A stretch of 64,000 bases of DNA, taken from positions 1-64,000 of the forward strand of contig JAUCBJ010002735.1 of assembly GCA_032718475.1 (NCBI GenBank), in the 5' to 3' direction. Below, in pieces: positions 1 through 64,000 of the stretch. Under the pieces are notes generated by a model. The model ran no database searches and had not been told where the DNA came from. It saw only the letters and a list, made by a program, of their open reading frames with translations. A program made the translations under genes and the position numbers. Within the stretch, counting starts at the first letter, position 1; every line of letters begins with the position of its first letter. The stretch comes from Nemertoderma westbladi (Eukaryota > Animalia > Xenacoelomorpha).

Positions 1-175
1 GTCAGACTTTGTGCGTAATCCCTGCCCTAACGACCGAAGAAATCTTTGCTTTTAAATTTTTTTCTTCTAACTAACTGATTGAACAATTTATATTTATACC
101 AATTTATTTTAAATGTTTAAGTATCCATAGGTTTGAATCCACTAATTTTTTCATAACTTATTATTTCTGTTCCAG
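1..175 (+). other. 3' part of upstream intron (branch point and acceptor)
   Basis: AT-rich sequence, ACTAAT branch-like motif at 141-146, pyrimidine tract and TTCCAG acceptor ending at 175. Confidence 0.8.
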
Positions 176-3100
176 GTCAGTGTCGGAGGAAAGTGGTTGG
201 GAATCTGCCACAGAGTCAGATTTTAACGTTAATTGTCAGGAAGTTAAAGTCGGTCGTGAGGACGCCATGTTAAACCCGTATCCGGGATTAATCACTCCAA
301 TATTCCGAGGCCGGGCTCTAAATGAGAAAAACACATGGAACACACTGCATGACATGAAACCCTTCAGCTACTGGGATGACTCGACTTCCGTTATGGATGA
401 ACGAGACAGACAGTTGGTAATCGCGAAATCGGAACACTTCATAATATATTCGCGTCCGAATGTAGTTCGTGCTATTTGGCAGCGATGCGTGGATCGCTAC
501 GATTTGGCGATTAATACGGAATCTGCTAATTGGTTGGAACAATTTCATCGTGTTTCGTTACCAAAGGCCCCGTGTAAACAAACGAGAAGTTGGAAAATGT
601 GTTTCGCCATTGAGGAAATAGGTCCGCGCTTAGTTGGTACGCATGAGATGTTGCACAGCTTCCCTCCAAGTCACACTGCTTCAATAAGGGAGCACACGGA
701 ATGGTGGGGGTCTGCTGTCTGGGTTGAAAGCTACAGTATGGGAGCCCCATTAGCGAACCTAGTGAGTTGGAGCGAGACACGGGATATATCGCTTGTCATT
801 GATTATGTGACTGCTCCTTGGAGGGATAATGTCGACGCTTCACCGATGGACACTGCGAGAGTTGTGTCTCTCATTTGGGGTCAGGGTTCTATCATATCAC
901 CGGAGGAATCGCATTGGGTCCCCTCCATCAATTCGATTGATTGCTCTTACGAATTCAGTCGATGTCATTTAGATTTTGTTGCTCCTGTTAAAGGGGAAGT
1001 CCTTCCGGCAAAAGTTAGTACGATTTGGTGTCGGGCCGGATGGGCTGACCAGGAATGGTATAAAGGTAAGGAAAATATATTTCAGCCTAAACTCGTCAAA
1101 CTTAAAGAAAGTTGTGAAGATTTACAAGATTCAGGAAGTTTTGAAATATCAAAAATCATGCCTCTAATTCTCGCTCATCACGAAATAATAACATTTAAAA
1201 ACACCCAGCCGTTTCTATGCAATTTCAATACTCTGCAACAATTTGCAGTTGAAGAATTTGCTGTTGAGTTTTTTGCTGAGAATTTCGCTACTGCTGGACC
1301 ATTTCTAACGTACAAATCGGGTCTTCTGGAATCCTTGTTGTGGTATGAGATTCGCGGCCATATTAGGAGCATAGAATACGATGAAAGTAGTTTACTAAAT
1401 GAGCCAGAAGTGGAAAAATGTTACCAAGATAAAGGTCGCAACCAGGTTATTTGTGGTGATGCAAAGGGACCCTTGAGTTTGGAATGGATCTCTCCCAGTG
1501 ATTTACCTCAGGAGCCGTCTATATGCCGACCTACAATGAGTGTTGAAGCGGATTTTTTCTCGATTGCTTTTACACACGATCATTGCATTCGAGGGTATCC
1601 AATGGCATCCACAACTATGGATCATATGGACAAACTCGTCACCTTCCTACGTGAGAAACTCGAGAGCGCAATATCTACCGACTGTTCGCGATTGGAGATG
1701 GCCTCACCTAAACGCGAGGTAGTAACCTCGTGGGGGTTGAGCAATCCATTACCACTCGCTTCGTGGTCCTTATCCACCCAATATAATAAATTGCTGCCAC
1801 CAACTGATAGTTTCGACCTGCACGATGTCATTGTTCGCCTAAATTACCCTGAAATTAGAGAATCGTCACCAGTCTGGGGAAATTGTGATTATAGTAACAT
1901 ATACTGGAATAAAACTGGAAGCAATGTCTCCAGTTTTGATTATGAATATGTACCATATGAATATTACACCACTGATGAGAATGAATCTCAAATTATAATT
2001 CCGAAAGTAACAGTGGAAGGTCGAACAGGTGAAGAGTCTTTTGACTGGTATTCTGTTAATCATCTTGATATCTGCATTGACTATGATCCAGTACATTTTT
2101 CACTTGTACTTTCAAATTTAGACTTCAATCCATACACGTTTATTCCAACTATCTGCGGTAGGGCTGATATAATCAGTAGCGTTCTTGATAAGTGTAAACC
2201 GTTTCTGGTTCATATTGAACGACATACTGCAGATACGTCAGTCTCAGTGAACGAAATGAAACAGGAGTTTGGGAGTTCCCTAACATCTATGTATAATTTT
2301 AGTTGGATTGAGAACAACGCACAATTCCAGACCGCCTCACAGTTTACTCACCAAGAGAAGATCATCAATTGTGCAACCGAGTCCTACGTATCTATGCTAA
2401 ATACTGTAGATAAAATTTGGACTTCTGATGTTTACAGTTGTTGCAAACAGATTGAAGTTTTTTGGAATTCGGTTCGCGATGTAGATATACAATTAATTAC
2501 GGATTATGCAAATGCCTTCGAAGAATTTTCCACTTTGAATGAGCCAACTTTCCTTTCTACTGCTGTTTATTGTTTGAGCACAAGTAATGAACATGAAGAG
2601 TGGCTGCACTGTGATATGATAGATATAGATTATGATGCATTTGATCGCACCCATGTACAATGGAATTGCCCAACATGTGTGAATGCAACATCATATAGTG
2701 TTCGAGTGCAAGGTTGTGGTGTTGTTTTATCAGATGTTGGAGATAAACTCGTTCCTTTTATGGATAAACAATATCCTGACAATGCCATATCATCTGCAGA
2801 ATCTCCTGGTTTGGAATGGGAATATGAAGTAAATGTCTGCCGAATAATTAATGTTGGCGCTGACACTAAACTTGGTGAGCAATGGGAGCATTTGTCTTCC
2901 TTTATTTCTTCAGACTTAAAATTATCATTCGCCAATTTGTTAGATATTTACGAGTATGTAATTATGGCTAAGAAGGATTTTGTCAAGGAATTATGTGCAT
3001 CTCAGGTTGCAGGAGTTTCGTGGTTCCACACTTACGATTCATCGGCCTACTTTCCTAACACAGTTACAGCTGCTTTATTTCAAGATGGTGATCACGGATC

Positions 3101-6100
3101 TGCAGCATTCGTTTCTGAGCGTTCTTGGGGTTTGGGATGTGAATACGAAGCTCCGATGTGGGAGACGCTTAATAGTATTTCTACAGAATGCGATCACAGT
3201 AGACTTATTGTTGGTTATGTGATTAGTCTGTGCGATGATCGATGTACCTCAATTACAACAAGTCAAAATGGATTGGGTTATATAAGAGGTGAATTGTGGG
3301 ATCATGTGGGATTATGGATGCAAAATGAGTCGTCAGAAAATGTGTCTTGGACTATTGAGAAACGTGAATCCCATACAGAATATGATATACATACAACACA
3401 CATCTTCTGCAGTTTGAAGAAAGATTCTTTTAACATTCTTTGGGAGAAGTTAGCGTTTTTAATGGTAACAAATATCTCTTATGAGGAATGTTCCGAATCA
3501 GAATTACTGTTTCATCAATGTGCTGATTGCGCACATCCTTTGCAAGTTTATGGGCATCCTAAAGAAATTACTCCCGAGTTTCATTTTGCGAAGGACTTTA
3601 CTGTAAATAAGTTTTCCGAGCATGTGGGATATACTGATGTAGTGTACTGCTATATACCTTTCACTTCAGTGAAAAGTGGATGGTACATATACCAGGGTTG
3701 TGCCCAAATTGGTGATATAAACTGGAATTTGTCTGGATATCACCAAAGTAAACATTTCACAACCGACCTTTGTAGTTTATCTTTTGAAGGCCTTATCGAA
3801 TATGTTTGCCATGGGGAGTGGGTAGTTGTTCATGGAAATATTACTGAAACGTACATTGCCTGGTCCCACGTCAGTGACTTTGGCCATGTACCACATGATG
3901 TTGTTACAGAAAATTATGAACAATCTGCTGAATTATTGAATGGAATTCGGTTTGTTGAATCGTTTGAATTATGCCAAGGACAATTAAATCAACAAAACAT
4001 TTTGTGGGACAGAGTTGTTTCTTCAAAACATCACGAATATGAGAATGTAGATATTACCGAGGAAAGGTTGACGACGTTTGAAATACAAGGTTTTGAGAAA
4101 GTTCAAGTTTTGGGGTCTGAAATCAGAAATGCCGTGTCCTGGTTACAAGGACAATCATTTGAAAAACATTTGGAAATGACCCATGCAATTGAAATGGAAA
4201 TGTTCTCAAATCTTTCAGTTTGCTTTGGGAGTTTTAAAGCGATTGTGGAAGGAACACATTTGTTCAAGGATGAAGCTGAATGGATATTGGTCTCTGAAAT
4301 TGATTTTCTTGATTACCGTAAAGAATATGCTGTATTTGCTAATATAAACTTCAAACATATTTGTTATAATGGGATTCATATTGATATATTGTACTGCTAT
4401 GGAATTGAAATGTACAATGATTGGGAAAGGGTTGACAATTTGAGATATAAATTAACTTTAGAGACAGCTGGCTTTGAGATAGAAACCCAACCAACATTGA
4501 GTAAGGGCTACAATCTTGTTACTGATCGCGAATTGGCCAGTGCCCATCCTGATTCTTTTGTTTTGATGTGGAATTTTTGCAATGCCCTTGAATTTCAGTC
4601 TCATCAAAAACATTTCGCAGATGTTTCAGAAGATGGGGAAACTCTTCGATCCACACAGGTTACATTTACTTTTTGTTATGGATTCCCAAAATTGGTTAAT
4701 TTTCAGTGGCATTCACTGTCGGACTTATTTGAGGAATTAAACTCCGAGACACCATTTTATGTGGAACATGTAACACCTGCAGTTACAGATTATGCAAGAG
4801 AAATAACTACCACTTACGGATGGGCAATTGGTAATGCATACGAGCAGTGGGAGCAGTTAGGCAGTGTTAATTTCTCTACATCAACAAAGCAAATACAATT
4901 CTGTGCCGCAAATATGTGGAGTTATGCTACTACTCATCCGAAATCTACTGTGTTTGGATCAATTCAGCAGGAATATCAGGAATTCTTCAATTTAGGTCAC
5001 TTGGAAGTCTCCTCGCCATCATCTGAGAATATAACAAGATTGATAATCGAAGGAGATCAAATGCCATTGAAAGTTGATCACAATTTTTCCCAATCGCTAT
5101 GTTGCGCATATCAAAAGGAGGAAGATGACTTCTTGGAGTATTTAGGCACATTGAAAAAGTCAGGATCTGTGTTGGAAATGGCGGGGGGATCTTGGGATTC
5201 AAATTTATTGGAGAATGTGGAAAAAGTTTCTTCATCCAAAGAATGCGGTAGAGGTCTAGTTGTAAGTAATTCATGGTTCAACACAGATATATTTGAAAGC
5301 AAATACATTACTGATTGGGCTGTTTTATGTGAACATAATTTTCATTTCAATAGCACTTATAGAACTTTTGTTACTCAATCTATGGGATTTGCTGATGAAA
5401 GGTTTGTGGTCAGTTGGGAAACGTTATTTTACAGAGATACTCAGTCTATTCAATTGGATGTCGCTGAATGGACCGTGCAATCTGATATTTTCGCTGTTGG
5501 TTCCTCATTTTATACTATAGTTCATGGAGAAAGTGTTATTATAGATATTGAATTAGGAAAGGGATTAGAAAGAAACTTTGAATATATTCAAGAAACTGTT
5601 GTGTATGAGACAGAACCGAAGGTCTATTGGTACATTGCGACGCGATGCAGTTCCGTTGTGTATTGTATGATGGGGATAAACACTTATGATGACATGTGGG
5701 AAACCGTTGGAAACTTAAATATCAGAAAAGATCTTGATTTAGCAAATTGGAGTGGAAAGAAGACAGAAATATATAAAGCCTCGATTACACCTCGAGCCAC
5801 AATACATTACCATGAAATTCATGATAACATTTCTTGGTGCCGACTCGGTAGCTTTAGCGGAGATGTCATCCACCAGGAGGCATCTCAGGGATACGAGTCG
5901 TACTGGATGACTACCGATGTAAGTGTGGTGGCTGCGTTACCTAAAGGCCATGCCTCGATTGAGAGTGAGGAAGAAAGATGGGAGATAATTTATAGTGCAT
6001 TTTATGGGAAGCCTTCAACTGAACAGGTCAACTGGAGCCATTATTTGTTTCAACACAATATAGGTCTTTGTCATGATAAGACCAGTGTATATGGGTGTGT

Positions 6101-9100
6101 TGACAATGGATTTACCTCTTGGGATAAAGATAAAACTATTGAAAAATTTATATCATTTGAGGAAAACGCAGTGTATAGTTGTGATTGGTTCTCAAGTCAC
6201 TTTGGCACAATTGACATGGCAGTTCTACTATGCAAGGCTTCAATAGACGAAGTTGAGGATCGTTGGTATTGTGTGAACTATCAGAAAACCGGATCAGAAT
6301 ATGCTGCTTCTTGCAATGTCGTCGAACATTGTCAAGTATTAATGACTCATTCAAAAAAGCAATACTCATTAAAACATGGTTTTGGAATTAGTCAACGAAT
6401 GAATTGGCACGAATTGGTATCCCATACACCTAGGATTTCGACAGAAGTCGCTCATTGTCTGGATCATGATGAATTATTGTGTTGTGATTATAGAGTTTTT
6501 CAAGTGAGAGTGTCTGCATGTGGTGACTTTGACACCACCAGTCATTGGTTTTCCTTAGGCTTCTTTGATAAGCACGAAGCCAATCAAGCAACAGCTGCAT
6601 TCCTTTCACAACAGTATGAATTAAGTGTTGCAAATTACAGTTACTCGGACACGTTTTGCAATGCTAAAGAGGAAGAAATATTCCTAACGAAAGCAAATTA
6701 TTGGGATGCGCAATATTATTCAGAATATGCTGATTACGATTTAAATCCCTATGTTTCATTTCCAGTCGCGAATTTATCTGTCATTAATGTATGTGGCAAT
6801 GAAATTGAGCATCTGTTACATGAGACATGGTCCATTGGGTCAGTTTTAGTGTCTGCACAAGACAATGTGGAATATGCAAAACATGTATTGTCGTATTCTG
6901 CATATTTTCAACTTCATGGAGGTTCATTGTATTCTACTAGAGGTTTTGGTGATGTTCATCATGTTAAGTGGTGCACTACTGGTTCATTTGAATGGGAATT
7001 CGTTTCTGAAAATGCTTATGAGACTGTTGAAACAACAGGTCTGGATGAGGCTAAAACTAGTAATCGAGCCATTATTCAAGGTGTGTCTAAGTCGGTAGAC
7101 ACAAATAAAGGGGAAATTTATTGTGAAACATTTTATCCTAAAACCGGAACTATTACTTTAGATATTTCCATAGAACGCCACTCTTCATTTAATCATGCTG
7201 TTTCTCACCATCCAAAGGTTTCCGGTGAGTTAATATATAATTCGCAATTATGGGAAATCTGTCACAACATCGAAATCGTCCCTGAAGCTAAATGTTTTCC
7301 AACCTTTCAAAGTGATACCATTACAATACTTTATGGAAGTACATCCACTACGGCCTATATCCGTGGTCAGGAATCTATACTGCCGAATACTTGGGATGCT
7401 GCGTTACTTGTTGAATATTCAAGCTACTCTACAGAATCTGTCGACATATCTGTCCAAGGTCGGAATTTATCAACGGCTGGGTTTTCATGGGATCTCACAG
7501 TAGGCCAAGCAATTACCAATTCTGACAAGTGGAATACCACCGGTGTCTTTCAATTTAGTATGGCTTTTGAAAGTGCTTCTGGGAGTCTAATATTCACCTC
7601 GACTCAGAAAGACATAGTTTCATGTCAATTCTTTGCATCGGGATTCGGAATTCTGGAATCCCATGATGGCGATTTTGAATTTGCTCTCCCTTACAATTCA
7701 GATACAAGAAAAACCGCTTATGTCACATTAAAACAACACTTTGATTTTGGAGGCTTTCACCATACTGTTAGTTGTGAAGTCATCAAATGTAGTTCTGTTG
7801 AGAACAGTCTTACATGGGAAAGCTTGGGATCACATCAATATATATGCACATTAGAATATGCAGATGCCTCTGTTGAGGATGGCTACTTAACAACAAGTTA
7901 CATATCTTCTAGTCAATTGCCATATTGCAAAGCATCCCAGGAAGGTATTTCAGACTGTTTGCAGTTTTGCCTAATTACTCGGTATTCTGGGTTTGGAACT
8001 GAAAGTGCTGCCTTCGAGTTTCAATCACATGATGTTTATATGGGGGTTGTTTCATCACATGAAGCTTGTTGGGGTGAAGCTTTATCTACTGATGAGTTAT
8101 GGTATTTTACACATGATTTTAATATATATGTAACATATGACGAAACCGCAGTAAGTGAACATCACATAAACTACCGAACAACATATAATAGTTTTACACC
8201 AATTCAACTTGCAAATGAATTAATTGAATTTGGAAAAGATTGGCAAAGTTGTGATCTTATAACTGATACAGAATTCCATCATCTTCACTTGGCATCTCTC
8301 CCTTATAAGAAAGAAGGCTGTGAATGTTCTTATGGTTTACGGATTCATGGTCAGTCGATCGAAGGAGAATGTTTAGTATGGGAAAGATTGGGTAATGTAT
8401 TTCATGGAAGTACTGGTAAAGAATGTGCTAGCTATAGTCAAGGGATTGATATTGTCAATTTTTTGGCAAATTACCACAAAGATGTGACAATTTCAAAAAG
8501 TGAAGAGAATGATATAGGTGTATTATGGAATATTGGAAATGTGTTTTATTCACAGCAGTTAGATTGCGACTTTGCAAAATATGAATTATGTCACACTCGG
8601 ACAAGTATTGCTACTGTGCAGCGCCACTCCTGTGTATTTGGGACCAGCATTAATGTCAGAGATCAGTGGAGTTCAACTAAAGTGCTTGCAGTAGAAATGT
8701 TGCTTGAAACCGCAAATCTACTTATTTGCAATGTGCAACATTTTACTGGTCATTTTCCTCATCAATTAGTTGAACACGGATCTCCAAATGTTTGTAGATT
8801 GGAAGAAGACTGGTATTCTGCCGAGCTGTTGTACAGAACAGAATTTCATCAGGACAGAGCTGCCATTATATCACAACATTTCAATTTGGAGAAAGTTAAA
8901 ATTACTTTGAATGAAGGCGTATTAACTGCAGCAGACGAGTCTTATATTTTCTGGCATGCTGCTGATGATTTCTTATATTCAGTTAACGATGAATCCGCTG
9001 ATACATTTATCGAGTATTGGCATCTTCAAAACTCTGCGAATTTATCCAAAAGCATAAATATGTGCTCAGCTGATGATGGAGATTTTTTTATTGATTATCT

Positions 9101-12100
9101 TAAGGCAACTTCCTTAGATGGCATTTGGTATGAAACTGAGAGTTGCAAATTTATTTGCCATTCTGAACAAAGTTTCCAAGCTAGTGCTACATTCGGTTTA
9201 GTTATATTTGGTGATGCAGTTTTGTGTCAGACTGGGTCTAAATCAATGCAGGAGCTTCTGCTGAAAGAAACTCAATGTGATTTTGCTAATGTGTCAGTTA
9301 TTGTAGATATGCATTCTTGTCAAATGCTCTCATCTATTGTTTATGGTGCGGCTCAAACGGTTGAAGAAATCTTCCTTTTTGGAGAAAAGTTCGAGGCGAA
9401 GCAACTTTACTATGAGAATGCCAATACCTTTGATGTGGTTTGTATACTTGGAACAACTAAATCTGGCAAAGTTATGACGTACGGCAAAGCCGAAATAAGT
9501 AGTTCTGTATGGCAACATCTGGGACAATATAATCCGATCGTTCGTACAGAAGAATATGCCACCAAAGATACTGAGCTTGGGTTCTTACAAGGGAGATTAA
9601 CTTCTTTTAGGCCTATTATGTATCGTATAGTATTTGATGAGTTTGAAATTGCCACTTGGGGAAGGTTAGATTTATTATCTTCTCGTAGTGAAGGTCTAGA
9701 ACAGGCAAACACCCTCCAGGAACACGATCTTTATCAGCCAGCTCTTTTAAAATCATTCCATCGTTGTCATGGAAGAGAAATCATTGAGCATGAGGATTGG
9801 TCATGGACAGAAACCTCTAGGTATACTTTTTACACTGAAACTGCCGACTGGATCGTTGAGGACATTAAATTTGCATGCAACTACGAGAAAGGATCAGAAC
9901 AAATGAGGGCATTCTCTAGTGATAGTGTTGAAGAAGTATCATTTAGTTTTCTGTCTTATGAATTGAAGAAATCACATTACAATGAATATGCACATTTTCA
10001 ACAAGTTTATATACCTCTGAATGAGAAAGCTGATAGACACAGTGTAATCATTTTTGGAATTGGGATAACAACAAAGTGGAAATGGTCGAATGTATCCGCA
10101 CTTGATACGGATTATACGGTATATAATGGAAGTGTTTTGCAACATGAGGCTCACCTCCATGGCAATTTAAATATTGAATTCACTGTTATATGGGGAGATA
10201 GCCGGATTGCTTTCGGAGAACCCTACCAGCGTTTAGATTCTTTCGATCGCTTTCATGTTATCCTTGATGAAGTTGATGTGATAACATATGGTCCAACCTT
10301 AGAGAATGTAAACACATGGGAATTTTGGCAGGTTTGTGGATTCGGTATAGTTGATCAATGGCAAACCGAATCGCTGCCAAAATTTTCATGCAATTTTGAG
10401 GCCGATTTTGCTACTGCATCAACTTTTTGGGATATGTCAAAATGTACCTTGAATAAATCTCAAGATATTACAATGGGATTTGGTTATATAACCACTTCAT
10501 GGGTAGATGAGCAATTAATTTTCTTTGACTCCACATTTTATGCCAATGCCATGTTTATTGTTGAGCCTGATTGGTTCTCTGGAAAGTTTGCGATATCCAA
10601 ACCAACCGCACATGGGCATACTATCCTCATGGAAGAGGTGTGGTTTAGTGGCAATGAGTTCCCTAAAGGCGAATACCACTTATCAGAAGTCGATTATTCT
10701 GAAAGTTCTGATATTCATTGGTTCACTGCCGGTATATTAGAGTCTGCTTTGTGTGGAATTGGAATTCAAGAGCAATTTATTGATAATTGGAAAACATTAG
10801 AAGAACTCCAATCGCACGATTATGTTTGGGCAGCAGCTGTAACTATTATGGAAGGTGTACCAGAGCTCTCGCTTGTTGGACAGAGTTATTCAACGATGTG
10901 GGGACTAAATTCTTATGACGACCAGAAATGGGACTCCAGCATGGAATTTTTCAGTTTTGTTATGCGAGATCAAGTTTCATCTACTTTGGAATCAGAATTT
11001 ATATCTAATTTTTCCACTAGGGAATGTTTCACAACATTCGGCCAATATTTACATCAGGAATCCGACTGGGAATCTGCGGTTATTTTTCAGGCCTCTGATA
11101 TTCCTGGTGATAGGGTCAAAACCATCCATGACTATTTTCAACTATCCCAAATTTGCGATAAAAAACAGATTGTCTGTAATGGATACGGGTTATATACCGA
11201 AGAAACTTGGCAACACGTTTTGGATTTTGAGAAATGTTTGATGACTGACAGAATATCATTGGAAGTATCTTGCCAGAAGTTCGAAATAAATATTGGTGTT
11301 CACTCCAATTCTGAATGGTGCATGCCACAAATTGATTCATTCCAACAGTTTGTTGATCACGACCAACCATTAGAAAAATTACAACTAGATTTCGAGTACA
11401 CTTCAGTAGATATTTTCTCAGTTAGCTTGGTGCAGCATGCGATGTCTTGCAAAAAAATTACATACGGGTTGCCTTGTTCCAATTTGAATAATTGGGATTG
11501 TGTCTTTGAGTTTGAAGGAATGGAAGCTCACCTTGCTTCTTGGATAATTGAAGAATTTGGATTACAAAGCAATGTAGTCAGTATGAGGGGAAGTAAGATG
11601 GGTTTTGCTGAAGTTGATCACCATTACTTTCATCTAGAACATGTATTCCCCTATACTAAAGACGCACCTCAGTTAGATGTATCCTCAGTGAGCATGGAAA
11701 CCGGCTTTCACCCTGGCATTGTGCAATGCGACTGGGAATGCATTCAAGGGAGACATATTCATAACGATATTGAGGCTGAAGGTGTCAGAGAACAAATAGA
11801 TTTCCATTACAAAACCGTCAACGCTATTGAAAATATATTTTATTATTCCCCTAATGAACACTACGAAACGTCGTTTGGTGTGCCATTGTGTAACCACATA
11901 ATATCATTATTCACCACCGACTGGGAAAGTGCGATGCTTTCATGGCCGGGAGGTCTGGAAATGGAATACTGCCATGTTTCACTTCAAGAAAGCTTTCAAG
12001 AATTTGATGCTGAATCAATCCAGACACTTGTTCATGGCTGGGAGATTAGTGGTGAATATGAGTATGATTTTGCGTGGCCTTATAAGAAGGAAGTTCACAA

Positions 12101-15064
12101 AGAGCATGTGTCCGAAGAATTCCAGTGGTCTTCTTTCAACACAAATTACAATAGTTACATACACAAGGAAATTGCAAAAGGAGTGGAAGATGAGGATTTT
12201 ATATTTTGGTCACTAACCTCTCCTTACGAAGCCTACAGAGATAATATTAGTTATGCGAATTTTTATTATGATGTTAAAGAGGCCACAAGCATAGGGCACA
12301 CATATCAGAGCATTGTCTTTGGTAATTTTACAGAGGAAATAATTGACTGGGAAAATGTTTGCGAATTCGAAGGAATATCGTACGAGACTATAAATAGAGT
12401 GGAGTGCCAGTGGCTTGGCCTTGGTACTGCTGCTACTGAATTATCGACATCTTGGAATTTTGGATATCAAACATCAGAGTATAACCTATTTGATTATTCA
12501 TTGCCGTTTGTTAAGACATCTCTTTCTAAAGAATATGCTACTTATGACTTTGAAGTTGAACTCAATTTTGGCTATAGTGGAAAAAGCATTGCACTTCTTC
12601 ACGGTGATGAAATTGAGAATGAATTGAAATGGGAATTTACAAAAAGCTTCAACATATTTACTCAGTTAGATGAGGTTTTTGAGCACTATGCTCAGGATGT
12701 AACTTTTTATGAATCAAATATTATACATGATATAATGTTTGGCAAAAGCCACGAAAATTATGTGGATGACCAGGGTCTAACTACAGGGTTTTATGTAAAT
12801 CCGGAATTACGACTTGAATTTGCGGATGAGATCATAGAAGATCATTTTCTTGGTCGAGACCTTCGCCAGTATCAAGATAAGTATCTTGCATACCATGACA
12901 GCAATGAAATTGCATGGAATGAACTTGGAATTTTTCATGGAATTCAACACCAAACTATTGATGGTTGGACGGAGACAGAGATGGGGTTTAGCAGTTCGGG
13001 GTCTTTTTTTTACAATATTGTTTGTTTGGGGAACCAGGATGTTGACCTTCGAGACTGGCAGTTTTGTAATGATGTTATTCGACGGCAACATGTTACAGAA
13101 AAAGCGATGATAGTGGTTGTTGTTGGATGTCTAGAAATGTTGTCCCAAAGAACTTGGAATAAGATCAATGGTGATTGTATTGAGAATGAAGTAATGTATA
13201 TTTATGCTCTGGAATTTAATCTCTATCATAATCTGTACCATGCCAAACTCAGTGAAGAGTACTGTTTGTTTCACAAGACATTTGGTGTTGATGTAAATTA
13301 CACCTGGGGTATAGCTTTTGAATCTACCCATGATTTTGATTATGATGTGTTAGTAGTACATGGATCTAGACAAGCAATTGTTGAGTTTGCTGATATTTCA
13401 ATGACTGTCGATAAATGTGCTGCCAATGTCTCTCGAGTCTTTACAACTGTTAGTGGCAAACAGATTGAAGATTGTGTTCAATGGGATATTGTTATGGAAA
13501 CTGAAAAATTAAATTTTGAAAGAACTGAGTATGAAATCGGAGAACAAGTTGGTTGGTCATTTAGTGGTCAAACAAAATCATTAACTCTGAATCATCCTTA
13601 TTCAGAGATTACATTTAATGAAACAGATAAACTCGTTCCGTATGAAACAACCTCATTCAACACTGCAATGGCAAACTTTGAATTCTACCATCAATCCTTC
13701 GACACATTTGTTGAGAAGGATTATCACGTTATCCAAGGTGTGCCAGTTCTAAATTTCCAAGAATATGATTTTGCTTTTGAGTACTTTAGACGTATTGCAA
13801 CAGAATCTGCATTTTATCAAGAGGATTACTGCATGCCTGAATCAGAATATGAAACCTGGTACAGCAAAACTTGGGGTAGACAAATTGATAATGACGATGA
13901 AATGCAATGGTGCTTTGCTAATCGTTATACCAAACCGTCGCTTAACGTTGATTTTGTTGGCGTTTCCATCTGCGAGTTTGAAATTGAAAGAAACCCAAAT
14001 ATATATTATTCGACAGAATCTGGAACTGCTCTGGAAACTTTAATAAACTGGAATATTTCGGGCGATATTTGTAGGACTAAATTTTCCTACGTCGACGGAT
14101 TTACTTATGAATGCCATGGGTTTAACACAGGTAAAATTGATTATTCTACTTCCTTAGCTATGGCGGATGTGTTATCAGATTTCCAAGGATGTGAACAAAC
14201 AATGGATTTCATAGGCCATCTTTTTGGCGAGGCTAAGTCATGTCTTAGTGTTAGTGACTGGCGTATGCAACGATCTGTCCAATCACGTTGGGTCTGTGTC
14301 CAAGGCCACTCTGTCGATGTCCATGAAGAATGGAATTCAACCAACGCATTGGTTACCCATCGCTCGCAGGACTCTGCTTTAATGACAATTGTTTTGAAAC
14401 GATTTGGTGTTTCAAGTTGGAAAGATCCCAGAATATACTGGGGTTGCGCAATGGATCAACTGATTGAAGCAGAACTCGGAATTCTCACTCCAATGAATCA
14501 AATTCAACGAGTTTACGACCACCCATGTATTGATTACGAAGACCAATTTATTTGGGGTAAATTAACCTGGTCTCGCCCTCAGTATGAAACTCAGGAGGTT
14601 TATTTGTATACATTAATGGAAAATGTATCTGCTAAGAGAGTCTGGGATACTGTCAACGCCTCAGTAGCTTATGCTGAATGGCCTGCATACCACACTGCAT
14701 CTATACGTGTATCTTCCTCTTGGTGTAGTCACGATGAGCTTTCGGAAGTCGTGTGTTTAGAAACGCTATCCCGTCACAGGAGTTATTCTCCCCGACTAGA
14801 AACAGCTGTAGCAGATACAACCGAAATATGCTATCACTCTGCGCTGCTCCAATCACAACGTTGTGTCTACGGTGAGGCTGTTTTAGAAGAAACTGATTGG
14901 CTGTCTGTAATGGAATATAGACGTTACTCAGCACGAAGTGAATTAGAATTTTCTACCCACTGGGTCCAATTGGGTAGGTCTACATCTAGAGATAGACCTG
15001 TTGTTTGGGGAAGAACGGATGACGACATGTTGCCATTGGATACCGGATGGCTCAACGAATTTCG
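176..15064 (+). CDS. Giant exon A (14,889 nt, phase 2-2)
   Basis: Matches ORF 180..15068. Acceptor ttctgttccAG|G and donor CG|GTAAGT at 15065; the ORF 'stop' TAA is part of the donor. Length is a multiple of 3. Confidence 0.9.
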
Positions 15065-18000
15065 GTAAGTATTTAACTTTTGCAATATTTATTATCAATG
15101 GGTTTGTGGGAGTAATTGTAAAATTGGTTCAATATCAATTAGAGTTTTCTTTGTATCGATTCAATGGCATTCCCGTATTAAATTGCGCCGCAAATTATTT
15201 CTTTATTTCGATTTCATTTTAGACCGGAAATTAGCATCAAGGATTATGCCGATGTTACACTTCATCAGGAATGGCATTTGGGGGTTGTCAACATATTGAA
15301 GGCTCCCGTTTATGGTGACGTCATCATTGATGGAGTCATCTTTGATTCAGTACAACATACCGAGGGTGAGTTGTATTTACCCACACTGGACCTACCCAAC
15401 CTATGCAACCAACTATAAAATATCGTGAAAAATCTTACCAAATATTATTTGTAATTTTTATTATATTTGTAATTTTTATTATATTTGTAATTTTATAATC
15501 AGGTAACATATAGTAATAATAATTGAAGCGTGAATTTTTTTATAAATTGAGTAATAAAAAAAAAATATATCCCATTTGTATATATAATTTACACCATCCA
15601 AAATAATTAGATAGCCCAAGGGAACTCGTTGAGCCCATCAAATACACTACAATATTTTTGGTAAATTATAAATGAATTAAAGTTAAACAATGCTGCCCAA
15701 AATGTTATGCAACCATTACAGGTAGTTTTGTTTATTATGTTAAAATATATATAATATTTATAGTTATTTTTTTTGTATTTTAGTTATAATTTTTGATTAT
15801 CGCTCAAATTTTCCTTTCAGGTTATGAATGTCAATATCTGAGGGCTTTCAGTCAAAATTGGAGCGAATGGGTGACCGCTGGTTGTCATATAGACAGGAGT
15901 ATTACCCGAGCTGATGTGTCTACGTACCCAATCTTTCTAAGCGAGTCTCTCATTTGGTATTATAGTCAACCAGCACCCGATTATGCAGATGTAAAGTAAG
16001 TTTGTTCTATCAATATTAGTCCACGCGAACTATTAATTATATTAAAATATATTTAGTGTATTAAAATACACTAAAAATATATATGGGAAGACACTTTTAT
16101 TATTAATTTTTATGTATTATACTTATTATGAAAACTATATAATTATTAATAATAATAATAATAAGTATAATATTGTACTGCTATAATTATTATATTCGTC
16201 ATCAATAAATTAATGCTTCACCTTATTAGAACCACTTTTTATATTGGGTAGCACATGAGTGACTCTAGTTTACTCACCATTATCAATTATCAATGTAATG
16301 CTACGATCGAATATCTTATATACTTTCTCGTTCAGTGATATATTGTTTTTAATATCAGGGTTCCGGATCCTGGAATAATCGGAGGACTCCGTCGTAAAAA
16401 ATATATTTGAATCCAACAAAACTCCGACTCCGACTCTTACCAAAATTTTTTCCAAACCAAAAATTTACAGAAAAATTGAACAAATACTCATATAATTATT
16501 TACTTGGCATTAATTTAAACAATTATTTTCAACAATAATACGTTAATTTTTGAATGAAGAAACCATTTTTTGGTTTAAATATTACTAAAATAAATAACTA
16601 AATTTTGGAATCTAAGTCCGATCATTTGTCAGCTAGGAAAACATGTTTAAAATTATTATTCAGTTTAATGTGGTTGAGATTAAATTATACCGGTATACAT
16701 TTCATCTCGTTACCGGTATAGGTAACTCATATGTTACTGACAGATTAAAATTGTTTTATTTGCAATATGTTAACATTAATTTATTTTCGTTATCTCTGAT
16801 TAATAATAAAGCTTTTCAGTTAACAATGTTTATTTATCTTTAGGTTTAACGATACAACCACGTATTCTAACGCAAAATATCGATTCGACTTGACCAATGG
16901 GGAGGCAGTATACGCTACTGTGAGTTGGCAGAGAGTTTGCGAATTGGGCTTCCGCAGTTCCACGGACACGGCCAATGTTGTTGAGGATTTCGAAGATTGG
17001 ACTCGCGGCCAAACACATCCGGGATACTTTATTTTGTTTAGAAGCAACGAAGTTCTGATTGGGTACGAGTGGGAGATGACGCATGAACGCGGCGCTGCCT
17101 GGCGGAGTACCGACAATGCCAGCGCTAGTTTCCATCAAAGCGCGCAACTTGTTATTGCGAAAACTTTCAAGGCCATAATAGTCGGGGCAATTCTAGAATC
17201 ATCTACATCGTACGATACTTTAGGCTCTATAAAGGGTTATAATAAACATACTGTCAACCAATCATTTGCGGTTTCTGAAGGCTATGCAAAAGTTGGATAT
17301 ATTGTCAATTCCGTATGGTGTTTGGCACTTCAATGCAATTCAGACATAGAAAATGAGTATGTGTTGCCATGGTTGCGATCTCACGTAAGTGAGGATTTAT
17401 CGAGTTTTACATACGAGAATTATTTCGACTTTCATATCGCATCTATACAGACCGTTTCAGTTCAAGGATCTCACCTCTTCTCTTATTCCGATTGGTCCTA
17501 TCTCATGTACTTCGATTCCGAGAAGATGTTGAGCTCAGTTAGCGAAAATGTTTATTTGGAAGAAGTTTGGAATACAGTTCTGATTGATAGAGATGTCACC
17601 TACGGGGAGGCAGAAGATTCAGACTATGACGACCAGTGGGGGGCCGTTAATCCTTATGTAAAGCCTTCCTTCATTGTAGATTACGCAAATATTATCGCAG
17701 AACAGGAGTTCCACCTTACATCTGCTCGTTGTTTCAAGGAGGTTGTCTACGGCAGTGTAAATGCGTCGGACATTAAACATGATCGCTGCTTCAATCTCGA
17801 CGATAGGCGTCTCTCGATCGCTAATGAAGTTGGGTTGAGTAGACCAGGTTTATATACCATATCCACAACGACATCTAGAATGTATAACTCAGCCAAACGA
17901 GTTGGCACCTTGGACGAGTTTGAAATTGCTTTCGACATCGGTGCTAAAGCACCAATGGTAGAACGAGCTGGTTGGTTGGTAAGTGATTTCCTTCTGGAAA

Positions 18001-21000
18001 CTCCCCGGATTGGGTACCGGAACTGGGAGCTCGGTAGAGGAGTCGAAACGGGTGAGATGATTTGATGGCGTGGGGGTATTTGGACAATGTGATTTGTTAC
18101 ATTATGTCAATATATCTTACGCCTTTAATTCATTGCAAACAGCTGTCGGATATACACAAGGGCTAGATTGGGCGATGGCGTTACTTGAAGACCCTGATGA
18201 CATATGGCATTGTGCTGGTCTATATTCCCGTTGTAAATTCACCGTAGATTACGCCGATGTAGGATTTCAAGAGGAGGTATTCTTTACTCGGGGTCGGAGT
18301 TTTAAGAATCTTGTCTATGGATCTGTGCTAGAGTTAACCAACTCTTGGGAAGAAGTTCATCTTATTGAAAATATTTGTTTCGACTCGGGGTTCAGTGGGA
18401 TTGCATCTCAACCAGAGTTCCACACTGTCAGCCAAACCTGCAGTTCTTCTTGGAGTTCTGCTTCAATTGACGATATAGATATTGCGTGGTCATTTGTCGT
18501 CGACAGGTATTACCTAACTCCTAACAAATATGTTGCATCTTTGAGTTTGGAAGACGTACACTTTGGTGAAGTTAACAGAACTTCGCAGTCATTTTGCTGG
18601 GGAAATTCCATTGAACACGTGGTAAAGTCCGACAGCACAACTAACTTGTATGTGTCTACTCCCGGCCATTGTCTTTCATTCTCATCCGAAACTCATGAGT
18701 TTAGGAACAGGGGCCAATCTCGTGTCTCGATTGTGTGGGGTAGGTGTCAACTAGCATCATTCTCTGATGATTGGGAAAGTCTATTCCCATTGGACCGAAA
18801 GGATGCCAGTTATGATTGGGCAACATTTGAGTTGGAATTACACTTTATAAATCAGCATTGTCAATCTGATTTTTCTATTACTTCTGGTGTCTATGAAGAA
18901 CAGACGATAACATGGGAAGTTGTGTATTATATACAACCTGTTGCTATGGTTACACTCGAACGTGAGTATCAAGAAGTTACCGGTTATTGTAGTATTGGTT
19001 GCGGTTCTTCTAGAACTTGGTCTCATCCATTTTCAAACTCCTATAATGATGTTTGGGAAATGGAAAGCAATTTAATATTGCCTTTGTTGCGTGATGAATT
19101 TGCCAAATGGGATGTACAAGATCACATGCAACAGTTCAAAGCAGCTATGTATAATTATCAGATATTTGGAGAAAGTTTTCAGGATGAACAAGATTGGTTG
19201 TGTGCCGATGCTTTATTTATGCATGTCCAATACAATTCGGCTTTAATTACACAAGATTATTATCAATCTCGATCTGGTTATATCATGGATATGAGTATGA
19301 AATGGGCATGGGGAGAGATTTCCAACGAGCATACAGATATACAGTGGTGTCAACCATTTGTTAGGCAACACACTTTAAAGGATTGGGTTGATGTTAACAT
19401 GCAAGAGTTTTTCCATGAGGAACGTTTACGAACCGATGTGGCTGTAACATATGGGTCAATTTTTGTTTCTGACATTTCATGGGACTTTGTTTTTGAGAAA
19501 TACGATAAACAATTTGAGAAGTGCTTTGAAAGTTTTCAGCCCCTTCCTTCATTTCGAACAGCTGCAGCAAATATGTCACTTAGGTTTTGCGAGGCTAATC
19601 AGCTGTTTGATGAAATTCAATTTGGAGTTTGTGAACTTATTTTTTCTCGAACGCCTGGAACAGAACGTGCTGGAATTAATGATGCAGATATTGTTTGGAA
19701 GGATATTGCTTTAATACATAAAAACACAATACATGGACATGTCAATATTTCTATGACACATTGGGAATTCGTCAGTGAGCGTCCAATTGAACGATACTAT
19801 GCCAAGGCGTTAGACCAGCATGATTCAGGCTTTGTTACTGGTAAGTGTTCAACTTTCAAGGCAATTATTTGGGGTGATATTGAATATGGACAATTTGATG
19901 AGGAATATGATTATTTACTGGAATTTCATCGAATAGATTTACATCTCAACGAATGCGATCAAGATATGGAATATGATTTACATTACTTGCAAAAGGACGT
20001 TACTAAGACAGCTGTCTATGGCGATTCAGAAGTTAATTCCATCTTTTGGGAAGAAACATTTTCTATAACATCAGCAAAGACTGATAAATCATTTAGTGTC
20101 AGCATCGGGAAACCATCATTGCAGACTTCTTCAATGGTCTCTAGTGAATCGTGTTCTATTGCAGATTGTAGTTTTACTAGCTATGATTGGGAGTCAACAA
20201 TACCTGTATATGGACCTTCTTACAAACATGACAATGCATTATATTCATGGCATTTGTGGCTGGCAGAAAACCATTGTGGACAAACATCAGTTATTGTTTA
20301 CGGTGACTGCTTGGTGTCAGACATAATTTACGAATTCAGCAACAACACATTTTTGAAGTTGATGTTCGACCATGTTGTTGCGACTGTAGAAATAGGGTTT
20401 CCAGGATTGCATTGTAGAATGTCATATGGCGACATTTGGTGTAGTAGTCACACAGACAATGTTGTTGTTGAGGATGAATGGGCCATGCCCTTTGATGGGG
20501 GTCATGTCAGGTTTGATTATGTTGATATGGATGTCTTTAGTATTGACGAATATAAAGTTGATTCTGTAAGTAAGTTGCTGTTGCTAGGTGACTATATAAC
20601 CAATCAATTAGAATGGGATCATTATTCCCTTATTGCTGGTTACAAAACGTCAATTGCAGAATATTATTTTGAAAACTGCCACGAATTTCACAATATTGGT
20701 TCAAGCAATGTTTATAGTTCATGCAATGCACAGCTGCAAAGTGCTGATATCGAAATGGAAATAGCATCTGACCGAATCCTTCATCCAAACGCAATAGAAT
20801 ATGCAACTGGAAAGGAGAAGTATTGGGATGTTTTACTTAAATACAAGATTAATAGTCCGATCATCTATGGAAGTACAATTGAGGAAGGTGACAGTTGGGA
20901 ATTTGTTTGGGATTCAAAGATTCAACGTGTTACTGAGATGGCAATTATGCGTGAGGAATTCCAATTCCTAAATTCCATTTATACATCACAATTCTCTTCT

Positions 21001-24000
21001 ATTTATAATTTCTGTTTAATATCCGAATTTGATTTTGATCATCATTTTGTGCAACACTTCGAAAAGTCATCTTCCTGGGTGGATTATGCTAATATTTTGT
21101 ATGAGTTCTCTTCGATTGAGCAGAATGCTGTCTCTCAGTTGTTTTCTATATATGGCGAAGGCATAAATGAGGCCATGGATTGGGATAGGGTGGAGGTGTT
21201 TCATGGGTACCGAACTCAATCTGTGCCAGAATCAATTGTTCATCAGCCTGGTAAGCAAATTGCGAAGGTAACACTTCATTCATCAAATGGCATATCATTT
21301 ATGGATAATGAAAGTCATTCTACAGAGTTTCCACGAATATTGCATCAACATGCATCTGCTACTGATCAAGTAATTGTTAGTCGCTCTAATGAATGTCTCA
21401 ATAGGTGTAACATTGCGAAGTTGAGACAGTATTTTGGATCAGCAGTTTTGGATGATAAGGAATGGGAATGGGCAAATAATATTTACGGCGAGTTAACAAC
21501 CGATCGGGCTTATATTCAGTCAAATATCTCATTTGAGGGGTACAAAATTAATGCTAATAATTTTGTGACTTGGGGAGACTACTGTGAAATTGTATTTGAG
21601 GTTGATTATGACCGTTTGATAAATTGTGAGAAGGTGAACCTCAATTTAGATCATGCCAATGTAGAGATGTGTCTTGATACATATATGACACATGTAGAAG
21701 TAAAAGGATTTCCTATTCATGGTGTTTATTCAGATGAAAACATTCTATATGAAGATGTGGAATTTCTTCGTGGGCACACATTGCTGCAGGCAAATTATTT
21801 ATATGAGGGAAAATCAAGTTTCGCAAGTGCCGATGTACAATGGGAAACAAGTTTTACATTTGCTGAAGTTGAGGATTCGCAGCCACTATGGAGTGATTCT
21901 TTGCCTAAATCTAATATTCAACCAAAGTTTGATATGGCATTGGTTCTCATTGAGGAAGGAAACGTATATGCTTCACCAACTATATGTTTATCAAAGTGTC
22001 TGGGTGAGGGGATTATAGAGACTGTCGCTTTGGAACGCGCACTTGACTATGTATATGAGATATGCAGTGGTAAAGCTAGTCTACAAACCACATATTATCA
22101 TTTGATTGCATTTCATAACATTCGACGTACACTAATGTGGGGAAGTTACCGCGATGGTGCAGTTGAATTTGAAGAAGAAAGATTACATCCTTTGGTCAAA
22201 GTGCAGAATCATATCGCAAAGGCGAACTGCAGTTACCATTATGAAAATGTGAATGATCACTCAAATTCTAGTCTTTACTCAAGTCAAGGTAGTGCTATTG
22301 TAGCCATAATAAATTGGGAGGAAGTCTGTATCTTTAAAAGTTACAAATCAATTACTGCAAACGACGATTTTGCTCAAAAGACTGGATTTTATTTCGCTAA
22401 GTTGCAATGGTCTAAACTAACATCCATTGCCAAGGAAACCTCCTTAAACATTGATTACTCACATGCAAAAGATTTACAGATAAGTGACCCAGAAATCAAT
22501 ACAGCTGATTGTGTATCATATTATTTGCAATTAAACAACTACCCTAAAGTGGAATATTTTTCGGTTTTTGGACATTCAGAAGAGTTTCACTTTGATTGGG
22601 AATATGTCCATTATTCTTATATTTCACCGAAGTTGGAATATGCTTCAATATCTGCACATATGGACCTAACAAAACCTTCTTCTCATTATAGTGCTACTTT
22701 TGAGTTTGGACATGGTATTTGCAATGATATTGAAGTTCAGTGGCAGTGGATAATCAAGCATGTGCCAAAATCCACGAAATTTGATCAAGTTAATATATTC
22801 TGGGAACAATTCACTAACTATGCAGTGGCCCATGCAAAAGATGTTTCCATATTGGGAAGTGCTTTCGAAACTATCGCAGAGACAGACAACTATTGCAAGA
22901 TAGAAAAGATACAGAATGAAAGAATCCAACAATCCAGCATAGAATGGAGGGCATTCGATATTGCAGCTTATTCAGCAATAAACATTTGGAGTTTTGCTTC
23001 CCATGATACATTAACAGGGCCTGTTTGTTATATCGAGATTCTTGAAAAACAAATTCCGAATTTTGAAATGTTATCATGGGATATTCAAGAATCGACCTTT
23101 GGATATACAGCATCAACAAGGGGAACCATAACATATGGTAGCCAATTCGAGCAGGAACAAGAGTTGGACTGGGCCCAGGACTTTTTTGTTCATATTAATA
23201 AAGAATGTGCTGATCAACTCATTGATTACTATATTCCTGGTTACAGTCGGAATGTGCAGCAGAGTTTTAGTTGGGCCTGGGCCAGAGTCGATTCAGTGGA
23301 TGATGAAATATGTTTTGCATTGTTATATTCAAAGCCTAAACCTGTTGAAGACATTTGTGATGTTATTTTCGAAGATTATTCTGATGTAAGTTATGCCATT
23401 GTCAACAAAGAGTTGGTTTTGGGTGAAGTCATGCAGGATGAAATTGTATTAGATACTGTTTATCATACTTCTGGATTTAATATCCATAACGCATTTGTTA
23501 GTTATGTAGGAGATACAAGTTGGTACTTTGCTGGGTGCCATATCAACTACCTGTGGTCATTTGGCGACCTTATTGAAAGCCATGACTGGTGGGAGTATGT
23601 TGTAGGATTGAGTATGCGCAAACCATTGACAGATACTGCATTAATGTCAATGGCAACTTCTTACCAGTTTGAATATGCATTGTATTTTAAGGCAGTGCAC
23701 GAAGGTAATGCTAATTATGAAAATGTAAACTATGATTATGCACTGCAGTGGGATAAAATGAAACATACATCATTGGCTCAAAGTTATACACACTATCGTC
23801 AAGAAGGGAATGGGTATGAGGCAAGGCAAGATATAATATGTGGCAATTACTTGGAAAATAATGTTGATATGTCTTTGGAAATTATTTACCCATATTCCGT
23901 TATAAAGCATGGCAAAGAAATGGCTGAGATTATGTTACATGAAGAACTGATTAATAGCGATGCCGAATGTCATAGAATATCTACACTCTCATCATATAAT

Positions 24001-27000
24001 GAATCTCTTGTGGATTGGCACATCTGTGGTGATTTTGAAGATATCAGCATTCAAAACCTTTTTGAGATATACCACACTGAATTTGGATATTGGTACGCTG
24101 GGAGTTCTAGCTATATAATATGGGGTTTTGGTGTTCAGACATGGTTTTTACAAGAATTCATTTCCCTTTTAGAAGCGGAGTTTGTTAGACCACCAAATGT
24201 GTTTGCAGTTCCACGTTTATCTACTAGTGAGTTCATTGTTAATTCCAATAAATATTTTTCATGTACCTGTGGAATCGCTATTGAAGAATATTTCGATATG
24301 GAATACACTAAAGACTTAGAAGTCATTGAATATTCAGAAAAAGCCACCTTTCGAGATAATTTTGTGTTTTTGTGTGACGAATTCAATTCATATAAATGCA
24401 TAATATTAGGAATGTGCTTAGAGGCAGAATTCGATGTTAATCTTGAATTCAATCAACCTTTCCGAAATTTTGATAAGGAATATGACTTTGCTTCAACAGG
24501 ATACGAAGGGACGGAACTTTTTTATGCAATTTTCCAACTGAGAAACAGTAAACACGGATGTGAAATTCGAGAAAGCATTGATTGGTTTCATGTACAAACT
24601 ATTGCTTCAATTCAATTTGAAGAAGCGTTTTTTTCAGAACTGAAAGATTCCAAGTTTTCATATGCCGGAATTAGTTATGACTACAATATTTTAGCAGCCT
24701 TCGGATTTGCAGAGTCGTATACATGGAATATTGCTGAAGAGTATTCAGCCACAAAGTATCAAACAGAATACGCATTTTATGATGAAGAAGTTGATTATTT
24801 ATGTCGATATTTTCAATACAAGTCTGCTTTGGTCAATGGAAATGCGACTAGTCATTTCCAATTTTTTGACTTCGCATTTGAGTTTGAAACAATAGTGAAC
24901 AGACATCACACTTATATTTATGAAGTTGCTTATGAGCTTAGAAGCAGAGCCCAGGTTGGCCTTGACACTTTTATTGGTCAGGCAAAGGTTGCTGTGGCTG
25001 ATGAAGAATGGGAATTTCCTTTTCAATTCGATAAATTTGAAGCTGAGCATTTTAAAATAGAATCATCTTTTGAGGCTTATTTTAAACAATTGCAGTATAC
25101 AACTACACGAGCTACTGTGCTGGGAAATATAGTAATGGCTGAAATTGCTTCGGGAATTTCATATCCTTATACTACATTGAGAAGTCACAACGCATTTAGC
25201 TCGTATGCACCAAAATGTTCCCTTCAAACTGTATCAACATCAAGACAGTCTATCTTCCAATTTGGATCTCAACGTATTGAGGATGATATATGGTTGTATT
25301 GTGAACCGTACACCAGTAGAGAAACTGAATACAGTGCTGCGGCTTTTAAGGATATACACATTGATCTTCATGATGTGTTTTCTTCTCCAGCTATTTGCGT
25401 CCAAGGTAGTACCTGTGAGGATTGGATAAATTGGACCCATATTATGGAATGGACAACTTCTTCAGTATACGATTATACGGAAGTTGAATTGGCAATTGAA
25501 TTTGTTCCTCAGCACTCACAGAAAAGATTTTATGAAACTTGGGGCGATGCTGCTTTGATTTTAGATGACAGAGAATTTGAAATTGTCCTTTACTCTCAAG
25601 TTGCTGCCTCACAATTATCTTATGCAGATATACATGATGCGATTCATTTTGATGGGTCTCAAGCCGTTTCACATCAAGATTTTGTTTTTGGAATGTATTA
25701 TGAGACTATCCTTGAACTAGAATCTGTAGGTTTTATAGAGCAGGTTCATAAATCAGTTGCTTCTATCCATAATATCAGACAGCACACTTTATATCAAAAC
25801 AATTGTAACCTTCAGTATACTTTATCATATGGTACTGAAACTGAAGCAGAGGGGCCCACTGATTATGTTGAAAAGCATACCAAACTTATACCACAAGAAC
25901 ACTATTCAAATATATCCATCCATGATGTACATTGGGATATAGTGTCTGTGTTTCCTAAAATTGTTGTTAATGGCAACATCTCATATAATTACGAAATTTC
26001 GGAAATTTCGGATGTTGTAGGTGGTAGAATGCCTTCTTCTCAAGCTTCTTTAGAAGATGTATATTTCTGGTATAGAAACGAATATATTGTAGATCGGCAA
26101 ATAACATGGTGTAATGGGTTTCAGAATACATTGGAGTCGGAAATTATGTGGTGCTTCCCTCTTTGCAAGCTTCAGTATGAATATGACTCTGCCAAAATTT
26201 TGACGGAAGCTAATATGTTCAGACATGAAGCTAAATTCCATCATCATTCCCAAATTGGAAGGTATATTGAAGATGGAGTTTATTGGAATCATGTTTCAGC
26301 ATTTAGGGCGCCAATATCACAAACAATAGAAGAAGTTAATCGTTATTGGCCTGCATTATCTTTTGCTAAGAAGTGTTCAAATCTCCGGTTTGACTTTTCA
26401 AGAATCGAATTTACATATGATGATTTTGAGTTTGTCGACAATATTTACTCAAAATCACTTCCCATTGAAGAATCAACTTGTACATTTTATGAAGGCTTTC
26501 CAGAATTTAAACCGTTGATAAGAAGTGTTAATATTTGGGGACACCAAGGGGAGTTAGAAAATGAATGGTTGTATGTAGAACATGTTGATACATTTATTCA
26601 CACCTTTTCATTTGGAAGCTTTTACGATATATAACGAAATCAGGAATATAGGTAACTACTATGAATCATTTGAGTGGTGCAGTGCCATTGTCGATGTAGT
26701 TGAGATTGTTTATGATTGGGTGAATGACAAGGATAGATTACAGCTCTCTTATGAAGAAGCAGACTTTACTTGCGAAGGTATTTCATTATGGAACCGGAGT
26801 TTTACATCCCAGGTGAAGGTTTATGGGTATACTTCATGTTTTACAATTGAATGGCATCAAGTGTCTTATGACACATCTTATAAGACACAAAAATGTACTA
26901 TAACATTCCAAGATTGGTCAAATTTTATCAAGGCATCACAACTTTCATTTAATATACAAGGCATTGGTAAAGAAACTGATGGGACAGAGTTTGTGGATTA

Positions 27001-30000
27001 TCATGGCTGGTTTTGTGTGCCAATTATATCATCTGTTACAGCCACTTTAGGTATAGAATCCACACAATCTCTACACACTGCATCATCATATTCTTTCAAG
27101 ACTAATGGCTTCCAATCTGAAGATGTTGTTGACTATGATTTTTGTGTAGAATTTATGAATATAAAAGTGGGATATAGTTATGATGTGAAGTATGAATTGG
27201 GATTTCAAAACCAAAATTACAATTCTTCAGTGTCTAGTGCATTAGCATTAGCTAAACAACTTGACATAGAATATGGATGGTATAGTGCAATACTTTATCA
27301 TCGGGATTCGCCATTGGCAGACAATGCTGCTTTTGCGTTACAGGAAGATGTTATAGATAAATCTCACTTTGTTAGTGTTTCTCTTGTCTACGGTTCCTTC
27401 AAAGAAGAATTTATTGTATTCCAATGTTGTGATATATTTAACGGTTATAATATCAATCGTGCTGATTCGTATACTGTTGAGAAACAAGGTTTACACATTG
27501 CTGCCTTAAACTCATCTCGACGAGTGGCATCTAGTGTGACTGAAGATATTTTCGAAAGTTGGTTCTTTCTCGATTCCACATCTTTTGGTTCTGTTACAAA
27601 GGAGCAAGTTGGATATGTTGTTATACAGAAAAATTTGCAATACTGTGACAAAAAGGTTCAGGAGTTTATTTTTGGCAACGAACTATGTAGCACAATAAAT
27701 TGGGACTTGGCAACAATGATTTCAACACATTTAAATTTAATCGAAACTGACGTCGAACTTTGCCAGTCTTCATTCATGTTGATCCATAACAGCTTCACTG
27801 CATACCTTTGGGGTTTTGGTGAGTTAAAATCAATTGACGTGGCATGGGGTTACTGTCTTCAGAGATCGAAACAATTTTCCATTTATGAATATGCATCGTT
27901 TATGGGTGACTATAAGGTAATGGATTATCAGCATGAAAGCCTTAATGCTGAATGCTGGGGAATGTCTAAAGAAACCTCCATAGAGTGGAATCAGCTGTCA
28001 GAGTTTAATAAAACCCAATTACATAACACTATCTCCAGTTATGTTAGTAAACCAGGGTTCAATGTGGTGCATGGAGACTCTAACATTGTTGGGAATTGGG
28101 CTGACATTAATTATGATGTTGAGCAATGGGATTATGGGATTCAATTTGTTTTATCGCGCACAACCTCGACATTTGCGGAAGAAACATCATCTGGATTTCA
28201 TCTTGGTAATCAAGTTCATCAGTTATCCGTTATTGTAAACGCAACCCACAGTGTTTCCCACGAGACAATAGACTATCCAAATGACTTTTATATTAAATTT
28301 AAACTTGACGAAGCTCTCTGGAATTTATTTAATACTGATATGATATTTCATGGCCATATTGAAGACGTTATTGTTTGGGGCAACGCATTCGATAACAACT
28401 ACGATTTTATTTATGAATATTTAATGTGGTTTAAACCAGAGGACCACCATGTCGATTTTGCCACAAAATTTTATTATGACGATCGTGTCAATGAGAGAGT
28501 GGCTGTCAGTCAGACAACCTTAATGGGCAATTCATCACAGAGTATTAGTGATCTAGAGTATACCCTTGAGTTTGGGAGACAGCAGCTTGCCACAGCTGTA
28601 TCTACTATTGAAAAGTTATCTGGTTACCAGTCTGTGAATATATTTGAATACATGGAACTAATGATTGCTGAGCACAATTTTGGATTAGAGATGTTAGAAT
28701 GGTCGGATAATATCAATATTAGTAATATTCCAAAGGATAGAGCCCATTGTCAAACTGTTTACTTTCAACGGTCTACTGGTATTGTTAGACCAATCCCTTC
28801 TATTTTTGGAAACTGTATGTACAATGAACTTGAAGAATGCCATGAAGATGAATTTTTCACTAGTTATAAACTAAGTTATGTGGGTGTTGCGGTAGAGGAA
28901 AACATATTGGAGAACAACATTCGTGGTAAAACTGATGTTGGTCTTATGAATGCAACGGAATTTACACTTATCATTGACTGGGAGTTTCTATTTATGAGGG
29001 AAGATGTTAAAACAAGGCAAGATTCTGCATTTGTTGACAATGAATCCTTTGTTACTAATAATGTGTCTTTGAAGGATCAAGTTATTTGTTGGGGAAATGA
29101 AATAGCTACTAGTACCGATTACTTTTCATTGTCACTTTTGTATACCAAATTACCACAACTCGAAACTGCAATAGTGTTGGAACACAGTGTGTTAACATCT
29201 AATTATCAGCGTACTGCCATTAATTCAAGTTATTTCCAGGCGGAACAACACCATTATTTAACTGAGTGGGAAAAAGTGATGGGTGATGAGGCCATAACTT
29301 TTGATTACATGTATGCCACAGAAAGGGTTGACTTCTTTGATAAGTATTTTGCTTCCTCCCAGTGGTACAAAGCATGGGGCTTTGAAGTATCAGATTCTAT
29401 TACATGGACCACTGTGCTTAAGCACCATGAAAGTATTAATGATGAACATGCAGAATTGACTCTAGCATATGATAGATTTTGGTGTTATTCTTCTGCAATA
29501 TATACATCCATATTGTGCATGTTTGAACAAGACCATTTAGAGGTAGAATCAATTTTTTGCCAATTCTTCAAGAAGGATCAATCCAAATTAGAATTTGCAG
29601 TTTTGTCTGAAGGCAATATTGAATTATGCACAGCAGGTTACAAATTCAACCAAACTCCGTTGATGCAAAGCAAGGAACGTGCCCTAGAATGGAGCACTAC
29701 GGAAGCGTTGTCAGTCTCCAAATATACTGAAAAGGTTTCTTGGTCTGTTTCTGGTTATAACATTGAAAGTGAAGTAATTAAATCGTGTTCAACTGTGCTA
29801 TCTACGGCAGTTGAAAGACTGTTTGATGGTGAATGGTTTTCTCTTGAACAATTAAATGTTTCAGAATTTGAGGTTGAATCTGTAGAAGAATTATATTCTT
29901 CCGTAGAGTTGCTTAGGCACAATACTCATGTATCCCGCACAATTTGTGATTTTACATTAAACTATACATATTGGGAACAAGTTACTCTATTCAAGCCGCA

Positions 30001-33000
30001 TTACCAAACAAGTAATTCCCATTATAAACTGGAGTCTGATATGGCCACAGAGACTTATATTATTAGTCATCAAAGGTTACAAAGCATTGCTTTAACTAAT
30101 GTCATTGACATGGAATGGCTTTGTTTGGATGTTAATTGTCGATTTGGAGTGTCATCTGAAAAAGTAATTGAAGTATCTGATAATATTCATGACGAGAGGC
30201 TGGATAGTGTTTTATCAGTTTCGATCCTTGGTATGCATTTAGATTCCGTCATTATTTGGCAAAGTTTGCAAAAATTTAATGTTGAAAAACTCTACCTGGA
30301 ATTGGCTCATGAAATATTATTATCATCTTTTGAAAATTATCAGTTTTCTAGCTTTGGCATTTCTTTTTGTAATGCTGCTGAGAATACGTTATTGCCTTTT
30401 GATGATAAGGCAATATCAATTGAAGCATTACCTGCTACAGATAAAGCTGATATCGTATTACATTCAACCAAACTCTCTGGTCCTGGATTTACAACCAAAG
30501 GCACTGCGCTTGGTATTGATAAATCAGTTGAATTGAAGTGGTTCAACACAGAAATATGTGAAACATTTTACACCAAAAACAATGCACCTTGGTCAACCGT
30601 AGACTTATTCCCAGGTTTAATCGCAAGAAGTAGTGAACAATATACTTCGGGAAACAGCGAAGAAGTTGACAGTGATGTGTTTATTTTTGCTCCTGAGTTT
30701 TTTAAACGAAATATATTTATAGACCACACCTCCATAGCATATGAAACTGATAGAGTGATGCAAACAGCCTATATGGAATCTCAGCTATGTTATGGGAACC
30801 AGATTCAAGCTAAAGGTACATTGGATTACTCTGAAACTATGTCTACTCATATACATTTGGAATGCGCCTGTGAAGAAGAGATTTTGCATTCGTTTGACCA
30901 ACAACTTAATGTATGCACAATAACGGCACGGGGATTGGGTGACATCAAATTTGGCGATGATTTTGAAATATGTTTCCCGAATAATTTCTGTGACTATTCT
31001 GCAGATTGTGCGTCACTGAGAATTGAACTCTACTCCCAAGGATATGCTGCAGTATGCGGCAATTATTTCCAACTAGGTGTGGGTTATTCAAATACTATTC
31101 TTTGGGATTATCCCCTGGATTGTATCTTAAATTTTAAATTATTTTATTTGAAAGAAGGGGATGTTGATGGATTTGTTTCTCAAGAAAGCCATTGTTTTAG
31201 AGAAACTGTATACGGAGATGAATTGTCAGACGACTTGCAAGTTCTTTGGGATGAACTTAACTGTGTTGAATTTTACCACCATGATTTAATGCATACAAAG
31301 TTAGAGTTTATTGAGAAACTAACTTATACTAAACCTGTAACAGAAGTTATAACCATATTTGGAAGTTTGGCAGTAAACGAAGTAGAACTTTACCAAGATG
31401 AGTTGTTTATTCAAACTAGTTTAATATTCCAAACTGCCGATATTACGTATGTTGAGTACTCTTTGAATCGGAACCTTCGAACTGCAATTAGAAATATATT
31501 ATTATGTTGCCATGTCGAAGAAAAACTTCACAATTGGGACATTACAAATGATATTTTCTTTGATCACAGCGCTGAAACAGCAGGCAGCTATACCCAAGAG
31601 TATTTTTCTTCTTATGTTGATGAAATTGATGCAATTATAGTTTATGGAATTTGCATAGAAGTTGTGACACAGTGGGATGAAGTACTCTTTGCACCTCCTC
31701 AACTGTTTGAAAACGTTGTCGAAAATGTTGCTGTAAATAATATTAGTTTACATTATAAAACGTCAAAGGGAGTCGCAATGGCATTCGCTGAAGCTGACTT
31801 CGACGACTCCTATTGGATATACTTGTGTGAGATCAACATTGAGGATACTGTTCTTGAAACAGTATCTCAATACAATGAAGACCATATTATTCTAGAATAT
31901 GGAAAGGCCTCTAAGGTATTGAAAGAAGGCTCTGCTGAAATATCATATATTATTATTGAGTTTGTTTCCCAAGAATTATTTAACGTTCATACTGATCACC
32001 TAAATATTTCTCAAATGCCAAATTTGTTTCAGAGAGTTCATAAAATGGATAGTGTAAAAAAGTGGGGTTTTGGTGGTCTAAATTGTGGAATGCAACTACA
32101 AAGATGTGATATTATATTAAAGGTTACGGATGACATGGCTATGGGTTCACTTGTGCCAAATAGTCTGTACGAACTGTTTAGTGGTGGCACATATGTTAAT
32201 GTATTACATTCTGCAAGTCAAAATGAATTTGTCTCTGAACGAGTAAGTGATATTGGTGTAAAAATTATTGAAAATATAAACTTTTGTGTTTATGACGAGT
32301 TTATTCAAGAAAAAGTATTTCATGGCTTTACTAAACCAATTGGATTTGGTATTCAAAATACGGGATTTGGACAGTTCTTAGAAACAAGTGATTGTTCTAC
32401 CAATCCATATGAAACTATATTTGTGAGTTATTCTTCAGATGATAATCAACAGACATCAGCTGTTGCTCAGGTATTTAAAGTTTTATGTAATGCCACTGTT
32501 GACAATGTATTTCTGCAACATGAACTTGATGACATTTATGATGAAGCATTTGATTACGACAAGGCGACTTCAATATGTGAAGACCAATCTTCAATGCAAA
32601 CATCTATGATTTTACACGAAGTCTTAAATGATTTAGCAAGGGTTACTGCAGTTCATGGAATTGAGTGGGACTTTATAGGTGGCAAAGTAGATAAATTTAT
32701 CTTTGAAATGGAGAAAGGTTTACTAACTTATAATGTTGTAGACTATTTGCTTTGCATTGAGGATTATAATACTATTCTATTTAAACCTGAATTAATAACA
32801 GAATGCCCAGTAAGTTGCGATGTTAAAGATGATTTAACGCACTTTAAAATTATTGGTAAATCAGTAATTACAGTGAATGGTTGCAGTGATGATATGACAT
32901 ATGGAATTGATGATGAAGACTTAGAAATTCGCTCCATATCACAAGCCACAGAAGCGCAATGGAAAATGGTATTTGTATGTTTAATTATGAAGCCCTCAAT

Positions 33001-36000
33001 TTCTGAAGTTAGCATACATGGGATGTCATCAATTGGATTTGATATGTGGGTTGAGCCCGTAGAGTTTGAGATTGAGCTGGAGGGGAACCGTGTTGATAAC
33101 GTGATGAAGTATGACCCAGAATTAACGATGGATACGAAAATTAAACGAAGTGAAATGATGGGTTATGGCGAGCAATTTAATGAGGTATGGCAACTTCATG
33201 ACTTGTCACACATAGAAGGATACAACTGTGAATTAGTGCAGATGAGCTTGATTCCCTTCTGTTTTAATAAGGGTTTTCCACAGCATGGATTTATTGTAAG
33301 GGGTAAAGAATCATATGGGGAATTTACACACCCTAATGAATTCAGTGATATTGACCCTTTGACATATTTAAAGACTGATTTCATAATTGAAGGGGATATT
33401 GAAAGAACTAGTTTCATTCCTCGAAGGTGGGCAACAGTGATGGGTGTTGCTAATTTAAAGGAATGCGATGCAGAAGAGGCTGTCGCTGAGGTTATTTACG
33501 ATAATCTCGCCAGTGCTGCTTTGCATACATACCAGAATTGGTTTGTTCATCCAATAAAGGCATTGGGAACAATTAACCGAGGACAGGCAACAGAGAATGA
33601 TTGCTGTATTGATTGGTATAAGGGCACTTGGTATAAACCTACAATTCCCGTTGATCGAGCCAATCTCCACGAAATTCATCGGAATATATTTTCTACATTT
33701 GAGGTATGTCAGGAAGTAACATGGCGTGAAACAAATACACTCATAATTACGTATGAACACACTGAAACTGACAAACCGGATGCTTTTGAACCAGTAACTT
33801 ATGAATCAGTTAAATTTGTTGTTGAACCACATCCTAATCTTAATTCATGTATCATTGAATTTGTGTTAACTTATGGTTTGGGAAATGAAGTTCATAATAT
33901 GTGGTATAATATGGAAACATTTACTGCGGAATGCCGCGAATTCACTGTTATGCGAAAGGAATGGAATAATTTAATTCCATATGCACAATGTTTTAAAGAG
34001 AGAGTGTATTGTCTATTAGATCTACAAAATCCGAATGCTACATGGTCAACTGCTGAAATATTTAGATTTATTTATGATATATCTTATACATTGGAACGTG
34101 TTGAACAGGAAAGGTCGTGGGAAGAAAGTTATCAAAGGAAGATTATCGAATTACATAGTTCCTATGAAGAGGATATACAATTAGATTCATATAAGGACTT
34201 TGTAGTGGATGTCTATAAGTATGAACTTGTCAGACCGAAAATGATTCCAGTGCCATTTGAAATAATAAAGAAGAAACCAAAGCCACATGCCCAATCTTTT
34301 GCGATGAAGATGCTACTGGGATGGGAATCTGGTGATCTTATTGACATTGTCCCAAGCATTAACGCTCACGTATCATGGAGTAAAGCGTTATCAAGGCCTC
34401 CTAAGATATCCTCTGAAATTGTGTATGGAAAACAGGTACAGGAGGATATATTGATACCAGAGGATAGGTGTGATGATCATAAATCAGTCAGTTTAGAAAT
34501 TGATAATGTCCAACTTGTAAAAAGTACTTCGGAGTTATCCAAAAAGTTATGCGTAGACTTTAATCTCGTTCATTGTTTTGCCATCCAAGCGGTTGATGAT
34601 ATATTTACCAACAAAGTGGAACAATTTTATGAATTACTGGAAACCAAATGTGCAAGCAAGTGTTACGAAAGAAATTATATGATAAAAGACTATAATGTAG
34701 AAACTGTGGATTTTAATAATATGAGTAAGGTTGAGAAATTGGAACGAGCATTCACAAGGTGTTTTTTGACATCTTTCCAATATGATACTGAGAATGTGTT
34801 AATTGGAATAGAGGAAGATTTTGATTGCACCAGAGTTAAGGCACTTGCTCCTCTTTTGTTCTATGCCCAATCTAGTATTGCTTCGGATTATGTTGAAACA
34901 CCACATGAATTTTCGGTTAAGCAAGTTATATTTGATTATACTACGGAGGTAATTCATGAGAAGTGCAAATATTACACTCCATCTGTTAACATTATTTTCG
35001 GTTTTGTAAAGAGCACTTTTCTCTTCAGCCCCGAAATTGAGGTTTATGGTGCTGATTTTGCTTGGAATGCATTTGAATCAGCCTCTGAATCTCTTGCAGT
35101 TGACGTCATCTTCCACAATGCTTCAGCCAATATCGCAATTGGCTTATGTTCATCAATTATTGAAGGTATTCAGTGGATAACTACTGGTATTTGTAGTACA
35201 CAATCAATTGAATATCAGAAAATGGAGATTAATTACGAAAGCGAATGTTTTACCAAAGATGTCAATCATGACGTTGTGTATGCTGTTTGTAAAGGAGATA
35301 CTAATTTTACATCGGAATTCTGGGAAAATGTCAAGTCATGTATGTTTAATTTGCCACAGGAGGAGTCAATTTCATGGTCAACTATGGATATCTCCTATGA
35401 TACATACTTATTATGTTTGAACCTAATGCATGGTTCTATTGGGATCAATAGACTTTATTATAGTGAAGCTATTCCATTTGATGGCGTTTATAACATAGAC
35501 CATACCACAGAAGTTGCAGGAGATGTAGTATCATTGAAACGAAGTTGTTCCTCTTTTAGTAGGATATTGTGCGATGCTGAAAGTTCTGACATAATGCAGA
35601 CATATTTTATGACTCATGTGTTTATTGGAGAAGTTCCCTCTAAAGATCAAACTGTAATTAACTTTCAAGAACATTTTGAAATTACCAATTTAACAAATGT
35701 AGTGGTATGTTATGGTATGTATCGTGAAAATGATATCTTCTGGGAGAATGTTAACACTGTATTACCTTATAAAGTTCAAACATTGAACTTCAACTGGGAA
35801 ACAACTAATCCCGGATATATACTGAGCGCACATAAGTATCAACCACGAGTGATGGCTTTTGGTGACAAGTTACCAGCCGTTCAGAGTTGGTCAAAATCTA
35901 TCCCAAAGGAAATATCTCGCTTCCAAGTAGAGCAAGGAGTTTTTGTCACAGATAGCTACTACTGGCTTGAGCAGAATGCATCTATCTCAATATCAAATTC

Positions 36001-39000
36001 TCGTGGATTTGGATATGAAAGTGAAACTAAATGGGTTGAGATATGGCAAACATTTGACGAACCATATCCATTGAATGTCACTGTCAACGAGGAACCACAT
36101 TTGCTTATTAGCCAGAAATCCATGGTTCCCAAATGGGGTAAAGAACGTGATTCATATGGTGGATCATGGGATGAACTAGTGACATGCAACTTTGAGTATA
36201 TGAATAGTAATTTTACGAAGTTAATTAGTGAAAGTCGTACTTGGTGGCATGCGATCGCTATGGAGGTTATATCGCATGGGTGCTCATTAGAACATTGGGA
36301 CAATTTGGAAGGTACAATGCCTTTCTATGCCATAAGGTATGTTGATATTGTAAATATAGTTGAAGTTGGCTATGATCTTAGCAATGCTTCTGTTAGAACA
36401 GTCCAACCTACTCAAGGCATTCCATTACTGGATTGGGATGGTGACTCTGAGAATTCAAATATATTTCTACCGATGTTATTTGAAATTGAGAAAGTATCAC
36501 TTTCTAGTGAAACGCAATCATTTAATAATTATCATTATGATAATCAGGACAGATTTGTTGGTGATGCCATTGAGAATGAAGTACTATGGCTCTTTGCCCA
36601 TCGGCAATTCTTTGGATATAAAGAAGAAGGATTAGTTGCTAATATATGTTACATTAATCTAATTAGCAATGCCATAGGGAATAAGGAAATTGTTTGGGGG
36701 ACACCATTGTCGTTAACTCCAGAAACATGGGATAGCTTGATAAATAGAAAACCACATCATTTTGTATCATGTAATGCCAATAGTATCTTATTTGATTACG
36801 GATATGCCACTCAAGGAACAATATCTTGCTTTAAAGAAAACGGCAGAGAATTGGAAGAATCTATCGAGTGGGAGAGTAGTCATGTTTTTGATAATTACTA
36901 CAGAAGAGTTGAAGAGTTCTCAAAAAGTGAAACAATTTGTGTTGAACTTGAAAGGGTATATAATATTTATTTCAGCTTAGATTTATTTATGTCAGAAATT
37001 TGCTGGTATTCTCCAAAGTTTGAATCACTGCTGCCCTTTACAGCTGATAAAATAAACACAACAGTAATCGGATATGACATTGTGGTGAATCAGTTTGACA
37101 TTCTCGTTGATTCATATTCGAGATATTGCTATGAAGGGCGAGGTGAATTTCAGTACATCTTCTTTTATAATTGTGAGGCTTATGTTGAACCAAAACGAAC
37201 TAGTGCAGCTCATATTGTAACCGAGTGGGGATTCCAGACAGAGGAGACTGATTTAAATTCTGTCCAGGTTTGGGCAGAAGGGTCGACATATTCTGTCGCA
37301 TGGGAAAAGACTGATCAATATTTCGGTAAATATATTCCAAAACAGCAAAATGCCTACGAGATAGATAATGTTGATGAGAATGATGAGTTCCCCAATGTTT
37401 CTTATGCGATGGTCTACAATAAATACATAGAGGAGGAAATCCGATGGGCCTATGTGCAACAACTGGAAAGTATTGAGTGGAATTTAGAAAGTGCCAATGA
37501 AATGAAATATAGTGGGAAATTTACTAGTGTTTATAAAATGGCAGTTGCTCATATCATGGGGGTTGGCTTGCAGAATATAGGAAATAAAGTCCACAACTGT
37601 AATGTATTTGATCATTTAAATTTTAATGTATGTTACGCATCATCGTCAGACATTGAACGCAATAACAATATGGCGCACCATTGTAGCTCATATCTTTATC
37701 GAGGCGATGCATTGGTCAATGAAATTCCATACGAAGAAACACCAGAATGCGGCTGGGAAAGAAGTTTGGCGACGGCATCGTGGGTTCAGGTGATCCCATA
37801 CTCACAATCAGATAAAGAGATTACAACATTTACAATATTTGGTGTTCCTATTCTATCACAAGGAAGAGGCCAAGCTGGAAATTTAAAGGAGTTTACCAAG
37901 GAAATTACCGCTGAAAAAGCAGATTGTGTATTTGCACCTGTCTTCATGAGACCATCAGTTTTCATTGCATTACATATAATTGAACCATCATCTTTGACTC
38001 CTGTAAACTCTGAATTTGCAAACTACTTCTTCTCAGAGTCTTATGAACTTTGCCATGTCACTGCTTCCATTAGTTATTGGGATTCCTTAACTGTAAGAAG
38101 GGGTGTTAGTTCTCAAATGATGTTATGTTCTAAACCTGACTTTTGGAATATAATTTATGAAAACTTAGATAATTTATCATCTGAGAAATATTTGTACGAT
38201 GTGGCTGAAACAGTTTATACTTCACAGTCAACAGTTGTTGCTGACAAAATTACTTTTGTTTTAGAGGCAGTTTCAATTGATAATAAAATAACATGGGATA
38301 ATTACACGGAAGCACCTGACAGTCAAAGCTGCAAGCTGAACTACTCATATGAAACGGGACGGCTTGTAACTGCTGGTAAAACTTCATCGAAGGAATTTTG
38401 TGTTCCATGTTGTGAATTTGAATTGAATGGAATAGAGGCTGTTACAAGTAGAGATGTTGTATCAATAACGAATGAACATGCTGTTACATCTACTAAATGG
38501 TATCAATTAGAACGCGAGATTGAGTTATCCTTTACTCAGATGAAAGGCAAAGGTGTATTTAGTAGTGTTGAATTCTTACATGTTGGTCGTTTCAACAAAG
38601 AAGTTCCAGATGAGGAGTGTGCTGATTTGAAGGAAAATTTAAGTATTTTTGATTATGAATTCCATATAGAAGTTGGATTTTCTCTGAATATGGCTGAATT
38701 CAAAGTCGTTAAAGATGATACTCAGTGTGTGGGTGGCTGGTTTAAGCATGTGATAGGTGATGAAGTAGTTGATGTGACATATGGAGATGTGATGAGACAT
38801 TGTGGTGACATTGGTGTAATTACTAATTATGGGATGGAGTTTATTAATGTAATGCATTGGGATATCACTGAGAAATACGTACTTTCTCAACAAGAATCAG
38901 CCCGTTGTATGGAAATATTTGAGGATTCGCAACTTCGCCATCATGTTTTTGTTGGATGTGAGTTTGGTACTGGTCAACAAATATTGTGTGAAGAAAACTG

Positions 39001-42000
39001 GATGACACCATTGGCATATGTGGAAAGGAATTACCAGACATGCCATGTCAATTCGAATTATGTGGAATATGGATTATTTAAAAACGTTTTTGTGGATCGG
39101 TTTAATACAATGGGTATTGCTATTGATGACTTGGAGCAATATAGTACAATTTCCTTAATTTCTTGTGCCATTGTGCACGAACATGCCATTGGTGGTACCC
39201 ATGAAACTGGTAGTTTAATTCTACAAGTGAAATCGACATCTTCATTTTCATTTTGCAATAGCAGTGTCGATTTCGAGATTGGTGAATGGGAAATTATCTT
39301 CCCTATTAATGAGAGAGCTATCAAGCAAGATTATGTCGCAATTTATTACCATTCTAATTTAGAAATTGCTGGCGACTTATGTAGTTATGTCATATATGGT
39401 GACTTTTATGAGACCTCTATAAAATGGGGAATTACTGGAACAATTTCAAATTTGAAATTTCACAATGCGATTGAAAATTATGAAATCGGATTTTTAGGTG
39501 CGATGTGCAATGCAGTTTACGCCACAATTGAGTGTCAACCGCGTGATGCGGTTGAAGAGGATACATGGAACACTGGTCAAGTCATAAGCAAAAATGAACT
39601 TATTCATGACATTGCTAATACTTCAATTCAGTGGAATTGGCTGCATAAAGTTGTGTCATGTAGACAAGATATAACACATGGCTCAGTTCTCGACCTTTCC
39701 ATTCACTGGCACTCTTTATCAACACTTTATGTTGAGGAGTTTAATGAACAGAAAGTAAACTTAGTAGAAACCGTTTTTGAGCCACTTGGTTGTCATCGCA
39801 CTGGGTATGGTATTGAACAAAATATTGCGAAAGAAGTATTTGGGGAAATAGAATTTGATATACTGATTGAAAATACTTATAAATCATCGGAAATTGAAAT
39901 GCTTGGCTTTTCTGTCCAGGGCCTTTATGAAGATGCCAATGTTCTGAGACAGCCTCATATAAATGGTGATTATGTTGAAGAGAGTGTTCAATATTTATAT
40001 GCAGATGTATACGAGGGTTTCAAGTTTACTAATGTGAAATCCTCTTATGCTATTGACTTCTATCCACAGATGTTAAATCGTCGCGATGTTTGCATATTTG
40101 GAGGTTATTTAGAGATGTATCTAGAAGAATGTTGGCACTTTCTCGGTAGTTCACATGTACAACATTACGATATTGAATTTGCAGAACAGTATATGACAGG
40201 CGAATATAGTATTGCGCATCCAGACACATTCATGCCCATAATTCAGGGTGTTACTGTGTCTGGTGAGATTTCATGGTGTTCATCAGTAGATAGATACACT
40301 AAAGATATTGCTGTGGATTACAGTAGTAGTTATATTTTTGGAGATAACATGGAAAATTTCGACACATCAAGCTCTTTCATTGTTTGTGGAAATTCTGTAA
40401 GTGATGATTTTGACATGGAATGGGACTTTATTGGGCTCAGCACATTAAAATCATTTGTTCAAGAGATGGTTGGAGGAGAAATAGAATCCCCCTTCGAAGG
40501 AGACCTTGATGTCAACAATGTTGTTGTGTATGGAATGGTTTATCTAAGTCATATGGGTTGGGAATCTACTGCTTTGATGCAATATTCACAGAAAGAAGCA
40601 GCACAATTGTATTTACATGATAAACAGTTGGCAACTAAATATAATGTAAATACTGGAACAAATATGGGAATTGGAAAAAATCAACAAGAGTCTTTACCAA
40701 TTGAAGAAGCATTTACATTTTCTGAGAAGAGAATATATAATCAATTTTGCAATATTAACAGCGAAATGCATTGGCTAGATGGTAATCCTAGTGTTTCATG
40801 GCATTCTTCTAGAGGATATGGTTTGGAGAATTCAGAGCATTTGGATGCTACAAATGTCATGTGGATCGAAAAACCTGTTGTGGAAGTTATCAAACCTTCA
40901 TACCATCTGGAGAGTTTCATTAATACATACTATACAACCTATGGAGTAAATATGTGTTATGGGTGTCTCGAACAATCGGTGGAACAACTTGAAGGAGATT
41001 TGTCAATATTTGGAGTGACTACAGAATATGAGACTCCAACAGTAACGACTCATGTGTTTATTTACTGCGACAGCACTGCTAATGAAATAACCGTCTTCGG
41101 TGAAGAATTGATCAACCGTCACAGTTGGTATAAGACTATTAGTGTCATTCAACCGAAAATGGAATCTGCTGATATACACGTGGAAGCAGAATCTATTTAT
41201 GTGAAAGGTAGTATGTTCTTTAAAGAAATAACTTGTCTACCTAATATGCAATGGATTGATAATGAGTTTGATTATTCAATGGATTTGACGATTTTTAAGA
41301 ACAAAGTTGAGTATCCTGTTATAGAGCTTACTTCAATAGAATTTAGTGAGAAGCCAGACATTTCTTTTGCGTACATGCAAGGTATTGCTGTATATCTAGA
41401 GGTCGATTTTGATAGTGTTGATATTTATGGCGATTTGGGCAAAGAACTAGATTCAGCGCAACGAATCGGCATGCATGATGTTTTTGATAACTCTTATTCA
41501 TCTCTAGAATCTGTAGCAATGTGTCATCCAGCACTTGATCAAGCGTTCTCACATTATGGGACTATAACAAGTTTATTTTATGAGAAACACGGCTTTGAAT
41601 ATGCAGAATGGTCATTGGGTGATTCTATAGATGGTTATTCAACATCTAAATTTGAGATTCAATTTGGGAACGAAATTCCGTCAAACCTGGAATGGGATAT
41701 TTTACAATATACTGGGGAATTTAAACGAACAAGTGCAGTTTCTAGAACACATTTTGATAGAGTTATGCCTACTATAAAGACACATGAAGCTCATATTTGG
41801 TGCATATCAAAATGTTCTGGTTATGATGCTGTTTGGTTCACTGCTACACCAAAAGTGTCTGAGAGGTTTCATTTGGAAAATGCTCACCAAAGTAAATACC
41901 TGATGGAGTGGTATTACGGATCCGAGAATATTAGTTACATTATTTATGGTAATTGTTATGATAATGATTGTCATTTTGAATTTTGCAGAGATTTTATTTC

Positions 42001-45000
42001 TGAAGTATATGCAACAGATAACGCCAGATTTCTTGATTCTGTATGGAATTGGTGTCATATACTGCATGTTAAGGATCAAATTTCATATTTGGAGGCTGAG
42101 GAGCATGTATGGATGCAAGAATTTGATTTTATAAATAGCAAATTTGAGCAGACACATGGAGTGGAATTTGTTGGCTGGGAATACACCAGCCAATTGCATA
42201 CTGAGTATCACACAAATTTTAACCAATCCTATTGTTTACCTCTGGATAGTAAAGTTAGTTCGATGAGTTGTGTGTTTAAAGAAAATTATAATGAGAATTT
42301 TGCTAGTGAAGTTGTTGAATTAGCTTTTGACCGAGCGCTCTGCAGTCATCGTGGTGTGGTGATTGCTTCTTCCCACCAATCCCAGTTGGTGACAACAGCA
42401 TTGGAAGTGACATCACTTTTAGCTAAAGCATTATTTAACCAGGACTATGCCAATATTGGCCAAGAAGTTATGGATATAGAAGACAGATGTGACAGCAGCA
42501 TTTGCAAATGTTATGGGACTGCTTCTTGTTTTACTATAGAGGATGGATACGCTGGATCTTTTACAACAGATACACTAAATAAGGAAAACTGCAAGTTGAT
42601 TGAAGAAATTCGATTCAACAAAGGTAACTATTTGTTTTCTTTTGGAAGACGATTTGCCCTAGGGTTAGTAAACCATGTTTCCGATATTTGGGAACTAACT
42701 TACAGTGAACATACAGACAAAGCTGAGAGAGAATTATTGAAGGTCCAATCTCATAGTGCAAGTTTATTTAAGCCAAGTATTTCCTCTTACTGCATATTCG
42801 GATTTGGAATTGTATCAAAAATTATTTCTGGAACTGTTTCGGAGTTTCAAACATACAACACCTCACATGCCCTATCAAGAATAGAAGGAGCTGTTGATCG
42901 ATGTGGTCTGCAAATTTATGTATCTTCATCATGGTCAATAGGGTTGATCAACAATGCAAGTCTTTTTATGGAAGAAACAGGTTTTTGGATGCACCAAACT
43001 TACAATCGTGAATTTGCAGATGTTTCTATTTTCCTTGCTGATTCTGATCAGTTGTATAACAAATATAAACCCAAAGTTATTGGTAACAGTTGCGAATCAT
43101 ACTTAGAGTTTGGAGCCATCGGGCATTTCTATAATGTTACTCCGCCATCTGAATATGTGAGATCTCTGGACGAGATCGCCATTCCTTTGGAATATTCCAA
43201 ATCGTTATGCTCTATTAGCTTGGCATTTGGCGAAGAGCTTATTTGGAACATGGATTTGGAAAATCTCCTTATAGGAAATATGCGGAGTTTGGGTATGGAG
43301 CAAGCCAGCATCAATTACCAGGATGACCCTACCCAAACGGCTAGTAGACATTCATTTGAGACATTCAATGATGCATCATTTAACTCTATAAACTGGCATA
43401 CCTTACAGAAAATTTTGGATATAAAACATGAAAAGGCGAATGTGTTCACATATATTTCATCTCTGTCTGGAGTCTCAACTGACAGTATTGACTATATTTG
43501 TGCTCAGTCTAAAATTGAATCATTCTCTGATGAATGGCAATGCTCTCAGCCATACTTTAAACTACACATGAACTCAGAGTATGTCAGTGTTGTAGTAGAA
43601 CCAAACAAAACCCAACAAGAGTTATTATCATCACAAGATAAATATTATGGTAACTCTGTTGATAATTGCAATCTTTGGCAAACCGTAGGCGAAGCAGTGG
43701 ATAAGGTTATTATCAAAAATCATGCGCATATACTCGAAGTAATAACGCAAATGTATACATCTTATAATGCCTCCGCAGATTTACCCTTATTAGGTGCCAC
43801 ACAGGAATACCAATCTATTGAGTACGGAGTTACTGGAACTATTGGTTACTCAAAACCACAGAAAATAAATCTGGGCTTTATACTTCAAGATGTTTTGCAA
43901 AGCTGTGCTACTAGTGATAGCACATTTGTTTATGGACAACAGATATATGGACTTATTTCTGGCGAGTTTTGCGCAAAAACATGTAATTATCTTACTGAAT
44001 GCGCTATTGTTAAGAAAATACAGGAAACACCTCTGATGGATTCGAATATAAAACGCAATATTATTTGGTGTACTTCAGTGCAAGAGTGTTCTGACTTGGA
44101 GATTGAACCTGTTAGTTACTTTAAAGTATCTGACACATATATGGTCCAGTTAGATACCAAAGTGGATTCTGCAATTTTGGAGCGAACTCCTTCTTTTAAT
44201 ATTGGATACTTTAACGGTTTTGGTGCATTAAACTCTAATGTTTGGGAAACCATCAACCAATTTCCGAATACAACTCCATTAAAAGATCATACAACAGAGT
44301 CATACATTGGGTATGATATGCAGCGTTCAATCTGTAACAAATTCGGCTATAACTTAAATCACTCTATAGAAAATGATGGTTTTACATCATGGGAGTACAT
44401 AAAGGCTGATTATGAAAGCTTGCCAGAGACATCATATGGTATTTTATCAATAGATTACTATCTTGAGTCCTTATTTTACATTGGAAAATGTACTATCTTG
44501 GGTAACACAATTTTGGAAGAAATCGTATGGGATTACCTTGGTCATAAAGAGATTCCGAAAGTCGACCATGTTAGTGAATCCATAGTTGTTGATAATTCTC
44601 AATGTACCTGCAATATCAGTTCAGATTGCGAAGAAATTATAGCTGAAACTAATGACATATTTTCTGAAACACCCGAACTAGATATATTTGTAAGTGATAG
44701 TGGTGCAAGAGAATTTTGTAATATCAGAATTGAGTTTGAAGTCAGTTTATGCCATCCTTCCAGAGAGTTTTATCACACATATGGATTTGGTATACCTGAA
44801 GAAACTTACTATGAACATGTTGGTGGAATTGTTGAGGCACCTGGAATGGAGGAATATGGCCATCTGATTGATGATTTCAAGGGATTAGCTACGTATGTGG
44901 TGAAACCGAGATATATATGTTACACCATGTATGAAGAGGCTGTATATCATCAAACCATGGAATATATTAATCTAGAATGGTTTGAAACTTGTGAAAAGTG

Positions 45001-48000
45001 CATGGCAGATGTCATATACGAATCAAATTTATACGAAAGACAATATGTGCAGAAACATTATGTGTATGGGAAGGAGTTATTAGCATTCAACACTTGGGAA
45101 TCCTTGGGAAAAATAGGATCATACCAAACTGAAGATGCGAGATTGATTGAATCCTATGAACTTCATCAATATGGGTTCCTGGAGGCGCTTGTTGTAATGT
45201 ATTTTTGTGAGAAATTAATTGATATTGTTGGAGAATGGGAAAAAATTCAAGATTTTGATTTGATGTTTATGGAATATGAAACTGCCTTTGTTTATTTACA
45301 TGAATACAAAGTTACGGATCATGCAAATGAAAAAGTGTGTGTGGTATATGGTGAGGGTGATTTGAAAGAAATTGTATGGCAATCAACCGTAGTTTTAAAT
45401 ATATTTTCATTGGGATCAGTATTTGCCTGTGTTATTGAGCAAGTAAACATCATGTATGGGAAGTCACAATGTAAATGGGGAGATGAATTTGCTTTCGGTC
45501 AACAAACAGAAGAAATTACAAACTGGAAAACTATCAATTCAGAATTTTACAAACTTCACGGTACAAATTCGGTGGCAGTGGAATATCATCAAATCCTAGA
45601 AGGGCGTATTAAAATAGATAGTGTTGTAGTTAGAGGAATGGAGATTAATGAGTCCAACAGTTGGCAAAGCAGTCAACCTCTCCAACAAATTTCATATTCT
45701 AATGCATATGAATCATTATGCCATGATCATTTGTACTTTGGTTTTGCTCAAGATACTGCCTCAGTAACGAATGATTCATATCAAGAAGTACTTGATACTG
45801 TTTGGCTTCATGCTAAAGGATTTAATCCCGATAACGTATGGTCGGAACGATCTGGTTGGAGTTTCCATTACTCTGAATTTTTCCAGCCCATTATATACAA
45901 TCCCAAATTAGTTCAGGGGGTAACTACGCATTCGTCTACTTATTGGGAAGATTTACAACATTTTGAATCAAAGGATTTATTTCAAGATTGTTTATTTGGA
46001 TTCGATGTTGTGGATAATTTGGAGAAACTTGATAAGACTGTTACTGCTTACGATATGGCTGAGTGCGATTTATCGGAAGAGATTAATCTAGAGGACTTTG
46101 CTGTAGATATACTGGTGAAGGGTGTTGAACACGATATTGCAGGATTATCTTTTCAGATGACCCTTACATCCTCAGGTCATGCAGATAAGACCATCGTTTA
46201 TGGAAACACAACATATGATGGAGTTGATTGGCAGATGATATACATCTCAGATTGCTTAGAGTATACTTTCTGTTCTGTTCTTGTTGAGGGTGTTATTCAA
46301 AGACATGGGGTATCAGTTGATCAAGGGAATTCATGGAATGTAGGTTGCATTGAAAGTATAAACTATATGTCAGAGACAACACATCAATTAGACCACAGAA
46401 ACCTTGATATTGACAATACCAATGTATCATTGTGTTATGAATCTTTTCATTGTTCGCATTCAAAAGACCGAGAATATATATTGGGCAATGCTTTTCAAAG
46501 TAGTGCTGTATGGGACATAAGTCAAATACTTATTATTGATGTACCCCAATACGAGTATATACAAGATTATGAAATCGAGTATTTTCAGCATAGAAATTTA
46601 GGTGTGTCAGTTCAATGTGCCCTTACTCTAGGTAGTGCTAGCACTGACTCATTAGAAACAAATTATTCCGAACAGTTTACCACCAACACTGCTGAAAATG
46701 ATTTTATTGGATCAACAATTGCATTGGATATTATTAAATCTGCTGTTTGTGAAAAGGCGGTACTTTTTGGGGATGCGATTTCTAATGTAACAAATTGGCA
46801 TACAACAGGCTCTGTTGGTGGTTATTTGACAACTAATGTGACGTCTAAACTTAGCGTGGAGGCAATGTGGCATCGTGTAAATGTTATAAAAGCTTCTAAC
46901 AGTGCTATGGCAGCAATTGAAACGTGTACTGAAATATACCAATCATTAGATATGTTGTTAATTGGTGGTGTTGGGAACGAATTCGCAGAGGTTTTCCATA
47001 ATGCGCATCACATAATAGAAAAAGTGGATGAACAATTTTATAATACTTGTGGTGACATTGTTCAAGGTGTTGTTGATTGGAACTTTGTGGATAAATTTAT
47101 TGCTGATATTTCAGGGAAAGAGACAATTTCCAACATTAGCGAACACTTTGCTCTTCATGAAGGTGTTAATAAGGAGTATGATGTTTCACTTTGCATCGCC
47201 CAAGAAGTTGAATGGGATATTCTTATGGAATATTCACATAACTATTTGTTAAAGAATCCTAATTTTGAGTTTGCTGGAATTATAACTCATACTTCGGAAG
47301 AAAACATTTGTGAAGTTTCGTCAATTAAAACGTACGGTAATCATATATTTGAAACCTCAAATTGGGATCGCTTGTGCGGTAATTTGGGTTATTTAACGTC
47401 TGCAGCCCATCAGCAATTTGAATTCTCTTATTTCTGCAACACCTATAATTCTAGCTATGGCGAAGAACGCTGCTCAGCACAAGTTTCTTCTTTCTATTCA
47501 GAAACACAAACATCGCTTCCATTTCTTCAGACTGCAGATCTACTGGATGTTGGGGATGTTGTGTACCACATGTTTGAGTTATATAATGAGCAAATGTTGT
47601 TCCATAACAGTGTTCAAGGAACCAGTTCTGATGAAATATTACACTGGGAAATTTCTACTGACCTGGTTAATCAACCGTATGCTACAGGCCAGGCAATTAG
47701 CTCTGACACATCTTTGGTTGGTTTGAGTACACAATCTGTAACATGTGATACTGTGTCAGGTCACCAGATTCAGCAAACATTTAATATTAACTTCTCGTCA
47801 GTTGATAAATTATTTGTGGGGGTTGTGGAATCTGAATATACTGGAATTGTAATTCATGAAAATCTACAAGGATATTACAACATAACAACTCAAAAATCAT
47901 TTGGTTACCAGGTGGAAACATTGCTTGAGTGGGAGTTCGCATCACAAACTGCACGATATCATATAGACTCTGCACGCCTTGAATACTCCCTTGAAATATT

Positions 48001-51000
48001 ACATAATGATCGGAATTGTCAAGTGGATCTGAAATTGTCTGACGCCTTGATGGATACGTTTGATTTTAACTGGGATATTGCGCAGATGTTTACTAAATGG
48101 CATAAGGAACGTGACTTTGCAAATGTAGCAACTGAGTATCACAAACTCGATCAGAATGTAAATGTAAATTATTACTGTTTTTTGGGAAATTCAACTGAAC
48201 ATATTATCGATTGGCAACATGTTATGTCGTATCAAAAGGCCACTGAATTTTCTGAATTTCCTCATTACAATTACCAAACTGTTGAAATTCATCGTGAAAT
48301 GGAATCAGTAAGAAGTCATGTTTTGGCTTATGGTCAGCAAATAGATATTTTCTTTGAATGGGACATGTTATCATTTGGAGAATATGATTCGTCATTCCAA
48401 GATACTGTTTCCATAACATTTGCTAGAGAAATTGCAATTTGTGAATCTTTTGAGAAACGGATTATTTATGGTAATTGCTGTGAGAACTTGTTACTATGGG
48501 ATGATTTAAATTATTCTAGAAACGCAAAATATGAGTTTGCTACAGAACAGGTATTTGACATATTTCATCCAGGTAGTTTTCAAATTAAATCATCCATGAT
48601 TTGGTCAAATGGTTCACAGATGTACCCCGAAAGAGATTGGCTATATTGTCAAGAATATATCCCTGAAAAACAATCTCAAGATTTAGCGAATATAATATGT
48701 GAATCTTGGGGGTTTCTTTCAAAAGCAGGATTTTCTCTGTATGAAATCGCAGGCAATTACACTGAAAGTTTGTCAACCTTTGAATATGTTGGACAGTACC
48801 TCCAGGGACACGTAGAACATGAACGGGCATTCATGAGTGATACATTAACTATTCTTTTGACAGATTATGGGATTAGTTATGGCCAAAGAATGAATACAGC
48901 TGAAACCAACTCCTTTGACACTGTCTGGGAGTCTTCTCTAACTATAACAAGCAGAAAAAGTAATTTAGATTATGCTGGATCATCATGGGAACTGGACCAT
49001 TCTGTCAGTCGCGTTTTACCCAAAACAATTATGTATGGCAATGAGTTCAATGAGTATTATCCTTGGGATTATTGCACTTTTACTATCGGATATATTGCAG
49101 AGCTAGCGAATCACAGCCTACATTTTCTCCATATACATGATGGCTATACCACTGATGAGGCCAAAAGTTATCGACATCCTGTTGAAGGGTTTGAATACTT
49201 TGATTGTGGATGTACCCACCCGTTTTTTTCACCCGGACAATGGACTGCCTTTGCGGATGTGAGCAGTTTCGTAAGTGATATCGATGTTGGTGTTTCTTCG
49301 CGGCAAGATGTATCTTGTGGAAACCACCTTGACTCATACACACTCTGGGAATCTGCAGATAATTATCATTCCCGAGTGATGAAAGAACATTCAACCAGTA
49401 TATTTCATGATTGTGGCTTTGAACAGCATAATTTATCTTTATCTTTCAGCATCAATATGGGATATGGAATGGATAATGTATCCTTATTTGAAGATGACAT
49501 TTCTTTCAACATACTATTGACTCATTCAGGCAGTGAATATGTTGGTATTACTTTCGCAGAAGATATATACGATCAGAAGAATGTAGATACCGTCAGTGTT
49601 TATGGAGATGGATATTTGCAGTGGGACAATTGGGAATATGTTGGTTTTATTTCCGGCTATGATGTAGAAATTGTAACTTATGGGATTCATTTTGAAACAC
49701 TGTTTAGTGGAATTGGATCAGATATAAATCATTTGTGGTCTTCTTCTGAAATTAATACAATCTCTGATTTCTGGGAACATAGCTTTGATTTCATCAAACA
49801 TCGACATTCCATGGAGGTTGTTGAAATTAGGTCAGATTTTTGTGACTTGGAAACTCATTTTGGGATCCGCTTGCAACAAACATACCGTATACCTCAAACG
49901 GATGACATAACTTGGGAAACTACTGGAATTGGATCAGATTTATTAAAAGAATCCGTATTACTGGGGGCAACATATGATGCAACCTACCTAACTAGGTCTT
50001 TTAAGTTAGAAGATAGTGTACGACTAGGAGCTAGTATTCAAGAGGAATTGGTTGTACAGTCTGATTATATCCAGTTTTTGAATTGCCTTACTTCAGCTCA
50101 AGAACAAGCCAATCTCATTGTTGCTCAAAGGGTAAATGATGCCGTTGAAATAAATAAAGAGGTTTGTTACGGAAAACCTTCATTCAATATGTTTACATGG
50201 GAGTTTGCTTGCGCAATGGAAAGTGCCATATTTGAATCAGCATTTGACATGTTTTATGGATATTTCCTGGAAAATCATTATGATGGCAACATAAATGTAT
50301 CTCTATATAATGAACAACATTCATTAGAAGATACCCAATGGATGCATGTTGATGAATTTTGCAAAAAGGATACTTTGTTTCACTACGCAAGTATTTCGGC
50401 ACATTTCGACATACTAAATATTAAAGTAACAATTAAGGAATCTTTGGAAATATGCAATGCTATCGAAAGTCTTTTGATATGGTGTCATGCGGGAGAATTT
50501 TCAACCTCTAGTCATGCTGTAGAAAAAGGCGAACTTTGTGGAGTTGTCCTATTTAAACCAGCCACATTTAAATTATTCAGGCCGGAAGTATGGGGATCAT
50601 CGAGTTTTGAGGACTGGACTGATATTTGGACATCCCTTGACACAAAGTCATGGAATTTGCCCGAGAGTCTGAGACTTGGTTCCATTGCACATAATGATCT
50701 TAATACGATTGAATCGCGGAAATTGGTGCGAACGTATAATTTTGCAATGGAAAATATTATCTGTTGTGAATTTGAACATTCAATGAGTGATGTTTTTCAT
50801 GATTCAGCCAATGTAAGCCTGGAGTGGAGTCAAACAAACTATGGCAGTATTGAACACGGTAGGAAGACGATGTCATTTTCTATTATCAATGCCGTTGATG
50901 TTCTATTTAATGAAGATGCATTCATGTTTACTGACCAATCAACATATGATGGGGCATCTATGGTATTGGAAGAACATTGGATGGGAACTTTCGTTAACAT

Positions 51001-54000
51001 ACACCAGGATGTACAGTACGGAACTTCTATTGAAAAATGTATAGACTGGGGTACTATTATGGAATCAATGCCATTTCAACACAACTTTGAATTGGCATTA
51101 TTTGAAAAGGCGGTTTACAATCATTATGAATTTGGAATTTGCGGTGAAGGTGTTGAGTTATGTTACGGTTATTCCGATATAGCAAATCTTGCCTTGGAAT
51201 GGAATTTATATACTTTATTGGATAGACCTGCTCGCGAATACGTTGGTGCGGAAACGTACACACCAGTTGGGGGCCAGCACACCATTCGCAAGGATTATTC
51301 TCTATGTTTGGAAATGTCAATGTATATCGATTGGTTGAATGTGGATACATTTTCTACCCATTCAATGGACTCAGTTTTCTCGAATGTTCACCGAGAGGTT
51401 TCATTCGACCATTACAATATGTCATCTTACTTGGAAATGTGTCAAGCTGAACTGTCATCTGTAACATTTATTAATGTCAACTTGATCGCTATTGAAAAGG
51501 AGGATATAAACCTAGAGAATGTTGACATATGCGACTGTGATTATCTAATGACAAGAACAACTGACATCGTTAAACCTATTGTATATGGATATCATCAATC
51601 AACGATGTGTAAATGGAACTCGGTTGACTTTACTGGCTATGAGCTGCTTTCTGTCGAGGCTGGATGGCAGCTTGAATTACATCACTCTTACGCTACCATC
51701 ACCAGAGCAACAGAGAGTACGTCCTATAACATTGCGGACCAATCGCAAGAGTTTATCGTTTGGGATTCTCTTTTCAACTCAAAGATTCTTTCCTACGAGA
51801 CCAACACTGCTGATGCGTCTGCGCATTCATCTTGGCACAGGTGTGAAACAACCGGGAGATATACCGTTAGAGGTGAATACCAGTCGAGTGCTACACCATG
51901 GAATCAGGTCTGCGAATTGGGCGAGGCTGTACCAGAGGTAGCCTATATGTCGTACGCCGCTGATATGTCTCGCAACAGTAGCCGGATAAAAGAGAGTAGC
52001 GAGTGGAGTATCCCAGATGAGACGGTATTCACATTAGACTGGGAATATTTACAGCACATTCTGAAAGATAATCAACAGAGGTAAGATTATATATGCAACT
52101 AGAACTAGAAAGCTATAAGTTTAAATTTTAAATGGTAAATTATAAACCTTATATGGTAGGTATGTGCAGTAGTAGTACCACCAACTAAAACCAACAGTGA
52201 GCTAGACATGTCATTCATGTGTCAATCATAATGAGTCACCTGACTGACATGCACGAACTATTCCATCTCACCTTCTTTTTGTACTGTTTATTCATTCAAA
52301 CCGGTGCTGGCCAATATATCATCCATTACAAGAGGGATAAGATAATGAAATGCAGGAATATCAACATTAGCAAGTACACCCCAGACAGGATATATCAGCA
52401 ATGGGTGTGACTGCCTCATTATTAATTTTGTGAAGATAACACTAACTGGCCTTGTGAAATACTGGGGATGAGACCTCGTAAACTTCGAAAGAAATGTTCT
52501 TTTTTCTGGCCCTCGCTTCTTACACTTCAGATAATTGGCCTGGAATCGATAGCTGGTTGCCTGGTTACCCTATATCAGTGACCTTCATGGATACCTCTAG
52601 GTCTACTGTACCCCAGCGGTTTGTACTGCAGTGAGCTGACTCTGCGCCACACATTAGTAAAGTAAAGTGTTTGTAACAGGAAACACCAGAGGCGACCCGA
52701 AGTTTCCTCTCTCTTGGCTGTTACATATAAGACAGGGAGGGCGCCACACGTACTCCCAAGGGTGAACACCAACACACCGTAGCTGTCCAACCCAACCGAA
52801 CCCAGGTTAGGTTCCCATATCGCTGGGTTGGCCCACCAGTTACAAAATTGTAACTACCTCTATACGGTATCGAACCCGGGACCTGCCAGCTACAAGCAAG
52901 GCGAGTGATCACTCCAGCAGATACTGGTTCTTTGGTAATTTCCTAGAATATGTATAAAAATTCAAAAAACAGTTGGGAATTGGCGACCCTCCACCCACAC
53001 CTACACTGACATTAACGATACGATGGAATATGTACCACACTGTCGAAAGTGCTTAGACAACCCGTGTCTAAGTCGAGACACACTGCCCCAGTCTCTCCCA
53101 TCTCTGAAATCTCCCTGATATTTTTGCACCGACGTCGTTTATTAATACCGAATTAATTTAAAATCATCTCTGCCATCGTCTTTTTTTGTTTTAACAAATT
53201 GATTTTTTGAATTAGTTCCATAAATATGTTGAGTTTCTAGTTACAAGGGATAAAAAATCGAGTAGAATGATTGTAGATATAATGGGTACACAAGCAGCAA
53301 ACCCTGCTAAGCCAAAAATATATGGAAATTCATAAAAAATACAATCAAAGTATTAAATTGAAGAACCGCATAAGTTATAGGACGATTTACTACTACTACT
53401 ACTAGGTCGAGCGAACTCGGACAGTGGAAACGGTTGTCCACGGCTACGCTTTCCTTGTGTTGTTTGCCAGAGAAGTAGATCTGGTATGACCTCTTCTTTA
53501 CTTCTCCATCAGTGCCCACTGGATCTTAGTCTGCGTTCACGGAGGGTGGTTGATACAGGTGGTATTGTACCATAAAGCTCGGCATTTGCCATGTATTGTC
53601 TCCAGCTGATGTTTAGGACTGCCCTTAGTAGTCTTGTGTAGCAACCATCAATTCGTTGCCCAAGTGATTTCGTCAGTGTCCAGGTCTCACCCCCGTATAA
53701 AAATACACTTTCCACTGTGGCTCGAAATAACTTAATCTTCAGGTGCCTGGAGAGATCTGATTTCCAGATGGTATCTATTTTTGATGGGGCTGCCTAAGCC
53801 TTTGCTTTCCTAACTTCTATGTCTTTTTTGCTACTCTCTATACATTATTACCATACATCATTAACTTAATTTATTTTCGCATAATAAAAATGCGGATTAC
53901 CTGTGTATCATGCATGTATCTTTATCGTGATAACAGTATAGCAAAATAAAACCATCGCAACAAATAATATAGAGATTAATGGATGATACATTATTATTTT

Positions 54001-57000
54001 TCTATTTATTTCGAATAATATTTATTTATACCTCATGTAGCTTCAGTGTTTTCTTCTAAATTTAAATAATATACAAAATTATAAATAGTTAAAATTGATT
54101 TGTATTTTATTTATATATTAATTAGAAATATTTTACTTTGCAATAAATTTTTGACAAAAATTAATTTTGTATTTATTTTATTCAGAGCAACTGCGGGTCT
54201 TGCTATGGAAATTCAAAGACCAAAGTCTCGGGTGAACTTTCGATCGTGTTGCATCGAGGGAGCTCATATGAACAGCTACATAGAGTGGGAGAGCACAGAG
54301 ATGCTCACATTGCGTGAGCGAACAAATGATTACACCAAACTCACTGAGGAAGTCCTCCAATCCGCCGCCAAATCCCAACCCCACGTCGCCTCATCTTGGC
54401 TTTACGTCCAAGAGGATCTTTGTGATGAGAATTACAAATTCGCAGAAGATTTTTGTATTTCTAGCTGTTGGAAAGAACAAGTATCCGTGTTCTACAGTCG
54501 TGAACTCTCTACCAATATTCAAACAAACTTGGCATCTTCTTACTGTGCTGCTGAATTGTATGATATAGAGTGGCAGAAAGGGGCTGATCTGCGCCACCCA
54601 GATAAAATGTCTGTAGAGGTTTCCGAAGAGTACAGATGGTTGAATCGGGGAGTGAATGAACACGCGGACCACCTCTGGTGCCATTCATTGCAACAGTTGC
54701 AGAGCTATATGTATGAAACAATGACGCAACATGTCGAGCATGGTCGAGTACTTGATTATGCAGATACAAGTATGATTGGAACCCAGATTGAACACGGCCA
54801 ATTTATTTACAAACCTATATTCCATGGATTCTCACTGCTAACTGATACTATTTGGCAACAAGTTGTTGACTTACGGGCAATAAAACGCAATGAGGAGAAA
54901 GGAATGATAGTTGAGCAAGTTAGCAACGTCCGTTGCAGTTATGTTACCAGCTGGGGGGAGAGACGCAATGTAGCAAAACAAAATATTGGCAGGGACATTT
55001 GGGATGTGATAACTAACCGTGGACATGTCAGCCATGGTCTCGAAACAGCTACATGTTCCACTTCTAATGAAATGCAAGGGAGAGTGTGCAAATATGATTG
55101 TCTTGTTCAAGGTATTCACTCGAATCAAATTACTAGTTGGTTTGTTACTGGCCGGATCACACCAACTCAAGTTACAAGTGCTGGATCAACATTATATTGG
55201 CAAACTGGTCGTCATGGTGTCCATTGCCTTGCTGGTGCTGTGTGGGCAAATGCACAGGAATTTTTGTTGGATTATGAGTGGCAGAATGTAGATGAATATC
55301 ACACCCAGAAGGCCTATATTGATTTTGCATCATTGGCCACTGAATATGGGATCTGGCACAGACCTCATGTTGCTAGTCGCTATTGCCAGGAGGGTCATGC
55401 GATATGTATAATTATGAAATGGGACCACTCAACAGATTTCATTGCTAGTACCGCATCGTTTGAAGCAACAAATGTTTTGACAACAGGAGAACGAGTATGT
55501 TTCTATCCGTGCTTGTCTTATTACTCGACATGGGCGGCTTCAGCTATAAACACACCCGAACTTGATTGGGATATCGTCAATCCTGTCCAGTATTTTACTC
55601 CTTGTAAATATAATGTCAATGTTGCTGTAGATGAATTCATTTATGGGAGAGTCAAGGAAACAAGTGGTCGATTAACAAATGGTCAAGGAATTCTAGAACG
55701 CATAAGTTGGTCTTCTACAAGGGAATTCGCCTTCACATACACATCGATAAACGTTGGTTACACTATTGAGGATTTGCAGCTGGAAAGAGACCTGTCTGGC
55801 AAAGGTTTTTCAGTTTATGGATTATCTGATACCCTTGACTCCAGCTTTACTCAATGCGATATGTATTGCAGTGAGCAATATATGTTTGAATGGGCTCTTT
55901 TGAATATTCAAAGTCTTTCGTTGCAACAAAATATTCGCATTTGTTGGGGAAAATATCAGGGTGAGGCTATTTACAATGACATATTGTGGGAAAGAGCTCA
56001 TATGTTCATTGCGACAAAAACGGGCTCCGAGACGGCAAATTCATTTGGTGATGTTCTACAGAAGGCGAGATGCACGGAAGATAATATTTCTTTGTCACTA
56101 ATTTCGGGTATGGATGATTACAGTGAATTATTTCATCAATGTGATACTTTTTACAATTACGTTGTTGTTAAGCAATCTGCAGATGTATTGTTTGAGCAAC
56201 AGCAGGTTGGCCGCACAGCAGTGGTTTCCAGGGATGTCAATTTAGGGAATTCGTTGCAAGATGAAAACCATTGGGAATATGTATGTAGTATGATCAGAAA
56301 ACCAGCCAGGGAAGATGCTGCTCATTTGAAGTTTGAGTTTGTAGGATTGTTTGATCATTTTGTTCCTCAGAGGACATTGATTTGGGGGAATTCTCAGCAT
56401 GGTTCATGTGAGGATTATGATCAGCTATCAACTGTAATCGATCAAGTATTTGTTATGGAACATGCGGAGAGTAAAACCTTAGAAATTACTTCCAATCAAT
56501 ATTCCTTCTTTTATTATCGAGAATTTGCTTCATATGAAGAAAACGAAGCTGATAATTTGGAGTCATTAGAGTGTACAGAGTTGCAAAGAAATCAAGAGGA
56601 AGCTTTATTATCTTATGAACTTCAATTTCAATATTATGTCGCGAATATTTACACAGCTAATACAAAATCCAACTATAGAGATAATATTACATCTGAAAGT
56701 TTTGATGTATCTATTTTATTTAGATTGCAGAAACTAAACTTGGAAACATCCCAGATAAGTACTATTTATAGTTTATTTGACGAATCATCAATTATCTCAT
56801 TTAAGACCCATGGGATAGCTTTGGAATATGGGGAACACTGGGATCATGCATATGACATTTGTGGTTATACCACAGAACATGCTTGGGATGTCACATCATG
56901 GCATCAAGAGAGTGAATATTCTCGAACAATAATTAGCAGAGAATTGAATCATTCCACACTGGGTGTATTTGATTGCATCATGGGTCACATAGAACAATTA

Positions 57001-60000
57001 ATTAAAAAACCTGTTATATTAGAAAGTGCAACATCACAATTTGAATACCATTATTTATTTGAACAAGCAAACACGTATTCATATTCCATTTATGGAAATG
57101 CTAGTTACATTGAGGTAGAATGGTATTCTTGCAGTTCTACCCATAATGATTCGAAACATCTGGAAATTGCTGGAATTAATATGGAAGGAACTCTCCAAAA
57201 ATCAACCGGGGAAATTCGTGACAAAGTTAGATTACTATATGGAGATTTTGGCAGTGAAATTATCCAGTGTGATTGGGTTGATGTTCTATTCAATGCTAAA
57301 CGTGAGACAGAAATAATTGATTCGTGGGAAGTCAGTCATCATTACAGTTCTCAAGTGATGAAGAGTACACTATTTGGATTTCCAGATTACAGTGGTTACG
57401 AGTTTGACCAAGCTGAAGATATAGAGATCCACTACTCCATTATGACACTCGATTATACAGAGATAGAGAGGTTCCATGGAATAGAAGGCATCATAACTCT
57501 CCGTGTGTATGGTACATCTTCATGTGATCAATTGGAAACAGTATGGGAGTATTCGCATATTAGATTCGGCTTTGAGAAACCTAAGGAATACTCTGCAGTT
57601 GCATCAGCCTTGTATTTTTCACGTCATAATGTTAAACATACTCAAGATATTTTAATGTGCCAAGCTACCCAACATACATGTCAACAATGGCAAACATGTT
57701 ACGAATTTTTCAAGCATCACTTACATTTAGCTACAATCTGTCTGACAGAAGAGACTACAGGATTGTCTAGGGGTTTCAATAAATATCAAGACTTAGTCCT
57801 CCAATCTGGTGCAAAAGCCATTGTTGAGTTGGATACAGAAATTGCCTTTCAAAGCTTTCACTTCAACCCAGAGCGAGATGTTGCTTCTCTCGAGATCATA
57901 AAAGAGGCAAAAGAATTTGCTGCAAGTAAGAAACAAGTTATTCTCAATGGGTCTTCTGTAGATGCAATGCAGTATTGGGGATTTGTTGATGATTTTGATG
58001 GTGTGCCGCGAAAATCACTCGAATGGAGTCTAGAAAGTTCTGAATATATTCACGAATACATCGTCAGTGCGAATACTATGTGGGGAGGAGCGAATGAGGA
58101 ACATTCACCAAAGTTTTTGAATTTAGAAGAAGTCAGCAAAGATACTCATAACAATGTGGAGTATGCGACATCAATAATGTTTGAAATGGGATTGGCAGAA
58201 TGTGGTAAAGAAACCACATTGAATAATTATGCTCGTGCACAAGAAATCCCATGGGAAATATGCGATAACTTTATTTCAGACTTGCAAATTCCTGAAAAAT
58301 TATCATCAACTGAAAATATAATGACAATATTTTCTATATGTGGGAAATCAACCGTGCATATAATCGCCTATGGTGATATAGATAGTTCATTCGAAGTCTG
58401 GGATACTTGTTTTGATTTTTATAAAGAAGCTTACAACGTTGACAATGCTATTGAATGTAAAATTAAATTAGATTTACATACAAGTTATTTAGAACTTAAC
58501 TTACAGTTTAATTCCAGTTATGAGAGCATTATTCAGTGGGATCAAGTCTCATTCGTAGATGAAGGGTTCCATGTCGAAAGTGCAGAATGCTATTCCTATA
58601 ACCATTATTTACATCCACCACTTTATGGAGAAGAATATAAAATGTTTTGTCATCCAGTCATAGATTCCATTTCCACCCCATTGGAAAATGGTCATTTATA
58701 TGAAAAGCGTAAAATTACCCATGAATTTGCGGAATTTAAGATTGATGTCCCGGCACGTGATATCCAAGAAACAGGTGGAGCACTGACAATTATCGCATGT
58801 AGTGATGAAACAATGATACCGTGGTCTAATTTAGTTCCATTTTCATCACAAGAATGTCAGTTTGAGGTTCTTTCAATTGCAGAACACTTCGTCCATTTGG
58901 AATTTGGTAAATTGTCAGGGTATAGTTATCACCAATGTCTTGCTGAAACCCCTTCATGCATTGTTTTCTTTGAATCTGCTGATAATTTCGAAGAAAAACA
59001 TGCAGAGAAAGTTTCCTGTAATCTCCGTACAAATATTACAAATTGGTTTTTCGGAAATTCATCGTTTGTAAAAGCTTGGGGGATGTGTTCACTTTCAGGA
59101 TCCACATGGCACTTCACCTCTTCACTTGTTATTGATTTTACTTGTGAAAATGCCTTGTTGATAGAAGGAGGTTGCTTCCAAACCCGTGCAACTCAATCAA
59201 AAGATTATGAATGGTGCATGGGAGATGCTGTATATCATGAATGGGATTTTGAATTTCCTATTCATCTCGATACTGGAAAACTCAATTGCGAATACATTTC
59301 ATCAGCTATGGAACATGTAGGATATACAATGCGTGATAATGTGGATGGTACTGTATTCAATGGAAATCCCATTACATTAGTAATGGAATGGAATGTTGCT
59401 GAAGATGTTTACTATGCATCATATCCTATAGAATATGCCTACATGATGGACAATATCATTGGAAGATTAACAGCATCCCTTTCACATAGACCTTTTGTAA
59501 TGTCTTGCGAAATGATAAACACAAGTGGATTTTGGTTAAATGCAATGGATTATAGAGCTGCTCAACAAATTTCTATAACTGCGAGTGTGAAAACTGAAAG
59601 TTGTCCATATTTCCAAGCTGGAGTCACTCGTGATTCACAATGTGGTCTAGAAATTGTTAATGACATTACCTGGGAAAACGTTGAAGACGTTGATGTTTAT
59701 CAAGTAGAGAGTACTGTGAGCATTAGCAGGGTCATTGACTATGTTCACCATGATTTTAGATGCAACTTAGTTTGGGGTAAAGGAATTATTAGTGATGATG
59801 CGGATCAATGGCAAAGTGTTACACAATTCATCCATAGTGAAGCAGACTACGAAGAGGCTGATGTAGATGTGGAGTGGTCCATTAAGCATAAATATTTCGG
59901 TACCTCAACTTATGTAAAGCAATGTTATGAAGAAATAAATTACCAAGATTGGTTTTGGGTCCATTCATTTATGAAAAATCAATACCAAAGTGATAGTGCG

Positions 60001-63000
60001 TATGAAATGACACAGGAATATTTAAACACATTTACCGCAAAGTCTACAGGCATAAGTTCCTGGGCTTCGTCATTTCCTGATAATATTGGAAGCGATTGGA
60101 CTTATATTGATGGCATATTTTACACAGGATATACTACTGACTACTTAGTACCAACCGAGAGTATATATATATTTAACAGGGAATATGTTGAGAGTAACTT
60201 TGGTCTTAAATTATGTTGTGCCAAAGTTGAACATTCAACTTGCTCATCGCTTGGTGACCTTAATATTGACAATTTGAATGAATCAGCTTGTTGGAAAGTC
60301 GAACATGAACAATTGGAGACTTATTATGATAAGAATTGGCAAAATGTGTATGGAAATATTTCGAAATCAGAATTGAATTGGGATAACTGCTATCATGCAC
60401 AATATTCCACTCCGTCGATCCATAATGCATTATTTGTGATTCATGAAAAAGAAAATCTTCAAAGTTATCTATATGATCAAACATTGGAATGTGGATCATC
60501 TCAAGTTACAGAGCTTTGGTTTGATACAACCGAATTATTTTCTATTCCTGTTAAAGGGTCTGAATCGGCATCTGAAGGACTACATGTTCACTTATTTGCT
60601 AACAAATACAGCAGTCTTAAATCCAATACCTGGGGCATTCATGACTCATCTACAACTGAAGTATGGGATTACACATCAAATATAAGTAAGCATACTCAGA
60701 ATACTGAGATAGCTAATTCAAACTTTGAATCTACATTTATTCGAAAGGGTGACACATATTTTCAAATAGTTAATGGTAATATTATAATTAGTGCAATAGA
60801 TTGGGAGTCAACAGTTGATCTAGTTTCAGAGCTCCATTATTGTCAACAAGATTTCGAATATGAAGGATTTACAGGTCTCTATGAAAATGGAATTTGCAAA
60901 TCGATGGTTCAGGGTTTTGCGATGAACAGTGACTTTGATTACAGGTATGAAACACTCTCATTTTTATCAACAGAGTCATTTCAAAAATCAAAGACTAGTT
61001 GTAAAGTAGATTATGGTTTAGATAAACATTTAGAAACATTGAACACACAGGTTTATGGAGCATCCTTTTCATCTGAAATTGAATGGGATTCAGCTTCTGA
61101 GTATACAAATGATTCACACATCATCAACAAATTAGGATCATCACTTGCAGAAATGTGGCTTCCTTTGAATGTCAATATTTCTCTGCCAGTTTGCTGGGGG
61201 GCTGCCCAGATGATAACTCATGGTCATCTTGAAACTGTTCAACAAGTGGTGTCTCGCGAGTTTGCAACTGATAGTGGTTTTCTATATGACATTGATGTTA
61301 AACTTGAAAATTCAAATGAAACCATTACGGCACACAATATTTGTCTCGCTTCATTACAACGATATGATTGGATGTATGCAAAAGATGTTTCTTTTGGATT
61401 TGAGGGTGGAATAGGATATGCCAGTTTAAAATATTCAACATTTTCATCTGATGTACATGCCTATCGTGAAGAACTGTATTGCAGCCCAGAAGAAACTACA
61501 GATATTTGTGACTTTGATTTTGTTTATTATGTTGACTTTAAATTGGGACATATTGTTCAAGCTCATTGTAGTATCGATATGGGTTCTTGCGTATATCATT
61601 ACTCCGTAAAACAATACCCGGTGTATGGAAATTGCACAGTTGGCGTAGAGGACTACATAACGGCATTGCCGCTTGAAGAATTGGATATCTGTGAAGAGTA
61701 CTTAGATCATTCAGAGGCAGGGCGTGAACATTTTGTATATGTAGGATGGTCACAATTTGTTACGCTTGGTGATGGGAAGTGTGAAATATACCATCAAGGT
61801 ATTGTTAACATTGAAGAGTTTCGAAATATAAAGTACAATTTAGAAAATGCCATACCAGTTATAACAGGTGTAGTTACAACTAGTACCGAACAAACCGTTG
61901 TGAGCTTGCTATGTTTTGGTAATGTAAATGAAATCATATTTTATACAGTAAACAAGTGGACAGCAAAGGTTCCAATGGACTCTGTATCCGTAACAGAAGA
62001 CAATTTTTCATTAAGTACGGGCCATCAGTCATCAACACAGGTTTCTGTCAATATGGAAATACCAGGACATATTTATACCTATGAAGTAGCTGACGAAATT
62101 CATAAATTCATACAAGGAACGATTAATACTTCGATTTCGGTGCAACCATCTACATTGATTAGAAATATCGATGTGGCAAAGGCATCGGTTTTGGGTTGCA
62201 TGATAGTGGATGAAATTCAATGGATAAATACCTGTGATATGTTTGGGGGATTTTGGTTTTCAGAAGTGAAATGGGATATTTTTGATGAAGTAAATCTAAT
62301 ACAAAATCCTGTTATCTATAAGGAATCTACAATGGGTTTGGAGCATGTGGAATATTTCTTTCCAATTTGGGAAGAAAGTGGAGTCCATTCCGCACCAGAT
62401 TTTGAATGTAGCACTGAAGAAGTACATGATACATATTTGTACCATGGAAGAATGGAGCCATCATCATATGATTTGTGCTTCAGTAGAGTTCAAAGTACAG
62501 ATTGGTTTGAAGCAAAACACTTGTATATTGACAACAGTTTATACACTGTTCTTGAAGTGGAAATTAACAATTTCGAGGCAAGATATACCTCTTTGAAACA
62601 ATATGTAAATGGATATGCCATTATGGAAGCCATGACAATTTACTATAATGATTATGAACACTTAAAGGTGGACTCTTATGATGTTGAAAATGCTTTTCTA
62701 AATATAGAAGGAACTACAGCAAACAATTATTGTGTCGAAACTGAAGGTAAAATATATGCCAATGGGATGGTTTTAGGAACCAATTGGGAAACATTACAAG
62801 ATGTGTATTATAGTTTGGATAGGGACATTGTATCTTCATATTCTCAAGATGGTTTTACTTACAACATAGCTAATGTGTCATGGGGTATGAAAATGTTGAG
62901 TGTTTGTATAAAAGAAGCTGTTCTTGATGGGTCAGAAGTAACTAAAGAATTTTCTGAATCGCTTAATGATGCCGCTAAGGCGACAATGACTATTGAAACA

Positions 63001-64000
63001 TTTATCAGAAACACAGGTTACATCTCAGATGTCACCATATATGGTTTAGGAAGCGAAGTCAGAACATCTTGGGAAACATTAAATGAGTATACACCGCTTG
63101 TATCCAGTCAAATTGGTAATTATGTAATTGAGTCAAATAAACATTACGCCGATTCGCAATGTGATGTTCTTTATGGCCAGTGTATTGTCATGGATATTAC
63201 AGATATTTGGGAAAGTATTTATGATAGAAGGGTTGAATCTAGGTTTGTTGAGAATACTAGTACCGCGTATCAAACATTACCTGACTTCGTAATGGCTCGG
63301 ACTTCTTTGAATAGGATTTATGGATCTGGTTTCGTGATTGAGATCTCCTGGGAACTGCCTGGGTATTTTGATACTAAAACACACGACACAATGCAAGCCA
63401 ATATAACCTACTTATCAGCACCAAACGATGTTTTAAGTTGTGCAAGGAAGGATTTGATATGTGGCTGTGAGTTTCTTGTTTCGGGTGAACAATGGCAAAA
63501 TGTTTCAACTTTGGATGACAAACTAAATTCTATGGAAAATGCTGGCTGGTCCATTGAATATATGGAAAAGAGAAATTGCACTATTGACCAATACTTTCAA
63601 TCATGCCACTCCATAGATCACATTATTGACTGGAGCTACATTAATGAATGGCGTACTAAGCTAGATTATGAAGAATTTGAATTAGAATACGTTACAGAAA
63701 TTATTGATCTTAATTTTGCTGCAGTTTTTACACCTCGGATTAATAATCTTATGGAAGTTAGTGATTTTGGATTTTGGGAAGGAACTATTTCATATTCAAC
63801 AAAATATGACACTCGAGAGCAAGCCAATATTATACTTGAATCATTTTATAAATTTGATTATGCAGTACCATCTGTAGTGGATAAATTCGGTTCAGCTCTG
63901 GTGGTTGTAAATAATTGGGACAGTTTAAGTGACCTAAATATTCGCATCTGCACTGAAACTACATCTTATTCAACCGCAGTTCTCCAATATATTGTGGGCT
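176..64000 (+). CDS. Giant multi-exon gene (partial at both ends) encoding a >=20,000-aa protein of degenerate ~47-49 aa Trp-anchored repeats; family unknown
   Basis: Five exons joined by canonical GT-AG introns with matching phases; the same peptide repeat runs through every exon and across every splice junction; coding length in window 14889+143+175+35237+9815 = 60,259 nt. Confidence 0.85.
15065..15222 (+). other. Intron (158 nt, phase 2)
   Basis: GTAAGT...tttcattttAG; AT-rich. Confidence 0.88.
15223..15365 (+). CDS. Small exon B (143 nt), not in ORF track
   Basis: Translates in phase as (R)PEISIKDYADVTLHQEWHLGVVNILKAPVYGDVIIDGVIFDSVQHTE(G), containing the repeat motifs DYADV and VYG; donor G|GTGAGT at 15366. 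Confidence 0.88.
15366..15820 (+). other. Intron (455 nt, phase 1)
   Basis: GTGAGT...ttttcctttcAG; very AT-rich. Confidence 0.88.
15446..15497. repeat. AT-rich tandem repeat, 18-nt unit (ATTTGTAATTTTTATTAT), ~2.8 copies
   Basis: TTTGTAATTTT recurs at 15448, 15466 and 15484. Confidence 0.85.
15821..15995 (+). CDS. Small exon C (175 nt)
   Basis: Lies within ORF 15793..15999; (G)YECQYLRAFSQNWSEW...QPAPDYADV(K). Phase-1 acceptor matches exon B; donor AA|GTAAGT at 15996 matches the phase-2 acceptor at 16843. Confidence 0.88.
16052..16075. repeat. Short perfect inverted repeat (11-bp arms, 2-nt spacer)
   Basis: TTTAGTGTATT-aa-AATACACTAAA. Confidence 0.7.
16356..16440. repeat. GC-richer island with ACTCCG hexamer repeats; possible DNA transposon/MITE remnant
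   Basis: CAGGGTTCCGGATCC...GACTCCG...ACTCCGACTCCGACTC within an otherwise very AT-rich intron; no matching second end identified. Confidence 0.35.
16844..18062 (+). CDS. Giant exon D, segment 1 (acceptor to first frame break)
   Basis: G|TTT AAC GAT ACA... is in frame with ORF 16890..18065; repeat motifs present; ends ATG ATT TGA. Confidence 0.85.
18064..26631 (+). CDS. Giant exon D, segment 2 (+1 frame relative to segment 1)
   Basis: ORF 18070..26634; this frame is open from 18061; same repeat; no AT-rich intron-like gap before it. Confidence 0.85.
26633..52080 (+). CDS. Giant exon D, segment 3 (+1 frame relative to segment 2)
   Basis: ORF 26582..52084 overlaps the previous ORF by 53 nt; ends at donor AG|GTAAGA (52081), whose TAA is the ORF 'stop'. 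Confidence 0.88.
52495..52925 (-). mobile_element. Putative tRNA-derived SINE (3' boundary uncertain)
   Basis: Minus strand reads ...GCTGGAGTGATCACTCGCCTTGCTTGTAGCTGGCAGGTCCCGGGTTCGATACCG..., with a Pol III B-box (GGTTCGATACC, 52866-52876) in a tRNA-like head, followed by a GC-richer body with several hairpins. Confidence 0.6.
53388..53840 (-). mobile_element. 5'-truncated, decayed non-LTR retrotransposon (RTE-like LINE) 3' fragment
   Basis: Minus-strand translation SSKKDIEVRKAKA*AAPSKIDTIWKSDLSRHLKIKLFRATVESVFLYGGETWTLTKSLGQRIDGCYTRLLRAVLNISW...RERRLRSSGH*WRSKEE...RSRGQP resembles the post-RT C-terminus of RTE-type ORFs; in-frame stops at 53794-53796 and 53509-53511; ends VRVRST* with a (GTA)n microsatellite tail at 53388-53404. 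Confidence 0.88.
54186..64000 (+). CDS. Giant exon E (>9.8 kb, runs off the window; missing from ORF track because no stop is reached)
   Basis: Acceptor ttattcAG|A; frame starting at 54187 reads ATAGLAMEIQRPKS... and still reads TSYSTAVLQYIVG at the end; no terminated ORF in this frame appears in the track; same repeat motifs (e.g. LGNSLQDENHWEYV). Confidence 0.88.

Follow-up and report, generated by a model that had tools for sequence, protein, structure and literature searches.

A titin-scale reading unit of degenerate 47-residue repeats with exact 189-residue spacing in Nemertoderma westbladi, a possible molecular ruler

Titin/connectin and its invertebrate analogues are giant proteins with very large exons and a super-repeat logic. 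To our knowledge few proteins are longer than 20,000 residues, and the ones checked consist of recognisable domains. PKZILLA-1 and -2, which carry enzyme domains, represent a eukaryote gene of giant size whose exons are long and few (45,212 aa, 136,071 nt and 17 exons in the accessible part of their description). The precedent for a giant repeat ruler is nebulin, a 600-900 kDa chain in which helical repeats with the motif SDxxYK are grouped in sevens and vary from 31 to 38 residues in length (accessible part of 10.1101/2021.10.06.463400). For extended repeats, beta-strand addition is a precedent: the tandem beta-zippers of SfbI, BBK32 and FnBPA, short bacterial segments on fibronectin, engage successive partner modules as extended chains in which spacing is important (accessible part of PMC4412574). 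Filament proteins of 16 and 32 nm have been described on central-pair microtubules (accessible part of 10.1101/2022.01.23.477438).

The window, i.e. the whole 64,000-nucleotide stretch of N. westbladi DNA analysed here, holds a single reading unit of this size class. With two extra assembly bases removed it runs for 20,086 codons without a stop (~2.31 MDa), is built from five plus-strand frames and two small exons, and has both ends outside the window (Table 1), as the sequence-only reading had proposed. All five ORFs of at least 150 aa (standard code, stop to stop) lie on the plus strand, and between 26600 and 52000 the coding frame has no stops versus 431 and 980 in the two other plus-strand frames. 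Four junctions are GT-AG introns with phases in agreement; a further intron tail with its acceptor opens the window, and the start of the gene lies upstream. The intron positions share no common site within the repeat unit. The intron at 52081-54185 is drawn from the sequence and the repeat register, and the LINE fragment in it gave only unnamed database matches. Scans of the window for tRNAs, Rfam families and long DNA repeats were all negative.

Table 1. Coordinates of the reading unit, its repeat runs and the assembly insertions
Feature	Position	Strand	Detail
Upstream intron, 3' end	1..175	+	acceptor AG at 174-175, 28.6% GC, pyrimidine tract
ORFs	75-15068, 16824-18065, 18061-26634, 26579-52084, 54085-63999	+	last one open at 3' end
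Coding exon, 14,889 nt	176..15064	+	model residues 1-4964
27 super-repeats, exact 189-residue spacing	11997..28768	+	residues 3942-9044
Intron, 158 nt, phase 2	15065..15222	+	GTAAGT...TTTTAG
Small coding exon, 143 nt, the length of one repeat unit	15223..15365	+	rank 1/189 at predicted column
Intron, 455 nt, phase 1	15366..15820	+	GTGAGT...TTTCAG; between-run indels located here
Small coding exon, 175 nt	15821..15995	+	rank 1/189 at predicted column
Intron, 848 nt, phase 2	15996..16843	+	GTAAGT...CTTTAG
Giant coding exon, 35,235 nt without two extra assembly bases	16844..52080	+	register continuous over both places
Extra assembly base (false frameshift)	18060	+	missing from X1, X2, X3 contigs
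Extra assembly base (false frameshift)	26596	+	missing from X1, X2, X3 contigs
19 super-repeats, exact 189-residue spacing	42761..55638	+	residues 13709-17299
Intron, 2,105 nt, phase 2, with mobile-element remains	52081..54185	+	GTAAGA...ATTCAG; both flanks rank 1/189
Coding exon, still open where the window stops	54186..64000	+	

The unrecognised repeat of which the protein had been said to consist can now be defined. About 425 units of ~47 residues, with the motif hhYG-x8-W-E/D and spacings of 46-49 residues throughout, are arranged in fours as a 189-residue super-repeat, A-B-A'-B'. Tryptophan pairs 47 residues apart number 71 versus 12.8 +/- 3.5 (maximum 27) in 200 shuffles, and G-x8-W occurs 149 times versus 24.7 +/- 5.2 (maximum 39), also in 200 shuffles. 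The spacing is exact in two runs, the second offset from the first by half a super-repeat, and continues across introns; in these runs 13.8% and 11.9% of residues are identical at lag 189, versus 5.0-5.8% at lags 188 and 190. In the first region 24 of 25 super-repeats can be mutually aligned without a gap. Conservation is confined to a few columns of each unit, and a self-BLASTP of the giant chain did not detect the repeat. Copies are ~13% identical whether one or eight steps apart, and since neighbours are as unlike as distant copies, the array is old, with its length held. Exact spacing despite such low identity suggests that selection acts on length, not on sequence.

The sequence-only reading had joined all of the frames by splicing, which stands for the four introns and fails at 18060 and 26596, where the joins are single extra assembly bases. 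Four DNA runs were compared over 14000-33000; X1, X2 and X3, from two studies and with X2 and X3 from one sample, each lack one base at both positions, which X5 does not cover. One X2 contig over 15465-33000 differs from the assembly by 118 substitutions and 10 gap letters, eight of them in introns and the two in coding DNA being precisely those at 18060 and 26596. As neither place is spliced, the whole of 16844-52080 forms a single exon of 35.2 kb. The frames would also be joined by a 91-nt intron at 18052-18142, which was rejected because the reads indicate a one-base error and the register requires its 30 residues.

The same comparison bears on whether the frames are instead separate genes, never one translated chain, or a decaying relic. 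Among the coding differences listed between runs 18 of 30 alter a residue, as a relic would allow; the other 12 are silent versus 7.1 +/- 2.3 expected (P 0.032; 30 coding rows among the 40 differences listed, with 171 further differences) and none makes a stop. Against separate genes or decay, the only coding indels in the long X2 contig are the two frame-opening ones, and a held-out super-repeat profile placed all nine pieces tested at rank 1 of 189, the repeat register holding over the four introns as well as the two corrected places. Such an origin is very unlikely.

Seven pieces of the chain gave only two sub-threshold rows in Pfam (no Ig, Fn3 or kinase), six pieces gave none in NCBIfam, neither library showed the KS, AT, ACP, C or A domains of PKS/NRPS, and no Pfam family matched more than one of 47 super-repeats. 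PDB profile searches gave best E values of 0.42, 0.3 and none. The S/T/P-rich tracts, patterned cysteines and membrane segments of mucins, dumpy and cadherins are absent from the part in view, where hydropathy over 19-residue windows peaks at 1.84. The domain types listed as missing by the sequence-only reading are thus indeed missing, and no strong full-length match to a described family emerged from Pfam, NCBIfam, PDB, fold searches or 1.84 billion representatives. As judged from these sequence comparisons, the repeat appears to resemble no searched protein family, with giant proteins of eukaryotes sparsely represented in these libraries.

That the chain belongs to a giant-protein family known from some invertebrate or protist, as a far-diverged or unannotated member absent from the libraries or beyond their reach, is improbable. 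Such membership would fit with the weakness of word-based searches for long proteins (0 of 1,743 and 0 of 3,572 candidates) and with a literature search that, with most subscription papers outside its coverage, returned no description of a 47/189-residue repeat. Against this, a 47-row profile found one protein at E <= 0.001 among the 1.84 billion representatives, a bacterial one, and a full-length homologue would be expected to accumulate score over many copies. Nine pattern matches in metagenome contigs yielded no confirmed case (the alignment has no stretch conserved enough as a query), and the best ESM Atlas score, 0.78 to CBM96 clusters, lies in the chance range, the irregular region having no usable match. 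A '189-residue' lead in the literature proved to be a tardigrade ferritin (accessible part of 10.64898/2026.10.08.757488).

The LPXTG collagen-binding surface protein P0001 of Bacillus cytotoxicus has 47-residue repeats with the same G, W-E, L/F, P and E-x-A spacing and matches the profile at E 8.5e-6, with 48.4 bits versus a maximum of 11.0 among 5,000 position-permuted profiles (2,767 reported). P0001 is a bacterial adhesin of 648 aa with about five near-identical, low-complexity copies, by which its score is inflated. A search of 185,579 species genomes gave a single related locus, and the best BLASTP E value of P0001 against the giant chain is 0.01. The likeness is probably convergence or chance.

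Compared with nebulin, the giant chain shares short degenerate repeats, few anchor residues and super-repeats, and differs in its units of 46-49 residues in fours, its mass of at least 2.3 MDa and its stricter length. SDxxYK and WLKGIGW each have no match in the 20,086 residues, and nebulin homology was not detected; as nebulin repeats vary in length, a ruler can do without the strict spacing seen here. With titin/connectin and its analogues the chain shares size class, super-repeat logic and very large exons, but the part in view, from which the termini are missing, has no Ig, Fn3, kinase or PEVK. Unlike the PKZILLAs it carries no enzyme domain. The Xin-repeat signature, GDV-x4-W-x-FE, has no match in the chain and no Pfam match, and PGPGxY, used as a test for microtubule filament proteins, has none in the chain. 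With no Pfam match to the beta-zipper proteins either, these would offer a mechanistic analogy only.

A titin-like string of compact domains, either 94-residue beta-sandwich dimers or 189-residue four-bladed propellers with hemopexin- or tachylectin-like 47-residue blades, was also considered and is unlikely. Domains of 94-95 residues have the size of Ig or Fn3, four times 47 residues that of a four-bladed propeller, and W-W spacings of 47 and 12 are reminiscent of tachylectin. However, spacings of 46-49 residues throughout leave no linker at any domain border, the long runs lack indels, and they differ in phase by half a super-repeat. Blade profiles (tachylectin, hemopexin, kelch, WD40) found no match in Pfam or PDB profile searches, adding to the library results above. 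AlphaFold2 gave pLDDT 77 and pTM 0.18 for a 94-residue dimer (93 rows), with no secondary structure called, and pLDDT 44 and pTM 0.22 for a 189-residue super-repeat (47-row alignment); DSSP output was empty for both models. The dimer model returned no rows in Foldseek and nothing at Z 2 or more against 48,161 chains. These results do not fit a helix, nor do they fit a compact fold, which speaks for the extended chain proposed below, although AlphaFold2 also yields ribbons on failure.

The structural or scaffold protein suggested by the sequence-only reading remains the best prediction of role. Tentatively, and as the reading we prefer, the chain would run stretched out along a periodic cytoskeletal polymer, looping little or not at all and keeping a fixed residue register, and would serve there as ruler or stabilising scaffold. 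The chain may be beta-like and cytoplasmic, could be anchored by alternating charge patches together with the small set of retained residues (YG, W-E/D, F, E-x-A), and its mode of action might be nebulin-like, though the protein is not a nebulin. In both runs charge varies most strongly with a period of 23.63 residues (153x and 46x the median power), and small and aromatic residues both show a period of 11.8. The top hydrophobic period is 2.22, and the 3.6 peak is not dominant. Against this reading, Chou-Fasman means are balanced (helix 1.01, strand 1.03).

The rise per residue of an extended strand is ~0.34 nm. If this rise is assumed, periods of 11.8, 23.6, 47.25 and 94.5 residues equal 4.0, 8.0, 16.1 and 32.1 nm, which match tubulin monomer, dimer and central-apparatus spacings and would make microtubules the first, speculative, candidate partner. 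The match depends on the assumed rise, which counts against it: with a rise of 0.17 nm each unit would span 8 nm, and with 0.117 nm an actin-like 5.5 nm. Also counting against the polymer-bound reading, the chain is acidic over its whole length (net charge of -6 to -10 in every 100 residues, pI 4.6), which is awkward since tubulin and actin surfaces are acidic, and its composition is order-promoting (F, W and Y ~14%, Pro 2.1%, FoldIndex +0.07), unlike a typical free disordered chain.

Some of these features would also fit a chain that made its own beta-rich fibre in skeletal, cuticular or matrix material, whether as a continuous meander or solenoid, with each unit supplying four strands of ~11.8 residues, or as several chains zipped side by side. 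This is possible, if less likely than the polymer-bound ruler. The 11.8 and 2.2 periods and a composition rich in aromatics and poor in proline agree with it, a continuous sheet would demand per-residue register, acidity would be compatible with a mineral or matrix role, and the N-terminus, site of any signal peptide, is outside the window. Yet no residual correlation was seen at lags 23, 24, 47 and 94 and no clear hairpin centre (46 super-repeats, a weak test), and the top mutual-information z was 6.7 versus null maxima of 4.7-6.2 (103 rows, likewise weak). The 514 cysteines are scattered, with no repeat column above 21% Cys, and sequons are at chance level (146 versus 155.5 +/- 10.2 expected), so nothing hints at a secreted protein with patterned disulfides. 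A solenoid would be expected to show identity above 13% and more than a few conserved core columns.

In its boldest form, which we consider doubtful, the polymer-bound ruler would stand next to titin and nebulin as a third type of giant ruler for filaments: a beta-extended, multi-megadalton chain, unrelated to described families and encoded largely by one 35-kb exon, zipped on a microtubule-like lattice. Such a chain might hold nested 8, 16, 32 and 64 nm registers and be micrometres long, up to ~7 micrometres for the part in view.

Because the repeat is invisible to self-BLASTP, annotation pipelines would miss or split such a gene, and two assembly errors have already split its frames. Selection on length predicts a measurable lattice spacing, and the partner could be tested with a short recombinant piece. 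The profile may also be used to find a hidden family in unannotated genomes.

The window holds a real and very large gene, whose product is built of a newly defined, strictly spaced repeat with no family in reach. GT-AG introns and remains of retroelements mark the DNA as eukaryotic. All five open frames of at least 150 codons lie on the + strand, and an acceptor at 175, four GT-AG introns and two small exons link them with phases that match at the joins. At the frame joins at 18060 and 26596 a convincing intron is absent, and one base at each is missing alike from contigs of three sequencing runs from two studies (X1, possibly the window's own source, plus X2 and X3, which share one sample; X5 contigs cover neither position). 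Within window 14000-33000, the span compared, a single X2 contig bridging 15465-33000 carries 118 substitutions, with coding indels at 18060 and 26596 only. Both are single-base assembly insertions. The corrected model comprises 20,086 codons with no stop, 35,235 nt of it in one exon, and predicts a protein of ~2.31 MDa and pI 4.6. The single unit of about 20,000 codons proposed in the sequence-only reading is thus upheld; its joining of frames by splicing stands for the four phase-matched introns but not at 18060 and 26596, where X1-X3 contigs indicate extra bases. Two insertions within 19 kb suggest false frameshifts elsewhere in the source assembly.

That the frames give no single product is very unlikely. 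When copies spanning junctions were excluded from the super-repeat profile, 9/9 pieces (the small exons, both last-intron flanks and stretches over both corrected bases) ranked 1 of 189 at the column predicted by the model. Among the 40 differences listed, with 171 more outside the count, 30 are coding; 12 of these are silent (7.1 +/- 2.3 expected, P 0.032) and none creates a stop, which points to mild purifying selection.

Features of the window
Feature	Position	Strand	Remark
18-nt tandem repeat	15446-15494		intronic; 2.7 copies; X1, X2 and X3 contigs all break there
tRNA-like motif, possibly SINE remnant	about 52860-52900		seen by eye
Decayed LINE C-terminal fragment	53509-53793	-	last intron; 94 codons
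Proline-richer start	176-1900		first ~600 residues; 4.8% proline over first 1000; poor repeat fit
Single register break	about 32500-32900		131-residue gap near residues 10293-10424
Pro/Lys-rich patch	about 34250-34500		near residues 10870-10960

The LINE fragment, presumably RTE-like, adjoins a short TAC run and has 30 unnamed relatives at 51-64% identity. ARAGORN and Rfam gave no match to the tRNA-like motif.

Self-BLASTP of the giant chain found only the diagonal. Tryptophans recur at 47, 94 and 95 residues (at 47, 71 vs 12.8 +/- 3.5 in 200 shuffles), and G-x8-W is six-fold enriched (149 vs 24.7 +/- 5.2, 200 shuffles). With a chain search, 395 units could be anchored and 30 more are implied, with a mean length of 47.18 residues and 353/394 spacings of 45-49 residues; this search is biased toward 47, so the independent tests carry more weight. 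Units alternate between A, hh(Y/F)G-x8-W-(E/D)-x-h-x-x-F, and B, h-W-(G/S/C)-x10-W, each followed by E-x-A, and four units form a super-repeat of 189 residues. Identity at lag 189 is 13.8% and 11.9% in two runs, vs 5.0-5.8% at lags 188/190; spacing is exactly 189 in one run of 27 copies, which spans residues 3942-9044, and in another of 19 copies at 13709-17299, the runs being offset by half a super-repeat. A profile trained on the first run matched 12 of 14 tiles free of training residues (E 3.9e-5 or better), missing residues 1-1000 and 10001-11000; the best control tiles reached E 0.045 reversed and 0.07 shuffled. Adjacent copies are no more alike than far-apart ones, hence the array is old. 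What had been called an unrecognised repeat is in this way defined. The register break and Pro/Lys patch are a possible hinge between both regular runs, and the N-terminal region may be near, as the early residues are proline-rich and fit the repeat poorly.

No family match to the repeat was found in Pfam, NCBIfam or PDB sequences, nor in the ESM Atlas, word-based searches or metagenome contigs, and the earlier remark that no Ig, Fn3, spectrin, cadherin, EGF, kinase or PKS/NRPS segments are seen agrees with the Pfam and NCBIfam results. Across 1.84 billion representatives the repeat profile matched one protein (E 8.5e-6), an LPXTG collagen-binding protein of Bacillus cytotoxicus with about five 47-residue acidic repeats. 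In this Bacillus cereus-group adhesin (P0001) the repeat, which is unnamed, occupies residues 330-560 (L001 3001-3561) and matches the giant protein's consensus in its G, W-E, P and E-x-A spacing; the species-genome collection contains one related locus. The match depends on residue order (48.4 bits vs <=11.0 for permuted units), its score being inflated by near-identical copies. It is the best match from a vast library and is treated as an unexplained resemblance. A known family beyond reach of these libraries is improbable; their coverage of giant eukaryote proteins is sparse, which means that absence is not proven. Full-text searches, mostly outside subscription papers, turned up no description of the repeat.

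The giant chain has a charge period of 23.63 residues, with small residues at 11.8 and hydrophobic ones at 2.2; it shows no dominant helical period, membrane segment or patterned cysteines, and sequons are at chance level. AlphaFold2 gave pLDDT 44 for the tetramer, and pLDDT 77 with pTM 0.18 for the dimer, whose model had 0 matches in Foldseek and 0 among 48,161 chains by VIA-align. The chain reads as extended and contact-poor in these models, though a failed fold would look alike. Within the array, length is kept exact to a single residue although identity between copies has fallen to 13%, suggesting that insertions are not taken up by loops. Such residue-exact length would fit a chain that runs without interruption along a lattice. 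Beads of compact domains are unlikely. Tentatively, the giant chain would lie on another polymer as a putative ruler or scaffold, and the structural or scaffold role proposed earlier keeps that same tentative standing. Somewhat less likely, the lattice would be the chain itself, a beta fibre; covariation tests, which have little power, gave no stacking or hairpin signal.

Tubulin spacings are 4 and 8 nm, and at 0.34 nm/residue the periods become 4, 8, 16, 32 and 64 nm. Filament proteins of 16 and 32 nm have been described on central-pair microtubules (10.1101/2022.01.23.477438). Other rises per residue suit other lattices, and the chain's net negative charge argues against a surface of tubulin or of actin; any choice of partner polymer is therefore a guess.

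Beta-strand addition by extended repeats is an established binding mode (PMC4412574). The giant chain would work like nebulin (PMC9140763, 10.1101/2021.10.06.463400) but fails its motif, period and seven-fold grouping. Connectin-family domains of the Ig, Fn3 and kinase types (PMC12198301) are absent from the part in view; Pfam found no such segments, as the first reading had it. PKZILLA-1, with 45,212 residues in 17 exons (10.1101/2024.01.29.577497), is longer, so the visible length is no record claim; nor is one made for the 35,235-nt exon. The literature search turned up no paper that fixes the largest known exon. From its sequence, the giant protein would be of the same broad kind as giant repeat scaffolds, with a presumed function of that sort.

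Follow-up and report, generated by a model that had tools for sequence, protein, structure and literature searches.

Results

Predicted giant exons and their repeat

The window, by which we mean the whole 64,000-nt stretch of Nemertoderma westbladi DNA analysed here, contains five long open reading frames (ORFs) on the plus strand, at 75-15068, 16824-18065, 18061-26634, 26579-52084 and 54085 to the end. Together with splice-like signals near their edges, these ORFs suggest three very large coding exons separated by two introns:

176..15064, plus strand: predicted giant exon A, 14,889 nt, from ORF 75-15068 with an acceptor, a donor and the periodicity; phase 2 to phase 2, 47-aa repeat
15065..16843, plus strand: predicted intron 1, 1,779 nt, GTAAGT...TTTAG, GC 0.28, from its splice-like ends
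16844..52080, plus strand: predicted giant internal exon B, from its splice-like ends; phase 2 to phase 2
52081..54185, plus strand: predicted intron 2, 2,105 nt, GTAAGA...TTCAG, from its splice-like ends
54186..64000, plus strand: predicted giant exon C, running off the window, from ORF 54085-63999 (open at its 3' end) and a phase-2 acceptor; 47-aa repeat

Both predicted introns combine GTAAG donors with pyrimidine-rich AG acceptors and lie in phase 2. Within predicted exon B the coding frame is interrupted twice, at sites that we call break 1 and break 2. As it stands in the window, this exon is 35,237 nt long, a multiple of three plus two. Without two surplus bases, at 18060 and 26596, it measures 35,235 nt, which is 11,745 codons' worth, and it contains no stop. 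With the exon ends taken from the splice signals, the region 16844-52080 would be one 35,235-nt exon of a giant protein made of 47-aa repeats; support from short-read contigs covers 16600-28600 of it. A 94-aa frame within predicted intron 2 (53509-53793, minus strand) matched DUF6451 with an E value of 1.5e-4; its 22.1 bits fall short of the curated cut-off of 28, and it is presumably a LINE/retrotransposon relic.

The predicted exons A to C encode at least 19,975 amino acids with a period of 47 residues that is also seen at 94-95, and 329 units score above the threshold of a repeat profile. The pattern G-x8-W occurs 149 times, compared with 24 times in shuffled sequences. A second pattern, [DE]-W-x-x-[LIV], is about threefold enriched over all large ORFs (44 occurrences versus 14 in shuffles). 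We take this pattern to resemble the Atg8-interacting LIR motif; its enrichment may simply reflect the core of the repeat. The protein is acidic, 13.9% of its residues are aromatic, and its most hydrophobic 19-residue window reaches 1.84. An AlphaFold2 model of three units, built from a 65-row alignment of internal repeats, was extended and of low confidence (pLDDT 55.9, pTM 0.27), and Foldseek returned no match to it. From such weak evidence, our best guess is that the protein may serve as an extended repeat scaffold or ruler.

The repeat array is not uniform. One gap of 476 aa between repeat anchors was seen. By eye, residues ~2400-2700 of the ORF labelled B3 (window ~33400-34700) are more charged and less repeat-like, and this part is possibly a different domain.

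Searches for relatives returned little. Six ORF pieces matched none of the Pfam families, and there were no matches among PDB sequences. Word-based protein searches upheld none of 699 candidates for residues 1-3000 of B3 (lengths 4,675-14,877 only) and none of 5,485 for the repeat alignment A2, the latter being weak evidence with lengths of 250-2,000 only. A phmmer search with 599 aa against 1.84 billion representatives gave a single match (P0001, E 3.5e-5), which we rejected as a homolog on inspection: it is a singleton and an unrelated repeat protein. None of 18 pattern matches in metagenome contigs was upheld, and the best ESM Atlas score, 0.82, is a lead only. In a non-exhaustive look at the literature on giant ankyrins and on exons of giant or record length, the 47-aa repeat was not described; we claim no size record.

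Two reading frames meet at ATA-TAA

At break 2, the upstream ORF (18061-26634) ends with the codons AGC TTT TAC GAT ATA TAA, while the +1 frame stays open over 26579-52084. The two frames overlap by 53 nt, and the upstream sense frame ends at 26631. The window sequence therefore bears out how this site had been described in the sequence-only reading, namely as an ORF that closes on ATA-TAA inside ATATATA with coding continued in the +1 frame. The same reading had suggested, from a by-eye alignment, that the upstream frame continues in use as far as the stop, and had proposed that a -2 slip on ATA could re-pair there, with loss of one AT unit by mutation or assembly error as the fallback.

We compared this configuration with that produced by chance. 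Simulated single-base insertions in these ORFs gave a median two-frame overlap of 65 nt, and the overlap was at least 53 nt in 61% of 7,741 trials; the 53-nt overlap at break 2 is ordinary for a random one-base insertion. Perfect -2 re-pairing was possible at 30 of 2,142 out-of-frame stops (1.4%), and re-pairing by either +1 or -2 at 109 of them (5.1%). The slip-friendly context at ATA-TAA is uncommon, not extreme.

Programmed ribosomal frameshifting, by -2 re-pairing of tRNA-Ile on ATA or by a +1 shift, would join the two ORFs at this site, and the perfect -2 re-pairing speaks for it to the extent that the rarity of such chance stops allows. Break 2 has no heptamer of the XXXYYYZ type. The downstream segment 26635-26734, where a stimulatory RNA structure might lie, folds at z = 0.11 and is not unusually stable, and the window contains no Rfam match.

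Short-read contigs lack one A upstream of the stop

Contigs of four of the six listed short-read runs (X1 to X4, with X5 and X6 left out) were compared with the window over 16600-28600. Three of the six runs, from two studies, contain the stretch, with shares of 0.88, 0.80 and 0.73, and none of the six is recorded as RNA. X2 and X3 were made from the same sample, and X1 possibly from the source sample, which makes two samples at most. The comparison revealed four sites of interest:

26596, plus strand: surplus A, the true position of break 2; absent from the contigs of X1, X2 and X3
26627..26633, plus strand: ATATATA, followed by TAA to 26634; a stop met solely through the surplus base upstream
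18060, plus strand: surplus A causing break 1, the same type of defect; missing at full depth in the same three runs
16705..16725, no strand assigned: two-allele mosaic patch in intron 1, with X1 records 1 and 2 as separate half-depth contigs

None of the three covering runs has the A at 26596, and each omits it at full depth (X1, 53.8 of 53.8; X2, 31.2 of 31.2; X3, 299.7 of 299.7); X4 has no cover there. Where the window has TTTATT, the contigs read TTTTT. A single X2 contig (record 9, 30,573 nt) spans 16600-28600 unbroken with four gaps, including those at 18060 and 26596, and X1 record 8 and X3 record 18 each show one gap from 24187 to past 28300. In ATATATA itself, no indel is listed for any run, and the loss of an AT unit was rejected on this ground; no joints are listed either. 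That accurate short-read data of the species lack the base at 26596 is what would be expected of an assembly error. Three runs from two samples, each one base shorter at this position and uninterrupted, agree with the fallback of a one-base mutation or assembly error, and they are the kind of result named beforehand as speaking against recoding.

The position of the indel matters for the proposed slip. In the contigs, the frame changes at 26596, 36 nt ahead of the stop; use of the upstream frame up to ATA-TAA is not confirmed, and the residues IHTFSFGSFYDI are out-of-frame text. Plain read-through at break 2 gives the +1-frame stretch FTPFHLEAFTIY. With the break absent from both samples that have cover, there is no conserved signal for a slip at the stop, so that programmed frameshifting is largely refuted by the short-read contigs and we regard it as highly improbable.

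In a low-depth contig of X4 (depth 4), an extra T was seen at 17404, which is probably an error in that contig.

Frame signals around the switch are weak

Codon usage favoured the upstream frame by ~10.5 bits ahead of 26596 and, past this position, the downstream frame by ~2.4 bits. The repeat itself was less clear. In a 47-column repeat profile built from sequence away from the breaks, the disputed stretch of 12 residues scored 1.5 bits when read in the upstream frame versus -0.3 in the contig reading, and a cruder profile gave 2.1 versus -2.4. Scoring both frames, as had been suggested in order to place the switch, thus yielded a slight preference for the upstream frame, which favours a programmed slip, but could not place the switch position. 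True repeat units average 3.4 bits (sd 3.1) in the 47-column profile, and the gap between 1.5 and -0.3 falls inside their spread. Among 82 stop-free wrong-frame controls, the mean was -4.8 bits and the 95th percentile 0.9, so the upstream-frame value of 1.5 lies higher; this unusually repeat-like wrong frame accounts for the earlier by-eye impression that the upstream frame continues to the stop. The repeat-profile and re-pairing signals on one side and codon usage on the other are weak and roughly cancel, and they do not outweigh the direct sequence from three runs.

Spacing of the repeats bears on a further possibility. A short GT-AG intron at 26571-26643 (73 nt, GTATGT...ATCAG) would remove the stop and restore the frame, and a similar candidate of 91 nt lies at break 1 (18052-18142). 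Both lengths are 1 mod 3 and both give stop-free readings. Among 1,749 simulated insertions, however, 157 (9%) produced a frame-restoring GT-AG pair by chance, and in the allele of the runs the intron at break 2 would be 72 nt long and superfluous. Splicing would also break the 47-aa register, with the next anchors at +24 and +71 and a 65-aa step at break 1, whereas the contig reading keeps it, with the next anchors at +48 and +95. We therefore rejected the 73-nt and 91-nt introns, which restore the frame and lose the register; that either is used appears very improbable, and even when this possibility is pooled with a programmed slip, the pair stays close to negligible.

Break 1 and a mosaic patch point to a consensus over two haplotypes

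Both surplus bases, at 18060 and 26596, are an A beside T. After removal of the base at 18060, the repeat spacing reads 47, 47, 48, 47, 47, 47, 48, and break 1 should be dropped as a recoding candidate, like break 2. A 40-nt piece just downstream (18077-18116) matches another locus with six differences in several runs, probably a chance or repeat match.

In intron 1, X1 has two alleles at 16705-16725, in contigs of 131 and 136 nt with depths of 19.7 and 17.2; X3 agrees with one of these alleles and X2 with the other. Such half-depth alternative contigs indicate a diploid. The window is five edits from each X1 allele, the edits being interleaved, and the alleles are 10 apart (5+5=10). An interleaved patch of this kind is what a consensus over two haplotypes yields, and it points to a collapsed-haplotype consensus.

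Also in intron 1, contigs of X1, X2 and X3 match short pieces (16687-16757, 16669, 16789) and then diverge from the window, which hints at a small mobile element or a dispersed repeat there.

Discussion

Origin of break 2

Break 2 is not a real feature of the species and most likely not a case of ribosomal frameshifting. We consider it very probable that it is an assembly artefact, in which the consensus of a heterozygous eukaryotic genome wrongly gained an extra A at 26596. The assembly may have merged two haplotypes, and one possible route, at which we can only guess, is that an A/T heterozygous site beside the T run was written with both letters. The extra A would shift reading into the wrong frame, which would meet a chance stop 36 nt on, at ATA-TAA. 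The gene in the sequenced samples would be read straight through in the window's +1 frame (beginning with FTPFHLEAFTIY), so that no slip is needed.

The strongest competitor is that the extra A is real, a null frameshift allele private to the assembled individual or haplotype that would cut the protein short at 26632 and likely expose the transcript to degradation. An exon of 35 kb offers mutation a large target, and the region is highly polymorphic, with 143 substitution rows in the 12 kb compared (16600-28600). Contigs drop minor variants, such that the absence of a minor allele from the assembled individual is not provable from them. Among the 40 rows listed of the 143 (up to 26244), 35 are exonic, with 12 synonymous, 23 nonsynonymous and no stop changes, as against an expected synonymous share of 0.20-0.25, and constraint is weak or unproven. 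Yet for a null allele, a single haplotype would have to have gained two +A insertions independently and no other nonsense change across 19,975 codons, and the adjacent mosaic patch shows that the window is not a clean haplotype. Because two separate +A insertions would be needed, and because of the mosaic at 16705-16725, we favour an assembly error and hold a null allele to be unlikely.

Under an assembly error, two surplus bases split the predicted 35-kb exon into three ORFs, a defect that would wreck annotation of the gene. Break 2 should be dropped as a recoding candidate, as it is gone in independent data.

A predicted giant repeat protein

We lean slightly towards the view that the locus holds a true internal coding exon of 35,235 nt, and that this exon and two more giant exons in phase 2 jointly encode a protein of at least 19,975 aa that is so far undescribed. 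This protein would consist of more than 300 diverged 47-aa units (G-x8-W-[ED]-x-V), is predicted to be extended and not globular, and its likely role would be to serve as a linear ruler, or scaffold, running along a filament. The three predicted exons add up to ~60 kb of coding sequence, for which neither a family nor a homolog was found, and both the repeat and the size of the exons would justify a study of the locus in its own right.

Comparison with known systems

The nearest architecture is that of the giant ankyrin exons, which, as far as the available part of PMC5135030 describes them, are likewise very long, internal and frame-preserving, with tandem repeat arrays and no detectable homologs across taxa. 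The exon of Drosophila Ank2, which is the longest in Table S4, is given there as 27,804 bp and has 76-aa repeats; predicted exon B, at 35,235 nt, is longer. The 47-aa repeat does not appear in that table as available. The two differ in composition. Giant ankyrin long exons are reported in the same part of the paper to contain >55% Ser, Glu, Thr, Asp, Lys or Pro residues, whereas these residues make up ~35-37% in each of four large ORFs of the window (~36%), and by this measure we rejected a giant ankyrin identity. Pfam searches with the six ORF pieces found no ankyrin core within the window; the flanks lie outside it.

ATA-TAA also recalls the frameshift sites of Euplotes, where, according to the portion of PMC10235951 at hand, AUA_UAR gives a +2 shift. 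Both have the same six letters before the continuation. The Euplotes sites, however, shift by +2, whereas break 2, which other samples do not show, calls for +1 or -2. The +2 frame at break 2 dead-ends after six codons, at TAG 26649-26651, and a Euplotes-type shift was rejected accordingly.

A closer parallel is found among assembly errors. In the excerpt of PMC8092372 available to us, polishers are described as making haplotype mixtures and as having left unrepaired an indel in the coding sequence of a heterozygous region. Break 2 is like these cases in being a single-base indel in a coding region, with allele-mixed sequence nearby and a frame that is restored by short-read contigs.
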